This document shows, piece by piece, positions 1 to 64,000 of a stretch of DNA of 64,000 nt (the first letter of the stretch is position 1; every line of letters begins with the position of its first letter). The translations under genes were made by a program, and so were the position numbers. The stretch covers positions 21,030 through 85,029 of the forward strand of contig JAJRTN010000039.1 of the NCBI GenBank assembly GCA_024278275.1, given 5' to 3'. The stretch comes from Candidatus Hydrogenedentota bacterium. Its GTDB lineage: Bacteria; Hydrogenedentota; Hydrogenedentia; Hydrogenedentales; JAJRTN01. The notes below the pieces were generated by a model that made no database searches, was not told the DNA's origin, and saw nothing but the letters and a program-made list of their open reading frames with translations.

Positions 1-75
1 GCCACCAGCCCCACGGCCAGGATGGTCAGGGCCACCATGACCTCCAGCAGGGTGAAACCGCCGTTTCGCTTCATG
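1..75 (-). CDS. prepilin-type N-terminal cleavage/methylation domain protein (pseudopilin), 5' end only; gene continues past the window start
   Basis: Minus-strand translation of 1-75 gives MKRNGGFTLLEVMVALTILAVGLV: class III leader with G at -1, F at +1, E at +5 and a hydrophobic helix. Truncated by the window edge, so absent from the ORF track. Confidence 0.55.
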
Positions 76-102
76 CAAAATACCTCGATGTTACTGTCCG
101 CA

Positions 103-984
103 TCAGGACGCGATCTTGACGCGCCCCGTGGATTTGAAAAGTTGGATTGGTGTATGGACGAATTCGCCGTTCGGGTTCTCGATGTCCACCAGGCGCTCGG
201 AAGGATCTTCCTCGGGACCGGGCGCGACATAGATGGTGTACCGTTCCTTCGCGCCCGCGGTGATGAGTCGCCCCGACGAACGGAACACGTGGGCCGGGAA
301 AAAGGCCGTAACCGGGTTGTCCCGCGCGGGATCGCCGGGGGGGGCCAGGGGGCCGGAATCTTCCAGGTACGCCTCGATCTTCGTCATGCCGAGTTCGCTC
401 AGGCCGCGAACCCCCGATCCTGCATCCGACTCCTTCGGGTAATCCGCCGGCAGGCGGGGCGTGAGGAGCGGCTGGATGAGATCGGGGAAGCCCGGCTCGA
501 CCGGGTTGTTCAGTAAAATACAGGTCCGGCCCGTGAGGGTGCGGAAATCACCCTGTTCGCCCTTTACGGGCACGTACTTCCCCGCGAAGGCGCCGCTGGT
601 CGAAGGCAGTTCGTACAGCATAGCCGCCGAGCGGATGATGCGAATGATGTTGCCCGTCACCGAATCGGTCATGGGCTCCACCATGAGCGTGTCCCCGGCA
701 CCGTCCAGGTAACCGTCGTTGTTGGCGTCCAGGGACGGGGATGTGTAATTGTCGAAGCTGTAGGCCACCGCCGTGTTCACGTTAAAGGTGGAGGCATAGA
801 TGCGGGCGGCCCGCAGGAAGGCATACAATTCGCGGGAACTGCGCTGCAATTCGTTCCGGGAAAACACGCCGATACGCGCCATGCCGGGCACGGCCAGGGC
901 GGCGAGGATGGAGATCATCCCCAAAACCACCAGCAACTCGACCAAGGTGATACCCGGCGCGCTTTTCCAACGGCTTGTTGCCAC
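103..984 (-). CDS. pilin-like protein with prepilin-type N-terminal domain (large pseudopilin / minor pilin)
   Basis: ORF 103..1002 contains ...KSAPG/ITLVELLVVLGMISILAALAVP with G at -1 and E at +5. The track start at 1002 is a GTG. A second in-frame GTG at 984 follows GAGGAGAG by about 9 nt and gives a short leader MATSRWKSAPG, so it is the likelier start. Confidence 0.75.
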   Translation of the reverse strand: MATSRWKSAPGITLVELLVVLGMISILAALAVPGMARIGVFSRNELQRSSRELYAFLRAARIYASTFNVNTAVAYSFDNYTSPSLDANNDGYLDGAGDTLMVEPMTDSVTGNIIRIIRSAAMLYELPSTSGAFAGKYVPVKGEQGDFRTLTGRTCILLNNPVEPGFPDLIQPLLTPRLPADYPKESDAGSGVRGLSELGMTKIEAYLEDSGPLAPPGDPARDNPVTAFFPAHVFRSSGRLITAGAKERYTIYVAPGPEEDPSERLVDIENPNGEFVHTPIQLFKSTGRVKIAS

Positions 985-1009
985 GGCTGCTGCTCTCCTC
1001 ACGGCCGGT

Positions 1010-1912
1010 CTAGCGGTAGAACCGCATCCAGCTCTGTCCTTTGTCCCAATTGTTCACATCATCGCCGCCCCCCATGAGAATGGGGTCCTGCGCGTCATAA
1101 AAAAGCTCGCGGTCGCTGCCCACGCCGGGCTGGATCCAGGGTATCTGGGTTGCCGCGCCGCGCTGGTCTCCGGAACTGATGCTCGAGAAGTCCACGATGG
1201 CCTGGCCGGACTGCAAATTCTCGCCGTAGGAGTAGACATAGGCGGTTAACTTGGTCGTGGCCGGGTAGCCAATCTCAACGGTTTCGCCAATTTCATCGTC
1301 TTCCACCTGGAGGATCAGGCCGTCATCGGGATCCGGCTTGCTGCCCGGCAGATTGTCCACGGCCCGCTGGTAAACGCGGAAAGGCACCGGCGAGTTCACC
1401 ACGTTCCCGAAACGCCTTGGCCGGGGCAGGGGACCGGGCCAGATCTGGTAAAGCTTTTCACCCCACGGGTCGTTTGCCAGGTCAAGATAGCCGGTACCGA
1501 GATCCTTCACCACATCCTTCCTCAGAAAATGGGAATAGGCGACGCCCAGTTCGGAATCAACCCGCGTCGAATCCAGGGCACTCCGCCCTTCGCGCAACAG
1601 GGCGTAGAAGGTGCGCGTGTAGATCCGCTGCGTGGCCGACAACTGGGCGGCGGTCAGGGCGCCCCCCCCGTAACCGATGAAGCTCCGTATGTTGGCGTCG
1701 TTGAGCAGATGCTTGAGGCTGCTGCGCCCCGAATCGGCCAGCATGGTGGTAAGGGCCAGGTCGATGCCCTGGATATCCGCCAGCGCCGCGGTTGCTTTGC
1801 CGCGGCGGAAATAGCTGGCCGCCTTGGGCACGGCAATAGCCGCCAGGATCGAGATGATCCCGATCACCACCAGCAGTTCGACCAGTGTGAAGCCTCGCCT
1901 TTGAGCGAACAT
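1010..1912 (-). CDS. pilin-like protein with prepilin-type N-terminal domain
   Basis: Internal ATG at 1912 preceded by GGGAG gives MFAQRRG/FTLVELLVVIGIISILAAIAVP (E at +5). The track ORF 1010..2092 is an N-terminally over-extended version. Confidence 0.8.
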   Translation of the reverse strand: MFAQRRGFTLVELLVVIGIISILAAIAVPKAASYFRRGKATAALADIQGIDLALTTMLADSGRSSLKHLLNDANIRSFIGYGGGALTAAQLSATQRIYTRTFYALLREGRSALDSTRVDSELGVAYSHFLRKDVVKDLGTGYLDLANDPWGEKLYQIWPGPLPRPRRFGNVVNSPVPFRVYQRAVDNLPGSKPDPDDGLILQVEDDEIGETVEIGYPATTKLTAYVYSYGENLQSGQAIVDFSSISSGDQRGAATQIPWIQPGVGSDRELFYDAQDPILMGGGDDVNNWDKGQSWMRFYR

Positions 1913-2015
1913 ATTCTTTTCTCCCTCGTTCCCGTGCCGGCGTCCCGGCCGGCGGTACCGCACGAAAGACGCGCCGTCCGTGTGCGAACTTCGGCGGCGC
2001 GCCTGCGCAAACTGC

Positions 2016-3251
2016 CTACTTGTTGATCTGGTCGCCCAAGGTGAAGATGGGCAGGTACAGGGCCACGACGATGAAACCGATGACACCGCCAAGGCAGATG
2101 ATGATGGCCGGTTCGAGGAGGGTCAACATGCCCTCCACGGCCATCTTCACTTCTTCGTCGTAGATGTCGGCCACCTTCATGAGCATGGCGTCGAGACTGC
2201 CCGTCTCCTCGCCCACGTCGATCATGTTCACTACCATGGGCGGGAAAACCTTGGTCTCGTCCAGGGGGGCGGCAATGGTGTCCCCCTCCCTGATGCTGTC
2301 ATGCACTTTGTCCACGGCGTACTGCACGACGCAGTTGCCGATGGTCTCGCGGGTAATCTTGAGCGCCTGGAGGATAGGCACGCCGGAGTTAATCAGGGTG
2401 CCCAGGGTTCGCGCGAAGCGCGCCACGCTGACCTTAATCACCAAATCGCCCACCAGGGGCACTTTCAGGACCACACGGTCGACCACCCGCCCGACGATTT
2501 TGATCTTCATCACCAGCTTAAAGGCAATGACAAACCAGCTCACGGCGACAATACCTTTCCACCACTCGTAAATGGCGAAATCACCGCAGGTAATAAGGAA
2601 CTGGGTGGGCCAGGGCAGGTCGCCGCCGAACTCCTCGAAGATGTCGGCGAAGACGGGCACCACCTTCAGCAACAGAAACATGACAATGCTGAAGGCGATG
2701 ACGATAACCGCGATGGGGTAGATCAGGGCGGCTTTAACGCGACGCTTGAGGGCTTCCCGGCGTTCCATGAACATGGCCAGGCGCTGCAGCACCACCTCCA
2801 GCATGCCGCCCACCTCGCCGGCGCGCACCATGTTCACGTAGAGCCGGTCAAACTGCCGGGGGTGCTTGGCCAGGGCCTCGGAGAAAGTGGCGCCGCCCTG
2901 AATGTCGCTTGATATTTCCTTGATGATGTCGCGCAGCTTACAGGGCTTGAGCTGGGCGACAAGCACGCTCAGGCAACGCAGCAGCGGGAGACCGGCGTCG
3001 ATAAGGGTTGAAAGCTGACGCGTCATCACGACGATCTCTTTCTGCTTCACGCCGCCGAAGTAAAGCTCGTCGAGCCCCTTCTTCTCCTTGCGCGCCTTCT
3101 TCTCATCACGCCGCGTCGCTTCGCGCACGTTGGTGGGATAAAGCCCCAGGGCGCGCACGTCGTTAATGGCAAGGGCCTGGCTGTCGGCGGTCACCACGCC
3201 GAAGATGGACTTGCCTTCCTTGTTCAGCGCTTTGTAAGCAAACTTGGGCAT
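2016..3251 (-). CDS. pilC: type IV pilus assembly / T2SS platform protein (GspF/PilC family, two T2SSF repeats)
   Basis: 411 aa. Family-typical segments (for example LRAGEVGGMLEVVLQRLA and the C-terminal 3-TM region) repeated twice. SD GAGGAA upstream of the ATG at 3251. Confidence 0.9.
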   Translation of the reverse strand: MPKFAYKALNKEGKSIFGVVTADSQALAINDVRALGLYPTNVREATRRDEKKARKEKKGLDELYFGGVKQKEIVVMTRQLSTLIDAGLPLLRCLSVLVAQLKPCKLRDIIKEISSDIQGGATFSEALAKHPRQFDRLYVNMVRAGEVGGMLEVVLQRLAMFMERREALKRRVKAALIYPIAVIVIAFSIVMFLLLKVVPVFADIFEEFGGDLPWPTQFLITCGDFAIYEWWKGIVAVSWFVIAFKLVMKIKIVGRVVDRVVLKVPLVGDLVIKVSVARFARTLGTLINSGVPILQALKITRETIGNCVVQYAVDKVHDSIREGDTIAAPLDETKVFPPMVVNMIDVGEETGSLDAMLMKVADIYDEEVKMAVEGMLTLLEPAIIICLGGVIGFIVVALYLPIFTLGDQINK

Positions 3252-3265
3252 GCCGGATTCCTCGC

Positions 3266-5020
3266 TTAGTCTTCGAACTTGTCGGTGTGAATCAACACTT
3301 CCTCGGCGCTGGTAATGCCTTGCACCGCCTTGATAAAGCCTTCCTCGCGGAGGGTGCGCATGTTCTGTTTGGTCCGCGCATAACGCCGTATGTCAAAGGC
3401 CATGGCGCGATCCAGGATCATGTCGTTCACGGTCTCGTCCGCAATGAGCAACTCGTAGAGTCCCGTGCGTCCCATATAGCCCACGTAGTCGCAGGCAGGA
3501 CAACCCTTGGGCCTGAAGAACTGCAAATTCGGATCCGCCCGCCACGAATCGGGCAATCCCAGCAGTTCCATCTCCTCCTCGTCGGGCCGGTAGGCCTGCC
3601 GACAGTGCCGGCAGAGCACGCGGACCAGCCGCTGGGCCAGCACGGCCTCAAGCGACGCGGTGATGAGGAAGGGTTCCACGTCCATGTCCAACAGGCGGGT
3701 AATGGTCTCGGGCGCGCTGTTGGTGTGGAGCGTGCTCAGCACCAGGTGCCCCGTAAGCGATGCCTCCACCGCGATATTGGCGGTCTCCAGGTCGCGAATC
3801 TCACCGACCATCACGATATCGGGGTCCTGGCGCAGGATGGAGCGAAGGCAGGCGGCGAAGGTCAGGCCAATCTCCTCATGCACCTGGCACTGGATAAGGC
3901 GGTCAATCTGCAACTCCACCGGGTCCTCGGTGGTGATGATCTTCACATCAACCTGGTTGAGCACGTTAAGGCAGGCGTACAGGGTGGTGGTCTTGCCGGA
4001 ACCCGTGGGCCCCGTGACCAGCATGACGCCATTGGGTTTATGGATGACGTTGTCGATCTTTTTCAGCACGTCGGGGCTGAAACCCAGAACGTTCAGGTCG
4101 ATCTTGACCGCGGTTCGGTCAAGAATACGCATCACCACCATCTCGCCGTAAAGCGTGGGCAGCGTGGCGACGCGGATATCAATGAGGCTGTCGCCCACCT
4201 TCAGTTCGATACGCGCGTCCTGGGGAAGGCGGCGCTCGCTGATGTCCATGTTACAGATAACCTTGATGCGGGACACCAGGGCGATGGCCATGCTCTTGGC
4301 CGGACTCACCAGCTCGTGCAGTACACCGTCCACGCGCAGCCGAATACGGAAGGTATCCTCGTACACCTCGAAATGAATATCGGACGCGCGCTTCTGCACG
4401 GCTTCCAGGAACACCAGGTTGACGATCTTGATGACCTCGGGCTGCTGGGAGAGTTCGACCAGGTTGTCAATATCACCGACGATCTCCTGCTGGCCCAACT
4501 CTTCGAGGGTCAGCTCCGCGGTACCCACGAGTTCTTCCAAGCTGTCCAGCATTTCGGAAACGGAGCTGGACTCGGTGGTGTAGTTGGCCTTGTGGGCCGC
4601 GCTGATATCCTCCTGGTTGCTCACCGCGCCCCGCACTTCCATGCCCGTGATCTGGGACAAATCGTCGAGGGTGTGCACATTCAGCGGATCGGCCATGGCC
4701 ACGACCAGCACGCCGTCGGTGATGCGAATCGGCAAAACCGTATAGAACTTGGCCACATCCTTCGATATCTTCTGAAGCACTTCCTCGGGAATCTTGAGCT
4801 TGGCCACATCAACCCGTTCCATACCGGACTGGATGCCGAGGGCTTCAATGATGTTCTGCTCTTTGCAGTAGCCCATGCTGACCAACACGCGCCCGAGCAT
4901 GTCGCCCGTCAGGCGCTGGCGCTGAACGGCCTCGTCAAGTTGGAGCGGTGTAATAACGCCCTGCTCGATAAGAATATCGCCCAACTGCTTTTCGCGGGAA
5001 TCTTCCGGTGCTACCGCCAT
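3266..5020 (-). CDS. GspE/PilB-family secretion ATPase (N-terminal MshEN-like domain plus AAA core)
   Basis: 584 aa. Walker A GPTGSGKTTTLYA and a C-terminal tetracysteine (CRHC...CPAC). N-terminus has QLGDILIEQGVITPLQLDEAVQRQ matching the MshEN-type motif. SD GAAGGAG. Confidence 0.92.
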   Translation of the reverse strand: MAVAPEDSREKQLGDILIEQGVITPLQLDEAVQRQRLTGDMLGRVLVSMGYCKEQNIIEALGIQSGMERVDVAKLKIPEEVLQKISKDVAKFYTVLPIRITDGVLVVAMADPLNVHTLDDLSQITGMEVRGAVSNQEDISAAHKANYTTESSSVSEMLDSLEELVGTAELTLEELGQQEIVGDIDNLVELSQQPEVIKIVNLVFLEAVQKRASDIHFEVYEDTFRIRLRVDGVLHELVSPAKSMAIALVSRIKVICNMDISERRLPQDARIELKVGDSLIDIRVATLPTLYGEMVVMRILDRTAVKIDLNVLGFSPDVLKKIDNVIHKPNGVMLVTGPTGSGKTTTLYACLNVLNQVDVKIITTEDPVELQIDRLIQCQVHEEIGLTFAACLRSILRQDPDIVMVGEIRDLETANIAVEASLTGHLVLSTLHTNSAPETITRLLDMDVEPFLITASLEAVLAQRLVRVLCRHCRQAYRPDEEEMELLGLPDSWRADPNLQFFRPKGCPACDYVGYMGRTGLYELLIADETVNDMILDRAMAFDIRRYARTKQNMRTLREEGFIKAVQGITSAEEVLIHTDKFED

Positions 5021-5046
5021 GATGCAGTTTGCTCCTTCACGCCGCC

Positions 5047-6144
5047 CTAACCGGCCGCGGGTTTGGCTCCATCACCCCCCTGAATCGCTTTGCAGGTCGC
5101 CGTGAATTCCTCGGCGTGCTGCGCTCGGATAAGCAATTCCTCAAAATCACAAATGCCACGTTTGTAAAGCGCAAAAAGGTGCTCATCCAGAAGGTTCATG
5201 CCGAACTTATGCCCGGTCTGGATGGCCGACGTAATTCGATAGGACTTGTTTTCACGAATGAGATTCTGAATGGCCGGCGTGGTGATCATGATCTCGAAGG
5301 CCGCCACCCGGCCGTAACCGCCTTTGCGCGGCACCAGGGTCTGGGAAATAACCGATTTGAGGTTGCCGGCAAGCTGCGTGCGAATCTGTTCCTGGGCATT
5401 GTTCGGAAAAGCGTCGATGATACGGTCCACGGTGCGCACCGCACCCGTGGTGTGCAAGGTTCCAAAAACCAGGTGACCGGTCTCCGCCGCCGTAATGGCC
5501 GCCTCGATGGTCTCCAGGTCGCGCATTTCACCCACGAGAATCACGTCGGGGTCCATGCGCAACGCACGGCGCAGGGCCTCCGAGAAGGTGGGCACGTCAA
5601 CGCCCACCTCGCGCTGGGTGACAATACTGTTCTTGTGGTTGTGGAAATACTCGATGGGGTCTTCCACCGTGATGATGTGATGACCACGGTTCTGATTGAT
5701 CCAGTCGATCATCGTGGCCAAGGAGGTGGACTTACCGGAACCCGTCGGCCCCGTCACGAGAATCAGGCCGCGGGGCTGATCAATCACTTCCTTGATAATC
5801 GGCGGCAAACCGATTTCCTCGAAGGTGAGAATCTTTCGGGGAATCAGGCGCAGCACAATACCCACGTGCCCGCGCTGCTTGAATATGGACACGCGGAACC
5901 GGGCGACGTCCTCGAAAGCGAAGCCAAAGTCGCTGCCGCCCACCTCCTGCAATTCCTGCTGGTTGTCCACCGACGCAATGCTCTTCATAAGGCTTTCGGT
6001 ATCTTCCGATGACAGGGGATTGTCACCGAAATACTGAAGCTTGCCGTGAACCCGCCCCACGGGGGGATTGTCCACGCCAATATGCAAATCGGACCCATCG
6101 CGGTCGATGAGCATCCGCAGCAAACTCACCATTTCATAGGCCAT
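5047..6144 (-). CDS. pilT: twitching motility / pilus retraction ATPase PilT
   Basis: 365 aa, [19 protein letters not shown]. PilT-length with no N-terminal GspE domain. SD AGGAGAG. Confidence 0.92.
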
Positions 6145-6156
6145 GAAACGTCTCTC

Positions 6157-8025
6157 CTATGCCGTTACGGCGGCTTCCGCTTTCGGCGTGTCATTGCGGT
6201 GCAACGGTTCGTCCACGCGGGTGCGCTTGTTAACCTCTTCCACCGTGGTAATACTCTTGAGCGCCTTCTGCCAGGCATCCTCCCGCATGGTGGTCATGCC
6301 ATCGAGACGCGCCTGGCGCCGAATGGCCACGGCGGACTGGCCCGCCATCAGCATCTGGCGAATGGCGTCGGTGGTTTGCAGCAATTCATAGGCACCCAGC
6401 CGGCCCAGGTAGCCGGTGTTGTGACAATTGTCGCAGCCGACCCCGTGGTAGAGTTTCACCTGATCCAAATCCACCGGGAAACCCAAACGTTCGATCTGCA
6501 CGGGATCGGGCTCACACACCTCTTTGCACCAGTTGCAAATGGTTCGCATCAGGCGCTGCGCCAAAATGGCCCGCACACCGGACGCCACCAGGAAGGGCTT
6601 AATGCCGATATCGATCAAACGGGTGAACGAACTGGCCGTGTCATTGGTGTGCAGCGTGGAGAACACGAGGTGACCGGTGAGGGCCGCCTTGATCGCGATC
6701 TCCGCGGTCTCAATATCTCGAATCTCACCCACCATCACGATGTCCGGGTCCTGGCGAAACATGGCGCGCAAGGCACGCCCGAAATCCCAGCCGATCTCGT
6801 GATTGATTTGCACCTGGTTGATACCGCTGAGCTGGTACTCGACCGGGTCCTCCACCGTGATGAGCTTGGTATCGGGTTTGTTCAGCGTGTGGAGGGACGC
6901 ATAGAGCGTGGTCGTCTTGCCCGAACCCGTCGGCCCCGTCACCAGCACCACGCCCGTGGCGTTGGTAAGAAGCTTCTCCCAATCACTTTGATCCTGCTCG
7001 GACATGCCCAACTGCCCCAAGCCCAAAAGCAGACCGCTCTTGTCCAGGATACGCATGACCACGCTTTCACCATAGGAGGAAGGCAGCGCGCTCACGCGAA
7101 GGTCAACCACTTTACCACTCAGATTCATCTTGATGCGGCCGTCCTGGGGAACGCGCCGTTCCGAAATGTCCATGCCCGACATCAGCTTGAGACGGGAAAT
7201 GATGGAGGCCTGGGCGCGTTTGGGCGGTGGCGGCATAAGCTGCATTACCCCGTCAATGCGGTACCGTATCTTGATGTCCATCTTCCCGGGTTCCACGTGA
7301 ATATCACTGGCCCGCAGCCGGAACGCTTCGAGGATCGTCTGGTTAATGTACTGCACCACCGGGCTGTTCGCGTCGTCCTCGTCCCCCTCCGTCATAACGC
7401 CACCGCCCGCACCGTCCTCCAGGTCCATCGCATCCATGCTGATGCTGCTCATGCTGATGTCACTGGCGCTCATGCTGCCCATACTCAATGAACTGTCGCC
7501 CAGACTCAAATTCGACATGCTGCTCAGGGAGCTTACGCTGCTGGCGCTGCTCGCCGAGGAAAGCATGGTCTCCACCGTGTTGTCCTGCAGGTTGTAGTAA
7601 TTGCCCAGCGCCGCGCGAATGTCTTCGGGGGTGGACAACACAAACTCCACGGGCCGCCCGAGAAGACGGCTCAGGTTGTCCTGGGTGTTGACATTGGTGG
7701 GATCCGCCGTGGCAACAACCAGGGTATCGCCACGCTCCTCCACCGGAATCACCCGGTAAAGCGTGGCAATACTGCCGTCCACCATGCCCCGAACCCGCTC
7801 AGGGATATCCCGTTCCGAGAGCTTCACCACCGGGATAGCTAACTGATCAGCCAACCCCTCGGTGATATGGCTCTTGCTGATGTGTCCCAGACGCACCAGG
7901 ATTTCACCGAGTTTGCGATGCCCCATGGTCGTCTGTTGCCGATGTACGGCTTCATCCAATTGCTGTTGGCTGATGATGCCGCGCTCGACCAGCCGACGCC
8001 CGAAAAGAGAGTACACGCCTTGCAT
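6157..8025 (-). CDS. pilB: PilB-type assembly ATPase with a Ser-rich low-complexity insertion between the N-terminal and ATPase domains
   Basis: 622 aa. N-terminus LFGRRLVERGIISQQQLDEAVHRQ matches the MshEN-type motif. Walker A GPTGSGKTTTLYA and C-terminal CNWC...CDNC. SD GAGAGGTG. Confidence 0.92.
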   Translation of the reverse strand: MQGVYSLFGRRLVERGIISQQQLDEAVHRQQTTMGHRKLGEILVRLGHISKSHITEGLADQLAIPVVKLSERDIPERVRGMVDGSIATLYRVIPVEERGDTLVVATADPTNVNTQDNLSRLLGRPVEFVLSTPEDIRAALGNYYNLQDNTVETMLSSASSASSVSSLSSMSNLSLGDSSLSMGSMSASDISMSSISMDAMDLEDGAGGGVMTEGDEDDANSPVVQYINQTILEAFRLRASDIHVEPGKMDIKIRYRIDGVMQLMPPPPKRAQASIISRLKLMSGMDISERRVPQDGRIKMNLSGKVVDLRVSALPSSYGESVVMRILDKSGLLLGLGQLGMSEQDQSDWEKLLTNATGVVLVTGPTGSGKTTTLYASLHTLNKPDTKLITVEDPVEYQLSGINQVQINHEIGWDFGRALRAMFRQDPDIVMVGEIRDIETAEIAIKAALTGHLVFSTLHTNDTASSFTRLIDIGIKPFLVASGVRAILAQRLMRTICNWCKEVCEPDPVQIERLGFPVDLDQVKLYHGVGCDNCHNTGYLGRLGAYELLQTTDAIRQMLMAGQSAVAIRRQARLDGMTTMREDAWQKALKSITTVEEVNKRTRVDEPLHRNDTPKAEAAVTA

Positions 8026-8051
8026 TTGTTCACCTCTCTGTGCGTGTCAAT

Positions 8052-8161
8052 CGCAAAAAAACGATTTTCGACAAAACCACCACCCCACCCGGCACACAGT
8101 CACCGTCCAACGGCAATATGCGTGTCCGCGGGGAATCGAAAAAACGATTTTGCAAATGACC
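8052..8161. promoter_or_regulatory. two direct repeats (about 40 bp units, AAAAACGATTTT core) upstream of the pilB operon
   Basis: 8041-8078 tgcgtgtcaatcgcaaaaaaacgattttcgacaaaacc versus 8119-8161 tgcgtgtccgcggggaatcgaaaaaacgattttgcaaatgacc. They lie 15-135 bp upstream of the pilB start in a relatively AT-rich 790-bp intergenic region. Confidence 0.4.
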
Positions 8162-8630
8162 CTCTATGCACACCTTAACTGTACCAAAGAACGCCCAAGT
8201 TGTCAATGTGAATAATGCTGGATATTGTTGAAATATAACGACTTACGTCACAAATTGTCAATTAATTACCCTGGTAATCACCATCCCGCGGGGTCAGGGC
8301 GTCCAACCAAAGCCGCCCCAGAAAAAAAATGGTTCATGGCGCACTACCGGTGTACATCATGCCAAGAGGATGATCCAAGCGCTCCCTCCAACGCAAACGC
8401 CCCTTCACCATGCGGCAATGGTCGGGCGTCGCCATTCCACACGGAAACACCAAACACCGCGCACGCAAAAGGAAAAACGTTTACGTCACGTTTAAGAAAC
8501 CCATGTAAGTGTCAATACTCCATTCTTACGCAGTCCCGCCGGGATGTCAAGTGTCTTCTTGCCGGTGCCCGTTGCGAAAATAAAGATTGCAGACTTCTTT
8601 ATTTCCCCCGAAACTGGCCTGGCGCCACCG

Positions 8631-8718
8631 CTCTCCTCCCGTCATTCCCGCGAAAGCAGGGCTCCATGGGATCGGGGGGAAGCACCTTGACCTTTTCCGT
8701 GGATTCCCGCTGCGCGGG
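8631..8718. repeat. palindromic MITE-like repeat, copy A (composite: half unit plus full unit in reverse orientation)
   Basis: ccgtcattcccgcgaaagcaggg ... ccgtggattcccgctgcgcgggaatgacgg, with terminal inverted repeats cgtcattcccgcg / cgcgggaatgacg. Translated artefacts of it appear in ORFs 8587..8823 and 8642..8938. Confidence 0.7.
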
Positions 8719-8819
8719 AATGACGGAAGGGGGACGTCGGGAGGTTACCCGCCACCGGGCACCACGACGAGCCGAAACGAGACAGGCGTGCGCAAAGGAA
8801 GGCTGGTGAAGTATCCGGG

Positions 8820-9623
8820 CTAGATTGACGCCCCTGCGTTGGCGGACACGAGCTCAATCTCGAAAATGTGGGGCCAGCGTTTTCCCGTAACGAAGAGCCG
8901 GCCGTTCGTTGTGTCGTAGGCAATCCCATTGAGCACATCTGTTTGGGGCGTACGGTCTTCGGCGGCCAACAGCCCGGTCAGGTCCACCCATGACACCACG
9001 GTCCCCGTATCCGGATCAACGATGACCATGTAATCCGTTTGCCACACGTTGGCAAAAACACGGCCGTTGATGTATTCAAGTTCGTTCAGCCGGGTAACCG
9101 GGGCGTCATTACTCCGCACCTCGACACGTCTCGTTTCGGCGAGTGTCTCCGGGTCCAGGAAGCGGAGCCACGCCGTGCCATCGCTCATGATGAGTTGCTC
9201 GTCATCGTGGGTGAGGCCCCAGCCCTCGCCTTCGTAGGTGAAAGTGCGCGTCTGCTCAAGGCGGTCCCGGTCGTAGATAAACCCGGTCTTCTCCCGCCAC
9301 GTAACCTGGTAGATGCGATCACCGAAAACCGTGATGCCCTCGCCGAAAAAACTGTGTGCCAGGCTGGTTTGCTGCAACACGGCACCGCTTTCCAGGGCGA
9401 CTCGGCGGAGCGTCGAAGCGCCATAAAGCCCCGTGCCTTCAAAAAGGCCCGCATCAGTAATGGCCAGCCCCTGGGTGAAGGCGTTCGTGTCATGGGGGTA
9501 GGTGTTGACCACCGTGTAGGTATAGCGCGGTTGTTCCTCGGGAAGGTCCGGCGGGACGGGTTCGCAGGCCCCGAAACCCACCGAAAGTGACAGGCAGAAC
9601 GAAAGCATCAGCCGCGGACTCAT
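8820..9623 (-). CDS. glutaminyl-peptide cyclotransferase (plant/bacterial-type glutamine cyclotransferase), probable lipoprotein
   Basis: Full-length similarity to bacterial/plant-type glutamine cyclotransferases (beta-propeller blades, for example NGIAYDTTNGRLFVTGKRWP). Likely start MSPRLMLSFCLSLSVGFGAC (signal peptide with Cys) at 9623. Confidence 0.8.
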   Translation of the reverse strand: MSPRLMLSFCLSLSVGFGACEPVPPDLPEEQPRYTYTVVNTYPHDTNAFTQGLAITDAGLFEGTGLYGASTLRRVALESGAVLQQTSLAHSFFGEGITVFGDRIYQVTWREKTGFIYDRDRLEQTRTFTYEGEGWGLTHDDEQLIMSDGTAWLRFLDPETLAETRRVEVRSNDAPVTRLNELEYINGRVFANVWQTDYMVIVDPDTGTVVSWVDLTGLLAAEDRTPQTDVLNGIAYDTTNGRLFVTGKRWPHIFEIELVSANAGASI

Positions 9624-9776
9624 AGGACACCTTTCCCATGCGTTGAGACATGCCCAGTATACCACCGGGGACGATCACGCCGGACTCACGCAAGCTTTCC
9701 GGCAACACAAGACATGCTCCACCCCTTTTGTGGCTGGTGGATGATATCCCCCGCGGGCGAAAGCGTGCGGACCGGG

Positions 9777-9995
9777 CTACTTGAACCGGTAGGTGATGCG
9801 GCCCTTGGTGAGGTCATAGGGCGACATCTCAAGCGTCACCCGGTCGCCGGGCAGGATACGAATGTAGTACTTGCGCATCTTCCCGGAGATGTGGGCCAGA
9901 ACCATGTGATCGTTCTCGAGCTTTACGCGGAACATGGCATTCGGCAGTGGCTCAACCACTGTTCCCTGTACCTCTAAAGGTTGTTCCTTTTCCAT
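9777..9995 (-). CDS. infA: translation initiation factor IF-1
   Basis: 72 aa [24 protein letters not shown]...[18 protein letters not shown], collinear with E. coli InfA. SD AGGAG. Confidence 0.97.
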
Positions 9996-10045
9996 AGACT
10001 CCTGATGTTTCCTCTGCTGGGGTTAAAGGGTCCGAAGCGCGGCGT

Positions 10046-10070
10046 GGGTTCACGGCGAGCACAAACCTCT
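10046..10070. promoter_or_regulatory. CCGTTCACGG-core motif (type X), 51-75 nt upstream of the infA start
   Basis: gggttcacggcgagcacaaacctct. Same motif and same spacing as upstream of the DJ-1 gene (12165-12190). Confidence 0.5.
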
Positions 10071-10204
10071 CCCTTTCCGCCGCATGGCGGCACTCAGGGC
10101 ACCGCTTATGAAGTATATCATATCCCTTTGCACCGCGCACCCTTGGAGGCATTTGCAAAATTGGCGTTCTTCTTACGTACCCTTCTGGATGTTGCGGTCG
10201 AGAG

Positions 10205-10253
10205 AACCGTTCACGGAAATTCGGCGGGTCGTGCTCTCTGTGAACGGTTACCT
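10205..10253. promoter_or_regulatory. inverted pair of CCGTTCACGG-core motifs forming a 13-bp-stem hairpin
   Basis: aaccgttcacgga-N19-tctgtgaacggtt. The right arm with its flank, gtcgtgctctctgtgaacggttacc, is nearly identical to the reverse complement of 12165-12190. Confidence 0.5.
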
Positions 10254-10482
10254 GTTATTCAACGGCAAAGGGGCTTGTCGAGACGTCGCCGTGTCAACCA
10301 CCGTTTCCGGCCCGGATGTTTCACCAACGCCCTGTTGCGCAGGCGTACCCCGGCCCATCTCAGGGACTTGTCTCGTTCGGCGAACTCGACATGTATCTAC
10401 ACGCTATCGTCCGCCTCGCTCCGCCAAACCCCTGACCGGCCCCTCCGCACATGCTCACGACGAAGAGGATGAAATGTCCGGG

Positions 10483-11223
10483 CTAGCCTTCTTCAATCGT
10501 CAGGTGGATCTCCGCGGACGGGCTGTTGAAGATGCGCTTGGATTCGCCAACCCCCATGATGACGCTGCCCAGGAAGCGGGCGTCACCGCCTTCGACTCGG
10601 CTTTCGCTTTTGCTCTCGTTAAGTTTGTTCTCCTCGCCCGATTGTTCCCGGCCCAGGTGTCCCTCAAAGCGCAGCAGAACCCGGTCCCCCTCATCCAGCG
10701 GCATGACTTCGCCACGTATCTCGAAGGCACCCTCGCCGCCATGCTCGGTCTGCTCCCGTGCTTCCACATGGGCCGCCTCGCGCTCGTGGCGGTTTGCGCC
10801 CGCCTCGAAATGGCGCGTGGCGGTGAGAATGGACACCGAGCCGTGCAGCGTTTCGAAGATCAGACGCAGCGTGCGGCCCAGCATGCCCGGATCTTCGGGG
10901 CTTTCCCCGTGTTCTTCGGCCTCCTCCCGCGCATGGCGTTCCCGCGCTTCGCGCTCCTCCCGGGCCAACTGTTCCAACAGTTCCAAAGACCAATTATGAA
11001 CCTGGTCGAGCCGTTCGCCCAGCTCGGTGACAATGCGTTCACTGAACACGCGAAGGTCGTTTTCATCCACCTCCGCGAGTTGCACCATGGCCTCAGCCAG
11101 GTCCGCGTGGGTCCGGTCCAGGGCTTCCCGCGCATGGTCCATCATGGCGTCCCACTCTTGCGCAACCGCCGGTGAGGCCGCCACGAGAAGTGCCAAACAC
11201 AACGTAACAGCGATTTTTCGCAT
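10483..11223 (-). CDS. secreted hypothetical protein (signal peptide, acidic Glu/Arg-rich helical region)
   Basis: 246 aa, MRKIAVTLCLALLVAASPAVAQEW signal peptide. SD AGGAGGA before the ATG at 11223. Antisense partner ORF 10084..11175(+) looks non-coding. Confidence 0.6.
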   Translation of the reverse strand: MRKIAVTLCLALLVAASPAVAQEWDAMMDHAREALDRTHADLAEAMVQLAEVDENDLRVFSERIVTELGERLDQVHNWSLELLEQLAREEREARERHAREEAEEHGESPEDPGMLGRTLRLIFETLHGSVSILTATRHFEAGANRHEREAAHVEAREQTEHGGEGAFEIRGEVMPLDEGDRVLLRFEGHLGREQSGEENKLNESKSESRVEGGDARFLGSVIMGVGESKRIFNSPSAEIHLTIEEG

Positions 11224-11250
11224 GTCTTCATCCTCCTGACTGGTTGGGGG

Positions 11251-11532
11251 CTAATCGTCGATATAAAGTATGGCCCGCTTGCCTTCGATATTGGGCGGCA
11301 GGGGGGTGGAAACACGCAAAACGAGCTCGGCGCTCTTACCCCCACCCACGGTGACATCCAGGCGGTGCCCACCCGCATCGGCGTGCTTTCGCCCCACATG
11401 CACCGCCACGATTCGTCCCGTAAGACTGCGCGGCGGGGAAACCGGGGGAGACGCCGGCGTATGCGTGCCCAGACCGTCGATGGGTTCCTTGCCGCCTACC
11501 GGGGTGATATGGTCCCGAAACTCATCCGACAT
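11251..11532 (-). CDS. hypothetical small protein (93 aa)
   Basis: ATG at 11532 with SD GGAG. It sits 27 nt after the upstream gene and 28 nt before the downstream gene in the same orientation. Codon usage fits. No recognisable domain. Confidence 0.4.
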   Translation of the reverse strand: MSDEFRDHITPVGGKEPIDGLGTHTPASPPVSPPRSLTGRIVAVHVGRKHADAGGHRLDVTVGGGKSAELVLRVSTPLPPNIEGKRAILYIDD

Positions 11533-11558
11533 AATCGTCTCCGCCGCGGGAAACCGGG

Positions 11559-12110
11559 CTACGTTCGAACCAGTCCCGCTTCCACCGTGTCGCGCTGTTC
11601 TTTGCCCAGCAACGTCTCCACGATGGCCAAGGCAAAGTCCATGGCCGTGCCCGGCCCCCGTGAAGTGATCACCTTGCCATCCCGTTCCACGGCCGCACCC
11701 GTGCAGGTCAGGGCCGGGTACTTGCCGCCATCAATACATCCGGGGTACCCCGTCGCCCTTTTCCCATCCAGCAGACCGGCATTGGCCAAGACACGAGGCG
11801 CGGCACAGATGGCGCCAATGAATTTCCCGGCACCGGCCATGTCTTTTAAGATGCCGGTGATGCGCGGGTCCGCTTCCAGGTTATCCGTTCCCGGCAGACC
11901 GCCCGGAAGCACCACCATGTCGAAATTACCTTCGAGGGCCTGATCCAGGCCCATATCCGGGCATATGCACACGCCATGGGCTCCCTTGACACAATCCTTC
12001 GTGAGTCCCGCGGTCACCACGTCCAAATCGGCCCGGCGAAGCACGTCAACGATAGTAATGGCCTCGATCTCTTCACAACCTTGCGCCAGGGGCACGAGCA
12101 CTTTGGGCAT
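11559..12110 (-). CDS. DJ-1/PfpI (ThiJ) family protein
   Basis: Class I glutamine amidotransferase-like fold with the nucleophile-elbow Cys (AICAAP). Start MPKVLVPLAQG at 12110 after AGGAGGA; the track ORF starts 6 codons earlier. Confidence 0.85.
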   Translation of the reverse strand: MPKVLVPLAQGCEEIEAITIVDVLRRADLDVVTAGLTKDCVKGAHGVCICPDMGLDQALEGNFDMVVLPGGLPGTDNLEADPRITGILKDMAGAGKFIGAICAAPRVLANAGLLDGKRATGYPGCIDGGKYPALTCTGAAVERDGKVITSRGPGTAMDFALAIVETLLGKEQRDTVEAGLVRT

Positions 12111-12164
12111 GACCAATCCTCCTGTCACGGCCTGCGTTCCATGTCAGTTGACAAAGCCAGTCGG

Positions 12165-12190
12165 TAACCGTTCACGGAGAGCACAACCCT
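12165..12190. promoter_or_regulatory. CCGTTCACGG-core motif (type X), 55-80 nt upstream of the DJ-1 start
   Basis: taaccgttcacggagagcacaaccct. A partner motif in opposite orientation lies at 12336-12352 (ggatttccgtgaacag). Confidence 0.5.
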
Positions 12191-12423
12191 GCCCGTGCCG
12201 CCGGCACCAGGCTAAATAAGGGAAGGACAAACGCCCGCCTGTCTATTGACCGGGCGTGGAGAACCCTCAAAAGCGACCGCTTGGTGAACACAAAGCACCT
12301 GGCACCTACGGACGCGCGGGGTCGCGACACTACCGGATTTCCGTGAACAGCTTACGTCAATCTAAAGTTTAGCGCCAGCCCCGCGAGGTGTCAACCCCGC
12401 CCTTGTCCCAAATATATGCTTGC

Positions 12424-12453
12424 CTCTTCCTCCCGTCATTCCCGCGCACGCGG
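12424..12453. repeat. palindromic MITE-like repeat, copy B
   Basis: cgtcattcccgcgcacgcgggaatccacgg, in a 510-bp intergenic region. The artefact ORF 12369..12701 translates it as SRVRGNDG. Confidence 0.7.
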
Positions 12454-12639
12454 GAATCCACGGGAAAAGGTAAATTCCCGTAAGGGACCACCCTTCTGGC
12501 CTGTGTGGCGGCGAGAGGATTTGGCGCGGCGGGGCCGCAGGAATGCGTGACGATAGGGGCGAAACGCTCGCGACAGGCATGCCCACGTCGGGCCGTGGGA
12601 ACATGCGGAAAGGGTCTTGTCCGGCCCAACGTTCCCCGT

Positions 12640-14031
12640 CTACTGTGCCTCCAGGTCGTATTTCTGGAGCCGGTAGCGAAGGGATCGTGGTGTGAGGCCA
12701 AGCATGGCGGCGGCCTTTTTCTGCGAATAGCGGCTGGCCTCCAGGGCCTGTCGGATCAGGCGTGTTTCCGTTTCTTCGATGAGTGCTTCAAGATCGATAC
12801 CTTCGGGAGGCAACGAGACGACCGCGGGTTTTTCGACGGGCACGAAATCCTGAATATTCTGGGGCAGATCGCTCATTTTAATCACGTTGTCAGAGCACAG
12901 GGCCACGGCGCGCTCCATGATGTTGCACAACTCGCGCACGTTTCCCGGCCAGGTGTAGCGTTGCAGCGCGGCCATGGCGTCGGCGGCAATATCCATGTCG
13001 CCACGGCCCATGTTGTCGGCATGCCTTCGGATAAAATGCCGCGCCAGCAGGGGAATGTCGTCGGCGCGGTCGCGGAGGGGCGGCACATGGATCGGGATGA
13101 CATTCAACCGGTAATATAAATCATTGCGAAACGTGCCCTCTTCGGCCATTTTCGCCAGGTTGCGATTGGTAGCCGAGATGATTCGCACATCCACTTTGAT
13201 CTCCGATGTGCCCCCCACGGGCGTCACCGTGCTGTTGTCCAACACACGCAGCAGCTTCACCTGGAGCATGAGGGGCATCTCGCCGATTTCATCGAGGAAA
13301 ACGGTTCCGCCGCTGGCCACGACAAAGAGCCCCTCCTTGTCTTCAATGGCCCCGGTAAAGGCCCCGCGCTTGTGTCCAAACAATTCGCTTTCGAGAAGGT
13401 TTTCCGGAATCCCGCCGCAGTTGATGGCGACAAAAGGCTTGTCTACACGGTCACTCAGGTTATGCAGCGCCCGTGCCACCAGTTCTTTGCCCGCCCCGCT
13501 GTCACCGTGAATGGCAACCGTGCTCGGCAGCTTCGCCACGCGGCGAATCATGGAGAGCACTTCCTGAAAGGCGCTGCTCTGGCCGATCATATTTTCGATC
13601 TTGGCGCTGAGCTGCTGTTGCTTGCGCATGGCCACGTTTTCGCGGACCAGGTTGCGTTGGGCGATAGCGCGTTCGACCCGAAGCCGGATCTCGTCGTTAC
13701 TCTTGAAGGGCTTCTGGATGTAGTCCGTGGCGCCCCGCTGCATGGCCTCGACGGCCGTTTCCACCGAGCAGTGGGCGGTCATCATGATGGAGGGAGTCGT
13801 GGGAGCGTGCTCTTTCAGCCAGCTCAGCAGGGTGAGCCCCGCCTCGCGCTCGCTTCCCATGCGAAGGTCGGTCAACACCACGTCGAACTGCTTCTTCTGC
13901 AAAAGCGAAACGGCTTCGTCCACGCCGGAAACCGATTCCACCACGTGGCCGGCGTTCTCCAGCACGATTTCGAGCACTTCTCGCATACCCAATTCGTCAT
14001 CGACGACGAGCACCTGATATTGCACCGCCAT
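12640..14031 (-). CDS. pilR: sigma-54-dependent two-component response regulator (REC, AAA+ sigma-54 interaction, HTH), PilR-like
   Basis: Start MAVQYQVLVVDDE at 14031. HGDSGAGKELVARALH motif and C-terminal Fis-type HTH. Adjacent to the sensor kinase and pilB/pilT. The track ORF is over-extended to 14184. Confidence 0.85.
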   Translation of the reverse strand: MAVQYQVLVVDDELGMREVLEIVLENAGHVVESVSGVDEAVSLLQKKQFDVVLTDLRMGSEREAGLTLLSWLKEHAPTTPSIMMTAHCSVETAVEAMQRGATDYIQKPFKSNDEIRLRVERAIAQRNLVRENVAMRKQQQLSAKIENMIGQSSAFQEVLSMIRRVAKLPSTVAIHGDSGAGKELVARALHNLSDRVDKPFVAINCGGIPENLLESELFGHKRGAFTGAIEDKEGLFVVASGGTVFLDEIGEMPLMLQVKLLRVLDNSTVTPVGGTSEIKVDVRIISATNRNLAKMAEEGTFRNDLYYRLNVIPIHVPPLRDRADDIPLLARHFIRRHADNMGRGDMDIAADAMAALQRYTWPGNVRELCNIMERAVALCSDNVIKMSDLPQNIQDFVPVEKPAVVSLPPEGIDLEALIEETETRLIRQALEASRYSQKKAAAMLGLTPRSLRYRLQKYDLEAQ

Positions 14032-14051
14032 GTCCCGGTTGCTCCCTGGTT

Positions 14052-15707
14052 CTATGTGTCCGGCGTCTCCGTATCGTCTCCGCCACCCACCACCCGGGGA
14101 AGGCGAACCCGCATCGAAGTGCCGCCTTCCGGCCGTGCGGCCACCTGCATGGTCCCATCGTGGGAAGTCACAATGCGGAGACAAATGGCCAGCCCCATAC
14201 CGACGCCTCGCTCTTTCTCGGTGAAAAAAGGCTCAAAAATGCGTGACACCTTGTCCGGCGGGATTCCCGGCCCCTCATCATCGAAGCGGACTTCGGCCGG
14301 ACCGGCGTCCGTGAGCAGCGAGATGGTCAAGGTGCCCTGCTCGTGCATCGCCTCAATGGCGTTCTGACCGAGGTTAAGAAAAACCTGACGCAACTGCATG
14401 CGGTCCCCCAGCACCTCGACCACGGTCTCCGGGGTCCGCGTGGTAATACGCAGATCCCGGGCATGGGCAAACTGCCGTTCAAGATGGGCGCGCACGTTGT
14501 CCACCATGGCACTGAGATTCACGATGGTGTGGCGGCGGCTGGGATCCCGCGCGAAATCCAGGAATCCCGTCACGATATCATTCAAATGGTCGGACTCACG
14601 AATGGCGATATTGGCCAAGCGCTCCACCATGGCCGGCTTCTCCGTACCCCGGCGCAATTCTTCCATCGCCCCGCGAATAGCGGCCACCGGATTGCGTATC
14701 TCATGGGCCAGGCCGGCCGTCAGCTCGCCGATTACCGCCATCCGGTCCTGCTGTTGGAGGAGCTGACGCATGTGGGCCATCTCCGTCAAGTCGGTAAACG
14801 AGGCGATGAGGCCCGTAACAGCGCCGCGTGAATCACGCAAAGGGTTGGTGGTGAGTCCCAGCAATTTGGTTTCTTGTTCACCCACGCGGGCGTGAAACTC
14901 ATAACTGGTGAAATCCTTCTGGCTGCGCAGGGCGGTCACCACGGGATTCTCGGCGCCGCTTTCCGGCATTATGATGCCTTCCACGTGACGTCCCGCCACG
15001 TTCCCTTCATCGACGCCCAGAATATGGCAGGCCGCCCGGTTCATGGCGATCACCAGTCCCTTGGTGTCGCAGATCAGGAATCCACTGCTCAGGTTGTCGA
15101 GGATCTCCCGCTGAAACTGCTTCATCCCGCTGACGCGCTGATTCCAATAGCCGCTTATGAAGGCCGTAAAGAAGAATCCAATCACGAGAATGAGAAAGTG
15201 ATACCAGTGGGTCAGGGGGTCGTCGCTCCGCGGCGTGGATACGGCGAAATGGAAAAACATGAACAACGAGGAGAGCGTGGCGAAAACAAAGCCCTGGCTG
15301 AGTCCCATGAGGACACCCGCCTCCAGGATGACCGTCACCAGTAGGAAGGTAAAGAAACTCTTTTCCGCGCCACTAAAGCTGATGGTAATGGCCACCACGC
15401 CAAAATCCACCATCATCTGCATCCAGGTGAGGGCGGGGTTGACTCCCGGCCGCCCCCGCAGCGACACCAGGTACCAGATGCCGCTGGCGCAGGCCGCCAG
15501 GTAAACCCCCGTGAGAAGGAACAGATAACGCTCCTCCGCGGCCACCAGGTGGGCGCCCGTGGCCACCACGAGCAGCAGACCCAGGCGGGCCGCGCCCACG
15601 AACCAGAGCCACGATACGGGGCCGTCGTAGGAAGGCGCCAGGAAGCCGAACGTTGCGGGAACCTTAAACGCCCCGCCCGATGATTGTAACGACGTCTTCC
15701 GGGTCAC
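14052..15707 (-). CDS. pilS: membrane sensor histidine kinase (multi-TM, PAS, HisKA, HATPase_c), PilS-like
   Basis: 551 aa, about 6 N-terminal TM helices, H-box GLAHEIRNP, G-box near the C-terminus. GTG start overlaps the upstream pilT stop (GTGA). Confidence 0.85.
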   Translation of the reverse strand: MTRKTSLQSSGGAFKVPATFGFLAPSYDGPVSWLWFVGAARLGLLLVVATGAHLVAAEERYLFLLTGVYLAACASGIWYLVSLRGRPGVNPALTWMQMMVDFGVVAITISFSGAEKSFFTFLLVTVILEAGVLMGLSQGFVFATLSSLFMFFHFAVSTPRSDDPLTHWYHFLILVIGFFFTAFISGYWNQRVSGMKQFQREILDNLSSGFLICDTKGLVIAMNRAACHILGVDEGNVAGRHVEGIIMPESGAENPVVTALRSQKDFTSYEFHARVGEQETKLLGLTTNPLRDSRGAVTGLIASFTDLTEMAHMRQLLQQQDRMAVIGELTAGLAHEIRNPVAAIRGAMEELRRGTEKPAMVERLANIAIRESDHLNDIVTGFLDFARDPSRRHTIVNLSAMVDNVRAHLERQFAHARDLRITTRTPETVVEVLGDRMQLRQVFLNLGQNAIEAMHEQGTLTISLLTDAGPAEVRFDDEGPGIPPDKVSRIFEPFFTEKERGVGMGLAICLRIVTSHDGTMQVAARPEGGTSMRVRLPRVVGGGDDTETPDT

Positions 15708-16780
15708 GCCGTTCCTTTATCGATCAGGTGTTGCAGTCCTTCGGGGTCGGAGCTGCGTTTAAAAGCCATGTCTGTGGTGATAATACCGCGCCGCATAAGG
15801 CGGTACAGCGATTGGTTCATGGTACACATTCCCTCGCCCTTTCCGATCTCGATCATGGAAGGAATCTGCTCCAGTTTTTCGGCGCGAATAAGAGAGCGGA
15901 TGGCGGGATTGGCGAGCATGACCTCCATGGCCAGCGCGCGGCCCATGCCGTCGGCACGGGGAATGAGCTGTTGCACCACGACGGCTTCCAGTACGAAAGA
16001 AAGCTGCGTCCGTACCTGATCTTGCTGCGAGGCGGGAAACACGTCGATAATACGGTTCATGGTCTGAAGGGCGTCGTTCGTGTGGAGTGTCGCAAAAGCG
16101 AGGTGGCCGGTTTCCGCCACCGTAAGCGCCGCCTGGATGGTTTCCGTATCCCGCATTTCACCGATGAGTATAACATCCGGATCCTGTCGCAGCACCCGCT
16201 TCAGGGCGTCGGAAAAGGAATTCGTGTCCGCGTGTATTTCTCGCTGATTTACCACCGCGCGGTTATGCCGATGAAGGTACTCGATGGGGTCCTCGATGGT
16301 GATAATGTGCACGTTGCGCTCGCGGTTGATCTTGTCCACGATGGCGGCCAGGGTGGTGGATTTGCCGCTGCCCGTCGGCCCGCACACCAGGACCAGTCCA
16401 ACGGGGTAGTCGGCGAATTCCGAGATCACGCGGGGCAGCCCCAGTTGCTCGAAAGAGAGGATTTCGAAAGGAATCGCCCGGAAAGCCGCCACCACCGAGC
16501 CGCGGTCACGGTAGACATTGAGGCGAAAACGGCTCAGTCCCTCGACACCGAAAGACATGTCGCATTCCCGTGTCTCCTCGAATTCGGAGATCTGCTCCTC
16601 ATTCATGACACTGTAAATGATTTCCTGCGTTTGATCCGCATTGAGCCGCTCGTACCCGGTCAGGGCCTCCAGGCCGCCGTGGATACGAATCATGGGCGGC
16701 CCCCCCACCACGATATGAAGGTCGCTCGCCCCTTCCTGGATCATCTTGGTCAGCAGTTCTTTTATCGTTGGCGTGGCCAT
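15704..16780 (-). CDS. pilT: twitching motility / retraction ATPase PilT (second copy)
   Basis: 358 aa, [21 protein letters not shown]. Confidence 0.92.
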   Translation of the reverse strand: MATPTIKELLTKMIQEGASDLHIVVGGPPMIRIHGGLEALTGYERLNADQTQEIIYSVMNEEQISEFEETRECDMSFGVEGLSRFRLNVYRDRGSVVAAFRAIPFEILSFEQLGLPRVISEFADYPVGLVLVCGPTGSGKSTTLAAIVDKINRERNVHIITIEDPIEYLHRHNRAVVNQREIHADTNSFSDALKRVLRQDPDVILIGEMRDTETIQAALTVAETGHLAFATLHTNDALQTMNRIIDVFPASQQDQVRTQLSFVLEAVVVQQLIPRADGMGRALAMEVMLANPAIRSLIRAEKLEQIPSMIEIGKGEGMCTMNQSLYRLMRRGIITTDMAFKRSSDPEGLQHLIDKGTA

Positions 16781-16830
16781 ACCCTTGTTTCCTCCCGCGT
16801 TATCGCGCGTGGCCCTGTCATCAATCGCAG

Positions 16831-16917
16831 GCGTTCACGGTCCCGTTGCGGGTGCCACACGCACCCGACGCGAAATCCCGCCAATCCACAGGTTTTCCAA
16901 GGTCGTGAACAGTTACC
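16831..16917. promoter_or_regulatory. inverted pair of CCGTTCACGG-core motifs in the pilB-pilT intergenic region
   Basis: gcgttcacgg at 16831-16840 (48-60 nt upstream of the pilT start) and gtcgtgaacagttacc at 16902-16917. Confidence 0.45.
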
Positions 16918-16918
16918 A

Positions 16919-18643
16919 TCAGTCCTCCATCGTATGCTCCAACACCTGTTCGATGGAGGACAAACCCTTGGCCGCCTTGGCCAGTGCGTTTTGGCGAAGC
17001 GACTTCATCCCGCAACGAATGGCCGCCTCCTTAATCTCGTAGCCCGTGGCGTTCTTGAGCACCAGGGGGTGAATCTCGGGCCAGTTCAGCAACACTTCCG
17101 TGGCGGCGACCCGCCCGCGATAACCCGTTTCCTTGCATTTGCCGCATCCACGCCCCCGCACGAAGGTGGGTTTCTCGATGTAATCGAACGGCTTGAACTG
17201 AATCCGGTCCAGCACGTCCTGGGGAACCATAATGGGTTCCTTACACTCGGCGCACACCCGCTTAAGCAAACGCTGGGCCGCCGCCAGGGCAACGGACGAT
17301 TGTACCAAAAAGGGTTCGATCCCCATGTCGATGAGACGGGGAAACACGCCCGGCGCGTCGTTGGTGTGCAGCGTGCTGAGCACGAGGTGTCCCGTCAGCG
17401 CCGCCTTCACGGCCACGTCCGCCGTTTCACCGTCTCGAATCTCGCCGACCATCACCACATCCGGGTCCTGGCGCAGAATCTGGCGAAGCGCCTGGGCAAA
17501 GGTAAAACCAATGGCTGACTGCACCTGGACCTGGTTCACCCCGAACAATTCATACTCGATGGGATCTTCGACCGTTACCAGATTGCTCTCAACCCGGTTC
17601 AATTCATGGAGTGCACTATAGAGCGTGGTCGTTTTACCGCTACCCGTCGGCCCCGTGAGCAGTATCATTCCGTGGGGCATTTTCAGGGCCTCGGCAAAGG
17701 CTTCCATGGGCTGAGGCTCAAATCCCAGTTTCTCCAGGTCCAGGGTCAGATTGCCTTGGTCAAGCACGCGGAGCACGATCTTCTCCCCGAACTTGGTGGG
17801 CAGAAAACCCACGCGAAAATCGATTTCACGGCCCTTGTAGCGAATACGGAACCGCCCGTCCTGGGGAAGGCGGTGTTCGTCGATACGGCAGCCCGCCAGG
17901 ATCTTGAAGCGGGCGATAATGTTGTGTTGAAGCGATTTGGGCGGGGCCTTCGCTTCTTCAAGCGTACCGTCAACGCGGTAACGGATCCGGATGAGTTTTT
18001 CAAAGGGCTCGAAATGGATGTCGCTCGCATCGCGCTCCAGGGCATTGAAGAGGATGAGCCGCGCCAGCTTTTTTACCGGCTCGTCCTCCGAACCGGCTTC
18101 CAGTTTTGACACGTCCTCAATGTCATCCTGCTCTTTCAATTCCTCCATCTTTTCCGCGTCACTATCCTGGCCGACAAGCGAATCGTACAGGTTTTCGGCC
18201 GCGTCGCCACCATAGTTTCGCTCAATGGCATCGGCCAATTCCGAGGCCACGGCGACCACCGGCTCGATGTCATAGCTGATCAGCATGCGCAGGTCGTCCA
18301 GCGCCATGATGTTCAGCGGGTCGGCCATGGCGAGGGTGAGCACGTCGCCCGTAACGGACACGGGCAGCATGAGGTACTGGCGCGCCAGGGTTTCGGGCAC
18401 TTCGGCCAAGACCTCTTTGGGAATCGAATAGTGGGCAACGCGGATATGGGGTATGCCGAGTTGCTCACTGAGGGTAATCACCAGATCTTCTTCCGAAAGA
18501 TAGCCCCTCTCCACGAGAAGACTGGGCAGACTCTGGCCCGAGCTGCGGTGAAGAGCGATGCACTCGCGCAACTGTTCCTCGGTAACAAGCTTCTGTTCGA
18601 GAAGCATGTCGGGAAGTCGTTTCCTGGGAATCCTGGTGGCCAA
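16919..18643 (-). CDS. pilB: PilB-type type IV pilus assembly ATPase (second cluster)
   Basis: 574 aa, N-terminal GspE_N-like domain, Walker A GPTGSGKTTTLYS, C-terminal CAEC...CGKC. Confidence 0.92.
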   Translation of the reverse strand: MATRIPRKRLPDMLLEQKLVTEEQLRECIALHRSSGQSLPSLLVERGYLSEEDLVITLSEQLGIPHIRVAHYSIPKEVLAEVPETLARQYLMLPVSVTGDVLTLAMADPLNIMALDDLRMLISYDIEPVVAVASELADAIERNYGGDAAENLYDSLVGQDSDAEKMEELKEQDDIEDVSKLEAGSEDEPVKKLARLILFNALERDASDIHFEPFEKLIRIRYRVDGTLEEAKAPPKSLQHNIIARFKILAGCRIDEHRLPQDGRFRIRYKGREIDFRVGFLPTKFGEKIVLRVLDQGNLTLDLEKLGFEPQPMEAFAEALKMPHGMILLTGPTGSGKTTTLYSALHELNRVESNLVTVEDPIEYELFGVNQVQVQSAIGFTFAQALRQILRQDPDVVMVGEIRDGETADVAVKAALTGHLVLSTLHTNDAPGVFPRLIDMGIEPFLVQSSVALAAAQRLLKRVCAECKEPIMVPQDVLDRIQFKPFDYIEKPTFVRGRGCGKCKETGYRGRVAATEVLLNWPEIHPLVLKNATGYEIKEAAIRCGMKSLRQNALAKAAKGLSSIEQVLEHTMED

Positions 18644-18727
18644 AATATGTGTCCTTCTCCGCCATCCTGGTGACGTACATCAAAAACATTCGGGGGATGG
18701 ACCACCGTCCATACACGGCTCACGGCA

Positions 18728-21127
18728 TCACGCCGCCTGCTCCGATCCCAAATGGCTTAGAATCTCCGTTGCCATTTCCACATTCATATCCTGTCCCACC
18801 AATTCCGAAAAGGCCAGGATCTTCCGCAGCGATCCGGTCATTTTACGAATATCATCCGTGACGCGCATGGCGATAAGCGACAGGATCTCTTCCGGCACCG
18901 TGACTTTGGCCGCCTTGGCGCAGTGACGGAGAATCTCCATCCGTGTCTCCCATTCGGGCGCTTTCAACTCCGCCACAATGCCGCTGGAAAAGCGGGAAAT
19001 AAGGCGCTGCTCCAATAGGCCCAGGCGGTCGGGCGCTTTGTCACTCGCAATGATAATCTGCCGATTCTGCTGATACAACACGTTAAAAATGTGAAAGAAC
19101 TCTTCTTGCGCCTCCACCCGTCCCCCCATGAACTGAATATCATCCAGGATAAGCACATCCCAGTGACAATAGTTTTCCCGGAAGGCGTCGACGGCCTCGT
19201 CTTTGAGGGCTTCCGCCAGGCGCCGGGAAAAATGACTGGCCGACACATAGCCCACACGCCGGCTCGGGTCGTTGGCCAGGATGGCGTTGCCCGTGGCGCT
19301 GATAAGATGGGTCTTGCCGATACCCACGTGTCCGTAAAGGAAAAACGGGTTGTATTCCCCCCCCGGACGCGCCGCCACGGCCTGCGCCAGTTTGAAGGTG
19401 AAGCCATTGGTCTTGCCGGGAAAGAATCGGTCCAGGGTAAGACTTTCCAGGGGGTGCTCGGACTCCAGCGCCTCCCGCACCCGTTCGTCGGCTTCGTCCA
19501 TCTCGGGATTGCGGCTATCCGGCCCGGTCACCCCGCCAAAAGGCGCCACCGACGCGTGGCGTTCGAGACGGCTTTTACCGAGGTCGCGGCGATTCTGATC
19601 CGCCACGGTCGCCGTTTCAACCAGGTGGGATGTCTGCTGAACCGCCTGCAAGGTGGCCTCCGCAATTTCCGCCAACCGCTTCCCCTGCTCTTCCTGCGTC
19701 TGCCGCGCGGCTTCAAAGGCCTCGCGAACACTCGCATACATGGCTTCAGACAGCGCTTCCTTGGTTAAACCGCTTGCTTCCTTTTTCCCCATGGCGGCCC
19801 GAAGCTGAACCATCATGGTGGCCATGGCTTCCTGCATGGCGCCGGTTACGCTCTCCCGGATGGCCTCCCCCAATGCCTCGGGAGAAGGCAAAGCGGCGGA
19901 AGGCTTGTTCTCACGGGCACGTAACTGGACCATCATGACCGCCATGGCTTCCTGCAACGCCCCCGCGATACCCTCTTGGATGATCGTTGCCATGGCCTGC
20001 CCGTCCGGGGCCGGCGCCGCCGGCGCGGGCTGCACCGCGGTACGCAATTCGTCCGCAAGCAACGATACCGATTCCTGTAAGGCATCACGCATCATGTTTG
20101 CCAAGGCACCCATGTCAAGCGTGGGAGAAACCGCCGGGGCCGCTGGCGCAAGCGACGCCACGGTCTCCTGCATGGAATCGCGCAAAACAGTCGCCAAAGC
20201 ATCCACATCCAGCGTCGGCGGGGCCGCCGGCGCCGGCTCCACGGCGGGTCGTGCTTCCAGGGCCTTCACAAGATCGCCCATGGCCTCCCGCAAGCCGTCG
20301 CGCATCACCTCACCCAGTTCCGCCGCCGAAAAGGCCGGCAACGACGAGGGTGCCGCCGACGGCGTGGCCAAGGGAGGCGGTGGCGCCGGAGGGAGCGAAG
20401 GCGCGGCCTCCATGACCGGCGCTTCTTTCGGGGGGGCTTCTTCGGAGGGCTTGTTCGTGGAGGGCGCGGCCTTGGCAGGGGGCGGCTTGTCCGCCTTGGG
20501 CGGATCGGGTTGCCTGGGGGAAAGGGCGCTCAGGCCCAGGGAGTCCGTGGTCATGGCCGGTGCGCCGCCGGAAGAGGCCGACTCGGGAAAAACCCGATGA
20601 ACCACCGTGTCGAAGTGGTGCCAATTACATAGGATCGGCTTGATCCGAAGATCGGGACACGACTGGCGAACCGCTTCCAGAGCATCGATATCCAAGGGGT
20701 CCACCATGGCAATGGTAAGGATCCGGCCTAACTTGTCGATTGGGATGAGGCCATACTTAAGGCACGTCTCCCTGGGAACCAGGGCCACCACCTCCGGGCT
20801 GATATCGTAATCCAGCAGGCTGAGGTGGGGAATCTTGCACTGCTTCACCACGCAGGAGGTGATATCCTCTTGCGTTACATGCCCCAAACCGACAAGAATC
20901 TGCCCAAGAAATCCCCCGGAGCGCTCCTGCTCCGCAATCCCCTCGTCCAACTGCTCCCGCGTTATCAGATTCTGCTCTAACAGTAACTCACCCAAACGCT
21001 TAGGCGGAGCGGGCGCGGTGCGTTTGGGGGCTCTTTTCACACTCTTGCCACGACTGAACACGACAATAAACCCTGCCTGATCTGGATGCGACCCAATAAC
21101 CCGGAAGACTGACAGGTATTGTAGCAC
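18728..21127 (-). CDS. fusion protein: PilB/MshE-type N-terminal (MshEN-like) domain, Pro/Ala-rich repeat linker, DnaA domain-III AAA+ ATPase (no DnaA domain I or IV)
   Basis: 799 aa as tracked. The 21127 start is a GTG; the true start may be an internal GTG near 21040-21061. N-terminal region RLGELLLEQNLITREQLDEGIAEQ...DPLDIDALEAVRQ resembles GspE N-domains. C-terminal 230 aa are collinear with DnaA domain III (NPFFLYGHVGIGKTHL, VLILDDIQF, RLISRFSSG). Confidence 0.8.
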   Translation of the reverse strand: MLQYLSVFRVIGSHPDQAGFIVVFSRGKSVKRAPKRTAPAPPKRLGELLLEQNLITREQLDEGIAEQERSGGFLGQILVGLGHVTQEDITSCVVKQCKIPHLSLLDYDISPEVVALVPRETCLKYGLIPIDKLGRILTIAMVDPLDIDALEAVRQSCPDLRIKPILCNWHHFDTVVHRVFPESASSGGAPAMTTDSLGLSALSPRQPDPPKADKPPPAKAAPSTNKPSEEAPPKEAPVMEAAPSLPPAPPPPLATPSAAPSSLPAFSAAELGEVMRDGLREAMGDLVKALEARPAVEPAPAAPPTLDVDALATVLRDSMQETVASLAPAAPAVSPTLDMGALANMMRDALQESVSLLADELRTAVQPAPAAPAPDGQAMATIIQEGIAGALQEAMAVMMVQLRARENKPSAALPSPEALGEAIRESVTGAMQEAMATMMVQLRAAMGKKEASGLTKEALSEAMYASVREAFEAARQTQEEQGKRLAEIAEATLQAVQQTSHLVETATVADQNRRDLGKSRLERHASVAPFGGVTGPDSRNPEMDEADERVREALESEHPLESLTLDRFFPGKTNGFTFKLAQAVAARPGGEYNPFFLYGHVGIGKTHLISATGNAILANDPSRRVGYVSASHFSRRLAEALKDEAVDAFRENYCHWDVLILDDIQFMGGRVEAQEEFFHIFNVLYQQNRQIIIASDKAPDRLGLLEQRLISRFSSGIVAELKAPEWETRMEILRHCAKAAKVTVPEEILSLIAMRVTDDIRKMTGSLRKILAFSELVGQDMNVEMATEILSHLGSEQAA

Positions 21128-21551
21128 TGGAATGACACACCGTCAAACAAAAACACTTTACAAACCAAGCGCATATCTCGCACTTTTATAATACGCTTAC
21201 CGGGCGGCCTGTAAGCCTTGGGCAGCAAGGCGCATGTTGTCACTTGACCGGGCGTGCTTCTCCCCCAGAAATGGAATCTCCTGACGGATGCAGGTATTCG
21301 ACACCTTTGGCGCACGGGAGCACGTCCCTGCCGAATTCCCGTAATAGGGTTGCTCATTATCGAACGTGGGGGGAAACCAATCCCCGTACCCGGGCGGACG
21401 GTGAAACAGCAGCGGCGCGGAAGTGGCAAAGGGTTTGTAAACAATTTCCTCAAGATTCCTTACCAACCAACCGTGTCCTTGGCCTGGCCACCGGGAAATA
21501 GGGTAGGATACGCACCTTGCCAGACCCCAACCCGGAAGCATTAGGTACGCC

Positions 21552-24140
21552 ATGCCCAAGGCCCTTGGTGAAAACATACAACAGCGCTTGACCCCCGATG
21601 CCGCCCGCGTGATCCAGGAGGCCATCGAGGGGGCGGGGGGCAACGAGGTTTTTTGCGCGGGCGCTTTGGACGGCGCGGGGCGGGTCTACGCGGCACGGGT
21701 GTTGGCGCGGGGAAACCGGGGCGCGGTAACGGCCCTCTTCGAGGGGCTGGACGTGCGGGACGTGGTCATTCACAACCATCCTTCGGGCGACCTGGTTCCC
21801 AGCGATGCCGATCTGGAACTGGCCGCCATGTACAGCACCCACGGCCATGGCGTGTACATCGTGGACAACGATGTCACACGGGTCTATGTCGTGGTGGACC
21901 CTTTCCTGCCCAAAGACGCGGTGCGTCTCGATCCGCGTGAGTTGGATCGTATCCTGTCGCCCGCGGGACCGCTCGCCCGCCAGATGCCCGGCTTCGAGGT
22001 GCGCCCCCAGCAGGTCCGCATGATGGACGCCATCGCCAGGTCCTTCAACGAGGACGGCATTGCCGTGGTGGAAGCCCCCACGGGCGTGGGCAAGACCTTT
22101 GCCTACCTCTTGCCCGCCGCACTGTGGGCCATCCGGAACAAGGAGCGCGTGGTCATCTCGACGCGTACCATTAACTTGCAGGAACAAATCGTCCACAAGG
22201 ACGTGCCCATGGTTCAGCGCTGCCTGGAAGAACCCTTCACTGCCTGCCTGGTGAAGGGCCGGAGCAACTATCTTTGCCTGCGCAAGCTGGAACGCGCGCT
22301 GGGAGAAGCCACCCTCTTCGAGGACGACGAGACCGAGGGACAAATGCGCGCCATCGTGGAGTGGGCCGAAACCACGAAGGACGGCAGCCTTTCCGACCTG
22401 CCTTTCGTGCCCGGCCGCAACCTGTGGGAGAAGGTCTGTTCCGAAGCCGACAGTTGCAACAAGAGCCGCTGCCCGAGGCAGAAGGAATGTTTTGTCGGCC
22501 AGGCCCGCCGGGAGGTGGCCAAGGCCGATCTCATCGTGGCCAATCACCACATGCTCTTCTCCGACATCGCCATCAAGCAGGAAACGGGGAGCTTCTCATC
22601 CCTCGCCGTACTGCCCGCCTATCACCGGGTGATCTTCGACGAAGCCCACAGCATCGAGGATTCCGCGACGGAATACTTCGGGGCAGACGCCACCCAGATC
22701 GGGGCGAGAGCCACCTTCGGGCGATTCCTGCGCATGGAGCGTGGAAAAGAGCGCGGCCTGCTGCCCGTGCTTCGTTTGCGCCTGGTCAAGGAGTGTCCCC
22801 AGCTTTCGGTGAGGGAATTCGAGGTTATCCAGGATCACCTGGAAAAGCAGGTCATGCCCGCCCTCAAGAATGCCCGCGAAACGGTCCAGGATTTTTTCGT
22901 GGCCCTGCGTGAGCTGGCCGCCCGCAAGTGCGGACAGGTGGGACGGGACATCAAGTGGCGCCTGACCCCGGAGATCCTGATTGAAGCCGACCTGCGCGCC
23001 TTCCACAACCAGCATACCCTGGTCGCGGTGGAATGTATTCGCCAATTGGTGGGCCACTGCAAGAACCTTGAACGAAAGCTGAAGGCCATCAAGCCCGCCG
23101 CCGGGGAAGAGAACGTGGCCATCGACGGCGAGATCGCCATGTTCAGCGCCTACACGCGACGCCTGGAGCGTCTGGGCAACGTCCTCGCCGAAAGCACCAG
23201 CGAAGCGCTTCAGGAAAACACGGTGCGCTGGGTGGAGATCAACGCTCACCGCGAGGACGTCGTCCGCATCGCGCGCTGCCCCCTCCACGTGGGCAAGCCG
23301 CTCGCCGAATGGGTCTACGAAAACCTCACGAGCGTGGTCATGACCTCCGCCACGCTCACGGTGAAGAAAGAGTTCACCTATCTCTTCAACCGCCTGGGCC
23401 TGGACCGGGTGGACCCCGGGCGCGTAACGGCCCTGGCCCTGGACTCGCCCTTCGACTTCCAGCGGCAGGCCATGCTCTGTATCGCCACCGACCTGCCCGA
23501 ACCCGGCGCCAATGGCTTTCTTGACGAGAGCCTTGAATGTATGCGGCGCGCCCTTCGGGCGACCAAGGGGCATGCCTTCATCCTCTTCACGTCCTTTTAC
23601 GCCCTCACCCACGCCTATCGCGCCCTCGAAAAGGAACTGCGGACAGCGGGCATCACGCCCCTGCGCCAGGGCGAGGCCAACCGAACCGTCTTGCTCGACC
23701 GTTTCCGCAGCGATACGGCGAGCGTCCTCTTCGCCACGGACAGTTTCTGGGAGGGCGTGGACGTTGCCGGGGATTCATTGCAGTGTGTTATACTGCCTAA
23801 ACTTCCATTTCGGGTGCCCACCGAGCCTATTCTGCAGGCCCGGGCGGAGGCCATTGAGCGGGACGGCGGCAATGCGTTCACCGAGTATTCCGTGCCGCAG
23901 GCGGTCATCAAGTTCCGCCAGGGATTCGGACGCCTCATCCGGCGCGGGACCGACCGGGGTGTCATTCTCGTGCTCGACAGGCGAATTGTTACCAAGTACT
24001 ATGGCAGGATGTTCCTTGAATCCCTGCCCCCCCTGTGCATCGAGAGAGGGATACGGACCAAGATCCTCCCATCACTGGACAGATTCTTCAACCCGACCAC
24101 GGGCCCGGCCCACGTCCGGGCAGACGAGGAGACCCCATGA
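21552..24140 (+). CDS. DinG/Rad3-family Fe-S DNA helicase with N-terminal RadC-like JAB (MPN) domain
   Basis: 862 aa. N-terminus has HNHPSGDLVPSDAD (RadC/JAMM motif). Helicase motifs APTGVGKT and DEAH (VIFDEAHSIED). Four Cys (CLRKL, CSEADSC, CPRQKEC) consistent with a 4Fe-4S cluster. Confidence 0.85.
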   Translation: MPKALGENIQQRLTPDAARVIQEAIEGAGGNEVFCAGALDGAGRVYAARVLARGNRGAVTALFEGLDVRDVVIHNHPSGDLVPSDADLELAAMYSTHGHGVYIVDNDVTRVYVVVDPFLPKDAVRLDPRELDRILSPAGPLARQMPGFEVRPQQVRMMDAIARSFNEDGIAVVEAPTGVGKTFAYLLPAALWAIRNKERVVISTRTINLQEQIVHKDVPMVQRCLEEPFTACLVKGRSNYLCLRKLERALGEATLFEDDETEGQMRAIVEWAETTKDGSLSDLPFVPGRNLWEKVCSEADSCNKSRCPRQKECFVGQARREVAKADLIVANHHMLFSDIAIKQETGSFSSLAVLPAYHRVIFDEAHSIEDSATEYFGADATQIGARATFGRFLRMERGKERGLLPVLRLRLVKECPQLSVREFEVIQDHLEKQVMPALKNARETVQDFFVALRELAARKCGQVGRDIKWRLTPEILIEADLRAFHNQHTLVAVECIRQLVGHCKNLERKLKAIKPAAGEENVAIDGEIAMFSAYTRRLERLGNVLAESTSEALQENTVRWVEINAHREDVVRIARCPLHVGKPLAEWVYENLTSVVMTSATLTVKKEFTYLFNRLGLDRVDPGRVTALALDSPFDFQRQAMLCIATDLPEPGANGFLDESLECMRRALRATKGHAFILFTSFYALTHAYRALEKELRTAGITPLRQGEANRTVLLDRFRSDTASVLFATDSFWEGVDVAGDSLQCVILPKLPFRVPTEPILQARAEAIERDGGNAFTEYSVPQAVIKFRQGFGRLIRRGTDRGVILVLDRRIVTKYYGRMFLESLPPLCIERGIRTKILPSLDRFFNPTTGPAHVRADEETP

Positions 24141-25504
24141 ACATGGACATCCGTGTGGATATCACCCGCGCAAAATCCGCGGCCGTCGGCAAGGAACATG
24201 GCATCACCCCCGCCGAACTGGCCGAAATGGAATCCCCCGTGCGGGCCGCCCACAAGATCCTGCGCAAGGAGCGCAAGGAGAAAACCTATGGCTTCTACGA
24301 TCTCCACAAGGACAAAGCGACCCTGAAGGCGGTGAAGACCGCCGCGGCCGGCTTCCTGGAGAAGGGCTTCGACAACCTCGTCATCCTGGGCATTGGCGGC
24401 TCCGCCCTGGGCATCACCGCCCTCCATACCGCCCTCACGCCGCCCTTCTACAACGAAATGACCAGGCGCCAGCGCAAGGGTCATCCGCGCCTCTTTGTCA
24501 TGGACAATATCGACCCCGTGACCTTCCGCGGCATGATGCGGATCTGTCCGCCGAGGAAATCCCTGTACGTGGTCATTTCCAAGTCGGGCGGCACGGCCGA
24601 GACCATCAGCCAGTGCATGATCATGGCCGACGCCATGGAAAAGAAGATCGGCAAGGCCGCCATCAAGGACCACCTGGTCGTGATCACGAGCCCCAAGGGC
24701 AAGAACGCCCCCAAGAGCCTGCTCCACCCCGTTGTGGCCGAATACCAATGCCAATCCTTCGAGATTCCCCTCAACGTGGGCGGGCGCTTCTCCGTCTTCA
24801 CCCCCGTGGGCCTTTTCCCCGCGGCCATGCTCGGGATTGACGTGGATGGGCTGCTGGCGGGTTGCGCCGCCATGGACAAGCGTTGCGCGAAGGCCGGTCT
24901 CATGGAGAATCCCGCCTATCTTCGCGCCACGGTCCAGTTCCTGATGGACACGAAAAAGGGCAAGAACATGTCGGTCATGATGCCCTACGCCGACGGCCTC
25001 AAGGATGTGGCCGACTGGTATTGCCAGCTCTGGGCCGAGAGCCTGGGCAAGCGCTTCAACCTGGAGGGCGAGGAGGTCTTCTCGGGCCAGACCCCCATCA
25101 AGGCCCTGGGCGCCACGGACCAGCACTCCCAGGTACAGCTCTACCGCGAAGGACCCAACGACAAGATTTTCAATATCGTGGAATTGGGCCGCTTCGACAA
25201 ATCCCTGCGCATTCCCAATGCGCTTGGGAAGATCAGGGAGCTCGACTACCTGCGCGGCAAGTCCATGAACAGGCTCATGTCCGCCGAGACACGGGGCACG
25301 CTCGACGCGCTGAAGGAAAGCAAACGCCCCTGCATGCGCATCATCCTGCCGCGCCTCAACGCGCACACGGTGGGACAATTGCTCTACATGCTGGAAGTGG
25401 AAACCGCCATGGCCGGCCGTCTCTATAACGTTAACACCTTTGACCAGCCGGGCGTCGAAGCGGGTAAGCAAATCGCCCGCAAACGCATGGGCGGCACCGC
25501 GTGA
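24137..25504 (+). CDS. pgi: glucose-6-phosphate isomerase
   Basis: Start MNMDIRV at 24137 overlapping the helicase stop (ATGA). Conserved ILGIGGSALG and SKSGGTAET segments. The track ORF is over-extended to 24035. Confidence 0.9.
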   Translation: MNMDIRVDITRAKSAAVGKEHGITPAELAEMESPVRAAHKILRKERKEKTYGFYDLHKDKATLKAVKTAAAGFLEKGFDNLVILGIGGSALGITALHTALTPPFYNEMTRRQRKGHPRLFVMDNIDPVTFRGMMRICPPRKSLYVVISKSGGTAETISQCMIMADAMEKKIGKAAIKDHLVVITSPKGKNAPKSLLHPVVAEYQCQSFEIPLNVGGRFSVFTPVGLFPAAMLGIDVDGLLAGCAAMDKRCAKAGLMENPAYLRATVQFLMDTKKGKNMSVMMPYADGLKDVADWYCQLWAESLGKRFNLEGEEVFSGQTPIKALGATDQHSQVQLYREGPNDKIFNIVELGRFDKSLRIPNALGKIRELDYLRGKSMNRLMSAETRGTLDALKESKRPCMRIILPRLNAHTVGQLLYMLEVETAMAGRLYNVNTFDQPGVEAGKQIARKRMGGTA

Positions 25505-27105
25505 GCGACGGAGAACATAGGGCCTTCGCCGAGGAGCCCCGTTTCCCCGCCTTCGGCGTGGGCGGCGATTACGCCGGCGCGCGCCGTTCCCGGCGTGCTT
25601 TCCGCATGTTGATCGTGGCCTGCGTCATTTTCACGGGGTTGCTCTATTTCGTCGAAGCGTTCAAGCGCTACGACCTCAACGAGACCAACTACCGCCGCGC
25701 CCTCACCCATCACCCCGAATCGGCGCGTTCCTTCATGCGCAGCGTGGTCAAGCGGGAACGGGAGCAGCACGAAAAGCCCAATGCCAAGTACATCGAATAC
25801 CTGGCCTCCATCGAGGAGGAGGACAAGGTACTCGCCCTCTATGACGAGGCCTACCGGCTGAACTCGGGCGACGCGTCCCTCCTCATCAACTACGGCTGCC
25901 AGCTCTACCGTGCCGGGCAGTACATCGAGGCGCGGGAACGCTTCCGGGAAGCCGGCATTATTCCTCCGCCCAACGCCCTGCCCCGGTACCTGGAGGCGGC
26001 GGCCATGGCGGCCACCCTGGCCCCCGACGACGATCCGAGCGATACACTCGCACTGGTCGCAAGCGCCAACAACAGCGGCGACCCCGTTCTCTTTCCCGAG
26101 CCGCTCTGGCACGCCAGTCTTCCCAGGCACGGCGAATGGTACAGCAACCTCCGCCGCAATCTCGTTCAGACGGCGTGTTGGCATCTCAACCGTTTCGTGG
26201 CGCAACTCGCCGACCGGGCGGAGGCGGATATCAAGGCGGGCCATGTGGGCAACTGGGATTCGTGGCTGCGCCAACTTCAGATCATGGGCGAACGACTGGT
26301 GGGCAACACCAGCACGGGAACCAAGGGCCTCGGTTCCATTCAGGCCATCGCCGGACTGCACATGCAACGCGATGCCCTGGGGCTGCGGAAAATGATTGCC
26401 GAACGCCGTGGTACCGGGACCGACGCCATCGACGCACGCATGGAAGCCGTGGCCGACGCCCTGGACCGTCTTAAAGCGTTCCAGGCGGACCGGGACAGCC
26501 GGATTGCCGCGCACCGGCGAATTATCGGGCGGCCCTGGCACCTTATCTTCGCCACCCTGGGCGGCCTGTTCGCCCTTTTCCTGGTTTCGGCTTTCCTGGC
26601 CAAGATCGCCGACCCGGGCCGCAAGACCTGGGCCGCGGAGCACGGGAAAATCTGTGGTCCCATCGTCACCACGGGACTTGGCCTGGCCCTGACGGCGCTC
26701 TTTGCCCTCCTTTTCACACGTGACCTGCCCTCCGCCGAAGCGTGGACCACCGTCTTCACCTGGATGTGGATCATGTCCATCGGCGGACTGGTCGTGTTTG
26801 GCCCCATCTACCCCATGATGGTGTTGCCCGGCGCACGACGTGTTGTCGACCTCGCCTCCCTGACGCCGGAGGAAGCCGAGTCACGGCTGGTCCTGGCCCG
26901 GCGTTTCCGAAGGCGGGCCTGTGCCACCCTGGCCCGGCGATACTTCGCCATCCTGCTGGGGGGACTCATCGCCGTGGTCTGCATCTGGATTCTCGGTTTC
27001 CGAATTGTCGAGGGCATCTACCCCATGGAGATGAAGCTCCTCGTCACCGGGCTGGAAAGCCAGGAAATCCAGGCCGTCCGTGATGTCCAGGAAAGTCTTC
27101 GTTGA
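25501..27105 (+). CDS. hypothetical membrane protein (soluble TPR-like middle region, C-terminal multi-TM domain)
   Basis: 534 aa. GTG start overlaps the pgi stop (GTGA). Hydrophobic segments near residue 35 and at 340-500. Confidence 0.6.
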   Translation: MSDGEHRAFAEEPRFPAFGVGGDYAGARRSRRAFRMLIVACVIFTGLLYFVEAFKRYDLNETNYRRALTHHPESARSFMRSVVKREREQHEKPNAKYIEYLASIEEEDKVLALYDEAYRLNSGDASLLINYGCQLYRAGQYIEARERFREAGIIPPPNALPRYLEAAAMAATLAPDDDPSDTLALVASANNSGDPVLFPEPLWHASLPRHGEWYSNLRRNLVQTACWHLNRFVAQLADRAEADIKAGHVGNWDSWLRQLQIMGERLVGNTSTGTKGLGSIQAIAGLHMQRDALGLRKMIAERRGTGTDAIDARMEAVADALDRLKAFQADRDSRIAAHRRIIGRPWHLIFATLGGLFALFLVSAFLAKIADPGRKTWAAEHGKICGPIVTTGLGLALTALFALLFTRDLPSAEAWTTVFTWMWIMSIGGLVVFGPIYPMMVLPGARRVVDLASLTPEEAESRLVLARRFRRRACATLARRYFAILLGGLIAVVCIWILGFRIVEGIYPMEMKLLVTGLESQEIQAVRDVQESLR

Positions 27106-27299
27106 GACTCTTGTGAAATGGAGGAGTTTTTTACGTGCCATCCCTGGGACCGCCTCCGGTCCTGCCATTATCGCATGGCGCGACGGGTCAAACCGCGGTA
27201 CCAGGCTTCTTCCTCCTTGCCGGAAACCGGCTTGGCACCAGGTTCGCCGGCCTTGAGGCTCGGATCATTCCAAAAGGCGTGTCAACAGGGATCCCGTTT

Positions 27300-27650
27300 A
27301 TGCAGTATGTAAAAGTGGCCAAAGTGGGCGATTTTGAGCAAACCCATGTCCGCTCCTACCGGCTCCTGGCGCGCCCCGTGGGGGTGTTCAAGGAGCCGGA
27401 TGGGTCGTTTTATGCCATGGAGGTGGGGTGCAAGCACGAGAATGCCGATCTGACCCAGGGTAGGATCGAGGGGAACATGGTGACCTGTCCGTGGCACGGT
27501 TGGCAATACGACCTGAAAAGTGGTGAATGCCTCCGGGGCACCACGGCGCGGCTGCGGCGTCATGGGTTGAAGATCGAGGGCGAAGATATTTTCGTTACCT
27601 TACGGCCTTTGCCGGAGAATGGCCCGGAAAGCGACGGGGGTGCATGGTAG
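27300..27650 (+). CDS. Rieske [2Fe-2S] domain protein (NirD-like small Rieske ferredoxin)
   Basis: Start MQYVKVAKVGDF. CKHENADL and CPWHGWQYD give the CxH...CxxH Rieske ligands. Confidence 0.8.
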   Translation: MQYVKVAKVGDFEQTHVRSYRLLARPVGVFKEPDGSFYAMEVGCKHENADLTQGRIEGNMVTCPWHGWQYDLKSGECLRGTTARLRRHGLKIEGEDIFVTLRPLPENGPESDGGAW

Positions 27651-27732
27651 AGCCGCCTCGGACCGTAACGGTGGGGCACGTTCGCTTCCGGGCAGCGTGG
27701 GGAGATTTCGTCCGGCGCGAGCCGCGCGGCGG

Positions 27733-29028
27733 CTACATCCGGCGGTGCCCCATCCGGGAGGCCACCCCCAGGGCGATCACCAGCGCAATGCAGGAAAGGG
27801 CGAAGGTGGCGGCGTAGGAGGTGAGCGTCACCAGGCCGCCGGCAAGGGTGGGAAACAAGACCAGGGGAGCGCTGAGTGTATTCATCATGGCCATGTAGAG
27901 AGGCCGTTTTTCCGAGGGGGCCATGGACATGAGGTAAACCATGTTGGCCATGTCCGTCCCGCAACGACCGCCGGTATAAAGCGCCAGCAGGATCAGGCAT
28001 ACCCAGAGGTAATGGGCGCTGATCCAGTCCCGGGTGCCGTCGGATTCCGCAAGCACGGCCATGGCAAGCATGGAAAGCGGCGTCAGCACGAGGAGCGCCG
28101 TGGCCACGCGGAAGGTCCACACTTCGCCAAAGCGTTTCGAGATGCGCCCCCACACCATGCTCGACAAGCCACTGGCGAGGGCCATGGCCGCGGCGAAGAG
28201 TCCGGTGGTTTTTACATGCGCGTCAAACACGTCCATCACGAAAGGAACCAGCAGGATCTGCGACATGAGACCCAGGCTGTGGAAAAGGCGAAAAAGGTAG
28301 AGCAGGCGGAAGTCACGATCCTCCCGAAACAGGGCAAAGCCGCCCCGTAGAAAGTCTCTGAAAGGCCGCGGCCTGCGTTCTACCGGTTCGATGGGTTCAC
28401 GGATTTGGAGGAAGGCATGGTACGCCAGGCTCATCCCCACCAGGCCGCCACCGACCAGCACGGCGTAGTTGTAAGGGTAGGCCACGGACGAGTCGTCGGC
28501 CAGCACCCGGGCGGCAAGGAGGCCCGCGAGAAACCCCAGCAAGCCGCCCAGCAGTCGTCGCCAGGCGAAGACCATGGAACGATGATCGGCGGGAATGGCC
28601 TTGGCCACGATGTCCATGAAGGGGATGGAGCACACGCCGCCCGCGCTGGACATGACGATGGCGCAGACCAGTATGGCGGCGTAAAGCGTGCGCGGCATGG
28701 CGGACAGGAAAAGGATGGCGGCCAGCATGACCACCATCGCGCCCAGGCGCACCGAGACGGTGGCGCGGTAAATGGGCATCTTCCGCTCACGGCACTCGAT
28801 GCGGTTGCCCACCAGCATCTGCGGCCACAGCCAGCCGATGCTGGCTCCCGTGACCAGGAGTCCCACGCAGAGGGTGGAGCCGGTGAGGTCGTAGGCCAGG
28901 CCCGCGAGGATCGAATCGAAGGCAATGAAGGTGAACCCCATCATCACCAGCGACCCGTTGGCCACCGTGAGCCGGTAGTTGCGTCGTTGCTCGCCCGTCA
29001 GCGGCGCGTATGTTGACCGCGCCGTCAT
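27733..29028 (-). CDS. MFS transporter
   Basis: 431 aa, 12 predicted TM helices. Start overlaps the HAD gene stop (ATGA). Confidence 0.8.
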   Translation of the reverse strand: MTARSTYAPLTGEQRRNYRLTVANGSLVMMGFTFIAFDSILAGLAYDLTGSTLCVGLLVTGASIGWLWPQMLVGNRIECRERKMPIYRATVSVRLGAMVVMLAAILFLSAMPRTLYAAILVCAIVMSSAGGVCSIPFMDIVAKAIPADHRSMVFAWRRLLGGLLGFLAGLLAARVLADDSSVAYPYNYAVLVGGGLVGMSLAYHAFLQIREPIEPVERRPRPFRDFLRGGFALFREDRDFRLLYLFRLFHSLGLMSQILLVPFVMDVFDAHVKTTGLFAAAMALASGLSSMVWGRISKRFGEVWTFRVATALLVLTPLSMLAMAVLAESDGTRDWISAHYLWVCLILLALYTGGRCGTDMANMVYLMSMAPSEKRPLYMAMMNTLSAPLVLFPTLAGGLVTLTSYAATFALSCIALVIALGVASRMGHRRM

Positions 29029-29669
29029 GCGACCCCGTTCAGGAGATAATCGGCCACCGGCCCCAAATCATCGAAAACGGCCTCCGGTGAAAGGGCTTCG
29101 AGTTCTGGTCGGGCCAGGTAGCCCGTGGCCACGGCGATGCAACGCACCCCCGCCGCGCGGGCCGCTTTCACGTCGAAATCCATGTCGCCCACGAAAACCG
29201 TTTCCTCCGCCCTCACGCCAAGGGCCTTCATCGAAACATACAGCGCTTCCGGGTCAGGCTTCGGGTTTGTCACCTCGTCCGGGCCAACGCGGGACTCGAA
29301 GTAGTCCAGCACGCCCAGGTGTTCGAGCAGCATCTCCGACATAGCCCGCTTCTTCGAAGTGGCGAAACCGATCTTCAGGCCCGCCTCATGAATGGCCGAG
29401 AGCGTGGATTCGACCCGGGGAAGAAGAAAGGTCTTTTCGCAGGCGTGTTCGCGGTAATGTTCCTGGTAGAGGGGCACCAGGGCCGTGGCGTCGCGGCCCA
29501 GAACCTTGCTCAAGTGGTCCACCAGGGTAAAGCCGACAAGGTCCACGATGCGCTTTCGCGTCGGACGGGGCGCGCCCACCGCTTCGAAGGCGTGTATGCA
29601 CGACGCCACGATAGCATCCGTAGAATCGATAATGGTGCCGTCCAGGTCGAATACAACTGCTTTCAGCAT
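29025..29669 (-). CDS. HAD-superfamily hydrolase (phosphoglycolate phosphatase-like)
   Basis: MLKAVVFDLDGTIIDS (motif I DxDGT), FVGDMDFD (motif IV). Confidence 0.85.
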   Translation of the reverse strand: MLKAVVFDLDGTIIDSTDAIVASCIHAFEAVGAPRPTRKRIVDLVGFTLVDHLSKVLGRDATALVPLYQEHYREHACEKTFLLPRVESTLSAIHEAGLKIGFATSKKRAMSEMLLEHLGVLDYFESRVGPDEVTNPKPDPEALYVSMKALGVRAEETVFVGDMDFDVKAARAAGVRCIAVATGYLARPELEALSPEAVFDDLGPVADYLLNGVA

Positions 29670-29700
29670 GGGGTCCCCGATGGTTCTTTCTCATTCCCAC

Positions 29701-29755
29701 GTTCCCCCGTGGGAATGCCTGTTCCCGCCTTCGCGGAAATGACGGTTGAGAGGTG
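29701..29755. repeat. palindromic MITE-like repeat, copy C (subfamily 2)
   Basis: tcattcccacgttcccccgtgggaatgcctgttcccgccttcgcggaaatgacgg, intergenic between the HAD gene and purN. Confidence 0.65.
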
Positions 29756-29815
29756 TTGCCCGGGGTTCTCCTGTCCGGCAAGCCCCGTGCCGAAACACCG
29801 GGCAACCATCCTGCC

Positions 29816-30430
29816 TCAACGCACCCGAACAATACGCCCTTCCACACGCAACCGTCCTTCCGCGAAAAGTTGAATGGCCTTGGGAAAGATTTCGCGTTCC
29901 TTTGCCTGCACCCGTTCCGCCAGGGTGTCCGGCGTGTCCCCCTCAAGTACGGGCACCGATGCCTGCATGACAATCGGGCCGCTGTCGTATTCTTCATCAA
30001 CGAAATGGACCGTGGCGCCGCTCAGCTTCGCGCCATAGGCCAAAACGGCCTCATGTACGTGGTGGCCATACATGCCCTTGCCGCAGAACGCGGGGATCAG
30101 CGCCGGGTGTACATTCATGATGCGGTGGCGGAAATCCTCGGGCACGGTGAGGAGGGACATGAAACCCGCCAGCACCACCAGGCCGGGCGAATACTTGCGC
30201 ACTTCGTTCCACAGCGCGGCGTTGAAGGCCGCGTTGTCGGGGTAGTTCCGGGGAATGACGGCGATGGCGGGGATATGGTGGTTCCGCGCCCGTTCGAGGC
30301 CGAAAGCCTTTTCCCGCGATCCGATGACACACGCGACCTCCGCCGCCAGGTCGCCCGCCTGAATGTGATCGATGAGATTCTGCAAGGTGGTTCCGCCGCC
30401 CGATAGCAGCACGGCCATGCGTAGCGCCAT
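29816..30430 (-). CDS. purN: phosphoribosylglycinamide formyltransferase
   Basis: 204 aa, MAVLLSGGGTTLQNLID and NVHPALIPAFCG, as in PurN. Confidence 0.9.
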   Translation of the reverse strand: MALRMAVLLSGGGTTLQNLIDHIQAGDLAAEVACVIGSREKAFGLERARNHHIPAIAVIPRNYPDNAAFNAALWNEVRKYSPGLVVLAGFMSLLTVPEDFRHRIMNVHPALIPAFCGKGMYGHHVHEAVLAYGAKLSGATVHFVDEEYDSGPIVMQASVPVLEGDTPDTLAERVQAKEREIFPKAIQLFAEGRLRVEGRIVRVR

Positions 30431-30465
30431 GGTTGATTTCCTTCGCGTTTTATGGTTTCCTCGCG

Positions 30466-30496
30466 CTCATTCCCACGGCCCCCGCGGGGATGCGTG
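30466..30496. repeat. palindromic MITE-like repeat, copy D (subfamily 2)
   Basis: ctcattcccacggcccccgcggggatgcgtg. Confidence 0.6.
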
Positions 30497-30541
30497 TCGC
30501 AGACGTCCCGCCTGCATCCTACCAAATACCGGGCCGGACGT

Positions 30542-30724
30542 TCACAGGAGCCGAAGCACCAGTACCGCCACGAAGGCCGCCACCGTCGCAACAATCCAGA
30601 AGGTCCGGCAGGGCCAGCAAACCCGGGCCGCCTCGGCCGCGCCCAGGAAATGGTAGCACTCGGGACAGGCCCGCGAAGTCGCGGGGATCTCCTGCCCGCA
30701 CTTGGGACAGCGCATCATCTCCAT
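30542..30724 (-). CDS. small zinc-ribbon / single-TM protein (60 aa), hypothetical
   Basis: MEMMRCPKCGQEIPATSRACPECYHF (CxxC...CxxC) followed by a hydrophobic helix. Sits tightly between dapF and purN. Confidence 0.4.
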   Translation of the reverse strand: MEMMRCPKCGQEIPATSRACPECYHFLGAAEAARVCWPCRTFWIVATVAAFVAVLVLRLL

Positions 30725-30730
30725 GCAATG

Positions 30731-31573
30731 CTATTCCTCCGTGGGCCATTCACCGGTGAACACCTCCGTCGCGGGTCCTTCCTGGTATACGCACCCGTCC
30801 TCCGCCCATTCAATGGTGAGCACGCCGAAGGCGAGATGAACGTTTACACGCCGGACGGTGCGATCCGTGATCATGGACGCAAGCGCCGCGCCGCAGGATC
30901 CGCTGCCGCTGGCCATGGTAATGCCACTGCCCCGTTCCCAGATCCGCATGACGATGTTTTCACGATCCATGACGCTCACCCACTCCACGTTCGTCCGCCG
31001 GGGGAAGCTGGGGTGGTTTTCCACCTTGGGACCGAGGGTGGCGAGGTCCACCCGGGTGGCGTCCTCGACAAAGATCACCGCGTGGGGGTTGCCGATGTTG
31101 GCGCAGGTCACCCGCACCGTGCGGTCGTCCAGTTCCAGCGTTTCCTCCAGCACCCGGCCCTCCGGACCGATCATGGGAATCTCCCCCCGCTCGAAGCGGG
31201 GCTTGCCCATGTTCGACCGCACCGTGACGACCCGTCCGTCTTCCACCCGCAATTCCACGGTGTTCGGTCCGGCCAGGGTGTCGATGACAAAGCGGGTCCT
31301 GTCCGTCATGCCGCGCTCGTAGACATACTTGGCAAAACAGCGGATGCCATTGCCGCAGGTTTCCGCCTCGCTGCCATCGGCATTGAAGATACGCATGGCG
31401 AAATCATGGGTATCGCTCGGCAGGACCAGGATGATTCCATCCGACCCGGCGCCGAGATGGCGGTGGCTCATGCGGCGTGACAATTCGGCCGGGTCGACGA
31501 CGGGATACTTCGCGCCGTCGATAAAGTGGTAGTCGTTGCCCAGCCCGTGCATCTTGGTAAAAACGATGCCCAT
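30731..31573 (-). CDS. dapF: diaminopimelate epimerase
   Basis: 280 aa, FTKMHGLGNDY and CGNGIRCFAKY active-site Cys motifs. Start overlaps the ddl stop. Confidence 0.9.
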   Translation of the reverse strand: MGIVFTKMHGLGNDYHFIDGAKYPVVDPAELSRRMSHRHLGAGSDGIILVLPSDTHDFAMRIFNADGSEAETCGNGIRCFAKYVYERGMTDRTRFVIDTLAGPNTVELRVEDGRVVTVRSNMGKPRFERGEIPMIGPEGRVLEETLELDDRTVRVTCANIGNPHAVIFVEDATRVDLATLGPKVENHPSFPRRTNVEWVSVMDRENIVMRIWERGSGITMASGSGSCGAALASMITDRTVRRVNVHLAFGVLTIEWAEDGCVYQEGPATEVFTGEWPTEE

Positions 31574-32592
31574 CAGGTGTTTCCTTTCTTGTGTCGCGCC
31601 CGGCGCAGGGCGTCTTCCACCAGCAACCCGGCCAAGTCGCCGTAGGAGATCCCCGCGGCGGCCGCCGCCTGCGGGAACAAGGAGGTCGGCGTGAGACCGG
31701 GAATCGTGTTCACCTCGATCCAGACCGGACCCTCCGGCCCCAGGAGGAAGTCACTTCGGCTCCACCCCGTGCATCCCACGATTTCATGCGCATGGGCGGC
31801 CATCTCGGACACCTGGTCGGCCACCTCGGGCTCCAGGTCCGCCGGGGTAATCTCCTTGCAGGCCCCTGCCGTGTACTTCGCCTCGAAGTCGAAGAAAGAT
31901 CCCGGCCTGGGACGAATTTCCGTAATCGGCAATGGCCGGAGCAGGCCGCCGGAATCGGCGTCGAGCACCGCGCAGGTCAGCTCGCGCCCCGCGATGTACT
32001 GCTCCACCATCACGTAGTCGTCCGTGTCGAAGGCGGCGTTCATGGCCCCGTCGAAGTCCGCCGCGTTCCCGGCGATGGCGATGCCAAAGCTCGACCCCTG
32101 GGCGGAAGGCTTCACCACGCAGGGGAAGCCTAAATCCTCGCTCACGGCCCGGCGCACCGTGTCCGCCGATACGGCCCAAGTAGGCCGGTCGAGCGCCACA
32201 TGGCCCGCCACGCGGATGCCCTGCGCCTCGACCACGGCCTTGCAGCGTACCTTGTCCATGGCCAGGGCGCTCGCGGCACAGCCCGAGCCCGTGTAAGGCA
32301 GGCCCAGCAGGTCGAGCAATCCCTGAATACGGCCGTCCTCGCCAAAAGTGCCGTGGAGCGCAAGAAAAACGGCATCCACGCCAAGGGCCGATAACTGTTG
32401 CACCGCGTCCGCGAGAGGAACCGGGGCCGCGCCCTCGAAAGACCATAGCCCCGCGCGCGATATCACCACGGGTGTTACCACGAAGGACGCTCCGTCCAGC
32501 GCTTCGACCACGCCCCGCCCCGACTTCAGCGAAACGTCATGCTCCAGGCTCGGTCCACCCATGAGCACGGCGATGTGGGTCTTGGTGGTCAT
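31573..32592 (-). CDS. ddl: D-alanine--D-alanine ligase
   Basis: Start MTTKTHIAVLMGGPSLEHDVSLKSG at 32592 after GGGAAGGGG, ATP-grasp fold. The track ORF is over-extended to 32646. Confidence 0.9.
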   Translation of the reverse strand: MTTKTHIAVLMGGPSLEHDVSLKSGRGVVEALDGASFVVTPVVISRAGLWSFEGAAPVPLADAVQQLSALGVDAVFLALHGTFGEDGRIQGLLDLLGLPYTGSGCAASALAMDKVRCKAVVEAQGIRVAGHVALDRPTWAVSADTVRRAVSEDLGFPCVVKPSAQGSSFGIAIAGNAADFDGAMNAAFDTDDYVMVEQYIAGRELTCAVLDADSGGLLRPLPITEIRPRPGSFFDFEAKYTAGACKEITPADLEPEVADQVSEMAAHAHEIVGCTGWSRSDFLLGPEGPVWIEVNTIPGLTPTSLFPQAAAAAGISYGDLAGLLVEDALRRARHKKGNT

Positions 32593-32793
32593 GTTCTTCC
32601 CCTTCCCGGGAGGGCACAAAGATGCCTGTCCCGCATTGGGTCCCAACCTTTCCTGGACCGCCCGAAAACGGGAAAGACGGTAATGGATCAGGGCGGGGGA
32701 GATTATACGGCACGCGCCATCCCTGCCGCCACGGGATGTGCTACGATAGACTCGTTTCGCATGGGAGTTGCGAAAAAACGAGGTGTGCCCGCC

Positions 32794-33603
32794 ATGAATA
32801 CGTACAAAATTGCTTTGTCATGCCTGCTTTTGGCGGGGCTGACCGGATGTGTAACCCCCGCCGGTCAACCGTCGAAGGCCGCCCCGGACCGTGCCGGGAA
32901 AACCGCGGCCGTCGTCCCCATGGAGCCCGGGAATGCCGAAACGCAATACCACCACGGCAATGAACTTTTCGACGCGGGCCGCTATGCGGAGGCGGCGGCG
33001 GCCTATAAGACCGCGACCCGGCTCAAGCCGGACTATGCCGATGCTTTCACCAACCTGGGCCTTTCCCTGCGGCGGTTGGAGCGTTTTGAAGAAGCGAACG
33101 CGGCCTATGAACGCGCCCTGGCGCTTCAACCCGGCGACGTAACCACGTTGCGCAACCGGAAAGCCCTGGCGGAGGTGACGAACGATAAGGCACGCTATGC
33201 CGATTGCGTGCGGCGTCTGGCCGCGCTGCTGCCCGACGATCCCGTTGCCTTGCGGGATATGGCGGACCTGCTCCTGGCCGAGGAAAAGTACGCGCGTGCC
33301 GCTGAAGGCTATGAGCGGCTGGTCCTTGCCGGGGCCACCGACGCGGACCTTTTCTACAACCTGGGCCTATGCCATCTCCGTCTCAACCATTTTGAGGCCG
33401 CGGAGGCCGCCTGGAAGAAAGCGCTCCATGCCGACGCCCGCCATGCGGCTTCAAGCCGTGGCCTCGCGGTGCTCTACTGGACCACCGGCGATTACACGCA
33501 GGCCTGGGCCATGGTGTCCCAATGCCGCCGCCTTGATATCCGTGTTGATCCTGATTTTCTGGATATTCTCCGCCGGGATTCAGGGAAGAAGACGGCCCTG
33601 TAA
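32794..33603 (+). CDS. TPR-repeat lipoprotein
   Basis: Start MNTYKIALSCLLLAGLTGC (lipobox LTGC). Multiple TPR units (YHHGNELFDAGRYAEAAAAYKTA...). The track ORF is over-extended to 32539. Confidence 0.75.
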   Translation: MNTYKIALSCLLLAGLTGCVTPAGQPSKAAPDRAGKTAAVVPMEPGNAETQYHHGNELFDAGRYAEAAAAYKTATRLKPDYADAFTNLGLSLRRLERFEEANAAYERALALQPGDVTTLRNRKALAEVTNDKARYADCVRRLAALLPDDPVALRDMADLLLAEEKYARAAEGYERLVLAGATDADLFYNLGLCHLRLNHFEAAEAAWKKALHADARHAASSRGLAVLYWTTGDYTQAWAMVSQCRRLDIRVDPDFLDILRRDSGKKTAL

Positions 33604-33722
33604 GGGCACTGCCAAATTGACACGAAACAGCTCCTTCTTTCGGGTGTATACTGTGAATGTAAGTGTTACGGCGGCGGCCACCTCGTGGTTGCTCCTGAAA
33701 CAGCGAAAGAGGAGTCCCTGTC

Positions 33723-36509
33723 ATGCGTAGATTCCTGTTACTGCCCATCGTTGTGCTTCTGATCCTGGGGATCGCGGGTTGCCCGTGGCTTCCCCTGCCC
33801 AATCGACAGTTTACTTCAGCGGACCGCTTTGGCGGACGCAATGTTGGTGTTTTTGGTGATGCCGGGAGCGAAGGGGAAGGCGAGGTTGAAGGTGACGCGC
33901 CCGCCGCGGCCCAGCGCGACGTGGTCGAACCGGACGTTATTCGTCAGGATGGCGACCTCCTGTATGTACTCAACCAGTATCGCGGGTTATCCATTGTCGA
34001 CCTGGCCGGTGAATCCGTTCTTGCCCAGTTGCCCACTTTTGGCTATCCCCGCGATCTCTACCTGGTGGATTCCCGGGCTTATGTGCTCGTGGGCTATGCC
34101 CGGCAGGCGGTGGTCGAAGGAAACGTCGTGCGCGTCGACGTGGGTTCCCGGCTCTACGTGGCCGATGTATCCGACCCGGCCAACGCTTCGGTGGTGGCCT
34201 CCTTCGATCTGGAGGGCGACCTCATCGACAGCCGCCTGGTGGGCGACGTGCTCTATGCCGTGGGCGCGCGCTATTCCTGGGCCATTGAAGGCGACGTGGT
34301 GATGAAGGAGCAAACCAGCGAATCCTGGGTCACCAGCATTGCCGTGGGCGACCCGGAAAACATCGCGGTGGTGGACAGCCTTGGTATTCCGGGCATAGGC
34401 AATACCATCCAGGTAAGCTCGGAAGCCATTTTCGTGGCCTCGGCCGACTGGTACAGCGACAATGGCGACGTGACCACGATTTCCTATATCGACATCAGCG
34501 ATCCGTCGGGAATCATTGCCACGGGAGGCAGCGTGAACGTGCCGGGCTACATCGCCGACCGTTTCAAGCTGGATGCGTGGAACGGCGTGCTTCGGGTGGT
34601 GTCGAACACCCGTTGGCCCAGCCGGGAAGTTTACGTCACCACGGTGGACCTCGCCGACCCGCAACATCTGGCCATCCTCGGACAAACCGCCCTGGAAAGC
34701 GCTTCGGGGGAAGCCCTCTTCGCGGTGCGTTTTGACGGCCCGCGGGCCTACGTGGTGACTTACCTGGTGGTTGATCCCCTGTTTATCATCGACCTCGCCG
34801 ATCCGGCGCACCCCAACGTGGCGGGTGAATTGATGGTGCCGGGCTGGTCCACCCATATCGAGATCGTCCATGGCCGGCTCGTGGCCTTGGGCGTGGATGA
34901 CACGGACGGGCGTCAGGTAAAGGTCAGTCTTTACGACGTGGACGATCCGCAAGCGCCCGCCGAGGTGGACACGGTGAGCTTTGGCAGTGGCTGGGCCTGG
35001 TCGTCGGCCTTCTCCGACGTGAAGGCTTTCACGGTACTCGACGACATGCTCATCGTGCCGACCAGCGGCTGGGAGGAGGCAACGGGTCGTTTCGACCGGC
35101 TCCAGTTCATCTCCTATGACCCCGGTCACCTGGCGCTCCGGGGCACGGTGGACGTGCAGGGCGACATCCTTCGCTCGTTCCGTCACGGGGACCAGTACTA
35201 CGGCGTCACCACCGAGCAGGTGGCGGTCATTGACGCGGCGGACCCGGACGCACCGAGCGTGGTGAACACCATCACCCTCGCCGAGTACCTGTATGACTAC
35301 TTTGAACTGAGCGACACGACGAACGCGGCGGTCGTGGCCAGAACCGAACGGAACGAGGTGGCCGTCCGCACGGAAACCGCCGGAGGCGATATGCTGGGCG
35401 AAATCACGGTTCACCTCGCCGGCATCATCGCCGCCGAGGCGACAGCGGATCGCGTGGCGCTGGTGGGGACGAACTGGGATGCCGAAACCTACGAAAGCAC
35501 CTATCGCGTGGTGATTGTCGATGTCAGCGATCCCGCGGCACCTGCGGTGCTGGCGGACCTGAGTTCCAATGTTGCCCCATGGTGGAACTACTGGTGGGGA
35601 TGCTACGACTGCTGGGGACCCGAGGTGGACGTGGGCATGGGCATGGAGGAAAGAACCAAGCAGTTTGCCGACATGTTCTACATGCCGTGGTTCGGTGGGG
35701 AGGACAGCGCCCTGCTGGCCGGGGATTACCTGGTGCTGCGCGGCCAGGCCGACAGCTACGACGTGACCTTCGGCGACGGGCGGCCCGAGCAGGGGCTGCT
35801 GGTCGTGGACCTGGCATCGGGCGCGATCACCCACACCATCGGCCTGGGCTTCGAACAGGTCATCAGCGTGAATACGGCGGGCGGCAGGATTTACCTGGGC
35901 ACGAAGGAAACGCTCGGGGTTGACGTGGACCCCCGTCCTCAATGCGCCCTGTACATCAGCGAACTGGACCTGGACGGACCGTCCCTGGGCGTTGCCGCCA
36001 ACGTACCCGGCACCTTTGTCCAGTATGCCCCCGAAACGGGCGTGTTGCTCCTGCAGGACTGGCAGTATGACGGCGGATTCATGGAATGGAACGTCACGCA
36101 GAGTCTTCGTACCGTCATCTGGGAAGGGGGTGATACGGAGACGGTGATGGCGGTGGACGAATACGTTCTGCCCGATTACGCCGGATCCATTGTGGGCGCC
36201 GGCAGCCGGGCCTATTACCAGTACTACGACGGCGGCTCCATTGTCGCATCGATCCGGGTGAGTCCCATGGGGCTCCTCTCCGATGGCGGCAGTCTTCCGG
36301 CCAATCCGTCGGGGGGCTATCTGCTGGCGGCCAAGGAAAGCACGGCCTTCCTCTCCATGGGTAACGCCATCGCCACCTATGATTTCACGGCGACACCGAC
36401 GCTCACCGATCTGACCGAAACCATGGGCTGGCCGTCCCACGTGCGTTTCGGCACCCATACCGCCTATGCCCCCCTGGGCTACGCGGGCCTTGCAACGTTG
36501 CCCTACTGA
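33723..36509 (+). CDS. large secreted lipoprotein with LVIVD repeats (beta-propeller)
   Basis: 928 aa, signal MRRFLLLPIVVLLILGIAGC. Repeated LYVADVSDPANASVV, FIIDLADPAHPNVAG, VVIVDVSDPAAPAV (LVIVD-type). Unusual Trp/Cys segment WWNYWWGCYDCWGPE. Confidence 0.8.
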   Translation: MRRFLLLPIVVLLILGIAGCPWLPLPNRQFTSADRFGGRNVGVFGDAGSEGEGEVEGDAPAAAQRDVVEPDVIRQDGDLLYVLNQYRGLSIVDLAGESVLAQLPTFGYPRDLYLVDSRAYVLVGYARQAVVEGNVVRVDVGSRLYVADVSDPANASVVASFDLEGDLIDSRLVGDVLYAVGARYSWAIEGDVVMKEQTSESWVTSIAVGDPENIAVVDSLGIPGIGNTIQVSSEAIFVASADWYSDNGDVTTISYIDISDPSGIIATGGSVNVPGYIADRFKLDAWNGVLRVVSNTRWPSREVYVTTVDLADPQHLAILGQTALESASGEALFAVRFDGPRAYVVTYLVVDPLFIIDLADPAHPNVAGELMVPGWSTHIEIVHGRLVALGVDDTDGRQVKVSLYDVDDPQAPAEVDTVSFGSGWAWSSAFSDVKAFTVLDDMLIVPTSGWEEATGRFDRLQFISYDPGHLALRGTVDVQGDILRSFRHGDQYYGVTTEQVAVIDAADPDAPSVVNTITLAEYLYDYFELSDTTNAAVVARTERNEVAVRTETAGGDMLGEITVHLAGIIAAEATADRVALVGTNWDAETYESTYRVVIVDVSDPAAPAVLADLSSNVAPWWNYWWGCYDCWGPEVDVGMGMEERTKQFADMFYMPWFGGEDSALLAGDYLVLRGQADSYDVTFGDGRPEQGLLVVDLASGAITHTIGLGFEQVISVNTAGGRIYLGTKETLGVDVDPRPQCALYISELDLDGPSLGVAANVPGTFVQYAPETGVLLLQDWQYDGGFMEWNVTQSLRTVIWEGGDTETVMAVDEYVLPDYAGSIVGAGSRAYYQYYDGGSIVASIRVSPMGLLSDGGSLPANPSGGYLLAAKESTAFLSMGNAIATYDFTATPTLTDLTETMGWPSHVRFGTHTAYAPLGYAGLATLPY

Positions 36510-36583
36510 GGGATGATCCCAACCTGGATTCCACCCCGCCGGGCTTGCCTATCCGTGCCCGGCGGGGTATCCTTGTCGGCACG

Positions 36584-36594
36584 GTTCACAGACA
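36584..36594. promoter_or_regulatory. CCGTTCACGG-core motif copy, 33-44 nt upstream of the orphan pilT
   Basis: cggttcacaga (compare accgttcacaga at 10237-10249). Confidence 0.3.
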
Positions 36595-36626
36595 TAAAAC
36601 CGCCACCAAAACGGGAGCAACAGGCC

Positions 36627-37706
36627 ATGGCCTACGAAATGGCAGAACTCATGCGGGGCGCGCTTGAACGAAACGCCTCGGATATTCATTTGAAGGTTGG
36701 AAATCCGGCCATCTATCGTATCGACGGCGAGCTGGTACGGCTCGAAGGCGAGACGCTGACGGCGGAAATGCTCAACGAACTCATGGAGAAGCTGGCCAGT
36801 CCGTCCGACATCATGAAGTTTCAAAAGGTCATGGAGCTGGACAACTCCTACATGTTCGAGGGCGTCGCCCGTTTCCGGGTCAACATCTGCAAGGACGACG
36901 GCGACACACGCATTGTCATGCGACTCATCCCCCTGGAGATAAAGAACCTGGAAGAACTCAAACTCCCCCCCGTACTCCGCAAGCTCTGTCCGTTGAAGAA
37001 CGGGTTGGTACTCGTCACCGGTCCGACCGGCAGCGGAAAATCCACCACCCTGGCCGCGTTGATTGACGAGATCAACCGGACCCGGCCCGTGCATATTGTC
37101 ACCGTCGAGGATCCGCTCGAATTCGTACACCGGGACAAGAAAGCCATCGTGACCCAGCGCGAGGTGGGTCACGACACCTTGTCCTTCGCCAACGCGCTGC
37201 GCGGCGCGTTGCGACAGGACCCTGATGTTATTCTCATCGGTGAGATGCGCGACGCCGAAACGGTCAGAACCGCCCTTGCTTCAGCGGAAACGGGGCACCT
37301 GGTTTTCTCCACCCTCCACACGGTGGACGCCGTGGAGACCCTGAACCGCATTCTCGACTTTTTCGAGCCCCACCAGCAATTACAGATTCGGAAGCAAATG
37401 GCAAGCGTGTTGCGGGGCGTCATCTCGCAGCGCATCGTGCCGTTGGCCGCGGGCGAGGGCCGGGCTGTGGCCGCCGAAATCCTGATCGGCACGCGAACGG
37501 TTCGGGATTTCATTGAGAAGGGCAAAGCCTTCAAGGATATCGTGGCCCTTATCGAAGACGGAAAAGATCAGTACGGTATGCAGACCTTCGACCAGGCCCT
37601 CTTCGATCTCTACCGCACCAAGCTCATCTCGGCCCAAACCGCCCTGCAAAACGCCACCAGCGCAAAGGACCTCAAACTGCGCATGCAGGGCATGAGCGCC
37701 AGTTAG
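36627..37706 (+). CDS. PilT/PilU-family retraction ATPase (third, orphan copy)
   Basis: Start MAYEMAELMRG after [26 protein letters not shown]. The first 12 residues are near-identical to the PilT at 5047..6144 ([10 protein letters not shown]). Confidence 0.9.
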   Translation: MAYEMAELMRGALERNASDIHLKVGNPAIYRIDGELVRLEGETLTAEMLNELMEKLASPSDIMKFQKVMELDNSYMFEGVARFRVNICKDDGDTRIVMRLIPLEIKNLEELKLPPVLRKLCPLKNGLVLVTGPTGSGKSTTLAALIDEINRTRPVHIVTVEDPLEFVHRDKKAIVTQREVGHDTLSFANALRGALRQDPDVILIGEMRDAETVRTALASAETGHLVFSTLHTVDAVETLNRILDFFEPHQQLQIRKQMASVLRGVISQRIVPLAAGEGRAVAAEILIGTRTVRDFIEKGKAFKDIVALIEDGKDQYGMQTFDQALFDLYRTKLISAQTALQNATSAKDLKLRMQGMSAS

Positions 37707-37730
37707 TGTCTTCCACGCAAAAGGCCCTGA

Positions 37731-37745
37731 CCCGGCTATGCCGGG
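37731..37745 (+). terminator. possible terminator hairpin after the orphan pilT
   Basis: cccggc-tat-gccggg stem-loop 25 nt after the stop. No clear U-tract. Confidence 0.25.
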
Positions 37746-37912
37746 TTGGGGAAAGTCCCCGTGGAGCGGTGTCCACCAGGGGCGGCTACGCTGAAAACAG
37801 GCTTAACCCGAATACACCACTTTTGTGTATACCGCGGGTTTTGCGCGGAACCTGTCCCTACGGTATCCTGTCTATTCCATCCAGGCTGCATTCGATCCAG
37901 GGAGTCCTGTCC

Positions 37913-39178
37913 ATGCCGAAAGATACCTTCACCCGCGAGAACAAAGCCGCATTGCTTGACGCCGTGAACCGAACCGTCACCGAAACGGCGGTCACCGACA
38001 TTCACACCCACCTTTATGCACCGCCTTTCGGCGAGCTGCTGCTTTCCGGCGTGGATGAATTGCTCACCTACCACTACCTCATCGCCGAGTTCTTTCGTGC
38101 GTCGGACATGCCCTGCGAGGCCTTCTGGACGCTGGATAAGACCGGCCGGGCGGATGCCATCTGGCAAGTCCTGTTCATCGAACAATCGCCCCTGGGCGAG
38201 GCCTGCCGGGGCGTGCTGACGGCGTTGGACGCGCTGGGGCTCGACGTGGCCTCCCGCGACCTGGCGGCCTACCGCGCCTGGTACGCGGACCGAACACCGG
38301 AAGGGCTGATTGATACGGTGCTCGAAACCGCGCGGCTCCAGTCCGTGGTGATGACCAATGATCCCTTCGATGACCTGGAGCGGCCGGTCTGGGAGGAAGG
38401 TTACGCGGGGGATCCGCGTTTTCACGCCGCCCTGCGCATAGACCCCCTGTTGAACGATTGGGCGGGCAGCCATGGCAAACTCCAGGCCTGGGGTTACGAC
38501 GTGGACGCGGCGCTGTCCGGGAAGGCCCGGGCCGAGGTGCGGCGTTTCCTGGACGACTGGGTACGGCGCATGAAGGCGCTCTACCTGGCCGTGTCGCTCC
38601 CGCCCGAGTTCATGCTGCCCGAGGATTCGGCGCGGGCGACCCTGATTGAATCCTGCGTGCTCCCCGTGGCGCGGGATCACAACATTCCCTACGCCATGAT
38701 GGTCGGCGTGAGCCGTGGATTGAACCCGGCCCTCCGACTGGCCGGCGACGGAGTGGGCCAGGGAAGCCTGGCGCCCATCAGCTATCTTTGCGCCACCTAT
38801 CCGAAGAACAAGTTCATGACCACCTACCTCGCGCGGGAGAATCAACACGAATTGTGCGTGGTGGCGCGGAAGTTCCGCAACCTGCTCCCCTTCGGCTGCT
38901 GGTGGTTCCTGAACAACCCCAGCCTTATCGAAGAGATGACGCGCATGCGCATCGAATTGCTGGGGCCCAGCATGATCCCCCAACACTCCGACGCCCGCGT
39001 GCTGGACCAGGTGCTCTACAAGTGGGCCCACTCGCGGCGCATTATCGCCCGCGTGCTGTGTGATAAGTACAGCGACCTGGTGGATACGGGCTGGACCGTA
39101 ACCCGCGCGGAAATCACACGGGACACGGAAGCCCTCCTGGGCGGTAATTTCTGGCGCTTCCTGGAATTGGGGTTGTAG
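37913..39178 (+). CDS. glucuronate isomerase-like protein (UxaC family, amidohydrolase superfamily)
   Basis: IHTHLYAPP near the N-terminus and FGCWWFLNNPSLIEEMTRMRIELLG matching the UxaC FGSGWWFNDQ...L..LG segment. Start MPKDTF after GGAG. The track ORF is over-extended to 37706. Confidence 0.7.
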   Translation: MPKDTFTRENKAALLDAVNRTVTETAVTDIHTHLYAPPFGELLLSGVDELLTYHYLIAEFFRASDMPCEAFWTLDKTGRADAIWQVLFIEQSPLGEACRGVLTALDALGLDVASRDLAAYRAWYADRTPEGLIDTVLETARLQSVVMTNDPFDDLERPVWEEGYAGDPRFHAALRIDPLLNDWAGSHGKLQAWGYDVDAALSGKARAEVRRFLDDWVRRMKALYLAVSLPPEFMLPEDSARATLIESCVLPVARDHNIPYAMMVGVSRGLNPALRLAGDGVGQGSLAPISYLCATYPKNKFMTTYLARENQHELCVVARKFRNLLPFGCWWFLNNPSLIEEMTRMRIELLGPSMIPQHSDARVLDQVLYKWAHSRRIIARVLCDKYSDLVDTGWTVTRAEITRDTEALLGGNFWRFLELGL

Positions 39179-39302
39179 TCGGGTTTGCAGGCGCCATCCA
39201 CGGCGTGACTCCGCCATGCCGGTATTTTCCTGAATGTGGCACAGCCGCCCTCGGCTGTGGGCGGTACTCGGCCCGAACCGCCCCTGGCTGTGTCAAATTC
39301 TG

Positions 39303-39338
39303 TCTCGTTCCCACGGTCCCCCGCGGGAATGCCTGTTG
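39303..39338. repeat. palindromic MITE-like repeat, copy E (subfamily 2)
   Basis: tctcgttcccacggtcccccgcgggaatgcctgttg, intergenic between uxaC-like and menE. Confidence 0.65.
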
Positions 39339-39363
39339 TGGGCGTCCCGCTCGCGTTTCCACC

Positions 39364-40812
39364 TTACCGAAGCAGATCCCGCGCCCGTTCGATGAATGGC
39401 CGGCGCATGATCTTGCTCCCCGCCGGGGCGATATCATCGGGCCAGGGAAAAATCCGGCGCGGGATCTTGTAGCCCGGCAATGCCTCCCCGAGCGCCTTCA
39501 TCATGCGTTCCATGGTCAGTCCGCCGCCTTCCACGAAGGCCACGGGCGTGTTACCGAAGCGTCCGTGGGGAACGGGCACGACCACCGCGCGACGCACACC
39601 GGGCAGACGGCACAGGGCCCGCTCGATCTCTTCGGGCTGAATGTTCTCTCCTCCCGCGATGAATTGGTTGTCGCTGCGGCCCGTGACGATGAGCCGTCCC
39701 CGCGCATCGATCCTTCCCAAATCGCCCGTGGCGAAGTAACCGTCCCGGTCGAAAGGCCGTTCAAGCCCCTCGCGGTGATAGTAGCCGAGGAAGCGCGTGG
39801 GTCCGCCCACGAGGAGCCACCCCTCCGCGTCAATGCGCAGGCTTTCCGGGTGCAGCGGATACCCCGACGTCAGCAGCGTGTCCAGGTCCGCCCCCGGCGG
39901 CGTGGTGGCCACCTGCGACGCGGCTTCCGTAAGACCATAGGTGGTGTGAATGGGCAGACCCGCGTCATGGGCGTCACGCAGAAGTCCCTCCGGGATGGCA
40001 CTGCCCCCCAGGAGGATGGCCTTCATCCGCCGCAAGCGGTCCACGGCGGATTCTTCCTCCAAGAGGCGATGCAGTTGCGCCGCCACGAGGGATACATGGG
40101 TGACGCCTTCCAGCGCGTCGGACAGCGTCACACCCGGCGCGGGGAGAGCCACGGTTGCCCCCGCCACGAGACAGCGGAACAGCACGCCCAGCCCGGCGAC
40201 ATGAAAAAGCGGCAGCGACAGCAGCCAGGCATCCCCCGGCGCGAGGGGAATGTTTTTGTTGGAGAGCCGGGCGCTCTCGCGGAGGTTGCCGAAGCTAAGC
40301 AGCGCGGCCTTGGGCGTGCCCGTGCTGCCGGAGGTCAGGACGAGTACCGCCGGTTGGTCCTCCGGCAAGGTGACCGGCCCGGGTGCCACGGCACGCCCGT
40401 CGAAGGCGGGGTATTCTTCCATCGGTGGCTTGCAGCCCACGTCCCGGCAAATCCGCAGCACGTATTCCCCGGGGAAGGCGGGATCCAGCGGCAGGGCGAT
40501 TCCCCCGGCACGGATGATGGACAGAAGGGTCACCAGCGCTCCCACCCCATCGCCGTCATTCCCGCGAACGCGGGAATCCACGGCGTTGGATTGACTGCCT
40601 GAAGCCCGGGATGGATCCTCGCTTTCGCGGGGATGGCGGTGCGCTGAAGCGCACCCTACGGCCACCACCTCGCCGGGCGTGATGCGCGGTTCCCGCCCCT
40701 GCACCATGCCCTCCAATTGGGCGGATGTGTATTCCCCCGTGCCGGTGCGCAGCGCCACGGCATTGGGATGTTTCGCGGCCATGGCGGCCAGGGGACAGGG
40801 AACGTCACTCAT
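39364..40812 (-). CDS. menE: o-succinylbenzoate--CoA ligase (AMP-dependent synthetase) carrying an in-frame repeat-derived insertion
   Basis: 482 aa, LTSGSTGTPKAA AMP-binding motif, YGLTE, GGENIQPEEIE. Adjacent to menC and menA. Residues about 53-91 (GCASAHRHPRESEDPSRASGSQSNAVDSRVRGNDGDGVG) are encoded by repeat copy F. Confidence 0.85.
   Translation of the reverse strand: MSDVPCPLAAMAAKHPNAVALRTGTGEYTSAQLEGMVQGREPRITPGEVVAVGCASAHRHPRESEDPSRASGSQSNAVDSRVRGNDGDGVGALVTLLSIIRAGGIALPLDPAFPGEYVLRICRDVGCKPPMEEYPAFDGRAVAPGPVTLPEDQPAVLVLTSGSTGTPKAALLSFGNLRESARLSNKNIPLAPGDAWLLSLPLFHVAGLGVLFRCLVAGATVALPAPGVTLSDALEGVTHVSLVAAQLHRLLEEESAVDRLRRMKAILLGGSAIPEGLLRDAHDAGLPIHTTYGLTEAASQVATTPPGADLDTLLTSGYPLHPESLRIDAEGWLLVGGPTRFLGYYHREGLERPFDRDGYFATGDLGRIDARGRLIVTGRSDNQFIAGGENIQPEEIERALCRLPGVRRAVVVPVPHGRFGNTPVAFVEGGGLTMERMMKALGEALPGYKIPRRIFPWPDDIAPAGSKIMRRPFIERARDLLR
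40540..40656. repeat. palindromic MITE-like repeat, copy F, located inside the menE coding sequence (in frame, 117 bp)
   Basis: ccgtcattcccgcgaacgcgggaatccacggcg core at 40553-40585 followed by ...cccgggatggatcctcgctttcgcggggatgg. Same family as copies A and B. Confidence 0.7.
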
Positions 40813-40813
40813 G

Positions 40814-41863
40814 TCACACGATGCGCTCCAGCTTGCTCATATCCACCCGCCGCGCCGCGTCCGCGAGGTCTTCGATATTTACCAGGCCCGGCGCCAGGGG
40901 CAGGCGTTCCTCCAACACATCCTCCGCGAGCCAGGAATAGGTGTCCAGACCGGCGGGTTGGTCCGGGTCGAAAACGAAAGCGAGCCCCGCGGCCGCCGCC
41001 ATACCCACACCGGATTCAAAGGAGGCGCTCACGCAGAGGGGAATCTCTTCATCGATTTCCGGCATGTCCTCCAGCCGCATCATGGTGGGCTTATGCACCA
41101 GGCCTGACGCCCCCTCCAAGATATCCCTTCCGACCGGCCCGGCTTCCCGAAGTGTTTCGTCCAGCGCATAGGGAATGCCGCACTTCGTATGGAGTTCTGA
41201 AAGTCGTGTCCAGTCCGCCAACGGCTCCTCCACGTATTCAATGGGCCACTCCCGCGCTTGGTTCCAGAATGCTTCCGCTTCGTCGAATCCCCATGCCCGG
41301 TTGGCATCGATCCGCAAGTTCCAGCCCGGACCGAGATGCTTCATCACCGTGGCGACACGTCCGGCGGCAGCATCTGGTCCCGCATCACCCACTTTGAGCT
41401 TGGCCGTGCGGCAACCTTCCGGGGACTGCCCCATGGCTTGAGCCTTCGCCGCGATGGTGTCGTCATTCCCGGCGAGCAGTGCCTGCACCTGAATCACGGG
41501 GTCGTGGTCGGGGTGCATCGATCCGGCCGTATTGCCCAGTGGGTGGTAAGCGCACGTGTAGTTCCAGGTCACGCCGAACAGGGCGAAGGCCACCGACGGA
41601 GACCATTGTCCATCTTTCCGCTCCCGTGTGTATTCCTCCGAATGACACACTTCTTCCAGTTCCGCGGCGGCGGTCTCGATGTTCTCCACGCTGAAGCCCG
41701 GCAACGGCGCGGCCTCGCCCCAGCCGCTAACGCCTCTCCGATCCGTCATGCGAAGCAGCAATCCCTCACGGGTGTGGAGGGTCACTCCGGGAAGGCGCAG
41801 GGGTGCTCTGAGCGGAAGCCGGTAGCGGAAGACCGCGCAATCAAAGCCCTTCACAACAGCCAC
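40814..41863 (-). CDS. menC: o-succinylbenzoate synthase (enolase superfamily)
   Basis: 349 aa. MR/MLE-type barrel residues (KVG...IDAN...D-E) and gene context between menE and menA. Confidence 0.8.
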   Translation of the reverse strand: MAVVKGFDCAVFRYRLPLRAPLRLPGVTLHTREGLLLRMTDRRGVSGWGEAAPLPGFSVENIETAAAELEEVCHSEEYTRERKDGQWSPSVAFALFGVTWNYTCAYHPLGNTAGSMHPDHDPVIQVQALLAGNDDTIAAKAQAMGQSPEGCRTAKLKVGDAGPDAAAGRVATVMKHLGPGWNLRIDANRAWGFDEAEAFWNQAREWPIEYVEEPLADWTRLSELHTKCGIPYALDETLREAGPVGRDILEGASGLVHKPTMMRLEDMPEIDEEIPLCVSASFESGVGMAAAAGLAFVFDPDQPAGLDTYSWLAEDVLEERLPLAPGLVNIEDLADAARRVDMSKLERIV

Positions 41864-42741
41864 CCCGCCGAGAACAGCACCGCGTACAGCAAGAGGAGTT
41901 TGCCCGTTGCCGCGAGGGTGTTGTTCAGTTGTTCACCATCGGTGGAGGAAAAGACCGCGCGCAGGGCGGGGATTGCCGCCGGGACCGAGAGCGCCGCCAG
42001 CAACGCGCCTGGGTGTGTGCCGGGATACAGGCCCAGGTACAGGGGAATGGCAATGCCCGCAAGCAGAACACAAGCCAGGTATTCCACGCGGGCAAAGGTT
42101 CGGCCAAAACGTACGGCGAGCGTGCGTTTGCCGGATCTCCGGTCGCCCTCCATGTCGCGGAGGTTGTTGACCGTGAGGATGGCGGTGGACCACAGCCCCG
42201 CCGCAATACCCGCAATGACGGCGTCTTGTGTCACCATCCGGGCCTGCACGTAGTAGGTCCCCGCCACCGCCACGGGACCGAAGAAAACCAGCACGAAGAG
42301 ATCGCCCAGGCCAAGGTAGCCCAGGGGAAAGGGGCCGCCCGTGTAGAGCACGCCACAGGCAATCGACACGAGGCCGATGATTAAAATCGGCATGCCGCCG
42401 CGATGGATGAGGTAGCCCCCCGGCAGGAGCGCCAGGGCAAAGACGATGACCGTGGCGGCCAGCATGGTGCGCGGCGAGACCAGCCCCGCCTGTGTCGCCC
42501 GCAGGGGACCGACACGCTCCTCCGTGTCCGTGCCTTTCACAAAGTCGAAATAGTCGTTGGCGAAATTGGTGCCGACCTGGATCAGCAGGGCGCCCAAGAG
42601 CGCGCACAACAAGGCGGGCGCGTGAAAGGCATGGTCCACCCGTGCCATCGCGCCCCCCATGATGACAGGGGCCATCCCCGCGGCCAACGTCTTCGGCCGC
42701 GCGGCGAGAATCCAGGTTTTCAAGGTTGAAGTATGCCGCAT
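41851..42741 (-). CDS. menA: 1,4-dihydroxy-2-naphthoate polyprenyltransferase (UbiA family)
   Basis: 296 aa. UbiA-type NDYFD and YxxGxxG-like motifs, 8-9 TM helices. Overlaps the menC start by 13 nt. Confidence 0.85.
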   Translation of the reverse strand: MRHTSTLKTWILAARPKTLAAGMAPVIMGGAMARVDHAFHAPALLCALLGALLIQVGTNFANDYFDFVKGTDTEERVGPLRATQAGLVSPRTMLAATVIVFALALLPGGYLIHRGGMPILIIGLVSIACGVLYTGGPFPLGYLGLGDLFVLVFFGPVAVAGTYYVQARMVTQDAVIAGIAAGLWSTAILTVNNLRDMEGDRRSGKRTLAVRFGRTFARVEYLACVLLAGIAIPLYLGLYPGTHPGALLAALSVPAAIPALRAVFSSTDGEQLNNTLAATGKLLLLYAVLFSAGWLL

Positions 42742-43010
42742 CGGAATGGCACATTCTAACGTTTTGGGACGCCATATTCACGCGGCCCGCGGACAGACCG
42801 AACCTGCCGCTCTGCCTGGTGTCTCGCCGTGGCCCGTGGCGCAAGTATTCCCACGCAACCCGCGGGCGCGGAAAGACCCCGCCCTTTCGTAAACGCCGTG
42901 AGCGCAACGGCCTTGACACGGACCTGCCGCAAGGGTTAGAACCAACGGCATTCCGGGCGGGTTGCCCGGCCTCCTTTACACACCTCGGACAGAATCGAAA
43001 GGATTTCGTG

Positions 43011-44105
43011 ATGAAGCACATGATGGTGGCCGTGATGGTATTGATGGCATTTGCCGGGTTGCACGCCGGGGCGGCGGATGTCGAGGAGGGGGCGTGGATT
43101 AATCTCTTCGACGGCGAAAGCACTTACGGATGGACGGCCTTCGGCGATGTGCCGTGGTCCGTGGCGGACGGCGTGTTGACCGGCACGGACGGCTGGAGCG
43201 GTTGGTTGGCGAGTACCTGTCCCTTCCAGGACTTCGAATTGATCGCCGAGGTCAGGGTCAGCGCCGGGGCTTCCATGGGACTCGTGGTACGGGGCGGTCT
43301 CGAAGGCCACCCGTCGGAGAATGGTTCGGCCATGCTCCTCATCAAGGGCAAGAAGGGCCGCGACTGGCGCGAGGTGCGCATTGTCGCCGTGGGCAACGAC
43401 CTTCAGGCCACGGTGGACGGCAAGAAAGTCGCCCTATCCGCCACGCGTCACCGTGGGCACGTGGGTATTCTCTACCAGCGGGGCCACGGGCAGCACGGGG
43501 CGCCGGTCGTGGCGGTGAAGTCCATGAAGCTTCGGCCCCTGGGGATGCAATCACTTTTCAACGGCAAGGATCTCGACGGTTGGAACATCATCCCCGGCCA
43601 TGATTCTAAGTTCAACGTGGTGGACGGCGCCATCAACATCACCAATGGCAACGGCCAGATCGAGACCGCGGGGACGTACCGCGATTTCCTGCTCCAGCTC
43701 GACATCATTTCCAATGGCGACCACCTGAACAGCGGCGTGTTTTTCCGGACCCCCGTGGGGGTGTTCTGGCGTGGCTACGAATCGCAGGTCCGGAACCAGT
43801 GGGCCGGTGACGACCGCGCCAAACCGGTTGATTTCGGCACCGGCGGCCTCTACGGCATCCGTCCCGCGCGCAAGGTCGTGTCCACCGATCACAAGTGGTT
43901 CACCAAGACCATCATCAGTGACGGCAACCATTTCGCCGTATGGATTGACGGCTACCTGGTTTCTGATTTCTACGACATGCGCCCCGTTTCGGACAATAGC
44001 GACGGCAAGAACGCCTACGTCCCGGAGCCCGGCACCATCAATCTACAGGGCCATGACCCGACCACGAACCTGTCCTTCAAGAACATCCATATCCAGGTGT
44101 ATTGA
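43011..44105 (+). CDS. DUF1080 (3-keto-disaccharide hydrolase-like) family protein, two tandem domains, secreted
   Basis: Start MKHMMVAVMVLMAFAGLHAGA (signal peptide). Two units beginning (W)INLFDGESTYGW and QSLFNGKDLDGW, ending KNIHIQ. Family abundant in Planctomycetes. The track ORF is over-extended to 42726. Confidence 0.75.
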   Translation: MKHMMVAVMVLMAFAGLHAGAADVEEGAWINLFDGESTYGWTAFGDVPWSVADGVLTGTDGWSGWLASTCPFQDFELIAEVRVSAGASMGLVVRGGLEGHPSENGSAMLLIKGKKGRDWREVRIVAVGNDLQATVDGKKVALSATRHRGHVGILYQRGHGQHGAPVVAVKSMKLRPLGMQSLFNGKDLDGWNIIPGHDSKFNVVDGAINITNGNGQIETAGTYRDFLLQLDIISNGDHLNSGVFFRTPVGVFWRGYESQVRNQWAGDDRAKPVDFGTGGLYGIRPARKVVSTDHKWFTKTIISDGNHFAVWIDGYLVSDFYDMRPVSDNSDGKNAYVPEPGTINLQGHDPTTNLSFKNIHIQVY

Positions 44106-44133
44106 GCGGTACGGGGAACAGGAAAACCCGAAA

Positions 44134-44170
44134 CACGTGCCACGGATGGACAGGCCGTCCGTGGCACGTG
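44134..44170. terminator. perfect 13-bp inverted repeat (bidirectional terminator candidate) between convergent genes
   Basis: cacgtgccacgga-tggacaggccg-tccgtggcacgtg. Sits between the DUF1080 stop at 44105 and the CoA-binding gene stop at 44181. Confidence 0.5.
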
Positions 44171-44180
44171 GCGTAACATC

Positions 44181-44645
44181 TTACGCCGGGTTCTTCCCAA
44201 CCAGACGCAGGAACAGGCGGTGGCTGCCGTGCAGGGGACCGGGCTTCGGCAGGAACATCATGGGGCAATAGCCGGGGATGAGTTGAATCCCGTGCTGCTC
44301 GCAGAAAGCCTCGGCCGCTTTGGTACCGGACGAGGGGCCGTTGAAGCCGTAAAGCCAGACGTGCTTCACGCCCGCCTCCGCGCATTCGGCCAGCAGGGCC
44401 TCGCAGTCCTTGCGGGAGGTCATCAGCAAGGCCGCCTCCGCCGGCGGCTCCACCCTGCCCAGTTTGTCGAATGCCGCGATGCCTTCGATTTCGTCCGCCT
44501 TGGGGTTCACGGGCACCATGTCATAGCCGTGTTTCCGGAAGGCGCGGAACAGGATGCGGCTGAAATCATGCTTCTTCCGCGACACGCCGACCATGGCGAT
44601 ACGCCGGTGTTCGAGAAAAGCGTCGATTTGTTTCTGTTCAATCAT
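44181..44645 (-). CDS. CoA-binding domain protein (YccU-like)
   Basis: Start MIEQKQIDAFLEHRRIAMVGVSRKKHDFS after a perfect AGGAGG. Rossmann-like CoA-binding fold signature. Confidence 0.75.
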   Translation of the reverse strand: MIEQKQIDAFLEHRRIAMVGVSRKKHDFSRILFRAFRKHGYDMVPVNPKADEIEGIAAFDKLGRVEPPAEAALLMTSRKDCEALLAECAEAGVKHVWLYGFNGPSSGTKAAEAFCEQHGIQLIPGYCPMMFLPKPGPLHGSHRLFLRLVGKNPA

Positions 44646-44751
44646 GGCGAACCTCCTGATTACGGGCTGTCGCCCCTGGCCTTCCCACACGCGCCGGGTG
44701 CCACTGGCACCCATAAAATGCAACCTGTCTTCCTTCTTGCCGGAGCCTGTC

Positions 44752-47916
<3,165 letters not shown>

Positions 47917-48032
47917 TTACCCCGGAAGACCGGAAAATGTACACGGTGGGCGACGTGGGAAGGTGGAAGCAGGAAAAAACCGGCCCGCCGAAGCGGACCG
48001 GTCGGTATTCATGTCATGCTGTGGCCTGGTGA

Positions 48033-49076
48033 TCAGCCATAGCCACCGAAGACGGCAATCCAGAAGGACAGGTTGTTGCCCACGGCACCCACGTCCGGGT
48101 TGATCTGGTTGGAGTTGGCGACGGGGTACTTGCTCTTGTACTTGATGAACTCCACGTGGCCATCCATGTAGAGGCAATTGGAGCCGCCCGGCACATGGTT
48201 GAACTTGGACACGCCACTCTCGTTGCGTCCCACGGCGTCCCAAATGCCCTTGTCGGACCAGGCGTCAAACATGACGGGTAACTGGCTTTCGGCCTTGGCC
48301 CCGGCCGCGGGGTTGTTAATGTCCGTGATGAAGAAACGGGCGATGCCTTCCTGCAGCGGCTGATAGGAGTTGGGAAGGGGGCCGCCGTCATCATCGACGT
48401 CTCCAAGAATCTTGCGGCTCGTAATGCCGTTGTGACCGGGCCACGAGGAAATGTCATAGAGCACGTCGGGCGCGGGGTCGGGCCAGTTGAACACACAGCC
48501 TTGCGGCTCATAGAAAGAGGGCGGCCAGGTCGGCACCGAGTTGATGAACGACTCGGTGAAGATGAAGTTGTAGTTCGACTGCACGTCGAGCAACTGCGAC
48601 GCCGTGGTCGTCGCCATGGGGATATAGATGTAAGAAATGGGGAGGGACAGCATGAAATCCAGGCACGGCGTTTGGCTGGCACCCGCCGACTTCTGGCTGA
48701 TCTCCTGGATACGTCCGGCATAGTCATCCACCTGGAAGGCCGGCGCCCAATAGTCGCCGCCGCCATCCGAAGGACACCGGGCGATGGACGGATCCGTCCA
48801 GTACTCGGGATAGAGCGCCTGGCCCTCGAAATTGAGCGTTCCCGTGGTGGTCGAGAGGAACACGGTGGTCGCATGACGCGGGAACTTGCCCTTGCTTTCG
48901 CCCGCGTACATCTTGAAGATGAGGCCGAACTGTTTCAGGTTATTGGCGCACGACGCACGCCGTGCCGCTTCCCGTGCCCGCGCGAGCGCCGGCAGCAGAA
49001 TCGCGGCGAGGATGCCGATGATGGCGATCACCACCAGCAGTTCGATAAGGGTAAACCCTCGTTGCCTTTTTCGCAT
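48033..49076 (-). CDS. DUF1559 family protein with prepilin-type N-terminal leader (Planctomycete-type)
   Basis: [31 protein letters not shown] and C-terminal [17 protein letters not shown] signature. Confidence 0.85.
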
Positions 49077-49345
49077 TGCTTATTCTCCTTGTTTTCATGC
49101 CTTTGTAACACGGGACGGGATCAACAGGAGCCCATTCCGGCAACAACTGTTGCTCCAGTTAGCCTAGCATGGGTCCCCTTTTAAGTCAAGCCAATGTAAA
49201 TATAGTTATAACAACCACTTACCTGTATCTTTCCACTTGCCACGAAGAAGGATATATGTTAGGCTAAAGCCAAAGGGGAGGGCGTTAATCCCCTGAAACG
49301 CGCCATTTGGGCACTACTGTTGCATCACTTGACGGAGCCGCCGCC

Positions 49346-50464
49346 ATGGGACGGACCAAATCGAGCCAGATCGCCGAGGCGATTCTGCGCGACTATATTC
49401 ACCATGGCCCGTTGTCCCCCGGTACACGGTTGCCGAGTGTCCGTGATTTGCAGCGGGTATATAACACGTCCAGTACGGCGGTCTCCCATGCGCTGAGCAT
49501 GCTTGAGGCCCAGGGGTTGATCTGGAAACACCACGGCAAAGGCTGCTTTGTCGCGGAGGCCCGAAAAAACGAACCGTCCGTGGCCCGCTCCGACACGATA
49601 GGGCTCGTCATTCCCTTGCCCGCCAGCGAAAACCTGCTGATGCGCCTTTTCGTGGGCGTGGAAGGCGTGTGCAATCGCGCCGGCTACACCCTGATGGTCG
49701 GCGTCAGCGGGTGGAAATATGCGCAAGAGCGGGAACAGGTGCGCCGTCTCGAAGAAGCGGGGTGCAAAGCCATCGTGGTGAATCCCGTGTTCCGGCTGCG
49801 CGAGCATTACGGCGACGACTACCTGGTCCAACGGGAAGGGGGTGTTCCCCTGGTATTGGTGGATATGGCGCCGGATGACTATCCCCACTCGCGGGTGCTT
49901 TTCGATAATTACCGTGCGGGCTATGAGATGACCCGGCTTCTCTTGTCGCGGGGTCACGAGCATATCGCTTTCATGAAGACCTGTTCCCCGGAAGGCGAAT
50001 TGCTGCACCGTTCCAACCATGAACGGTTCGAGGGGTATATGGACGCGATGCAGGAAACAGGACATGCCGTCCGTGACGGGGATGTATGGCACATTCCCTC
50101 CACGCCCTGGTACGACATGGCCGATATATGCCGGTGTCTCCGCGCGTGGCGAGAGCAGTCTGAGCGGGCCACGGCGGTGATCACTATCGAGGATGCTTGC
50201 GCCGCGGGCACGGTGGCCGAAGCCCGGCACCTGCACATTGACGTTCCCACGGACCTGGCCGTGGCAGGCTTCGACAACCTGCCCATGGGCGAATCGGTCC
50301 ATCCCCCCTTCCCCACCACCCAGGCGGATTTCGCCCTGGCCGGCGAGGTGGCCGCACGTTTGGCGCTTCGCCACATCGCGAGGAAGCTGCCGCAACCCGT
50401 GTCCTATCTGCTGCCGGTGCCCCTGGTCCCGCGTGACGTACCCGTGCGGGCCGCATCACGCTGA
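49346..50464 (+). CDS. GntR-family transcriptional regulator with LacI-type sugar-binding (periplasmic-binding-fold) effector domain
   Basis: winged HTH ...LPSVRDLQRVYNTSSTAVSHALSMLEAQGLIWKHHGKGCFV, then IGLVIPLPASENLLMRLFVGVEGV... Divergent from the DUF1559 gene across an AT-rich 270-bp spacer. Confidence 0.8.
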   Translation: MGRTKSSQIAEAILRDYIHHGPLSPGTRLPSVRDLQRVYNTSSTAVSHALSMLEAQGLIWKHHGKGCFVAEARKNEPSVARSDTIGLVIPLPASENLLMRLFVGVEGVCNRAGYTLMVGVSGWKYAQEREQVRRLEEAGCKAIVVNPVFRLREHYGDDYLVQREGGVPLVLVDMAPDDYPHSRVLFDNYRAGYEMTRLLLSRGHEHIAFMKTCSPEGELLHRSNHERFEGYMDAMQETGHAVRDGDVWHIPSTPWYDMADICRCLRAWREQSERATAVITIEDACAAGTVAEARHLHIDVPTDLAVAGFDNLPMGESVHPPFPTTQADFALAGEVAARLALRHIARKLPQPVSYLLPVPLVPRDVPVRAASR

Positions 50465-50539
50465 GTTCGGCGAAGGAAAGACCAGGAACGAAGCAGTGAC
50501 AGCAAGGGGGAGATGACTACCTCGATAGGAAAGGATCCC

Positions 50540-51151
50540 CTACCCACCGTTCCCCGTGCTTTCATCGAAGAGGCCATGGTTTACGGTCAGGTGTTGGCCG
50601 TCTTCGAGATGCCTTCCGAGAATAAAGAAGTAATCGCTCAGGCGATTGACAAAAACCAACAGGTGTTCGCAGGCAAAACCGCGCTCCCGTTCCCGAAGAC
50701 GCACCAGGTTACGTTCGAGGGCCCGCGCGACGGTCGCCGTGAGGTCGGCCTCGGCGGCAAGCAGGTTGCCCGCGGAAACGATGAAGTCCTTGGGCAGGGC
50801 GAGCGTTGCTTCGAGCCGGGCCTGCTCCGCTTCGAGACGCGCCACGTGTGCCGGACCGATGTCGGTCTTTCGGTATTCCGGGTGCCGGTTCCGAAAATCA
50901 CTGATGGCCGCTCCCATGGCAAAGCACGCATGAAGCAGCCAGAACAGGAAAGCGGCGGTCTGTTCGTCCTCGGGCCGTTGCTCCAGGAGACGCAGTCGGA
51001 GCAGGGCGGTTTGGGTGCGCAGCGCGTCCACCGCGCCGGTGCATTCGATGACGGGAGCGCCCTTGGACACCGTGTCCCCGCCCAGGGTGCGCGTGCTCCC
51101 CGCGTCACCGCGCTTCGTGGTGATCCGCGAAGGTTTCTTCCGGTCAACCAA
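50540..51151 (-). CDS. ATP:cob(I)alamin adenosyltransferase, PduO-type
   Basis: ITTKRGDAGSTRTLGG...VSKGAPVIECTGAVDAL, collinear with the PduO/MMAB N-terminal motif. Confidence 0.8.
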   Translation of the reverse strand: MVDRKKPSRITTKRGDAGSTRTLGGDTVSKGAPVIECTGAVDALRTQTALLRLRLLEQRPEDEQTAAFLFWLLHACFAMGAAISDFRNRHPEYRKTDIGPAHVARLEAEQARLEATLALPKDFIVSAGNLLAAEADLTATVARALERNLVRLRERERGFACEHLLVFVNRLSDYFFILGRHLEDGQHLTVNHGLFDESTGNGG

Positions 51152-51905
51152 GGCGAATCCCCACGGGGCAATGATCCGAGCCCATCACCTGGTCGAGAAT
51201 GAAGGCCTCCTTCACGCAGGGCAGGAAGTCCTCGTTCACACAATGATAGTCCAGGCGCCAGCCGATATTCCGCGGCCGTGCGCGGGTCCGGTAGGACCAC
51301 CACGAATAATGGCCCGGCTCATCGCAGAAATGGCGGAAGGTGTCCACGTAGCCGTGGCCGAGAAAGCGGGTCATGGCCCGGCGTTCCTCGATATAGTAGC
51401 CCGCGTTGTTTTCGTTGGCTTCGGGCCGCGCCAGGTCGATGGGCTTGTGAGCGATATTGAAATCACCGCAGAGAATGACGTTTTTCCCCTGTTTCACCAG
51501 TTTGTTGGAAAAGCGCGTAACGGACTTGCAGAAATCGAGCTTGTAGTCCAGCCGTGCCCGCTCGGCCTGGCTGTTGGGCCAGTAGCCGTTGAGGATGGTG
51601 AAGTCCGGGTATTCCAGCACCTGGAGCCGGCCCTCGTCGTCGAAGCGCTTCAGCCCGATGGTGCCCACGGAGACCGGTTTCTCGCGCACAAAGGCCGCCG
51701 TACCCGCGTAGCCCTTCTTGACGGCGGGATTCCACAGGCTTATGTATCCGAAGGGACGCAGTTCTTCCGGTTTCAGGTCGCCGGGCAAGGCCCGGGACTC
51801 CTGGATACAGAGAATGTCCGGCCGGGCCTCCTCCAGCCAGGACAGGAAGCCGTTTTTCAGGGCGGCGCGGATGCCGTTCACGTTCCAGGAAAGGATGGTG
51901 ATCAT
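51144..51905 (-). CDS. xth: exodeoxyribonuclease III (AP endonuclease, ExoIII/APE1 family)
   Basis: MITILSWNVNGIRA, LCIQESR, CGDFNIAH, SDHCPV motifs. Confidence 0.92.
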   Translation of the reverse strand: MITILSWNVNGIRAALKNGFLSWLEEARPDILCIQESRALPGDLKPEELRPFGYISLWNPAVKKGYAGTAAFVREKPVSVGTIGLKRFDDEGRLQVLEYPDFTILNGYWPNSQAERARLDYKLDFCKSVTRFSNKLVKQGKNVILCGDFNIAHKPIDLARPEANENNAGYYIEERRAMTRFLGHGYVDTFRHFCDEPGHYSWWSYRTRARPRNIGWRLDYHCVNEDFLPCVKEAFILDQVMGSDHCPVGIRLG

Positions 51906-51974
51906 GGGGATTCCTCGACGGTCGTTGTCCGGTGATGGAACCGAGCATAGCGGCCCTGGTTTGTCTCATGCAAA

Positions 51975-52003
51975 CCCCGCGGGAATGGAGTACCCTTCCC
52001 GTG
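51975..52003. repeat. degenerate relative of the palindromic repeat (subfamily 2), copy G
   Basis: aaccccgcgggaatggagtacccttcccgtg, resembling ggtcccccgcgggaatgcc from copy E. Confidence 0.3.
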
Positions 52004-52121
52004 TCCGATCCAAAAGACGGCAAGCCACCGGTATAAGAGCGCTCCGGAAAGGACGTCCCCCATGTCCCATTGTCCCCCGCAACGCCCGCCCCGGTTCTCC
52101 TCCGTGAGGCCGCCGCCGGGT

Positions 52122-53126
52122 TCATCGCCGTTCATCGCCGCCCATCATTTCAACGAAGCCGCGGAGAAGGCGTCCGTCGAGTTGGCGTTGCAGGGTGCGG
52201 CTCATATCGCTGAGGGCGCGGAAGCTCGACAGGCCCTTTCGGTGGTGTTGGTCGGTGGTAAGTGCGTCGAAAACATCGGCAATGGTCACGATTCGGGCGA
52301 AGGGGGGAATCTCGCTTCCGGAAAGACGATGGGGATAACCGGTGCCGTCGATTCGTTCCTGGTGGTGCAGCACGATATCCAGGGCAATTTCGCCAAGGCA
52401 GTTTGCCTCGGCGAGCGTCTCGTAGCCCTTGAGGGGATAGGTTTTCATTTCCTCCCACTCTTTTTCGGTGAGGGGACCGTCCTTTTTGAGGATACGCTGG
52501 TTGATGGCCTTTTTCCCCACATCGTGGAAAAGAGCGCCGTTGGCCACCTCGCGCAGGGTGGGGGTGTCGGTGGTACCCATGCGCATGGCGAGGGCCACGC
52601 TGTAGGCCACCACGTTCACGCTGTGGGTATAGAGGTAGTAGTCGCAGGAAATGGTGCGGAGCATATGCTCGAGGAGAAAGTCGCGGGAGGTCATGAACTC
52701 GACGGTGTGGCGCACGATATCCTTGCCGCGCTTGAGCGTTTCCCGCGATCCGGGTTTTTCAAGCACTTCGCCCACCACCGCCTGGGCCGAGTCATAGAGT
52801 ACGGCGGCCTTCTCGCGGACCGGGAGCCTGCGGTCGTTCAGGATGTCTTCGAGGTTGTCGGCGATATACCGGCTGTACCGCCCCCGCTCCCGCTCGCGGA
52901 CGTAGAGCACCCGGATCTTGTTCTGGTGCAGCTTGGCGCGGGCGGCCTCGTTGAACGGCGTGTCCTTGCGGCAATAGAGCACGAAGGGCTGATCGGCGCC
53001 CGACCGGAAGTAGAGAGAGAAGAAAGGCGCCGTATCGAGCCGAAGGGCGGACAGCTTGACGGGCAGATAGGTTTCCCCGTCATGGACTACTGGTTCGTTC
53101 TGTTCCGTTGCCATGCCTGGGGCCAC
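52122..53126 (-). CDS. HD-GYP domain protein (predicted c-di-GMP phosphodiesterase)
   Basis: HDVGK and HHERIDGTGYP motifs. Probable GTG start at 53126 after AAGGAG (alternative ATG at 53114). Confidence 0.85.
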   Translation of the reverse strand: MAPGMATEQNEPVVHDGETYLPVKLSALRLDTAPFFSLYFRSGADQPFVLYCRKDTPFNEAARAKLHQNKIRVLYVRERERGRYSRYIADNLEDILNDRRLPVREKAAVLYDSAQAVVGEVLEKPGSRETLKRGKDIVRHTVEFMTSRDFLLEHMLRTISCDYYLYTHSVNVVAYSVALAMRMGTTDTPTLREVANGALFHDVGKKAINQRILKKDGPLTEKEWEEMKTYPLKGYETLAEANCLGEIALDIVLHHQERIDGTGYPHRLSGSEIPPFARIVTIADVFDALTTDQHHRKGLSSFRALSDMSRTLQRQLDGRLLRGFVEMMGGDERR

Positions 53127-53452
53127 CGTCTCTTCTCCTTCCCGCTTTATCCCGGCCCGCCCGCCTGTTTATCCAGGTAATGGCCGCCGTTTTGCCGCCG
53201 CCCGTCACGACGTTCAGCAACAGCCCCTTCGCCCGATCTTCGTCTGGCCCAGGACTTCGTGCGAGCAGATCACCCGCAGGAACGCGGCCCACTGGTGCGG
53301 CCACAGTGTCCCTTCCCGAGGAGCCTGGTCGTTGTCGGGCGCACTCAGGAAATCGATGTATTGATAGGTCTCCGCCTTGACGCCGGGATAGCCATCCCGC
53401 CGCCAGTCGATAAATGCCTGCTCATGTCTTGCAAATTGATTGAACATTGCAA

Positions 53453-53809
53453 CTAATCGTCCCGCATCTCATCAGGTATGATCTTCCTGAGCATGGCGAT
53501 CAATTCCGGAATCCGACGCGTGGCAATGCCCCATATCGCTTCATGAAGAATTTCGTCATATTCATGTGCCAATACGTTGCGCTGCCCGACAATGGCGCAC
53601 CAGGGAATTTCCGGGCTCCCCTGTCTGGTTGCCTCGGATACGCGCCGCGCCGCTTCCCCGACAATCTCGACGTGGCGTTCAACGGCACCCCGCAACATGC
53701 GATTTGCCAGGTAATCGTGATAGGTCTTGCCGCGAACGAATTCCTCGACCGCCAAAGCCGCGTCCAGCATATCCCACAGGTAAGCCTTGTCGCGTTCCTC
53801 AGGCCGCAT
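53453..53809 (-). CDS. HepT-like (DUF86) toxin ribonuclease of a nucleotidyltransferase-type TA pair
   Basis: 118 aa, Rx4HxY motif in RNVLAHEY. Confidence 0.85.
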   Translation of the reverse strand: MRPEERDKAYLWDMLDAALAVEEFVRGKTYHDYLANRMLRGAVERHVEIVGEAARRVSEATRQGSPEIPWCAIVGQRNVLAHEYDEILHEAIWGIATRRIPELIAMLRKIIPDEMRDD

Positions 53810-54101
53810 GGATCACCTCCCGGTTCGAGAGTATTTCACGCCGGCGATAGGGGTTGCGCAGTGCTTCCTTGGCGACGATATCCACTTCACGACCGGCAAT
53901 CGAAATCAGTTCGTCGCGCATCTCCACCAAATCCCACAGGTCCCAGGGCGCCCGCTGGCCGAAGCTCACCAGGAAGTCCAGATCACTTTCCGGGCCGAAA
54001 TCGTCGCGCAAGGCCGACCCGAAGATCGACAATTCGCGTATCTTCCACTTGCGGCAGAACGCCGCCAAGGCATCTCGGTCCAGTTGCACATTCGGGTTCA
54101 T
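53799..54101 (-). CDS. MNT-type minimal nucleotidyltransferase antitoxin
   Basis: 100 aa, GSALRDDFGPESDLDFLV (GSx9-10DxD). Overlaps the HepT gene by 11 nt. Confidence 0.85.
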   Translation of the reverse strand: MNPNVQLDRDALAAFCRKWKIRELSIFGSALRDDFGPESDLDFLVSFGQRAPWDLWDLVEMRDELISIAGREVDIVAKEALRNPYRRREILSNREVIHAA

Positions 54102-54385
54102 AGCCTCTTCTCCTCGGCACCCATCCTACTCCACCTCGATCTCGCCGGTCCACGTCCCCCCGTCGCCCATATCGTCCTGACCTTCATGGCGATGCGTTCC
54201 GCTCTTCGGGAACGCGTATTCGCCTGCAACGCGGTTCCATTTTCTCGCCTTTGCCGTGCGCGAACGGAAATCCCGGCGTACGCGAAAAGCGCTTGCCGTT
54301 CCGGCCCGCCGCCATGTTTTCCAGCTCCCCTGTATGTGTTGCCGGGACGGAATGATGTGCCTTGGCGCTTCCGCCGCATTCCATG

Positions 54386-55906
54386 TCAAATCTTGAACTC
54401 GGCCCGGTTCCGGGTCCGCATGAACTTGATATCGTGAATATGGAAATCCGGAAGGGATTCAACCTCGACAACCCGCTCGAAGCGTTTGCAGATAGCGTCC
54501 AGCAATTCCGCGTTTTCCGTGCGCAACCGCCGCGCCACGTCGGGATGTACCTGCAGGGTGATGTGCTTGTCCCGGGTCTGACAGCAGAGGCTTTGCAACT
54601 TGCGCAGCACGTCGAAGGTCATGGTGGTCACGGACCGCACCTGGCCGCTGCCTTCGCAGTAGGGGCAGGTTTGGGACAGGGCGCTCATAAGGTTATGCTT
54701 CACCCGCTTGCGGGTCATCTCGATGAGACCCAGTTCGCTCACCTCCGAGATGGTGGTCTTGGCGCGATCCTTCTTCACCGCGTCGCTGAGCTGCTGGATG
54801 AGGGCGCGCTTGTTTTTCGCGAAGCGCATGTCAATGAAATCGCAGACAATGATGCCGCCCATGTCGCGCAGGCGCAACTGGCGCGCAATTTCATCCGCGG
54901 CCTCCAGGTTCGTCTTGAACACCGTATCTTCGAGTTGGCGCTTGCCCGTGAACTTGCCCGTGTTCACGTCAATCGCCACCAGCGCTTCCGTCTGGTCGAT
55001 GCAGATGTGACCGCCGCTCGGAAGATGCACCTTGCGGCGCAGGGCCTTGGTGATCTGATCTTCCACGCCCAGTTTGTCAAAGATGGGCCGCTTCATCTTG
55101 TAGAGCTTGACCCGCTTGCTTAACGACGGGGCCAGGGCGTCGAGAAAACCCAGGATACGGGCGTACTCCTCCTCGCTGTCCACCACGAGCCGGTCGATAT
55201 CCGTCGTGAACTGGTCGCGAACCACCCGGCGGATGGGGCCCAGGTCCTCGCGCACCAGGCCGGCGCCGTTCATGCGTTCAAACTTCTCCTTGGCCCGTTC
55301 CCACATCCGCGCGAGGTACTTGGCGTCGCTCTGGAAATCGGCCTTGCTCTTGCCCTCGCCCGCGGTCCGCGTGATGAGACCGCAATCCTTGGGGCGTACC
55401 TGGCGCAGGATCTGCCGCAACCGATCCCGTTCCTTGCTCGATTCAATTTTTCGGGAGACGCCCAGGGTCTTCACCGTGGGCATGAGCACGGCGAAACGGC
55501 CCGGAATGGTGATAAAGTTCGTCAGGCGCGGTCCCTTGGTGCCGAGGCGATCCTTGACCACCTGGACCATCACCGACTGTCCCCGTTTGAGCATGGTCTC
55601 GATGGGTTGCTGCCGCGCTCGCCGGGCACGGGTCTTGGCGCGGGGCGCGTCATCGTTAAGTTCAATATCGCCCGTGCCTTCCGCACCCGCAATATCGGAG
55701 ACGTAGAGAAAACCGTTTTTCTCAAAGCCGATGTCGATGAAGGCGGCTTGCATACCCGGTACGACCGAATCGACCACGCCCTTGTAAATGTTTCCCACGA
55801 TACTGGGGTTTTCCTGGCGCTCGATAATGAGTTCCACCAGGCGCTCCTCCTCCAGGCGCGCGATGCGCGTCTCCAGGGGACTTACATTAATAATCAATTC
55901 TTTCAT
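54386..55906 (-). CDS. rng: ribonuclease G (RNase E/G family, S1 plus catalytic domain)
   Basis: 506 aa, MKELIINVSPLETRIARLEE...GNIYKGVV, collinear with RNase G. Follows the mre/mrd cluster. Confidence 0.9.
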   Translation of the reverse strand: MKELIINVSPLETRIARLEEERLVELIIERQENPSIVGNIYKGVVDSVVPGMQAAFIDIGFEKNGFLYVSDIAGAEGTGDIELNDDAPRAKTRARRARQQPIETMLKRGQSVMVQVVKDRLGTKGPRLTNFITIPGRFAVLMPTVKTLGVSRKIESSKERDRLRQILRQVRPKDCGLITRTAGEGKSKADFQSDAKYLARMWERAKEKFERMNGAGLVREDLGPIRRVVRDQFTTDIDRLVVDSEEEYARILGFLDALAPSLSKRVKLYKMKRPIFDKLGVEDQITKALRRKVHLPSGGHICIDQTEALVAIDVNTGKFTGKRQLEDTVFKTNLEAADEIARQLRLRDMGGIIVCDFIDMRFAKNKRALIQQLSDAVKKDRAKTTISEVSELGLIEMTRKRVKHNLMSALSQTCPYCEGSGQVRSVTTMTFDVLRKLQSLCCQTRDKHITLQVHPDVARRLRTENAELLDAICKRFERVVEVESLPDFHIHDIKFMRTRNRAEFKI

Positions 55907-55931
55907 TGTTTACCTGTTCATAAGTGTGTGT

Positions 55932-57185
55932 TTAATAAATAAAGGCGCGCTTGCGCATGGGCACGCTCAGCAGGATGCCGACGCCGGCCATGGTCGCCAT
56001 GTAGAAAGAGCCGCCATAACTGAGGAAGGGCAAAGGAAGCCCCGTCACCGGCAACAGTCCCACGGTGATCCCTATATTAACAAATACGTGGAACGCCAGG
56101 ATGGTGACCACGCCCGCGGCCAACAGCGTTCCCATCATTTCCGGGCAATCCCGGGCGAAGATGAGCCCCCGCAACAGGAGCGCGGTGAAAAGCCCGATGA
56201 CCACGGCGGCCCCGATAAAGCCCCGTTCCTCCGCGAGGGTGGAGAAGATGAAATCCGTGTGATGCTCGGGCAGATACCGCAGGCGCGTCATTTCCCCCTT
56301 GAGAAAGCCCTTTCCCTTCAACCCGCCGCTGCCCACGGTGATCTTGCTCTGCACGGTTTGCCACGCGCTCCCCCGTGGGTCCGATTCGGGGTGGAGGAAG
56401 GTATAGATCCGCATCTTCTGATGCCAGTGCAGATCGTAGAAATCCCGGTTTTCCTGGTACGCCTTTTTCATCTCCTCCAGGATGGCCCGCTTGCCGCGCT
56501 CGTTGGCGGCCAGGTATTCCTCGGTTTCCGGATTGAAGTCCTTCATCTCGAACCAGACATAGGGCACGAGGGCACTGCCGATTAGAATAAGCGCCAACAG
56601 GTGCCGCACACGGCAGCCCGCCACGAAGAGCATCACCACGGTCAACGGCGCCAGCGAAGCCGCCGTACCCAGGTTGGGCTGCTTCAGGATCAGCGCCATG
56701 GGAAGGGCGGTGATGACGAAAGTCAGCAGGAACCAATGCAATTTTCGGATGCGTTGCCCCACCTTCGACAAGTACCAGGTCAGCGCGTAAATGAGGGCTA
56801 TCTTCGCCACCTCCGAGGGCTGGAGCAGGAAAAAGCCCAGGTCAATCCAGCGTTCGCTGCCCTTGCGCGCATCGGCCAGTACCAGCACCCACGCCAACAG
56901 CGCCAGGGACCCCACGTAAAAGAGGGGTGCCAGGGCCACGGAAAAGCGGTAGTCCGTGCATAGAATGATGGTGGCCAACACCGAACCGAGGCCGAAGAAC
57001 ATCATCTGCCGTATCAGAAGCGCGCTGCCGCTGCCTTGGGTCGCACTGTAGAGCGTCACGAATCCGAGCAATGCCAGGGCGACGACGAAAATCGGCAGCA
57101 TCCAGTCCACCCGGAGCAGATTCCGCAGAATGAAAATGCGAACCGAGGCGTCACGCACGTCCATGTCTTTTCGCCTTGGTGGCAT
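55932..57185 (-). CDS. rodA: rod shape-determining protein RodA (SEDS family)
   Basis: Start MPPRRKDMDV at 57185 overlapping the mrdA stop (TGATG). Ten TM helices, LSYGGSF near the C-terminus. The track ORF is over-extended to 57314. Confidence 0.88.
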   Translation of the reverse strand: MPPRRKDMDVRDASVRIFILRNLLRVDWMLPIFVVALALLGFVTLYSATQGSGSALLIRQMMFFGLGSVLATIILCTDYRFSVALAPLFYVGSLALLAWVLVLADARKGSERWIDLGFFLLQPSEVAKIALIYALTWYLSKVGQRIRKLHWFLLTFVITALPMALILKQPNLGTAASLAPLTVVMLFVAGCRVRHLLALILIGSALVPYVWFEMKDFNPETEEYLAANERGKRAILEEMKKAYQENRDFYDLHWHQKMRIYTFLHPESDPRGSAWQTVQSKITVGSGGLKGKGFLKGEMTRLRYLPEHHTDFIFSTLAEERGFIGAAVVIGLFTALLLRGLIFARDCPEMMGTLLAAGVVTILAFHVFVNIGITVGLLPVTGLPLPFLSYGGSFYMATMAGVGILLSVPMRKRAFIY

Positions 57186-59107
57186 CAGCCGCCCTCCGCC
57201 CGCGCGGTCGTCATGGCAGGAACCCCGGTTTCGCCATAGAACGCCCGGATAACTTTTTTCGCCAACGGGGCCGCCGATGATGAACCATGATGACCGTGCT
57301 CGACCAATATGCACAGGGCGATGCGTGGTTCCCGGTCGATCACGCCCGCGACAAACCAGGCATGGTCACGCTTGTACTTCGGAATATCTTCCTCCGTGGC
57401 GTACTGTTTGTGTTCATCAAGCGACATGATCTGGGCCGATCCCGTTTTTCCCAGGATGGCCATGCCCTCGATCTTCGCGGCCTTGCCCGTTCCCGTGGGA
57501 GCGCGGTCATCCTTCTCGACGCACTTTCGCATGCCCCGCGTGATGATGTCGAGCGTCCTGTCACTCAGGATACGCTCGGAGAGCTTCGGTCCCCGATCCT
57601 GGTTGAGAAAGGGCCGCACCCGCCAACCGCCGTTCGTCACGCAGGCCATCATGACCGCGGCCTGCAAGGGAGTTGCGCTGACACTGCCCTGCCCGATACT
57701 GACATTCACCGTATCGCCCGGGTACCAATTCCGTTCCCAGACCGGCTCGTCGGCCCGAAGCCTGGCCTTCCATTCCCGCGTGGGAATCAGTCCCGTAATC
57801 TCGCCCGGCAAGTCGATACCCGTTTTTTGGCCCAGGCCCATTTTGTGGGCCCAGGCCGACAGCTTGTCAATACCCAGGGCAAGCCCCACATTGTAGAAGA
57901 ACACGTCACACGAAAAGGCCAAGGCGTCCACCACGCGGATGTTCCCGTGGCCGGCGTGTTTCCAACAGTGAAAGCGACGTCCCTTGCCATTGATTTGAAA
58001 AAAACCGGGGCAATAAAAGCGGGTATTCTCATCAATAATCCCCTCTTCGAGCGCGGCCGCCGCCATCATCACCTTGAACACCGAGCCGGGAGGATAGTTT
58101 TCGCGCATGGCCCGGTTGAAGAGGGGGTTTGGTTTGGGCGCATCAGGCGAGTAGAGCGGCCCCAGGTCGCCGTTGGGATCGAAGGTGGGCGTGCTCGCCA
58201 TGGCCAACACGGCACCCGTGTCGGCCTCCAGCACGACGATGGCGCCCACTTCACCCGCCAGCGCCTCCTCGCATGCCGCCTGTAAGCCAATATCCAACGT
58301 GGTGTGCAATGCTTCGCCCGGCCGGGGGGGGATGCGCTCACCCTCCACCTCGATGATGTGCCCGAGCGTATCCCGCGGCGCCACCACGGGCGTGCCATAG
58401 CGGTCCGACCGCAACACGGACCCGCCCGAAACATACTGGGTTACGAACATGGAGCCGTCCCGGCCATGAAGCAGGCTTTCGTACATCGCCTCAAGTCCCA
58501 ACCGGCCCACCCGGTCGTTCATGGTGTACTTCTCCCCCCACGATTCTTTCTCCCGCCGGGTGATCGCGCTCAAGTGCCCCAATAGCTGGGCGCCCACCTT
58601 TCCGTAAGGGTAATAGCGTTGCGGCCGAACCACGGTAAACACCCCCGGCCCCAGGGCGTAGGCATGTTCCTCGACCCGGACGCGGTCCGCCTTGCTCACG
58701 TCCCGTTTCACCGTTATGGGCTGGTAGGGGGTTCGCGAAAGCGATTTCACGTCCTCCAGCAAGCGGGATGCCGAAACACCCAACAGTTCTTCCAGGGTTC
58801 GGGCGATTTCACCATAGCGTTCCTTGTCGCACTCACCCGGCACCATGACCACGTCCACGCTGGGGCGGTTGTCCGCCAGTATCGCACCTTGGCGGTCGTA
58901 GATACGGCCACGCCCCGCCTTGAGCAACTTCTCCGTCATACGTTGCGATTCCGCCTTCTCGGCGAACTCATGCTGTTGCACCACCTGGAGCTGCCAGAGT
59001 TGATAAACAAGGATGCAGAAGGCCGCCGTCATCAGCACGGCAAAAACCTGCACCCGCGTCTCGACGCCGGCGTAACGGTCCGTCTCTTTTCGCCGCTTTC
59101 CCGGCAT
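57185..59107 (-). CDS. mrdA: penicillin-binding protein 2 (transpeptidase)
   Basis: 640 aa, PBP dimerisation domain plus transpeptidase with SVFK (SxxK), SxN and KTG motifs. Confidence 0.9.
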   Translation of the reverse strand: MPGKRRKETDRYAGVETRVQVFAVLMTAAFCILVYQLWQLQVVQQHEFAEKAESQRMTEKLLKAGRGRIYDRQGAILADNRPSVDVVMVPGECDKERYGEIARTLEELLGVSASRLLEDVKSLSRTPYQPITVKRDVSKADRVRVEEHAYALGPGVFTVVRPQRYYPYGKVGAQLLGHLSAITRREKESWGEKYTMNDRVGRLGLEAMYESLLHGRDGSMFVTQYVSGGSVLRSDRYGTPVVAPRDTLGHIIEVEGERIPPRPGEALHTTLDIGLQAACEEALAGEVGAIVVLEADTGAVLAMASTPTFDPNGDLGPLYSPDAPKPNPLFNRAMRENYPPGSVFKVMMAAAALEEGIIDENTRFYCPGFFQINGKGRRFHCWKHAGHGNIRVVDALAFSCDVFFYNVGLALGIDKLSAWAHKMGLGQKTGIDLPGEITGLIPTREWKARLRADEPVWERNWYPGDTVNVSIGQGSVSATPLQAAVMMACVTNGGWRVRPFLNQDRGPKLSERILSDRTLDIITRGMRKCVEKDDRAPTGTGKAAKIEGMAILGKTGSAQIMSLDEHKQYATEEDIPKYKRDHAWFVAGVIDREPRIALCILVEHGHHGSSSAAPLAKKVIRAFYGETGVPAMTTARAEGG

Positions 59108-59614
59108 CTACCCGCTTCCTCCCTGCACGCGCGCCTCGTGGGCGAACACACGGCCCAGCACGGTGAAGACGAGGGGCGTCAGTACCGCGGTATAAAACGC
59201 CGTAGGCACCACCGACGTGAGCAGGGTATAGAAGAAACCCAGCCGGGGTTCCTGCACATAGCGGATAATCGTGTGAAAGAAGCCGTCCACCAGGGCCGCG
59301 CACAACACCGAACCCGCTTTCACCGCGGGGTGCTCCGTGACAAAGCGCGTCGAGATGCGGCCTACGGCGTAGGCCACAATGACATGGCCGAACACGTGAT
59401 GTCCCAGCACCGTGTTGGTCACCGTGTCCTGGTAGATGCCGCCTATCACCCCCGTGAACATGGCCCGTTCCTCCCCTTCGGTGATGGCGAAATAAACCAC
59501 GATCAGCAACGTGAGATCAGGCGTCACGCCCTGCAGCCGGAGCATGTCGGGCCAGGTGGTCTGAAACACCGCGGCAATCACGATGGTGGTCACCCATTTG
59601 AAGTTCTTTATCAT
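59108..59614 (-). CDS. mreD: rod shape-determining protein MreD
   Basis: Start MIKNFKWVTTIV at 59614 overlapping the mreC stop (ATGA). Five TM helices. The track ORF is over-extended to 59788. Confidence 0.8.
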   Translation of the reverse strand: MIKNFKWVTTIVIAAVFQTTWPDMLRLQGVTPDLTLLIVVYFAITEGEERAMFTGVIGGIYQDTVTNTVLGHHVFGHVIVAYAVGRISTRFVTEHPAVKAGSVLCAALVDGFFHTIIRYVQEPRLGFFYTLLTSVVPTAFYTAVLTPLVFTVLGRVFAHEARVQGGSG

Positions 59615-60537
59615 GGGGCGAAGCGATCCTGAATCGTGCGGTTGTCCGGCATCTCCGGGGCGTTCGAAAAGTCCCCCGTGGCGGACGGCCCCGCCAACTC
59701 CTCCGCCGTCAGGCTCGCCTTGATCACCACGAACACCTCGTCCAGACGGTAGGGATCCACGCTCGGCATAACATCGGCATAACGCCACAGCGTCTCACTG
59801 TGGTGAACCCGCGTGATGGTGCCCACGGGATAGCCTGACGGAAACACGCTTTCCGGGCTGGTCACCACCAAATCCCCTTGACGAACATCATCGTTGATGT
59901 CGATGTACTCCAACGTGCAAATTACGCTCAGGTCACTCTTGCTCGCTTTGATGATCCCATCATACGCGCGAATCCGGTTGCGGCGCACCATGGCGCCCAC
60001 GTTGCAGTAGGGGTGATGAAGCGTGGCCACCGTGGACGCCCGGCCGCCCACCTCGGTGATGATGCCCACCACGCCGTCCGCCGTAATAACGCCCATCGAT
60101 TCCCGCACCCCGTGCAGGGCGCCGCGATCAATGGTGAGCAAACCTTTCGCCGTACCCAGTACCGATGCCGGAAGCAGACTCAGGCGCCGTTCGTCCCGCT
60201 GGAACTTCAGCATGGTTCGGAGACGCCTGTTCTCGCGTTGCACCTCCACGAGCCGCGTAAGGGATTGCTTCATTTTCACCAGGTCGTGAGCACGCGCCTC
60301 ATTCTCCGTCCGGAGGTCGTTGTAGCCCAGAAACAAGTCCAGGACATAGTCCGTACCCGAAGCGGTCGCCCGCTGAGCCACCAGGAAAGGATAGGCCGAC
60401 ATGGCCGCCACGCGGCGCACCGATTTATGCACGATGGTGGCCTTGGTTCCCAGCGCCATGGAGAGCAGCGACAACAGGGTCAAGGCGACAAGCAGCGCCA
60501 GGGGGCGGTTGCCGGTCAACGTGGGAAAGAGCCTCAT
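59611..60537 (-). CDS. mreC: rod shape-determining protein MreC
   Basis: 308 aa, N-terminal TM helix, coiled-coil, then beta domain. Position between mreB and mreD. Confidence 0.85.
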   Translation of the reverse strand: MRLFPTLTGNRPLALLVALTLLSLLSMALGTKATIVHKSVRRVAAMSAYPFLVAQRATASGTDYVLDLFLGYNDLRTENEARAHDLVKMKQSLTRLVEVQRENRRLRTMLKFQRDERRLSLLPASVLGTAKGLLTIDRGALHGVRESMGVITADGVVGIITEVGGRASTVATLHHPYCNVGAMVRRNRIRAYDGIIKASKSDLSVICTLEYIDINDDVRQGDLVVTSPESVFPSGYPVGTITRVHHSETLWRYADVMPSVDPYRLDEVFVVIKASLTAEELAGPSATGDFSNAPEMPDNRTIQDRFAP

Positions 60538-60619
60538 GGGCCGTTCCCCCCGTAACGGGGCACCGGGGTGGCGGACCCGGTCCCCCGGGCACTATGACGA
60601 TCACACTGCCGCCTGCCCG

Positions 60620-61747
<1,128 letters not shown>

Positions 61748-61840
61748 TTATAACAAAAGCCCCCATCCATTCCAAAGCCTGGCGGAAAGGCCGGCCGGCT
61801 TGCACCAGCCGGCGCGGCGGGGATATAGTTGTCCCCCGCG

Positions 61841-61924
61841 GGGCGAGTGGTGGAACTGGCATACACGACGGACTTAAAATCCGTTGCCCGAAAGGGCTTG
61901 TGGGTTCGAATCCCACCTCGCCCA
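61841..61924 (+). tRNA. tRNA-Leu (anticodon UAA), type II with long variable arm
   Basis: Acceptor GGGCGAG/CTCGCCC plus discriminator A. D-arm GTG-GAACTGGCATA-CAC. Anticodon stem ACGGA/TCCGT with loop CTTAAAA. Variable stem GCCC-GAAA-GGGC. T-arm GTGGG-TTCGAAT-CCCAC. No encoded CCA. Confidence 0.85.
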
Positions 61925-62003
61925 CGACTATCAAGCATGAGGGGCCTGTTTTGTCCGCCGGCCATGGCCGCGCGGAGGATATGCCGGTCGTCGCAATGGT
62001 GTC

Positions 62004-63392
62004 TTAACCCGGCTGGCCGGGGTAAAAGCGTTCCCGGTGCCGGTCGGCGAGGACCTTGAGCCGGGCCGTGACCTCCGGATATTTCTCCGCCACGTTACAC
62101 CGCTCCAGGGGATCATTCTCCATGTCGAACAGGGAGAGCTTGATCCGTGCGATGGCATAACGCCCGGGCTTTCCGTCGGCCCCCGCTTCGACGAGCGTTC
62201 GGTAAGGGTGGGGCAGGTGCAGCTTCCAGCGCCCGTCTCCACTGATGACGCCCTCGAAACGCGACCCCGTGGAAAAAGGATAGTATGCGTGGGGATTCGC
62301 GCCGGGTTTCCCGGTGACAAGGTCCCATACGTCCTTACCGTCAATGGGGTTTTCCGGAAGCGGCGCCCCCGCGAGGCGGGCGAATGTGGGCAGCATATCC
62401 ACCGTACTGAAAGCCCGCGTCGAGCAGGATCGCGCCCGGATATGGCCGGGATACTTCATGATGCAGGCGCTGCGCACCCCGCCGTCAAAGGAAGTTGCCT
62501 TGGCCTCCCGAAAGGGCGTGCGCCCGGCATGATTGCCGTAGGATATCCATGGGCCGTTATCGGAAGAGAAAAAGACAACCGTGTTGTCCTCCAGGCCGTT
62601 CTCCTGCAGGGCCCGCATGATCTCTCCCACGGACCAGTCGAGCTCCATCATCACGTCGCCGTAGAGGCCCGCGCCGGATTTACCCCGAAACTTTTCGCTG
62701 CAAAAGAGTGGCACGTGGGGCATGGAATGAGGCACATAAAGGAAGAAAGGATTGTCCCTGTTCCGCTTGATGAAATCAACGGCGTGCTCGGTGTACCAGG
62801 TTGTCAGGTGGGGCTGGTCGTCCCGCGTCATTTCCTCGATAATAATCTTGCCGTTCTCCCAGAAGTGAAGGGGGAACTGCTTCCAGTGTTCGGGATTGCC
62901 GGGATGGAAGGACCACATGTCGTTGGAATACATGAGCCCGCAGGATTCATCAAAGCCGCGGGCGGGCGGACGCGTGTCCGGTTGATCGCCAATATGCCAT
63001 TTTCCGAAGACCGCGGTCCGGTAGCCCGCATTCTGGAAAACCTCGCCCATGGTCGCGAAGCTTGGATCCAGCCCACGTGCATTCGGCGGGTGGGCGCCGA
63101 CCACCTTGGTACGGCCCGGATAGCAGCCACTGAGCAGGGCCGCCCGCGACGCGGAACAAATCGCCTGGGGCACGTAGAAGTTGCGGTAGACACACCCCTC
63201 CCGCGCCAGGCGTTCCACGTGGGGCGTCTTGTAGGCGTTCTCCCCGAAAGGCTCGAAGTCGGCCCAACCGGAATCATCGAGAAAGATAAGGACGAAATTG
63301 GGCGGACGTTTTTTCCCGGCCCGCGCCCCGGCACACAGCGTCACGCCAACCCCCACCTGTGCAAGAAAAGTTCGTCGGCTTATTGATTTCAT
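62004..63392 (-). CDS. sulfatase (formylglycine-dependent arylsulfatase family), Tat/Sec-exported
   Basis: Start MKSISRRTFLAQVGVGVTLCAGA after GGAGGA. FGE target motif CSASR in PQAICSASRAALLSG. The track ORF is over-extended to 63704. Confidence 0.85.
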   Translation of the reverse strand: MKSISRRTFLAQVGVGVTLCAGARAGKKRPPNFVLIFLDDSGWADFEPFGENAYKTPHVERLAREGCVYRNFYVPQAICSASRAALLSGCYPGRTKVVGAHPPNARGLDPSFATMGEVFQNAGYRTAVFGKWHIGDQPDTRPPARGFDESCGLMYSNDMWSFHPGNPEHWKQFPLHFWENGKIIIEEMTRDDQPHLTTWYTEHAVDFIKRNRDNPFFLYVPHSMPHVPLFCSEKFRGKSGAGLYGDVMMELDWSVGEIMRALQENGLEDNTVVFFSSDNGPWISYGNHAGRTPFREAKATSFDGGVRSACIMKYPGHIRARSCSTRAFSTVDMLPTFARLAGAPLPENPIDGKDVWDLVTGKPGANPHAYYPFSTGSRFEGVISGDGRWKLHLPHPYRTLVEAGADGKPGRYAIARIKLSLFDMENDPLERCNVAEKYPEVTARLKVLADRHRERFYPGQPG

Positions 63393-63678
63393 GGGAGATT
63401 TCCTCCAGAGGCACTTGCGAACAGAAGGTCTTTTCACATGCCATCCGCCACACCGCGTTCGGTCCCGGTATTTCTTTTGCTGCGCCCAGAAAACCGCAAC
63501 ATACAGGCCCGGGTGGCTCTTACGCCGAAAAACACCTTTTCGCAAATGGCATTTCCAACATTCCTGCCATGGCTGGAGCATACCCTTTCGCCCCCCCTTT
63601 TTGCACGGCCATTCGTTACGTGCCAGGCCCAAAAGGCGGCAGGCCGCCCGGTTGACGGCACGAAAAAGCCGTCCAAAA

Positions 63679-64000
63679 TCAGAAAACGGGCGGTGGCGCG
63701 TCAAAGCGCTCCATCAGGACCTGCCGTGCCGCGCCGGCAAAAAAAATCGACCCCGTGACGAGCAGAGGACATTCACCGGTGGCGAGGGCCATCCCGCGTT
63801 CAAGGGCTTCTTCAAGATCTGGCAGGCACTGGTGAGGCCAATCGCCCGCGGCCCTGATCAGCGCGCCCAAGGGCAGGGCGCGGCTTCCACCGAATTCAGT
63901 GAGGATAAGGGCGGGTTCATCGCTACCGGTCCGTTGGGCAAGTGGCGCCAGGCAGTCCAGGATGCCGCGGGCATCTTTATCGGAGGAAATGGCCACCACC
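63679..64000 (-). CDS. folylpolyglutamate synthase / dihydrofolate synthase, C-terminal part (gene starts beyond the window end)
   Basis: ...VAISSDKDARGILDCLA...ILTEFGGSRALPL...LLVTGSIFFAGAARQVL, collinear with the FolC C-terminal domain. Open to the window edge. Confidence 0.6.
   Translation of the reverse strand, partial: VVAISSDKDARGILDCLAPLAQRTGSDEPALILTEFGGSRALPLGALIRAAGDWPHQCLPDLEEALERGMALATGECPLLVTGSIFFAGAARQVLMERFDAPPPVF

Follow-up and report, generated by a model that had tools for sequence, protein, structure and literature searches.

The uncultured Candidatus Hydrogenedentota bacterium studied here carries, at the start of the 64,000-nt window (the whole stretch of DNA analysed), a set of minus-strand genes for a type IV filament machine. 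The preliminary description had placed seven genes here, and all seven were recovered as open reading frames (ORFs) on the minus strand. In order of presumed transcription, the features are:

8026–8819, minus strand: upstream non-coding region, 794 bp without a credible gene; probable operon promoter region
6157–8025, minus strand: ATPase A, 622 aa; A-type PilB-family extension ATPase; MshEN module at the N terminus, followed by the mention of a Ser-rich linker
5047–6144, minus strand: PilT, 365 aa; dedicated PilT-type retraction ATPase
3266–5020, minus strand: ATPase B, 584 aa; B-type PilB-family extension ATPase with N-terminal MshEN, directly upstream of the platform gene
2016–3251, minus strand: PilC/GspF, 411 aa; inner-membrane platform protein
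1010–1912, minus strand: pilin 1, 300 aa; candidate major subunit
103–984 (alternative 103–1002), minus strand: pilin 2, about 293 aa; GspH/ComGD-like minor pilin
1–75, minus strand: start of pilin 3, an ORF left incomplete by the window edge; small minor pilin resembling PilV/GspI

The Pfam and NCBIfam assignments are T2SSE together with MshEN for both large ATPases, TIGR01420 for PilT, two T2SSF matches for PilC, and N_methyl for the pilins. GC3 of the operon genes is 0.73–0.84, and their codon-position GC is typical of real genes. All 21 related Hydrogenedentota loci that were compared (17 genome loci together with L021, L022/L023, L106, and L107) share the gene order A, PilT, B, PilC, pilin 1, pilin 2, pilin 3.

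The gaps between the genes, in operon order from A, are 12, 26, 14, 103, 25, and 27 bp, and a Shine-Dalgarno-like motif lies ahead of every gene. Promoter-like sites are found upstream of ATPase A only, and the three top sigma-70-like sites are at 8261–8232 (TTGACA-18-TATATT, 11/12), 8206–8178, and 8550–8522; no sigma-54 promoter was found, matches across the window being at chance level, and no convincing internal terminator was found within the operon. The short gaps, the ribosome-binding motifs, the placement of the promoter-like sites, the lack of a convincing internal terminator, and the conservation of gene order across the phylum make the single transcript proposed earlier plausible. 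The upstream region also contains two palindromes, AATCG-T6/7-CGATT, at 8049–8066 and 8134–8149, which are not kept in relatives.

Two anciently diverged PilB-family ATPases

ATPases A and B have strong matches to PF00437 (439 and 453 bits, respectively) and to PF05157 (70 and 68 bits). Both score below the cutoff of the PilB equivalog TIGR02538 (606.7 bits for A and 598 bits for B; cutoff 675.65) and below that of the GspE equivalog (562.7 bits for A and 581.7 bits for B, the latter a full-length match; cutoff 630.25). The closest solved structures are the PilB/PilF proteins of Geobacter, Myxococcus, and Thermus; Geobacter PilB is nearest to each, at 469 bits for A and 485 bits for B, compared with 382 and 418 bits for GspE, and by these structure matches A and B are PilB-like rather than GspE-like.

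The catalytic cores of A and B are 50% identical, with 50–53% identity to Geobacter PilB and 47–49% to E. coli GspE. Within the Hydrogenedentota loci, A and B score 830–1057 bits against their orthologues and about 420–495 bits against the paralogue. In neighbour-joining trees, the A orthologues form one clade and the B orthologues another, each with 100% bootstrap support and both separate from canonical PilB. A and B appear as sisters in only 0.5–2% of replicates, and B groups with E. coli GspE in 3%; deep branches in these trees are weak, the A-type family being supported at 55% and the B-type family at 78%. The phylogeny thus indicates that A and B are anciently diverged, separate paralogues belonging to two PilB subfamilies and, because of that ancient separation, not recent duplicates, in agreement with the earlier claim of two different assembly ATPases. 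The Walker A motif, Asp box, Walker B motif, His box, and tetracysteine site are kept in 18/18 orthologues of A, as are the catalytic motifs of B in 20/20 orthologues; with catalytic residues and zinc site intact across both the wider A-type and B-type families, both ATPases look catalytically competent.

An MshEN module consists of 53 residues with two tandem 24-residue motifs (NF053729); these motifs have been defined as binding c-di-GMP, with a relaxed form that permits R, K, P, or N at position 1 (Wang et al. 2016, PMC5013675). Like the MshE/PilB-type receptors described there, A and B have the two tandem motifs at their N termini, and both pass the curated MshE-type model NF053729 (53.0 and 63.3 bits; cutoff 38). 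They keep Gly3, Gly10, the hydrophobic positions, and Gln24, and score 20/22 (A) and 19/22 (B) against the relaxed motif, where a range of 18–21/22 resembles Myxococcus and Geobacter PilB. Unlike in those receptors, position 1, normally Arg, is Leu then Lys in A, and Gln (motif 1) then Met (motif 2) in B, and the motif spacer in A is 7 residues, as in Geobacter PilB, rather than the 5 seen in B (7–8 in A-type and 5 in B-type proteins). The two motif strings quoted in the preliminary description are present verbatim, although its term 'intact' is valid at the domain level only, since the first Arg is replaced in both proteins. A and B may bind c-di-GMP, and with an MshEN module at the N terminus of each, extension is probably gated by this nucleotide. 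A- and B-type genes of other lineages often have degenerate motifs, so control by c-di-GMP does not extend to the pair in general.

An A-type/B-type pair is present in 10–11 of 80 sampled metagenome PilB loci, Victivallis vadensis included; the paired arrangement accounts for 8/80, and a tandem version occurs in three more. Every A-type gene has a B-type partner (L018, 10 metagenome loci, and a truncated one, L081), and the two are directly adjacent in L073, L080, L096, and L018. Lineages with the pair include Hydrogenedentota, Lentisphaerota, and other uncultured groups, and in every lineage it is accompanied by a single PilC, even where there are no adjacent pilin genes. An operon with two assembly ATPases had been called uncommon; it is indeed a minority type, but one that recurs over several phyla and is not a rarity.

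Retraction ATPase, platform protein, and pilins

The operon PilT scores 465.1 bits against TIGR01420 (cutoff 319.1), as expected of a type IVa pilus PilT. Its orthologues form a 100%-supported clade apart from the window's PilT2 and PilT3, and the PilTs of other A-T-B-C loci match it best (433–463 bits, vs 250–330 bits for PilT2). PilC matches PF00482 in two stretches (219.8 bits), the two T2SSF repeats typical of the family; it scores just above the cutoff of the GspF model TIGR02120 (425.8 vs 424 bits) and reaches none of the PilC equivalog models, with 419.9 bits for the Myxococcus-type PilC model (cutoff 700). There is no second PilC-like ORF in the operon or elsewhere within the 64-kb window.

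As counted in the preliminary description, the window contains three PilB-like genes (6157–8025, 3266–5020, and 16919–18643) and three PilT-like genes (5047–6144, 15704–16780, and 36513–37706). The third PilB-like gene, PilB3, scores 561 bits against Geobacter PilB and is the canonical PilB proper of this window; it forms a canonical pair with PilT2 that has no platform gene nearby, and this pair counts against certainty as to which motors use the operon PilC. A single-sequence search with E. coli GspO gave no prepilin peptidase match among the window ORFs, and the gene may sit elsewhere in the genome. PilM/N/O and a PilQ secretin were likewise not detected elsewhere in the window, which ends inside pilin 3.

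All three pilins have a class III short leader (G/F-x-x-x-E, the slash marking the processing position), with MFAQRRG/FTLVE, ...APG/ITLVE, and MKRNGG/FTLLE, respectively, and matches to PF07963 and TIGR02532. Pilin 1 (exact protein P0174; N_methyl, 33.4 bits; leader MFAQRRG/FTLVELL) has 214 homologues of about 250–315 aa, and every named one is from Hydrogenedentota. Its AF2 model (pLDDT 90.1, pTM 0.86) predicts an alpha/beta domain behind a long N-terminal helix and has no significant match among solved structures. In a PDB profile search the N-terminal helix is closest to T4a pilins; the family profile matches a GspG profile (99.2% probability, E = 9e-19) via a DPWG motif, and a C-terminal DD-x-NW motif is also GspG-like, with a GspG equivalog score of 40.2 bits that lies below the cutoff of 88.85.

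Pilin 2 (N_methyl, 20.8 bits) has weak GspH, ComGD, and cassette-D matches, all below cutoff, and its position is conserved in all related loci; we favour a start at 984 over 1002 because GAGGAG lies 9 nt upstream of the GTG at 984. The third pilin ORF begins at 75 (MKRNGGFTLLEVMV...) and, as MKRNGGFTLLEVMVALTILAVGL, runs past the window edge, a truncation that makes its size unreadable from the window. Its orthologues are 129–162 aa, and the one in L001 scores 40.6 bits against TIGR02523 PilV and 28.2 bits against GspI, both below cutoff. Thus, of the 'three large pseudopilins' first proposed, pilins 1 and 2 do reach roughly double the usual pilin size, but the third is small. We also considered the Verru_Chthon pilin-like cassette (TIGR02596/8/9), to which there are weak N-terminal matches only (16–28 bits vs cutoffs of 51–256).

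The operon in related genomes

In relatives the operon goes on to encode one more pilin, the fourth, then a GspK-like protein of 2060–2559 aa, another giant protein, PilM, and a secretin, and the downstream pilins make up an H/I/J/K-like set. The giant K-like protein has a GspK-like N terminus and a lamin-tail domain match at or below the Pfam threshold, and the second giant is a beta-helix protein. A PilM_2 protein is encoded downstream in L022, L106, and L107, and a TPR-secretin also in L106 and L107; in L021 neither PilM nor a secretin is present at the corresponding downstream position. Since it encodes PilT together with a PilM_2-type protein and a secretin, the relatives' operon is, by its gene content, a complete type IVa-like pilus machine, and it is not T2SS-like, which argues against the secretion pseudopilus offered earlier as one option. 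A separate and complete T2SS-like gspE-to-M cluster lies next door in relatives. We think it somewhat more probable than the reverse that positions 1–8819 are the promoter-proximal third of a long operon, >27 kb in relatives, as part of the overall interpretation that follows.

Comparison with known systems and the possible role of two extension motors

The operon shares with the type IVa pilus of Myxococcus xanthus and Geobacter an MshEN PilB-type ATPase, PilT, PilC, and short-leader class III pilins and, in relatives, a PilM_2-type protein and a secretin. It differs in adding another extension ATPase, which comes from a different subfamily, in that neither A nor B reaches the PilB equivalog cutoff, in having its pilins within the operon in the G-H-I-J-K order of a T2SS, and in the size of its candidate major pilin (twice normal) and of the K-like minor pilin. 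What is unusual here is the presence of two anciently diverged, co-inherited extension ATPases beside one retraction motor and one platform.

The nearest functional precedent is Acinetobacter baylyi, in which two phylogenetically distinct extension ATPases, PilB and TfpB, serve one pilus (Ellison et al. 2021, PMC8213720); a further precedent for a pilus with two such motors is in section 11 of PMC11656802. Both systems have two distinct extension ATPases, one platform, and a PilT, and A is as divergent from B as PilB is from GspE. The A. baylyi PilB and TfpB single mutants have distinct, separable phenotypes, overexpressing one motor did not substitute for the other, and tfpB is not syntenic with pilC (PMC8213720). 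In contrast, both motors here share an operon with PilT and PilC, their function is read from the genes, and the pair occurs in Hydrogenedentota, Lentisphaerota, and other uncultured lineages rather than in Gammaproteobacteria. Neither A nor B is a TfpB orthologue (NF053534, 464.3 bits for A and 443.2 bits for B; cutoff 850).

We lean, by a little, towards the operon building a distinct subtype of type IVa-like pilus that spans the envelope and can retract, with two co-inherited extension motors on one platform. Such a machine would combine a single platform protein and a dedicated PilT for retraction with two motors for extension, A and B acting on the same PilC at different steps; following the model for PilB and TfpB in A. 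baylyi, one motor might start assembly by lifting a bulky tip complex, and the other might drive processive elongation. The fibre would be built from the double-sized pilin 1, primed by the H/I/J/K-like minor pilins, and retracted by the operon PilT, with the giant K-like member probably forming an adhesive or substrate-binding tip. A pilin-like N terminus joined to large extra domains is a plausible means of adhesin display on a pilus, as in Streptococcus sanguinis PilB/PilC and PilY1-type tip proteins. The K-like protein of relatives has a comparable layout to the modular minor pilins and tip adhesins treated in PMC8179133, a likeness of architecture from which it departs in scale (2060–2559 aa) and in being accompanied by the second giant, beta-helix protein.

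More tentatively, the A/B pair could represent an undescribed subclass of type IV filament machines, spanning Hydrogenedentota, Lentisphaerota, and other PVC-like or uncultured lineages, in which both ATPases are obligatory, either as a composite motor or as initiator and elongator, and which evolved to launch fibres with very large tip proteins; we regard this as possible but speculative. If true, the dual extension motor would be an ancient and widespread design and not an Acinetobacter peculiarity, and the layout bears on why some pili need two extension motors.

Instead of acting in sequence, A and B could sit in one mixed complex (a heterohexamer, or stacked or exchanging rings) as a single obligate composite motor, which we judge unlikely. 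Their strict co-occurrence and the directly adjacent genes in four loci fit such a motor, as does translational-coupling-like gene spacing, which suggests matched expression of A and B, and a review reports BACTH interactions between extension ATPases. Natural tandem double-core PilB-like proteins indicate that two PilB cores can work in one assembly, but these arose by separate internal duplication and are not A+B fusions, so they give no Rosetta-stone support. Moreover, pilT sits between the A and B genes in Hydrogenedentota, all of the matched solved PilB structures are homo-oligomers, and A and B each keep full catalytic and arginine-containing motif sets, as expected of homohexamers.

It is less probable again that A and B are redundant in function and have been retained because they are regulated differently, for example in c-di-GMP affinity or in when they are used, without any mechanistic split of the work. 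Each has a full catalytic site and an MshEN module, and the differing spacers, first-position substitutions, and patterns of motif degeneration between A-type and B-type proteins across lineages could reflect such regulation; however, strict pairs of redundant paralogues seldom persist across phyla for as long as 50% core identity implies, and in the sole tested two-motor case an overexpressed motor did not replace its partner (PMC8213720).

The T2SS offers the remaining comparison. The gene order from ATPase B onward is that of gspE-F-G-H-I-J-K, PilC scores marginally above the GspF cutoff, pilin 1 carries the GspG-like DPWG and DD-x-NW motifs, and the last minor pilin has a GspK-like N terminus. 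We rejected T2SS membership, as the operon contains a PilT, no GspC, GspL, or GspM matches were found in the window, relatives have a PilM_2-type protein instead, and the scores for GspE and GspG are below cutoff. Despite these likenesses and the full-length GspE match of B, it is improbable that two machines share the operon, with A and PilT serving a type IVa pilus elsewhere and B, PilC, pilins 1–4, and the K-like protein forming a T2SS-like pseudopilus: there is a single platform gene, which accompanies the A/B pair in every lineage even without adjacent pilins, GspC, GspL, and GspM are absent, a PilM_2-type protein and a secretin follow in relatives, a separate complete T2SS-like cluster lies next door in relatives, the genome has its own canonical PilB3-PilT2 pair, and B stands apart from E. 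coli GspE in the trees and nearer to PilB structures.

The two-ATPase operon and its relatives

The seven minus-strand ORFs of the pilus operon lie where a preliminary description had placed them, and their family assignments are confirmed by Pfam and NCBIfam.

Genes of the two-ATPase operon in the window
6157-8025, minus: ATPase A, PilB-family extension ATPase, 622 aa
5047-6144, minus: PilT, 365 aa
3266-5020, minus: ATPase B, PilB-family extension ATPase, 584 aa
2016-3251, minus: PilC/GspF, 411 aa
1010-1912, minus: pilin 1, 300 aa
103-984 or 103-1002, minus: pilin 2
Start at 75, running past the window edge, minus: pilin 3, pilin-like ORF

Codon-position GC of these ORFs is that of real genes (the sequence is ~60% GC), the intergenic gaps are 12, 26, 14, 103, 25, and 27 bp, and every gene start has a Shine-Dalgarno-like motif ahead of it; in pilin 2 this motif favours the start at 984, as previously chosen. 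The three best sigma-70-like sites all fall within the 794-bp intergenic stretch preceding ATPase A, no terminator-like site lies between the operon genes, and terminator-like sites are fewer than expected by chance; a single transcript for the whole operon is the most economical reading of the sequence. We considered a sigma-54 promoter under control of the neighbouring PilS/PilR, and set it aside, as matches do not exceed chance and none is near the operon. A palindrome, AATCG-T6/7-CGATT, occurs twice (8049-8066 and 8134-8149) between the promoter-like sites and the ATPase A start, and the general pattern AATCG-N3-9-CGATT has only four matches in the entire window. A conserved operator is an unlikely explanation, as the palindromes are missing from the corresponding region of 15 relatives.

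Orthologues of ATPase B, 65-79% identical, are present in 17 genome records, nearly all labelled Candidatus Hydrogenedentota, and all 17 have the order A, PilT, B, PilC, pilin 1, pilin 2 within contig reach; four further contigs share it. The genes beyond the pilin 3 start, where the window stops, are known from these relatives alone.

Genes downstream of pilin 2 in relatives
PilV/GspI-like small pilin, 129-162 aa: directly after pilin 2, orthologue of the cut-off pilin 3
Pilin-like protein in the GspJ/PilW position, 367-603 aa
Giant protein with a GspK/PilX-like N-terminus, 2060-2559 aa: faint to moderate lamin-tail-domain match
Second giant protein, 1013-1972 aa: beta-helix or TIG matches
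PEGA/FGE-sulfatase protein: 23632-25014 in L022, 19443-20855 in L106, and 21453-22931 in L107
PilM_2-type protein, 683-699 aa
One or two small genes between the PilM_2-type protein and the TPR-secretin
TPR-secretin, 950-959 aa

The operon had been described as carrying three large pseudopilins, a count that must be reduced to two, since the third pilin is small in the relatives. Its possible interpretation as a secretion pseudopilus also fares poorly: the relatives' operon includes a retraction ATPase, a PilM_2-type protein, and a secretin, which together argue for a complete envelope-spanning machine, and we predict that it encodes a pilus of a type IVa-like form rather than a T2SS pseudopilus. 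For the GspK/PilX-like giant protein, only 53 homologues were found, practically all of them in Hydrogenedentota, and in one relative (L021) the gene series ends after the second giant protein. The operon also keeps a protein that combines PEGA repeats with an FGE-sulfatase (formylglycine-generating-enzyme-like) domain; its gene comes after the second giant protein and before PilM, and it might modify a pilus component.

Pilin 1 has 214 homologues of about 250-315 aa, with the motifs DPWG-x-x-Y, PGPW, and C-terminal GGGDDINNWD maintained across the family. In its AlphaFold model, which is confident (pLDDT 90.1, pTM 0.86), a long N-terminal helix leads into a domain of helices and beta-sheet, and Foldseek returned no significant structural neighbour. 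The family matches the GspG profile through the DPWG motif (99.2% probability, E = 9e-19) and that of the T4a pilin PpdD with 97.6% probability; in a profile search of PDB sequences, the N-terminal helix alone matches, with T4a pilins (59-50 bits) scoring above GspG (36). Given the GspG-profile match and the T4a-like helix, we call pilin 1 a putative double-sized pilin that mixes features of T4a pilins and GspG.

In L002 the stretch 3-7361, immediately upstream of ATPase A and on its strand, holds a T2SS-like gene cluster (gspE, F, G, H, I, J, K, PilM/GspL-like, and GspM-like), and such a cluster also precedes ATPase A in L003, L010, L011, and L015; the position in the window is taken by a glutaminyl cyclase gene (8820-9665). 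Two contigs that have the operon in its Hydrogenedentota form, with ATPase B identities of 70-74%, are labelled Nitrospirales (L003, CAZIDP010000034.1) and Nitrospiraceae (L013, CAZBQH010000500.1), and may be mis-binned.

ATPases A and B as separate families

The best structure matches of ATPases A and B are PilB/PilF (469 and 485 bits, versus 382 and 418 bits for GspE), and neither reaches the curated equivalog cutoff for PilB or for GspE. Their core identity to each other is 50%, compared with 50-53% to Geobacter PilB and 47-49% to Escherichia coli GspE, and orthologues score 830-1057 bits against ~420-495 bits between paralogues. Neighbour-joining trees with PilT as the root recover the A clade and the B clade at 100% bootstrap each, and an exclusive A+B sister grouping at 0.5%. 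With separate 100% clades and 50% core identity, the two large ATPases are genuinely different, as first proposed, and the recent duplication named at the outset as the finding that would count against this is not what the phylogeny shows. The Walker A, Asp box, Walker B, His box, and tetracysteine site are kept in all 18 A and all 20 B orthologues. Outside Hydrogenedentota, A-type proteins read RQ(A/S)PN where other families read RQDPD; we examined whether this degenerate Walker B reflects activity loss, and rejected it, as RQ(A/S)PN is a family signature and the catalytic Glu is intact in all.

Both ATPases exceed the NF053729 cutoff of 38 bits for the N-terminal c-di-GMP module MshEN (A 53.0, B 63.3), as does PilB3, the PilB-like protein encoded outside the operon (46.5). 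Against the relaxed MshEN motif (PMC5013675), Hydrogenedentota A proteins match at 20-21 of the 22 positions with a spacer of 7-8 residues, as in Geobacter PilB, and B proteins at 18-20 of 22 with a 5-residue spacer, scores comparable to those of Myxococcus and Geobacter PilB. The motifs had been called intact, which is correct for the profile match and for the glycines that mutation in MshE showed to be needed for binding, all retained, but not for the first Arg, which is Leu in A, and Gln and Met in B. Binding of c-di-GMP by A and B is plausible from these sequences.

The A-type/B-type pair across phyla

Beyond Hydrogenedentota, the order A-like, PilT, B-like, PilC was found in 7 of 80 PilB-type metagenome loci taken with a PilB alignment, and in one more truncated at the A position, and a further arrangement with adjacent A-like and B-like genes in 3/80; the sample is biased in that loci most similar to PilB3 were kept, and the resulting ~10-14% is indicative only. 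In the tree, Hydrogenedentota A is joined by the first ATPase of each pair (55% bootstrap) and Hydrogenedentota B by the second (78%), with canonical PilB and E. coli GspE outside both groups. One locus from the genome scan (L018) has the order B, A, PilT, PilC. One pair-carrying locus, L073, is from the cultured bacterium Victivallis vadensis (Lentisphaerota); L051 is assigned by cluster match to candidate division WOR-3, and a PVC or planctomycete origin for L060 is only hinted at by a PSD1/DUF1553 gene of a type typical of PVC bacteria. In L060 and L061, both with the pair, PilC is followed by several pilins of 310-400 aa and by I/J/K-like genes. Wherever the contig permits, each A-type gene has a B-type partner, and when 1.84 billion cluster representatives were searched exhaustively, at least 10 further 50%-identity clusters fell in the A-type family and at least five in the B-type family.

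Pilus extension is generally thought to require one PilB motor. Here, two extension-ATPase families, as deeply diverged as PilB and GspE, have stayed paired in several phyla, accompanied by a single platform and usually by a single PilT. By its gene content the system is predicted to be a type IVa-like pilus whose two extension-ATPase families are inherited together. Their long co-retention argues that the second motor would have a non-redundant role. The purpose of multiple PilB homologues is an open question in a 2024 review, and Denise et al. (2019) list only PilB/PilT and PilT/PilU duplications. The single tested case of two extension motors is Acinetobacter baylyi, in which PilB and TfpB differ as much as PilB and GspE and neither replaces the other, with TfpB proposed to initiate extension and PilB to elongate (PMC8213720). 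A and B are not orthologues of TfpB, and tfpB is not syntenic with pilC (PMC8213720). We favour a model in which the two motors would work in different steps on a single platform, based on conservation and analogy and not on function. The Hydrogenedentota pair is linked to unusual cargo, the double-sized pilins and a predicted tip protein of 2060-2559 aa, which suggests a hint at the purpose of the extra motor, and the pair in V. vadensis makes the two-motor question testable. A literature search found no description of a two-PilB operon of this type in Hydrogenedentota, Victivallis, or Planctomycetes, and pili are not mentioned in the main text of the genomic surveys of Hydrogenedentota checked; this would be the first surface-appendage system described for Hydrogenedentota.

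Two other arrangements of paired PilB cores were encountered. In L019 (Omnitrophota; 6113-11998), a tandem pair of PilB-like genes clusters with canonical PilB and not with the A or B types; two small MshEN-only proteins (149 and 153 aa) flank the pair, and PilC follows. The extension ATPase seems to have been doubled here independently, in a different event. Fourteen proteins from the representative search (P0444-P0454, P0457, P0458, and P0461; outside the window) are ~1000 aa long with two complete PilB-type cores in tandem. Their first halves group together, as do their second halves, and both groups stand outside every other PilB family, suggesting an ancient internal duplication; canonical Walker A and Walker B are often missing from the second half. 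We considered them as Rosetta-stone evidence for A-B contact and dismissed this, as they form their own clade and are not A+B fusions. We know of no description of tandem double-core PilB proteins.

Other pilus-related genes in the window

A phmmer search of all six frames bears out the initial count of three PilB-like and three PilT-like genes in the window, and found a single PilC-like gene.

Pilus-related features and their neighbours outside the two-ATPase operon
18728-21127, minus: 799-aa protein with an MshEN module and a DnaA-type AAA+ domain, directly upstream of pilB3
12640-18643, minus: pilB3, pilT2, a pilS-like kinase gene, and a sigma-54 pilR-like regulator gene
33723-39178, plus: 928-aa beta-propeller protein, third PilT-like gene (36513-37706), and 490-aa protein
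48033-49076, minus: DUF1559-type pilin-like protein
44752-47898, minus: GH2 beta-galactosidase

PilB3 is the canonical PilB of the window (561 bits to Geobacter PilB). Its cluster, comprising the MshEN-DnaA-like, pilB3, pilT2, pilS, and pilR genes, has neither pilC nor pilA beside it, the sole PilC-like gene being that of the two-ATPase operon. The MshEN-DnaA-like protein scores 54.6 bits with NF053729 and 180.7 bits with PF00308, has a Pfam MshEN match at residues 98-184, and lacks the DnaA DNA-binding domain. The main text of the MshEN paper (PMC5013675) does not mention DnaA, and no comparable fusion gene was found among the 80 sampled PilB loci.

The genes beside the third PilT-like gene abut or overlap its ends, which suggests that it belongs to a separate small operon; the neighbouring 490-aa protein has no Pfam match. 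DUF1559-type pilin-like proteins occur in many copies in PVC-group bacteria, and the one in the window lies upstream of the GH2 beta-galactosidase gene on the same strand.

What the first reader, a model, noticed from the sequence alone, without database searches (positions are those of the whole stretch)
8631..52003. Family of short palindromic MITE/REP-like repeats (at least 6 copies, two subfamilies)
Subfamily 1 core is (c)cgtcattcccgcg-N3-4-cgcgggaatccacgg. It occurs at 12424-12453 (cgtcattcccgcgcacgcgggaatccacgg), 40553-40585 (ccgtcattcccgcgaacgcgggaatccacggcg) and 8686-8718 in reverse orientation, with an extra half-copy at 8631-8652. Subfamily 2 core is tcattcccacgGtcccccgcgggaatgcctgtt. 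It occurs at 29701-29755, 30466-30496 and 39303-39338, with a degenerate relative at 51975-52003. All intergenic copies sit in short spacers next to gene ends. Each is an imperfect hairpin (ttcccgcg / cgcgggaa or attcccacg / cgtgggaat). Artefactual track ORFs translate them as VIPAKAGLHG, RHSRAAGIHG or SRVRGNDG. A dispersed, structured, roughly 30-110-bp element is typical of REP, MITE, Correia or RPE-like genome parasites, or of a domesticated regulatory or terminator module.
Basis: seen in the sequence. Interest (0 to 1): 0.6.

Follow-up and report, generated by a model that had tools for sequence, protein, structure and literature searches.

The report
Neisseria-type NTS hairpin repeats, one in menE
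The repeats are real and are copies of two hairpin-forming DNA families found in many bacterial phyla; the main one matches the Neisseria NTS/dRS3 repeat that small Ssn nucleases cut in single-stranded DNA, and one copy sits in frame inside the vitamin-K2 gene menE.

Summary
The window comes from an uncultured Hydrogenedentota genome.

**Subfamily 1** has six copies at four loci. They form two inverted doublets of about 87 nt, one singlet, and one arm fused to a subfamily-2 hairpin.
- The core is CGTCATTCCCGCG-N2-3-GCGGGAATCCACGG.
- Two copies meet the published definitions of the Neisseria Transformation Sequence (NTS/dRS3) and of the Ssn-related motif.
- The exact 30-mer occurs in genomes of about 10 phyla.
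- In sequences fetched by this motif, the only enzyme gene that recurs next to it is a small SsnA-like GIY-YIG nuclease.

No such nuclease and no transposase is encoded in the window, so the partner in this genome is inferred.

the doublet at 40554-40638 lies inside menE. It forms a 96-nt, 32-residue in-frame insertion that is absent from 12 homologues and is predicted to be a disordered loop.

**Subfamily 2** is not a variant of subfamily 1. It is a diverged member of a second widespread multi-hairpin family (TTCCCACGC...GCGTGGGAA). That family lies outside the published motif definition, and I found no description or partner gene for it.

**Verdict:** a new member of a known kind, with moderate interest.

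The parts
8640..8669 (+). NTS-type copy A, the degenerate arm of doublet 1 (CGTCATTCCCGCGAAAGCAGGGCTCCATGG)
   Evidence: covariance model R1 47.2 bits
8697..8726 (-). NTS-type copy B, the well-kept arm of doublet 1 (CCGTCATTCCCGCGCAGCGGGAATCCACGG, loop 1 nt shorter)
   Evidence: R1 49.4 bits
8630..8736 (.). Doublet 1: two convergent arms with a 27-nt spacer and pyrimidine-rich outer flanks. It lies 84 nt downstream of the glutaminyl-cyclase gene stop and about 600 nt upstream of a PilB-like ATPase gene.
   Evidence: Folds as one long ssDNA hairpin, -30.5 kcal/mol, z = -4.4. Aligns end to end with doublet 2. Gene context.
12434..12463 (+). NTS-type copy C, a singlet (CGTCATTCCCGCGCACGCGGGAATCCACGG). 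It lies in the 511-nt spacer between an NtrC-like regulator gene and a DJ-1/PfpI gene.
   Evidence: R1 53.2 bits. Meets the NTS consensus with 1 mismatch and the Ssn-related-motif regex. Hairpin -17.6 kcal/mol, z = -4.8.
40554..40583 (+). NTS-type copy D, the well-kept arm of doublet 2 (CGTCATTCCCGCGAACGCGGGAATCCACGG)
   Evidence: R1 51.3 bits. Meets the NTS and Ssn-related-motif definitions.
40609..40638 (-). NTS-type copy E, the degenerate arm of doublet 2 (CGCCATCCCCGCGAAAGCGAGGATCCATCC).
   Evidence: the repeat finder I9; R1 42.4 bits
40546..40641 (-). 96-nt (32-codon) in-frame insertion in menE, residues H58-G89. It consists of doublet 2 plus a few flanking bases.
   Evidence: Absent from 12 homologues (alignment A1). 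Codon-level comparison with the closest relative L231. pLDDT below 50 for residues 60-85, between a confident strand and a confident helix.
39364..40812 (-). menE (o-succinylbenzoate-CoA ligase), the host gene of doublet 2. It is the last gene of a menA-menC-menE cluster.
   Evidence: Pfam AMP-binding and AMP-binding_C. All 13-way invariant motif residues are retained. Neighbouring genes.
29722..29745 (-). NTS-like arm F (CGTCATTTCCGCGAAGGCGGGAAC), directly abutting subfamily-2 hairpin S2a
   Evidence: R1 37.2 bits over 29715-29748
29690..29723 (+). Subfamily-2 copy S2a (CTCATTCCCACGTTCCCCCGTGGGAATGCCTGTT), 21 nt upstream of the HAD-hydrolase start codon and downstream of purN
   Evidence: (D16); hairpin -14.5 kcal/mol, z = -4.0
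30466..30499 (+). Subfamily-2 copy S2b, between a conserved 60-aa small ORF and purN. The motif is absent from the orthologous spacer of relative L308.
39304..39338 (+). Subfamily-2 copy S2c, between convergent gene ends and 26 nt beyond the menE stop. It is absent downstream of menE in L231.
51963..52003 (+). Degenerate subfamily-2 relic. It keeps CTCAT...CCCCGCGGGAATG but has lost the left stem.
   Evidence: alignment A6

Best explanation
The window carries non-autonomous copies of two interspersed hairpin-repeat families.

**Family 1** (six copies) belongs to the NTS / Ssn-related-motif family, which includes the Neisseria dRS3 repeat. It is an oriented element of about 30 nt. Its palindrome ATTCCCGC/GCGGGAAT folds into a hairpin when the DNA is single-stranded. 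Its asymmetric flanks (CGTC on the 5' side, CC on the 3' side) give it a direction.

In characterised systems a roughly 95-aa GIY-YIG nuclease (SsnA) binds this hairpin. It cuts just upstream of it, only in ssDNA and only on the forward strand. The nuclease gene is typically flanked by the repeats.

Most likely mechanism here (inferred):
- A cognate Ssn-type nuclease encoded elsewhere in this Hydrogenedentota genome recognises these sites in ssDNA formed during replication, repair or DNA uptake.
- The repeats reached this lineage by horizontal transfer together with that gene.
- They multiplied as singlets and as inverted doublets of about 87 nt, and are now partly decaying.
- One doublet landed in menE in frame, in a surface loop, and is tolerated as a 32-residue disordered insert.

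**Family 2** is a separate multi-hairpin family whose enzyme partner is unknown.

Shown: identity of the motif, hairpin potential, doublet architecture, the in-frame insertion, absence from relatives, and the association with GIY-YIG genes in other genomes. Inferred: that an Ssn nuclease exists in this genome, how the copies spread, and any host function.
For: **Motif identity**
- Copies C and D fit CGTCATTCCCGCGMAVGCGGGAATCYRG with 1 mismatch and fit the published Ssn-related-motif regex (definitions from PMC11893778).
- Copy C matches at least 40 places in each of two N. gonorrhoeae records, at 91% identity over 35 nt.

**Distribution**
- The exact 30-mer occurs in at least 110 stretches of species-representative genomes. 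Their titles span Pseudomonadota, Chloroflexota, Actinomycetota, Acidobacteriota, Planctomycetota, Bacteroidota, Armatimonadota, Gemmatimonadota, Poribacteria and Paceibacterota.
- The looser core occurs in at least 120 viral contigs of 32-72% GC with unrelated flanks.

**Partner gene in other genomes**
- Among 756 ORFs lying within 200 nt of an NTS core in 230 fetched loci, the most recurrent family is an SsnA-like protein of about 96-103 aa, present in 7 independent loci. The other recurrent clusters are phage structural proteins from related contigs.
- Five of these ORFs are bracketed by repeats on both sides.
- They are GIY-YIG by Pfam, E = 1e-12 to 3e-17.
- The paper reports that 81% of genomes with more than 200 such motifs encode SsnA.

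**Structure of the copies**
- The copies fold as ssDNA hairpins well below shuffled controls.
- The two doublets align along their whole length and share the same strong-arm/weak-arm asymmetry.

**Lineage specificity**
- A full-model search finds no copy in 50 kb from three Hydrogenedentota relatives with 75-84% PurN identity, against six in this 64-kb window.
- A looser regex for the core palindrome of either family finds none in 63 kb (five stretches) from four relatives.

**menE insertion**
- Supported.
Against: - No SsnA-like ORF is present in the window (best hmmsearch E = 0.63).
- No transposase or nuclease domain appears among 43 of the 47 candidate genes scanned against Pfam or NCBIfam.
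- The rest of the genome could not be reached.
- Genome-wide copy number is unknown.
- The window copies end in CCACGG, not the CYRG of the Neisseria consensus.
- Four of the six copies are degenerate or have a shortened loop, and fail the strict definitions.
- Whether Ssn nucleases spread these repeats at all is a hypothesis in the literature too. For Neisseria, a RAYT transposase has been proposed instead (bioRxiv 10.1101/2021.07.10.451892).
Confidence: 0.6

Rival explanations
1. REPIN-RAYT system. The inverted doublets are the replicating units (REPINs). A single-copy, domesticated IS200-like tyrosine (HUH) transposase (RAYT) encoded elsewhere copies them. The GIY-YIG association would be secondary.
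For: - Two doublets of 85-87 nt fold as long hairpins. They are homologous along their whole length, which suggests the doublet was copied as a unit.
- Convergent pairs are common in other genomes: 43 of 111 close pairs.
- The menE insertion shows no convincing target-site duplication. From general knowledge, this fits HUH enzymes.
- Bertels and Rainey treat the same Neisseria sequence (ATTCCCGCGCAGGCGGGAATC) as a REPIN population tied to a Group 2 RAYT.
Against: - No RAYT or Y1 transposase domain is found in the window genes.
- No RAYT-like family recurs among 756 ORFs adjacent to the motif in 230 loci, whereas GIY-YIG does. However, RAYTs are single-copy, so this sample is weak.
- RAYT-associated REPs typically start with GTAG or GTGG (Nunvar et al. 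2010, from memory). These start with CGTC.
Confidence: 0.2
2. Host-selected functional sites. On this reading the hairpins are terminators, mRNA-stabilising stem-loops or binding sites for a host protein. They would be kept because they regulate the neighbouring genes, not because they are mobile.
For: - Most copies lie in short spacers near gene ends.
- Copy C supplies a -35-like hexamer for a weak promoter-like match (9 of 12 positions).
- S2a and S2b sit 21 and 36 nt upstream of start codons.
Against: - No core hairpin is followed by a T-run or flagged as terminator-like.
- Positions relative to genes are inconsistent: upstream, downstream, between convergent genes and inside a coding region.
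- The orthologous spacers of relatives lack them.
- The same 30-mer is found next to unrelated genes in about 10 phyla.
Confidence: 0.1
3. Artefact: chance similarity, or a chimeric or mis-assembled MAG contig that brought in foreign repeats.
For: The source is a metagenome-assembled genome: P0001 comes from a 101-kb NCBI contig with a single deposited member. Short repeats can cause mis-joins.
Against: - Shuffles give zero expected matches.
- Base composition is even across the window.
- Genes on both sides of each copy have Hydrogenedentota best hits and conserved synteny: ddl-dapF-purN-HAD-MFS in L308 and menA-menC-menE in L231.
- The menE frame runs uninterrupted through the insert.
Confidence: 0.02

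Closest known systems
Neisseria Transformation Sequence (NTS) / dRS3 and the wider Ssn-related motifs, substrates of SsnA-family GIY-YIG ssDNA endonucleases (Nat Commun 2025, PMC11893778)
   Same: - Nearly the same sequence: 27 of 28 consensus positions in two copies.
- The same ATTCCC-N8-GGGAAT palindrome.
- The same orienting CGTC head and a C after the stem.
- ssDNA hairpin, multi-copy and mostly intergenic.
- Cross-phylum distribution.
- Association with small GIY-YIG genes, reproduced here in other genomes.
   Different: - The host is an uncultured Hydrogenedentota.
- The 3' end is CCACGG, which extends the stem by pairing with CCGT.
- Copies are organised partly as asymmetric inverted doublets.
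- One doublet is inside a coding region. In N. meningitidis only 2% are reported to be intragenic.
- The nuclease gene was not found within the available 64 kb.
REPIN-RAYT systems (REP doublets forming hairpins; Bertels and Rainey)
   Same: - Inverted doublets under 130 bp that fold as a single long hairpin and look as if they were copied as units.
- Vertically persisting and slowly decaying copies.
- The Neisseria version of this very sequence has been analysed as a REPIN.
   Different: - No RAYT was found here or next to the motif in sampled loci.
- The head sequence is not GTAG or GTGG.
- Singlets and direct pairs are as common as convergent pairs in other genomes.
Rickettsia palindromic elements (RPE; Ogata et al. 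2000, from memory)
   Same: A palindromic repeat of about 100 nt inserted in frame in a conserved housekeeping enzyme gene. It adds a peptide segment in a surface loop without destroying conserved motifs. Rickettsia is listed among genomes rich in Ssn-related motifs.
   Different: Sequence similarity to RPEs was not tested. Only one of the four subfamily-1 loci in the window is intragenic.
Correia elements / classical MITEs
   Same: Short, non-coding, with terminal inverted symmetry, and dispersed.
   Different: - No convincing target-site duplication.
- No parent insertion sequence.
- The sequence quoted for Correia (TATAGTGGATTAACAAAAATCAGGACAA) has nothing in common with these repeats.

Membership tests
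NTS / Ssn-related motif repeats | Sequence fits CGTCATTCCCGCGMAVGCGGGAATCYRG with at most 1 mismatch | tested here: met
   Copies C (12434) and D (40554) fit with 1 mismatch. B fails only through a 1-nt shorter loop. A, E and F are degenerate.
NTS / Ssn-related motif repeats | Fits the degenerate Ssn-related-motif pattern HGTCWYN(0-2)YYVSBRHN(0-5)WNVSBRGN(0-2)RNCYNB | tested here: met
   Two matches (C and D), against a mean of 0.58 in 50 Markov simulations. The subfamily-2 type gives 0 of 250.
NTS / Ssn-related motif repeats | dRS3 palindrome ATTCCC-N8-GGGAAT able to form an ssDNA hairpin | tested here: met
   (z = -4.4 to -4.8 for the doublet and the singlet).
NTS / Ssn-related motif repeats | Many copies per genome, enriched over shuffled sequence | tested here: inconclusive
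   Enriched within the window: six copies against 0 expected. The genome-wide count is not obtainable.
NTS / Ssn-related motif repeats | A cd10448-type single-domain GIY-YIG (ssnA) gene in the same genome, typically flanked by the repeats | tested here: inconclusive
   None in the 64-kb window. The rest of the genome is unreachable. The architecture was confirmed in other genomes carrying the same 30-mer: L076, L110, L137, L179 and L181.
NTS / Ssn-related motif repeats | Strand-specific binding and cleavage by the nuclease in ssDNA | not testable with these tools
   Needs biochemistry.
REPIN-RAYT | Two inverted REPs less than 130 bp apart forming one long hairpin | tested here: met
   8640-8726 and 40554-40638.
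REPIN-RAYT | Cognate RAYT (Y1/HUH) gene flanked by the REPs | tested here: inconclusive
   No such domain in window genes. None recurrent next to the motif in 230 loci. The whole genome is unavailable.
REPIN-RAYT | Conserved GTAG/GTGG head of RAYT-associated REPs (from memory of Nunvar et al. 2010) | tested here: not met
   The head is CGTC.
RPE-like in-frame palindromic insertions | Repeat inserted in frame in a conserved gene, absent from orthologues, with the ORF intact | tested here: met
   The 96-nt insert in menE.
RPE-like in-frame palindromic insertions | Sequence homology to Rickettsia RPE families | not tested
   No RPE sequences were compared.
MITE | Target-site duplication and a related autonomous insertion sequence | tested here: not met
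   There is no clear duplication at the menE site. The length bookkeeping against homologues fits insertion without duplication. No insertion sequence is present in the window.
Intrinsic terminator | GC-rich hairpin followed by a T-run | tested here: not met
   None of the core hairpins is flagged.

The most novel reading that the evidence does not exclude
Subfamily 2 represents an undescribed, cross-phylum, modular multi-hairpin mobile element. Its units run about 100-110 nt, from TCGTTCCCACGC...GCGTGGGAATGC to GCATTCCCACGC...GCGTGGGAACGA, with internal hairpins that share the same loop.

It would have its own, still unknown, ssDNA-acting enzyme. That enzyme might be a distinct clade related to the Ssn nucleases, given the similar TTCCCRCG stems.

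Family 1 and family 2 are physically fused in this window, and both occur on L255 and L273. This would mean the two systems share or exchange machinery.
Probability: 0.3. Interest if true: 0.6.

Novelty: new member of a known kind. Interest (0 to 1): 0.42.

Why it matters
- **Range of the repeat.** The result extends the NTS/Ssn-type repeat to a candidate phylum known only from metagenomes. It shows that the very same 30-mer is shared across about ten phyla, which argues for repeated horizontal spread of a repeat-plus-nuclease pair.
- **A test case in menE.** The in-frame doublet in menE is a clean example of such a hairpin repeat being absorbed into an enzyme as a disordered loop, as RPEs are in Rickettsia. 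It is a convenient place to ask whether these elements shape proteins.
- **Annotation.** These repeats generate spurious small ORFs containing peptides such as VIPAKAG, RHSRA.G and RGNDG. They can also hide inside real genes.
- **An open question.** The second family appears widespread but I found no description of it, and it has no known partner. It is worth a dedicated survey.

Tried and rejected
1. **Reaching the rest of the source genome.** Exact-protein look-ups for MenE, P0001 and the HAD hydrolase found nothing.
2. **SsnA, GIY-YIG or transposase in the window.** A regex found nothing. A three-sequence HMM gave a best E of 0.63. Pfam/NCBIfam scans of 43 of the 47 candidate genes found none. 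The four left unscanned are 53453-53809, 53787-54437, 56601-56963 and 24481-24903. The MreB gene at 60620-61708 was identified by homology instead.
3. **Extra window copies.** The hit at 55846-55882 (17.9 bits) is a spurious match in the RNase G gene. The 28-nt similarity inside purN (30245-30272) is judged to be chance.
4. **Clean empty sites in relatives.** The orthologous purN-HAD, dapF-purN and menE-3' spacers of L308 and L231 lack the hairpins. They are too diverged to show precise insertion boundaries. L308 keeps only a CCGTCATT relic.
5. **Partner gene for subfamily 2.** I found no SsnA-like ORF in 540 kb, no recurrent neighbouring family and no literature match for 12 diagnostic strings.
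6. **Open reading frame through the doublet as evidence of selection.** Rejected, because 3 to 4 of the 6 frames are open in both doublets simply because they are GC-rich.
7. **PDB sequence search with an SsnA-like protein.** It returned only spurious WD40 hits.
8. **Strand bias relative to replication.** There are three forward and three reverse copies, too few to test.


Full report
**Observation**

Several positions are about 10 nt off.
- The copy given as 12424-12453 is at 12434-12463.
- The reverse copy given as 8686-8718 is at 8697-8726.
- Subfamily-2 copy 29701 starts at 29690.
- The 'half-copy' at 8631-8652 is a complete but degenerate copy at 8640-8669.
- A further degenerate copy at 40609-40638 was missed (repeat finder I9).

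The motifs are far beyond chance.
- ATTCCCNCG-N2-10-CGNGGGAAT: 3 matches against 0.00 expected.
- GTCATTCCCGCG with up to 2 mismatches: 35 matches against 12 +/- 3.9 expected.
- The subfamily-2 pattern: 3 matches against 0.00 expected.

A covariance model built from the six subfamily-1 copies (A2/R1) was run over the whole window without filters. It recovers those six at 37-53 bits. The next hit, at 17.9 bits, is a spurious match in the RNase G gene.

**Host and context**

The window has about 61% GC and even composition.
- MreB, PurN and MenE have their best named hits in Candidatus Hydrogenedentota/Hydrogenedentes MAGs.
- Identical proteins (P0001, P0241) come from one 101,441-bp NCBI contig.
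- A crude gene map and domain scans of 43 of the 47 candidate genes show ordinary chromosomal genes. These include pilus/secretion ATPases, dnaA, dinG, ddl-dapF-purN, menA-menC-menE, lacZ, mrdA-rodA-mreC-mreB and rng.
- No transposase or nuclease was found.

**Anatomy of subfamily 1**

The six copies occupy four loci.

Two loci hold convergent inverted doublets.
- The doublets are 8640-8669(+) with 8697-8726(-), and 40554-40583(+) with 40609-40638(-).
- Their spacers are 27 and 25 nt.
- In each, one arm is well kept (…GCGGGAATCCACGG). The other is degenerate in the same way (…GCRRGGMTCCAT).
- The two doublets align along their whole length, so the doublet looks like the unit that was copied.
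- Doublet 1 folds as one long ssDNA hairpin (-30.5 kcal/mol, z = -4.4).
- The singlet at 12434 folds with an extended stem, because the lineage-specific 3' CCACGG pairs with the 5' CCGT.

The sixth copy (29722-29745, minus strand) directly abuts a subfamily-2 hairpin.

**The copy inside a gene**

The doublet at 40554-40638 lies within the 482-codon menE frame.
- The Pfam AMP-binding match only begins at residue 145.
- An alignment with 12 homologues shows a 32-residue segment (H58-G89, nt 40546-40641) present only in the window protein. It is absent even from the closest relative, whose locus shows 59% MenE identity in a tblastn alignment that spans the insert, 80% MenA and 70% MenC.
- Codon-level comparison places it between VVAVGCASA and (D)GVGALVTLL. 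It shows no convincing target duplication.
- All invariant ANL-family motif residues are retained.
- An AlphaFold model (mean pLDDT 74) gives pLDDT below 50 for residues 60-85. These lie between a confident strand (49-53) and a confident helix (90-101).

The insert is therefore a tolerated disordered loop, in the manner of Rickettsia RPEs. The fact that the frame stays open is not itself evidence of selection, because 3 to 4 of the 6 frames are open.

**What subfamily 1 is**

A full-text search for the core string led to Nat Commun 2025 (PMC11893778). The paper makes these points.
- It defines the Neisseria Transformation Sequence as CGTCATTCCCGCGMAVGCGGGAATCYRG, which encompasses the dRS3 palindrome.
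- It also defines a degenerate Ssn-related motif.
- SsnA, a 94-aa GIY-YIG protein, binds and cuts this hairpin only in ssDNA and only in one orientation.
- ssnA genes are typically flanked by the repeats across many phyla.
- 81% of genomes with more than 200 such motifs have ssnA.

- Window copies C and D satisfy both definitions.
- Copy C matches at least 40 places in each of two N. gonorrhoeae records.
- The loose core hits at least 120 viral contigs of 32-72% GC with unrelated flanks.
- The exact window 30-mer hits at least 110 stretches of species-representative genomes, whose titles span about ten phyla.

I re-tested the gene association independently.
- Among 756 ORFs within 200 nt of a core in the 230 fetched loci, the most recurrent family is an SsnA-like protein of about 96-103 aa, present in 7 independent loci. 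The other recurrent clusters are phage structural proteins from related contigs.
- Five of these ORFs are bracketed by repeats on both sides.
- They are GIY-YIG by Pfam.
- No RAYT-like family recurs.

**What could not be shown**

The window itself has no SsnA-like ORF. The rest of the genome was out of reach. The partner enzyme in this organism, the genome-wide copy number and the means of spread are therefore inferred.

The REPIN-RAYT view of the same Neisseria sequence (bioRxiv 10.1101/2021.07.10.451892) remains a live rival. The doublet architecture favours it. The head sequence and the neighbour survey do not.

**Lineage specificity**

Three related Hydrogenedentota loci (75-84% PurN identity, 50 kb) contain no NTS-type copy in a full-model search. 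Those loci, together with the second sample's copy of one of them (L309) and the menE relative L231 (63 kb in all), contain no core palindrome of either family by regex.
- L308 has the same gene order (ddl-dapF-small ORF-purN-HAD-MFS).
- The coding parts, including a 60-aa zinc-ribbon ORF, align at 82% (alignment A4). The spacers that carry the repeats in the window do not align.
- One spacer in L308 keeps only a CCGTCATT relic.
- The region downstream of menE in L231 is unrelated.

This fits gain and expansion in the window's lineage. It did not yield a clean empty site.

**Subfamily 2**

A metagenome scan with the subfamily-2 pattern returned 45 stretches. A viral scan with the canonical form returned 31.

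Together they reveal a second widespread family, seen in contigs of 41-73% GC. Its form is (G)ATCGTTCCCACGC-loop-GCGTGGGAATGC, then one or two internal hairpins with the same loop, then the inverted terminal hairpin. A unit is about 100-110 nt (for example L246 5624-5730).

The window copies are diverged members.
- Their loop is GGTCCCCC.
- Each is preceded on the minus strand by an NTS-like or GCGGGAC-type hairpin (alignment A6).

Several results set this family apart.
- None of 250 such hairpins fits the Ssn-related-motif regex, against 318 of 396 NTS cores.
- No SsnA-like ORF occurs in 540 kb of these loci. At the rate seen in NTS loci only about 2.5 would be expected, so this is weak evidence.
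- No neighbouring gene family recurs.
- None of 12 diagnostic strings appears in the searchable literature.
- Two of these contigs (L255, L273) also carry NTS doublets.

**Function**

No core hairpin has a T-run or is flagged as terminator-like. Positions relative to genes are inconsistent. A purely regulatory reading is therefore unlikely.

**Verdict**

- This is a real, non-random repeat system.
- Its main component is a new member, in a new host phylum, of the known NTS/dRS3-Ssn family.
- One doublet is a notable in-frame insertion in menE.
- A second, apparently undescribed hairpin family rides alongside.

Noticed in passing
window 18728-21127 (-): A 799-aa DnaA homologue. Its N-terminus carries an MshEN-type cyclic-di-GMP-binding domain (residues 44-94), ahead of the DnaA AAA+/DNA-binding part (residues 476-796). 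This is an unusual fusion for a replication initiator.
   Followed up: no
window 3266-5020, 5047-6144, 6157-8025, 15704-16780, 16919-18643 (all -) and 36513-37706 (+): Six T2SSE-family (PilB/PilT-like) ATPase paralogues in 64 kb. Three have MshEN domains. They account for most of the long 'direct repeats' D1-D5.
   Followed up: partly
window 30542-30724 (-); L308 4596-4778: A conserved 60-aa zinc-ribbon small ORF between dapF and purN. The dapF-purN stretch that contains it aligns with a relative at 82% mean column identity, whereas the adjacent spacer carrying S2b is unalignable.
   Followed up: partly
window 10226-10252 and 12163-12189: A 27-nt inverted repeat, 93% complementary, with arms 1.9 kb apart. 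It brackets three genes including DJ-1/PfpI, and one arm lies inside ORF 10084-11175 (repeat finder I7). Its nature is unknown.
   Followed up: no
L110 2970-3338 (viral contig IMGVR_UViG_3300012964_000516): An SsnA-like GIY-YIG gene sits between terminase-like and portal-like ORFs with four NTS copies around it, like a free-standing homing-type nuclease in a phage genome.
   Followed up: partly
window 12439-12411 (-): NTS copy C itself supplies the -35-like hexamer ATGACG of a weak promoter-like match (9 of 12 positions) pointing towards the DJ-1/PfpI gene. A stronger match (TTGACA-17-TAAACT) lies just downstream at 12394-12366.
   Followed up: no
window 30245-30272 (inside purN): A 28-nt stretch 86% complementary to the 5' flank plus half-palindrome of NTS copy D (repeat finder I10). 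It is probably a chance coding similarity.
   Followed up: no
L273 (metagenome contig CERX01026238.1), 95-175, 3231-3312, 7815-7896, 8197-8279, 8355-8382: A 14-kb contig with four tight NTS doublets plus a subfamily-2 hairpin. It shows the same co-occurrence of the two families as in the window.
   Followed up: partly

Follow-up and report, generated by a model that had tools for sequence, protein, structure and literature searches.

Paired inverted termini upstream of infA, a DJ-1 operon and pilT are best read as the ends of MITE-like insertions in Candidatus Hydrogenedentes

Intergenic elements with a common terminus

The 64,000-nt stretch of a Candidatus Hydrogenedentota contig analysed here (the window) carries inverted copies of one terminus in three intergenic regions, upstream of infA, in the 5' leader of a DJ-1 operon and between pilB and pilT (Table 1). 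An earlier note, made from the sequence alone, had listed eight intergenic copies of a short motif around these genes. The listed sequences are all present, with positions that are off by 1-2 nt at some sites. The 10-nt core of that motif, CCGTTCACGG, is not the signal, as it gave 13 matches with at most one mismatch vs 8.8 +/- 3.3 in shuffled sequence and is thus not enriched. The signal is the longer terminus GGTAACCGTTCACGG(AGAGCAC), which occurs in inverted pairs at the three intergenic sites. The longer forms recur above chance: GGTAACCGTTCACRGAGAGCAC occurs twice where none is expected, and GGTAACCGTTCACG, with up to two mismatches, occurs four times vs 0.39 expected, a number reached in 0 of 100 shuffles. 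All four of the latter matches fall inside the three intergenic regions.

The consensus of the terminus is the 15-nt GGTAACCGTTCACGG, extended to about 19-27 nt at one end. Ends in the window match it at 11-15 of 15 positions, apart from the decayed end A3 (9/15). Similarities between ends include an inverted match of 27 nt (93%) between 10226-10252 and 12163-12189, and 21 nt at 90% identity between A3 and 12170-12190; the outermost 7 nt of A3 have diverged. The listed copy at 36584 is a chance 9-mer and no member of the set. Only about 9-10 of its 15 positions agree, no inverted partner accompanies it, and it is oppositely oriented, 38 nt ahead of its ATG.

Table 1. Positions of the elements, their ends and associated features (window coordinates, except for the last three rows, which refer to other metagenome contigs)
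Feature	Position	Strand	Description
E1	12163-12355	+	193-bp element, 5' leader of DJ-1 operon
E1 left-type end	12163-12189		GGTAACCGTTCACGGAGAGCACAACCC
E1 right end	12341-12355		CCGTGAACAGCTTAC
DJ-1 operon promoter (predicted)	12366-12394	-	sigma-70-type, TTGACA-17-TAAACT; 10/12 consensus positions
E2	10046-10252		207-bp stretch upstream of infA, bounded by A3 and the inverted end at 10226-10252
A3	10046-10068	+	solitary or degenerate left-type end GGGTTCACGGCGAGCACAAACCT, inverted relative to 10226-10252
E2'	10202-10252	-	51-bp mini-element: two ends with 21 nt between; forms a 13-bp-stem hairpin
E2' end	10252-10238	-	GGTAACCGTTCACAG
E2' end	10202-10216	+	GAGAACCGTTCACGG
E3	16826-16917	-	92-bp element in the pilB-pilT spacer
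E3 end	16917-16903	-	GGTAACTGTTCACGA
E3 end	16826-16840	+	CGCAGGCGTTCACGG
E3 border duplication, left copy	16918-16923	-	ACTGAT; overlaps pilB stop codon
E3 border duplication, right copy	16820-16825	-	ATTGAT; 5/6 positions as in left copy
L093 element	2681-2817		perfect 15-nt ends, 15/15 to consensus at both ends
L095 element	2060-2236
L096 element	9927-10093

The predicted DJ-1 promoter lies outside E1, directly upstream of it, and a transcript from this promoter (12394-12366) would carry E1 at about +5 to +197. In the predicted fold, the two ends of E1 pair as a 13-bp helix closing a long irregular hairpin, which is marginally better than those of shuffled sequences (z = -1.97). E2 and E3 fold no better than shuffles (z = -0.9 and -0.7 respectively). 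Within E2, the hairpin that had been proposed at 10205-10249 was borne out, 12 of its 13 stem positions being complementary. The 6-mers bordering E1 are CCAGTC and TCAATC, a match of 4/6 provided that the right end has gained or lost 1 nt; comparison of the bordering 6-mers at E2, E2' and A3 detected no duplication. The orientation of the elements relative to the downstream gene varies, as the GAGAG end adjoins this gene in E1 and faces away from it in E2'.

A spacing of 50-75 nt between motif and start codon had been claimed for infA, the DJ-1 gene and pilT, and this holds: GTGAAC lies 52, 59 and 52 nt before the respective start codons (the DJ-1 ATG is at 12110).

Orthologous sites in relatives

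Insertion sites in relatives were compared by excising the element and aligning the remainder, in place of a global MAFFT alignment that had misplaced the gaps. In the two closest relatives (L099 and L100, PilT 93% identical), the pilB-pilT spacer is 39 nt long and is without E3. Excision of E3 and of one copy of the border repeat makes the window colinear with their pilB 3' end, spacer and pilT start. Likewise, a relative whose DJ-1 gene is 82% identical (L044) keeps the same promoter, as GGTTGACA-N17-TAGACT, with a 53-nt leader and without E1; the window leader would measure about 62 nt without E1. The motif is also absent from the pilB-pilT spacers of L101 and L102 (88%). The comparison of orthologous intergenic regions for which the earlier note had asked thus found the motif missing from all five relatives' loci, namely four pilB-pilT spacers and one DJ-1 promoter region. 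For E2, a relative's contig (L104) was reached through the neighbouring glutamine cyclotransferase gene; it is without infA and has lost synteny, and offers no orthologous E2 site.

These empty sites largely refute the reading of the motif as an operator, in which a dimeric or DNA-looping transcription factor would co-regulate infA (translation), DJ-1 (stress) and pilT (pilus). The near-palindromic core CCGT-NN-ACGG, the inverted pairs and the similar distance to three start codons would suit such a site. However, the core shows no enrichment, conservation is asymmetric and runs over 19-27 nt, and the gap between arms is not fixed, ranging from 21 to about 180 bp. E3, moreover, was cleanly inserted and has a duplication at its borders, and the same ends stand beside unrelated genes in other contigs (see below). 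The regulon of pilus, translation and stress genes that had been suggested from the window is therefore unsupported, and we regard an operator as very improbable. Sites for ECF-sigma factors, sigma-54, CRP, LexA and CIRCE were considered by eye and rejected, as the sequence flanking GTGAAC is not common to the sites.

Further elements in metagenomes

A metagenome scan with a 19-mer of the terminus revealed three more elements of about 135-177 bp (L093, L095 and L096), in all of which the terminus recurs, inverted, at the other end. The genes beside these termini in other contigs encode an ABC permease, solute-binding proteins and a DUF4159 protein, and are functionally unrelated. Four other 19-mer matches (L092, L094, L097 and L098) lack an inverted partner or lie within coding sequence, and were set aside as chance or solo copies; no transposase adjoins them.

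The borders of L093 are identical (AGCATT/AGCATT, 6/6), and those of L095 and L096 match at 5/6 and 4/6. Border 6-mers thus match in five of the six elements (6/6, 5/6, 5/6, 4/6 and 4/6, where chance would give about 1.5/6). Outside their ends, all six elements, including the three within one genome, have unrelated interiors.

Chance inverted repeats in GC-rich spacers are excluded by the shuffles and by this independent recurrence in metagenomes. The motif might otherwise be a REP/BIME-type palindrome spread by a RAYT-type (IS200/IS605-like) transposase, as its intergenic location and the palindromic 51-bp unit at 10202-10252 could suggest. Single ends, however, form no stable hairpin of their own, each having only a mini-palindrome of 4 bp with a 2-nt loop, whereas paired terminal inverted repeats and border duplications are present. 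To our knowledge, elements mobilised by IS200/IS605-type enzymes have neither terminal inverted repeats nor border duplications. Either explanation, REP/BIME or chance, is hardly credible for these elements.

Interpretation as MITE-type insertions

The motif copies most probably belong, as terminal inverted repeats, to small non-coding insertions of the MITE (miniature inverted-repeat transposable element) type. This possibility, which the earlier note had raised beside the operator, was upheld by the border duplications, the empty site in close relatives, the occurrence in both orientations and the recurrence of the termini around unrelated interiors elsewhere. The elements are small and non-coding (51, 92, 193 and 207 bp in the window) and are too short to have room for a transposase gene. 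They have terminal inverted repeats, target-site duplications (five of six, E2 having none) and presence/absence polymorphism (E1 and E3). In classical MITE families the entire sequence is common to the members, whereas here the interiors differ. Two further observations speak against a MITE origin. E2 has one degenerate end and no border duplication, and the distance from GTGAAC to ATG is exactly 52 nt in three elements (those at infA, pilT and L095), a closer agreement than one would expect of random insertion. The similar distance to start codons reflects, for the most part, short original spacers and not the position of an operator. Taken as a whole, the elements are best read as a MITE-like family of Candidatus Hydrogenedentes that has not been described before.

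We infer a transposase that would recognise the ends and cut and paste segments of 51-210 bp bounded by both of them, each insertion duplicating about 6 bp of target. Three such insertions would have occurred in this genome, within 7 kb. E1 would have entered a few nucleotides past the point where transcription of the DJ-1 operon is predicted to start, and E2 upstream of infA, where it has since been rearranged or has decayed. E3 would have entered at the stop codon of pilB, the spacer there being originally of about 42 nt. Since each element lies between a start codon and the promoter or gene that precedes it, the elements probably share transcripts with the downstream genes, and in the mRNA the two ends could pair. 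Any effect on expression is, like the transposase, something that we infer.

A search with exact patterns of 15 to 20 nt for autonomous IS elements or transposases with these ends had no success in the window, among the pattern matches in genome, metagenome and viral contigs, or in plasmids, a result that counts against the MITE reading. A scan of genome contigs with GTTCACRGMGAGCACRAMCC returned 43 single matches in unrelated taxa, none extending beyond the pattern, and a scan of viral contigs returned 47 single matches; both sets were dismissed as chance. BLAST searches of plasmids with E1 and with the terminus gave nothing useful, and a literature search for the motif strings retrieved only unrelated primers.

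A use by the host may have been added to the mobile-element origin without replacing it. In Neisseria, Correia elements that are transcribed serve as signals for processing, stability or attenuation. By analogy, the paired ends could form hairpins with such roles in the DJ-1 leader and the pilB-pilT spacer, or a host protein could bind the ends. E1 lies wholly within the predicted 5' leader, with the closing helix and the fold described above, the 52-nt distance is exact in three elements, and ends have been conserved while interiors have completely diverged. Against these points, E2 and E3 fold no better than shuffles, the orientation is inconsistent, relatives do without the elements, and Rfam searches, both at gathering score and with E up to 10, gave nothing relevant over the window, no match in the region 9900-17100 and none in L092-L098. 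Such co-option is unlikely. Selection on host-used ends, whether as RNA arms forming processing or attenuation hairpins 52 nt before start codons or as sites for a domesticated transposase-derived protein, is a shade more doubtful still. An RNA structure as the basis of the motif itself was rejected, as the pattern of G-U vs A-C pairs in the arms does not point to one strand consistently, and E1 alone has a fold that is marginally better than those of shuffles.

The MITE-like reading removes a tempting but false regulon of pilus, translation and stress genes, and is probably the first record of such a family from Hydrogenedentes/Hydrogenedentota, an uncultured phylum. Such insertions lengthen leaders and operon spacers and can change mRNA folding; they also mislead motif-based prediction of regulons and mark recent change in metagenome-assembled genomes. 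If the ends were indeed used by the host, the element would be a mobile regulatory module, rewiring expression of whichever gene lies downstream of an insertion.

Comparison with known families

The ends of the elements resemble those of IS66, whose inverted repeats are 20-30 bp long, start with GTAAGCG and are accompanied by 8-bp duplications (PMC11946415). One example of an IS66 inverted repeat is GTAAGCGTCCGGCGAACTCACCTT (PMC12888890). The ends here read (G)GTAACCGTTCACGG; their GTAACCG matches 6/7 of the signature, as does GTAAGCT in one E1 end (GTAAGCTGTTCACGG). To the inverted repeat of ISPsk01, the ends are identical at 12 of 24 positions. The exact GTAAGCG signature, however, is not found here, and L093, the cleanest of the elements, is a perfect fit to a duplication of 6 bp but reaches 7/8 for one of 8 bp. 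Parsed as 8-bp borders, the five elements match at 7/8, 6/8, 7/8, 5/8 and 5/8 (30/40 in total), the two outer positions agreeing in 6/10. No IS66-type transposase was found near any copy. The resemblance is only a lead and not membership.

Among bacterial MITEs, Correia/NEMIS of Neisseria, ERIC/IRU of enterobacteria and RUP of Streptococcus pneumoniae are transcribed with neighbouring genes. The elements described here are like them in being non-coding and about 50-210 bp long, with terminal inverted repeats and short target duplications, and in their intergenic position, in both orientations and often between a promoter or upstream gene and a start codon, where a long hairpin in the mRNA is possible. 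They differ in having only ends of 15-27 nt in common, around unrelated interiors, and in their host, an uncultured member of Hydrogenedentes. Correia and RUP, furthermore, duplicate TA vs about 6 bp here.

Type II MITEs and mobile insertion cassettes consist of unrelated DNA bounded by IS-like ends. They differ from the present elements, which hold no cargo genes and for which no partner IS was found. The likeness lies in conserved ends that enclose heterogeneous interiors of variable length, an odd trait that could help in finding the transposase that moves this family.

Repeat signal and gene setting

On the minus strand of the window (61% G+C), pilB, pilT, a PilS-like kinase, a PilR-like activator, a DJ-1/PfpI gene, two hypothetical genes, infA and a glutamine cyclotransferase follow one another in that order. 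PilT homologues with 80-93% identity carry the source name Candidatus Hydrogenedentes. The motif copies reported in the earlier note are present, offset by 1-2 nt at most. The 10-nt core is not special as a signal: with one mismatch allowed, it matches 13 times where 8.8 are expected. Unlike the core, a longer asymmetric terminus is significant. GGTAACCGTTCACRGAGAGCAC occurs twice (0 expected), and GGTAACCGTTCACG, allowing two mismatches, four times (0.39 expected), in all four cases within the three intergenic regions. In addition, 12163-12189 matches 10226-10252 in inverted orientation (27 nt, 93%). The copy claimed at 36584 was dropped because it is a 9-mer without an inverted partner and in opposite orientation.

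Within 36513-36630, a second PilT-like gene probably starts at an ATG near 36627, preceded by GGGAG, and not at 36513. An 11-bp GC-rich hairpin, CCCCGCCGGGC...GCCCGGCGGGG, lies between 36513 and this ATG, after an upstream 928-aa ORF.

Coordinates of elements, genes and repeats (window coordinates unless a locus is named)
Feature	Coordinates	Strand	Length	Border 6-mers (match)	Remark
E1	12163-12355		193 bp	4/6	immediately downstream of promoter-like site
E2' (mini-element)	10202-10252		51 bp		13-bp hairpin
E2, further end	10046-10068				inverted, degenerate left-type end
E3	16826-16917		92 bp	ACTGAT/ATTGAT (5/6)	starts on pilB stop codon
L093 element	2681-2817			AGCATT/AGCATT (6/6)	perfect 15-nt ends
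L095 element	2060-2236			GACGCG/GACGCT (5/6)	
L096 element	9927-10093			4/6	
pilB	16919-18643	minus			
pilT	15704-16780	minus			
PilS-like kinase, PilR-like sigma-54 activator	12640-15707	minus			
DJ-1/PfpI gene	ATG at 12110	minus			then two hypothetical genes
infA	9777-9995	minus			then glutamine cyclotransferase
GTGAAC/start, infA	10048/9995				exactly 52 nt
GTGAAC/start, pilT	16833/16780				exactly 52 nt
GTGAAC/start, DUF4159 gene (L095)	2229/2282				exactly 52 nt
L044 repeats	~3250-3320, 3910-3965, 4100-4160, 4240-4270				

Element anatomy and borders

Every site is an inverted end pair flanking a short interior: E1 in the DJ-1 leader, E2 (with its mini-copy E2') upstream of infA, and E3 in the pilB-pilT spacer. 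In E1 the GAGAG-bearing end faces the gene; in E2' it faces away. Directly upstream of E1 is a strong promoter-like site (TTGACA-17-TAAACT, 12394-12366), so that E1 spans roughly positions +5 to +197 of the predicted DJ-1 leader. Compared with shuffled sequences, E1 has a marginally better fold (z = -1.97), and E2 and E3 have no better one. We infer that the elements are co-transcribed, with hairpins forming in the mRNAs.

An extended -10-like TGATATACT was observed inside E2 (10109-10117, minus strand), ~115 nt upstream of infA; it is not among the sites listed by a strict promoter scan. If functional, it would place the infA promoter between the element ends.

A scan of the genome collection gave chance matches only, and scanning metagenomes with GGTAACYGTTCACRGAGAG yielded seven loci. 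At three of the seven (L093, L095 and L096, on high-GC contigs) this 19-mer forms one terminus of an intergenic element of 137-177 bp, and an inverted copy forms the other. Alignment of six elements revealed conserved ends and nothing else, and pairwise BLAST found no significant similarity among the interiors. The metagenome elements neighbour an ABC permease, solute-binding proteins and a DUF4159 protein, and thus have no functional theme in common.

Borders were set by the 15-nt consensus, two being corrected by hand, and flanking 6-mers were compared. No duplication was detectable in the E2 border 6-mers (0-2/6).

Empty sites and the operator reading

The pilB-pilT spacer is 39 nt in the closest relatives (L099 and L100, PilT 93% identical). 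Without E3 and one duplication copy, the window spacer is 42 nt and colinear with theirs, the alignment running from the pilB 3' end into pilT. L101 and L102 (88%) have different spacers without the motif, and the terminus is absent from ~50 kb of relatives' DNA. In L102, just upstream of the pilus genes, lies a restriction-modification cluster (XhoI-like, Eco57I/TaqI_C and N6_N4 methylase genes, 1524-5524) that has no counterpart in the window.

In L044, a relative with the DJ-1 operon, the DJ-1 gene is 82% identical, the promoter GGTTGACA...GGCGCTAGACT is the same and the leader is 53 nt, versus ~62 nt in the window once E1 is removed. The form common to both is GGTTGACA-N17-(GGCGC)TAnACT (window 12366-12394, minus strand; L044 805-834). 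L044 keeps this promoter though its neighbouring proteins are only 54-58% identical.

An operator for a dimeric regulator had been proposed, with the motif 50-75 nt before start codons. The spacing holds: GTGAAC lies 52 (infA), 59 (DJ-1) and 52 nt (pilT) upstream. Such similarity arises largely because the target spacers were originally only ~40-60 nt long. In each of three independent elements, exactly 52 nt separate the inner GTGAAC from the start codon, and the intervening sequences are unrelated; this is a little too neat, tighter than random insertion predicts. The operator or regulon idea fails its own test, since the core shows no enrichment and orthologous promoters lack the motif.

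The observations match what is expected of small non-autonomous transposable elements, given the inverted ends, ~6-bp border duplications, empty orthologous site, both orientations and the recurrence of these ends, in other organisms, flanking unrelated DNA. The other earlier suggestion, terminal inverted repeats of miniature mobile elements, is supported on these grounds. This is a previously undescribed MITE-like family from an uncultured phylum; the feature is real, its explanation is ordinary, and it is not a regulon. Its value is modest, lying in annotation and the unusual conserved-ends-only pattern.

Other repeat families

A 20-nt perfect palindrome, ATTCCCGCG-N3-GCGGGAAT, unrelated to the E1-E3 termini, occurs at 12438-12457 and 40558-40577, with weaker variants at 29721-29740, 8644-8663 and 40615-40634 (nine strand-matches for the family, 0.5 expected). 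One copy lies within the long pilR-DJ-1 spacer, and a relative's contig, L104, has GCGCGGGAATGACG (~243-256). The family resembles REP-type extragenic palindromes. L044 contains another family distinct from the E1-E3 termini: downstream of the DJ-1 operon, its spacers hold at least three copies of a ~45-nt repeat (...TCGTTACGAAGTTGTACTTCGTGAMGCATYTGTAG...) as well as a recurring GCAGTTTGGCAACGAG.

Comparison with known elements

Inverted repeats of the IS66 family begin with GTAAGCG and are accompanied by 8-bp duplications (PMC11946415); the ISPsk01 repeat is one example (PMC12888890). The ends described here, GTAACCG or GTAAGCT, are similar. An 8-bp parse of the element borders gave 30/40, and a 6-bp duplication suits the cleanest element better. 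Because of this fit, and since no transposase was found near copies of the ends, IS66 kinship is a lead only. Correia, ERIC and RUP are transcribed bacterial MITEs, and the present elements behave alike. Unlike a textbook MITE family, these elements have only their ends in common, and type II MITEs or cassettes bounded by IS ends are the closer match.

Follow-up and report, generated by a model that had tools for sequence, protein, structure and literature searches.

A conserved Hydrogenedentota protein that joins an MshEN domain to a DnaA domain III module and heads a type IV pilus operon

Why does an operon for the type IVa pilus motor begin with a gene whose product ends in the ATPase core of a replication initiator? 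The gene lies in a 64,000-nt stretch of DNA (the window) from Candidatus Hydrogenedentota, not from the PVC group in which an earlier sequence-only reading had placed it. That reading had described a PilB/MshE-type N-terminal domain fused to domain III of DnaA and had called the architecture undescribed, and we likewise found no prior description of it in the searchable literature. The partners of MshEN domains named in the MshEN paper and its supplement are REC, HD-GYP, CheA, CheX, cyclase, kinase, glycosyltransferase and AAA_31 but not DnaA, a 2024 review on the cofactors of PilB is silent on both DnaA and AAA+ proteins (PMC11656802), and in the literature searched MshEN and DnaA are mentioned together in a single, unrelated paper. 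Our analysis establishes the fusion as a conserved, uncharacterised Hydrogenedentota protein, whose probable role is that of a new regulator in pilus assembly. The gene and its neighbours are arranged as follows:

21118..21146, minus strand: sigma-70-type promoter TTGACG-17-(TG)TACAAT, 10/12 consensus matches, extended -10 TG
18728..21061, minus strand: MshEN-DnaA(III) fusion gene, 777 aa, with GTG 21061 as the most likely start
16919..18643, minus strand: pilB, MshEN plus T2SSE assembly ATPase, 574 aa, 84 bp downstream of the fusion gene, TTG start with a GGAG ribosome-binding site
15704..16780, minus strand: pilT, retraction ATPase, 358 aa
14052..15707, minus strand: pilS-like histidine kinase with 6TM_PilS, PAS, HisKA and HATPase_c domains
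12640..14031, minus strand: pilR-like sigma-54 response regulator, likely start ATG 14031

The mechanical open reading frame (18728..21127, minus strand, 799 aa) is present as one frame in the window. The single frame proposed before stands, but its 799-aa product probably does not, since the true start is most likely GTG 21061, 22 codons downstream of the nominal GTG 21127. The upstream codon is disfavoured because the strong promoter at 21146-21118 overlaps it, and an NCBI-annotated protein of 777 aa (P0001) is 100% identical to the fusion started at GTG 21061. The promoter is the single sigma-70-like one upstream of the fusion gene and, as judged from its sequence, probably drives the fusion gene together with pilB-pilT-pilS-pilR; the order and strand of these genes had been read correctly, except that the gap to pilB is 84 and not 85 bp, and no terminator-like site was found in it. 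Sites of the sigma-54 PilR type (TGGCAC-N5-TTGC with at most 2 mismatches) occur 79 times versus 78 expected, none of them upstream of the fusion gene, and scans for tRNAs, Rfam families and tandem repeats gave nothing relevant.

The C-terminal part of the protein comprises the following features:

18731..19441, minus strand: DnaA domain III AAA+ module including the lid, aa 541-777 (PF00308 and structure match)
19310-19333, minus strand: Walker A, within this module
19130-19156, minus strand: Walker B, within this module
19031-19057, minus strand: sensor I, within this module
18989-19009, minus strand: box VII Arg finger, within this module
18827-18856, minus strand: sensor II, within this module

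By sequence and fold this module is a DnaA paralogue. It matches PF00308 (Pfam Bac_DnaA) with E=3e-53 and aligns to domain III of Bacillus subtilis DnaA (8bv3/8btg) with 205 bits and about 42% (40-45%) identity, collinear over 229 residues, as had been claimed. AlphaFold2 models it with a pLDDT of 90-98, and Foldseek superimposes the model on DnaA domain III with a TM of 0.91 and an rmsd of 1.6-1.8 Å. The Walker A, Walker B, box VII and sensor II motifs were all found as previously quoted. Throughout the family K583, T584, D640, D641, D674, R686, R690 and R739 are invariant, which covers the Walker A Lys/Thr, the Walker B DD, the sensor I Asp, the box VII Arg-Arg and the sensor II Arg, and the C-terminus always lies 201 aa beyond Walker A. 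The absence of DnaA domains I and IV was also borne out: neither DnaA_N (PF11638, domain I) nor Bac_DnaA_C (PF08299, the helix-turn-helix of domain IV) has a Pfam match in the fusion, the protein stops precisely where domain III passes into domain IV in the alignment with B. subtilis DnaA, and neither the window nor any family locus (1.2 Mb of loci) has a domain IV coding region close by.

Despite its complete AAA+/lid core, the fusion differs from DnaA in several respects. It scores 287.3 bits with the DnaA equivalog model TIGR00362, under the cut-off of 343.9, and covers only profile positions 46-341 of 437; it is predicted not to bind DnaA boxes; and it belongs to a pilus operon rather than to dnaA-dnaN. 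Residues with assigned roles in E. coli DnaA (PMC10325909) have also changed. The equivalent of V211 in the ssDNA-binding H-motif is Lys (33), Ala (32), Ser (20), Thr (7), Gly (6), Gln (4) or Asn (3), and Val, Ile or Leu in 0/113 family members; the R245 equivalent is an invariant Glu, with a neighbouring basic residue retained as Arg or Lys; and the equivalent of R227, involved in the DnaA-DnaA AID contact, is a conserved Cys. The comparison with Hda, drawn earlier, holds in extent only. Hda and HdaA are likewise domain-III-only DnaA relatives with an Arg finger, whereas the fusion scores 89.4 bits with the Hda model TIGR03420, far under the cut-off of 194.8, and 30-45 bits against solved Hda structures, fits them with an rmsd of about 5 Å, and carries a large N-terminal domain, the predicted sensor, in a pilus context. 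By inspection, the family consensus has no conserved beta-clamp-binding motif of the Hda type (QL[SP]LPL type).

The N-terminal domain and the segments that connect it to the AAA+ module are:

20582..21004, minus strand: MshEN/GSPII (N1D-type) domain, aa 20-160 (PF05157 match)
20840..20998, minus strand: predicted c-di-GMP-binding motif pair, 53 residues (motif I RLGELLLEQNLITREQLDEGIAEQ, spacer ERSGG, motif II FLGQILVGLGHVTQEDITSCVVKQ)
20327..20581, minus strand: disordered Pro/Ala-rich linker, aa 161-245, pLDDT <50, highly variable and gapped family-wide
19559..20326, minus strand: helical repeat region, aa 246-501, six amphipathic motif copies, ending in a 68-residue helix
19442..19558, minus strand: conserved pre-AAA+ segment, aa 502-540, RHASVxPFG ... 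ALESExPLE, from the conservation profile and family consensus

The profile searches and structure predictions that the sequence-only reading had suggested as checks placed both domains above curated thresholds and gave confident models for both ends. For the N-terminal domain, the match to PF05157 (Pfam MshEN) has E=3e-16 and 59.5 bits against a cut-off of 23.1, and NF053729 (NCBIfam c-di-GMP_motif) gives 54.6 bits against 38. The model of this domain (AlphaFold2, pLDDT about 96) finds MshE with bound c-di-GMP (5htl) in Foldseek at a TM of 0.76 as well as PilF GSPII-B, and the domain shares 37% identity with the N1D of the neighbouring PilB. The PilB/MshE-type assignment is thereby upheld. Domains of other c-di-GMP proteins (EAL, GGDEF or PilZ) have no Pfam match in the fusion, nor does PF00437, the PilT-class T2SSE ATPase that both adjacent PilB and PilT carry.

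The motif pair has the layout RLG...Q / ERSGG / FLG...Q, that is, two 24-residue motifs with a 5-residue spacer, and the 24-mer quoted before as motif I is present, with Asn in place of its central Gly. In MshEN motifs the backbone amides of the position-3 glycines bind guanine O6/N7 (PMC11731258). Both glycines are present in this fusion and are retained in 80/113 family proteins and in 50/58 genomes. Neither XpsE, in which G11V/G40L are among the changes (PMC5013675), nor PilF GSPII-A, whose motif II is degenerate (PMC11731258), binds c-di-GMP. The fusion starts motif I with Arg and motif II with Phe, and across the family the latter position is Phe in 104/113 and Tyr in 8/113 members. An Arg or Lys at the first position of both MshEN motifs stacks on guanine. 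The aromatic residue may nevertheless be compatible with binding, because PilF GSPII-B has Leu at motif II position 1 and binds c-di-GMP at 6 nM (PMC11731258). We treat c-di-GMP binding by this fusion as a prediction from its residues. However, about a quarter of the family members and all minimal relatives of about 400 aa are without the key glycines, so that c-di-GMP sensing, on this residue pattern, cannot be the universal function of the family.

The adjacent PilB presents the complementary picture. Its c-di-GMP motif is degenerate (RLP..., SLP... and Q32->H), the partner PilB has both position-3 glycines in 0/60 genomes, and its G40 position is never Gly, which suggests that its pocket for c-di-GMP has been lost. 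We tried the NF053729 model as a discriminator between the two proteins and rejected it in favour of the residue-level analysis: partner PilBs score 42-53 bits, above the 38-bit cut-off, as does the fusion, so the predicted loss in PilB rests on the specific residues.

Between the two domains lies the Pro/Ala-rich linker with amphipathic helical repeats, of which five to six had been proposed and six were found. The repeat motif L-G/A-x-h-h-R/Q-D/E-x-h-x-x-A/T-h begins at aa 249, 289, 320, 357, 397 and 437, compared with about zero copies in shuffled sequences at the protein level, and AlphaFold2 places six helices after a disordered Pro/Ala stretch. Repeats five and six are moderately conserved, as is the long helix, and the repeat region is missing from short and minimal variants. 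In length the linker ranges from 51 to 755 aa across the family, whereas the N-domain and the AAA+ module are near-invariant. The AlphaFold2 model of the whole fusion has a pTM of 0.46 and leaves the inter-domain geometry undefined; that of a minimal 405-aa relative (pTM 0.48) has a disordered inter-domain segment and no docking geometry.

A family search returned 358 homologues, and all of the best 120 of these 358, which were checked for domains, carry both PF05157 and PF00308. Full-length matches occur in 67 species-level genomes, so the fusion is a conserved trait of the family and no isolated case. In 64/64 testable genomes pilB follows it directly and on the same strand. Upstream genes differ between family loci, and pilT, pilS and pilR are missing in some with pilB still adjacent. 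Distant variants show the same association in other settings: P0223 is found inside an msh-like cluster, P0233 directly upstream of pilMN-pilO-AMIN-secretin, and P0259 adjoining pilT. A tandem-DnaA relative without MshEN has no pilus context. No dnaA, dnaN or origin was seen nearby in about 75 loci. We read the tie to the pilus as a functional link, the nature of which gene adjacency does not give. Non-family matches in the genome scan are the DnaAs of other phyla. In a rough neighbour-joining AAA+ tree, drawn without support values, the Hydrogenedentota family groups with short-linker forms; this tree cannot tell whether a single fusion event also gave rise to the minimal forms.

Taken with the known systems, these data lead us to a reading to which we give a probability of about 0.5: the fusion would serve the type IVa pilus motor as an accessory factor that responds to c-di-GMP and is switched by ATP, much as FimX-PilZ serves PilB. 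In this scheme it would be a cytoplasmic regulatory ATPase of the pilus machine, with an N-domain that is a paralogue of the PilB N1D (MshEN/GSPII). Since the two-motif pocket for one c-di-GMP appears to be kept by the fusion studied here and by most family members but lost in the adjacent PilB, the fusion could supply the c-di-GMP input of PilB in trans. Its N1D may dock either on PilB or on the platform of PilM and PilC. There is precedent for this in the T2SS ATPases, whose N1D/GSPII domains bind homologues of PilM, and in PilF, where GSPII-C is needed for stimulation by PilMN (PMC6325625, PMC11656802). The AAA+ module, whose ATP-binding, hydrolysis and Arg-finger residues appear intact and which seems to have shed both the DNA-binding domain IV and the ssDNA H-motif residue, might form a head-to-tail oligomer, and this ATP/ADP-dependent self-assembly would be the switch by which the valency or activity of the complex is set. 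The long helical-repeat linker would then be an accessory tether, dispensable in short relatives. Like c-di-GMP binding, the interaction with PilB or PilM, the oligomerisation and the direction of regulation are inferred. Of the roles put forward before, the c-di-GMP-responsive pilus role thus gains support from synteny and motif, whereas a link to replication or the cell cycle found no positive support.

The same partners could also be connected with the opposite sign. As a decoy or competitive inhibitor, the N1D paralogue would compete with the PilB N1D for the PilM/platform site and hold extension off, with c-di-GMP and ATP state controlling release and without a role as sensor in trans. 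Synteny and N1D homology fit this equally, and the minimal relatives that lack the c-di-GMP pocket and lie beside pilMN or in msh clusters agree with c-di-GMP-independent docking; the complementary retention and loss of the motifs between fusion and PilB would however go unexplained, and we consider such inhibition doubtful. A different kind of concern is that a frameshift or assembly join in the linker, which is low-complexity and GC-rich, fused two genes. The chance of this is close to nil: 62/62 testable species genomes, independent assemblies with two complete, long-read-style chromosomes (5.1 and 7.9 Mb) among them, encode the N and C domains in one unbroken frame, the linker region contains no DNA tandem repeat, and natural short-linker and linker-less versions exist. 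The cross-genome conservation of the single frame refutes the artefact.

Nothing in a pilus role explains why the module remains as similar to DnaA as a near-orthologue (40-45% identity to B. subtilis). This similarity, together with the intact Arg finger and sensors, would fit docking on a DnaA protomer, and the fusion could then couple replication or the cell cycle to the pilus, its module co-assembling with, capping or stimulating ATP hydrolysis on chromosomal DnaA in the manner of Hda or YabA while c-di-GMP level or pilus state gates initiation. By analogy, pilin and pilus state feed via c-di-GMP into cell-cycle initiation in Caulobacter (PMC7196804). We regard this coupling as unlikely in view of the missing clamp-binding motif, the poor sequence and structural match to Hda, the Cys at the AID position, the distance of the loci from dnaA, dnaN and origins, and the pilus-gene synteny in every lineage. 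Slightly less probable still is the specific version in which the module docks on canonical DnaA as a filament cap or Arg-finger donor, so that a pilus-tethered protein turns c-di-GMP or pilus activity into control of replication initiation; if true, it would be a hard-wired link from surface sensing to replication. The module might instead bind incoming single-stranded DNA at a competence pilus, given that type IV pili drive natural transformation, that ssDNA is bound by filaments of DnaA domain III (3r8f appears in the list of fold matches) and that one variant locus has dprA and topA near pilB-pilC. Such a function in DNA uptake is very unlikely with the H-motif residue and the R245 equivalent replaced as described and with dprA adjacency seen only once.

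Compared with known systems, the accessory factor favoured here would combine familiar parts in a new way. Vibrio cholerae MshE, GSPII-B/C of Thermus thermophilus PilF and the PilBs of Myxococcus xanthus and Clostridium perfringens share with the fusion the fold, the 24+5+24-residue motif pair with its position-3 glycines, Leu/Ile/Val triads and terminal Gln residues, the passing of Pfam and NCBIfam thresholds, and the association with type IV pili. They differ by the central Gly of motif I and by their PilT-class T2SSE ATPase output, in place of which the fusion has a DnaA-type AAA+ module, a partner not named among the MshEN architectures described in the literature searched. NfrB and other MshEN fusions (glycosyltransferase, REC, CheX, AAA_31/EpsG) are also portable c-di-GMP inputs on a non-secretion output; unlike these, the fusion has a replication-initiator-type AAA+ output and stays genetically tied to the pilus motor. 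The closest functional analogy is FimX-PilZ-PilB of Xanthomonas and Pseudomonas, in which a non-binding PilB receives the c-di-GMP signal from a separate receptor bound to the motor (PMC8389850, PMC5595344, PMC11656802). The proteins themselves are unrelated: the fusion couples an N1D paralogue to an AAA+ module and is encoded directly upstream of pilB.

With the fusion, the MshEN family of c-di-GMP receptors would gain a new output class, and the assembly motor of type IV pili a cofactor of a new kind. The phylum, Hydrogenedentota, is known almost exclusively through metagenomes, and we know of no genetic system for it. The complementary decay of the PilB pocket gives a directly testable hypothesis. 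Existing database labels for the family, 'DnaA/Hda family protein' or 'chromosomal replication initiator DnaA', are generic or wrong, and the latter, as an automatic annotation, could mislead origin prediction and genome annotation. Moreover, the fusion is a clear case of a DnaA ATPase core recruited outside replication initiation. Further uncharacterised DnaA-III-only architectures, in tandem and giant forms, surfaced in the search as well, and for this reason the initiator module may be more general as an ATP-switch building block than has been supposed.

The 799-aa minus-strand ORF proposed in the sequence-only reading (18728-21127) is present, and a Pfam profile check recovered both of its claimed ends, namely a PilB/MshE-type N-domain (MshEN PF05157, E=3e-16) and a DnaA domain-III module (PF00308, E=3e-53). 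No other specific Pfam domain was detected in this fusion protein, including DnaA_N, Bac_DnaA_C and T2SSE. The co-oriented pilB, pilT, PilS-like kinase and sigma-54 response regulator genes expected 3′ of it were all identified by Pfam as well. The fusion gene and pilB are spaced by 84 bp, a terminator-like site was not found between them, and pilB carries its own GGAG ribosome-binding site. Two features bear on the start codons in this operon:

21146-21118, minus strand: sigma-70-type promoter TTGACG-17-(TG)TACAAT, a strong match, overlapping the nominal GTG at 21127
12640-14184, minus strand: mechanical pilR ORF with a TTG start at 14184, overlapping pilS by about 130 nt

Since the promoter covers the nominal start, translation of the fusion likely begins at GTG 21061 rather than at 21127, which gives exactly the 777-aa NCBI protein (P0001, 100% identical). 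For pilR, ATG 14031, where the receiver domain begins, is the more likely start. Divergent from the fusion gene, 21552-24140 on the plus strand encodes an 862-aa protein in which a RadC-like JAB domain, weakly matched at aa 17-98 (26 bits), is joined to a DinG/XPD-type helicase (DEAD_2, Helicase_C_2).

A word-indexed search returned 358 homologues; both Pfam domains were present in all of the best 120 of these, among which every named homologue belongs to Candidatus Hydrogenedentes/Hydrogenedentota. Scanning one genome per GTDB species gave full-length matches in 67 genomes, below which the hits fall off sharply to canonical DnaAs from other phyla that match in the AAA+ part only. Most of the matched genome titles are Hydrogenedentota, including Ca. 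Hydrogenedens terephthalaticus. Some loci (L064, L074, L011, L016, L022 and others) carry the Hydrogenedentota-type operon under the titles ‘Bathyarchaeia archaeon’, ‘Poribacteria’ or ‘uncultured Nitrospirales/Nitrospiraceae’, which probably stem from mis-binning or from a placeholder taxonomy. The N and C domains share one unbroken frame in all 62 loci with both ends on the contig, with linkers of 51-755 aa, and no DNA tandem repeat was detected in the fusion gene. A frameshift or assembly join in the linker is thereby refuted, and we regard an artefactual origin of the fusion as practically negligible.

In an AlphaFold2 model built on a 69-sequence alignment, two confident globular domains (aa 20-160, pLDDT ~96; aa 540-770, pLDDT 90-98) flank a disordered Pro/Ala segment and six helices, the last of 68 residues; the models yielded no inter-domain geometry. 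The linker repeat L-G/A-x-h-h-R/Q-D/E-x-h-x-x-A/T-h occurs six times in the fusion, 0-6 times in relatives and about zero times in shuffled sequences. Within the linker, moderate conservation is confined to the long helix and the final two repeats, and the repeats are wholly missing from short-linker and minimal relatives. The C-terminal module superposes on DnaA domain III of B. subtilis and T. maritima at TM 0.91 (rmsd 1.6-1.8 A), whereas Hda proteins align at ~5 A; likewise, it scores 205 bits against B. subtilis DnaA but 30-45 bits against Hda. The NCBIfam models for both stay below their cut-offs (DnaA equivalog, 287 bits vs 343.9, spanning only positions 46-341 of 437; Hda, 89 bits vs 194.8), and our AAA+ tree is a rough one. 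The Walker A Lys/Thr, Walker B Asp-Asp, sensor I Asp, both box VII Arg and the sensor II Arg are invariant across the family, while initiator-specific positions have drifted. The equivalent of E. coli V211 (I190 in B. subtilis), the ssDNA H-motif residue, is K/A/S/T/G/Q/N and never V/I/L, at R245 the family has an invariant Glu, and AID residue R227 corresponds to a conserved Cys (roles of these residues in DnaA according to PMC10325909). Walker A and the C-terminus lie a constant ~201 aa apart, and coding sequence for DnaA domain IV is absent from the window and from every family locus examined.

The N-domain shares 37% identity with the N1D of the adjoining PilB, matches c-di-GMP-bound MshE and PilF GSPII-B, and reaches 54.6 bits (cut-off 38) with NF053729, the curated NCBIfam model of the 53-residue c-di-GMP motif. 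Backbone amides of the position-3 Gly of both motif halves (G11 and G40) bind guanine O6/N7 (PMC11731258). Binding is lost in XpsE, which has G11V and G40L among other changes (PMC5013675), and is missing in PilF GSPII-A, whose motif II is degenerate, while GSPII-B, whose motifs open with Lys and Leu, binds at 6 nM (PMC11731258). Both glycines are retained by the fusion in 50 of 58 scorable genomes and by the adjoining PilB in none of 60. In PilB, G40 is always replaced by P/Q/A/V/S and G11 mostly by P or E, and proline has no amide proton; NF053729 still assigns these PilBs 42-53 bits, above its cut-off. The invariant Phe/Tyr opening motif II of the family is compatible with predicted binding, by analogy to the Leu of GSPII-B. 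We consider c-di-GMP binding by the window's fusion fairly likely. In roughly one family member out of four, T/V and C stand in place of the two glycines, and the NF053729 score is 30 bits. In one sub-clade (L014, L049 on the 7.9 Mb chromosome OW818658.1, P0016, P0044, P0049 and relatives), the fusion reads RLV..., FLC... and PilB RLP..., SLP...; as both proteins lack the c-di-GMP-contacting glycines, neither is predicted to bind, and the gene pair is kept nonetheless.

pilB lies directly downstream on the same strand in 64 of 64 genomes whose contig continues, including a Hydrogenedens-like group with pilT/S/R elsewhere and other upstream genes. A 449-aa short-linker relative heads fusion-pilB-pilT-pilS-pilR-pilC. 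An exhaustive representative search followed by Pfam scans revealed more distant architectures. Minimal MshEN-DnaA proteins of 398-411 aa with almost no linker occur outside Hydrogenedentota (L089 8001-9197; L091 2887-4104; the P0247 cluster, from candidate division WOR-3); their c-di-GMP motifs are degenerate, yet they are placed inside msh-like or pilMNOQ clusters. P0223 lies within an msh-like cluster (AAA_22, TPR, MshE, T2SSF, PilT), and P0233 is directly followed by pilMN-pilO-AMIN-secretin. Giant proteins of 1248 and 1991 aa each combine MshEN with two DnaA-III modules, and in L093 (1987-11747) two giant genes stand side by side, followed directly by a pilT-like gene. The association with type IV pili therefore recurs across gene orders and lineages. 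A separate tandem family of 585-700 aa has two DnaA-III modules, without MshEN and without a DNA-binding domain:

Tandem DnaA-III family: P0201, P0205, P0209, P0211, P0215, P0217, P0219, P0277, P0315; locus L092 8001-10094

One of these, from Gemmatimonadota and annotated ‘AAA family ATPase’, has two bactofilin genes upstream and no pilus genes nearby (L092).

Our functional conclusions are drawn from sequence, gene neighbourhood and structure prediction; on these grounds the fusion is very probably tied functionally to the type IV pilus. The best-supported reading, to which we assign a probability of about 0.5, casts it as an accessory regulator of the type IVa pilus motor that combines c-di-GMP sensing with an ATP switch. 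As an N1D paralogue, the N-domain would bring the fusion to either PilB or the PilM/PilC platform; in T2SS ATPases the N1D binds PilM homologues, and PilMN stimulation requires PilF GSPII-C (PMC6325625). In most members it would sense c-di-GMP instead of the decayed PilB pocket, and the DnaA-type AAA+ core would serve as an ATP-dependent assembly switch. FimX-PilZ-PilB follows the same regulatory logic with unrelated parts (PMC8389850, PMC5595344, PMC11656802).

Alternatively, the fusion might be a decoy that blocks PilB docking, which we consider unlikely. That it links c-di-GMP and the pilus to replication by acting on DnaA is attractive given a Caulobacter precedent (PMC7196804), but no result of our analysis supports it, and we hold it to be rather more doubtful. 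A competence factor handling ssDNA is weakened by the lost H-motif and appears quite improbable; the sole hint of a competence context is the neighbourhood (L090 2682-12334) of P0226, a 550-aa variant situated 7.5 kb from pilB-pilC, near dprA and topA and adjoining a lytic transglycosylase gene.

The MshEN-DnaA architecture, put forward as undescribed, was indeed without a description in the literature searched: it is mentioned neither in the MshEN paper or its supplement nor in a 2024 review of PilB cofactors (PMC11656802), and full-text searches combining the domain names returned nothing relevant. Family members are labelled ‘DnaA/Hda family protein’, ‘ATP-binding protein’ or, wrongly, ‘chromosomal replication initiator protein DnaA’. 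Neither component domain is novel, and its likely role matches known regulatory logic; the combination appears to be new, and it is surprising, and testable, that a pilus operon should have recruited a nearly unaltered DnaA ATPase core.

The window also contains a second type IV filament/T2SS-like cluster (103-8025, minus strand):

6157-8025, minus strand: MshEN+T2SSE ATPase, 622 aa, motif pair apparently intact (LFG..G.., KLGEILVRLG..Q), unlike the degenerate motif of the PilB beside the fusion
5047-6144, minus strand: PilT-like ATPase
2016-3251, minus strand: T2SSF platform protein
1010-2092 and, probably, 103-1002, minus strand: N_methyl pseudopilins

Moreover, 48033-49076 (minus strand) encodes a prepilin-type N_methyl and DUF1559 (SBP_bac_10) protein. 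The DUF1559 N_methyl family is usually associated with Planctomycetes, and this gene may account for the earlier PVC attribution.
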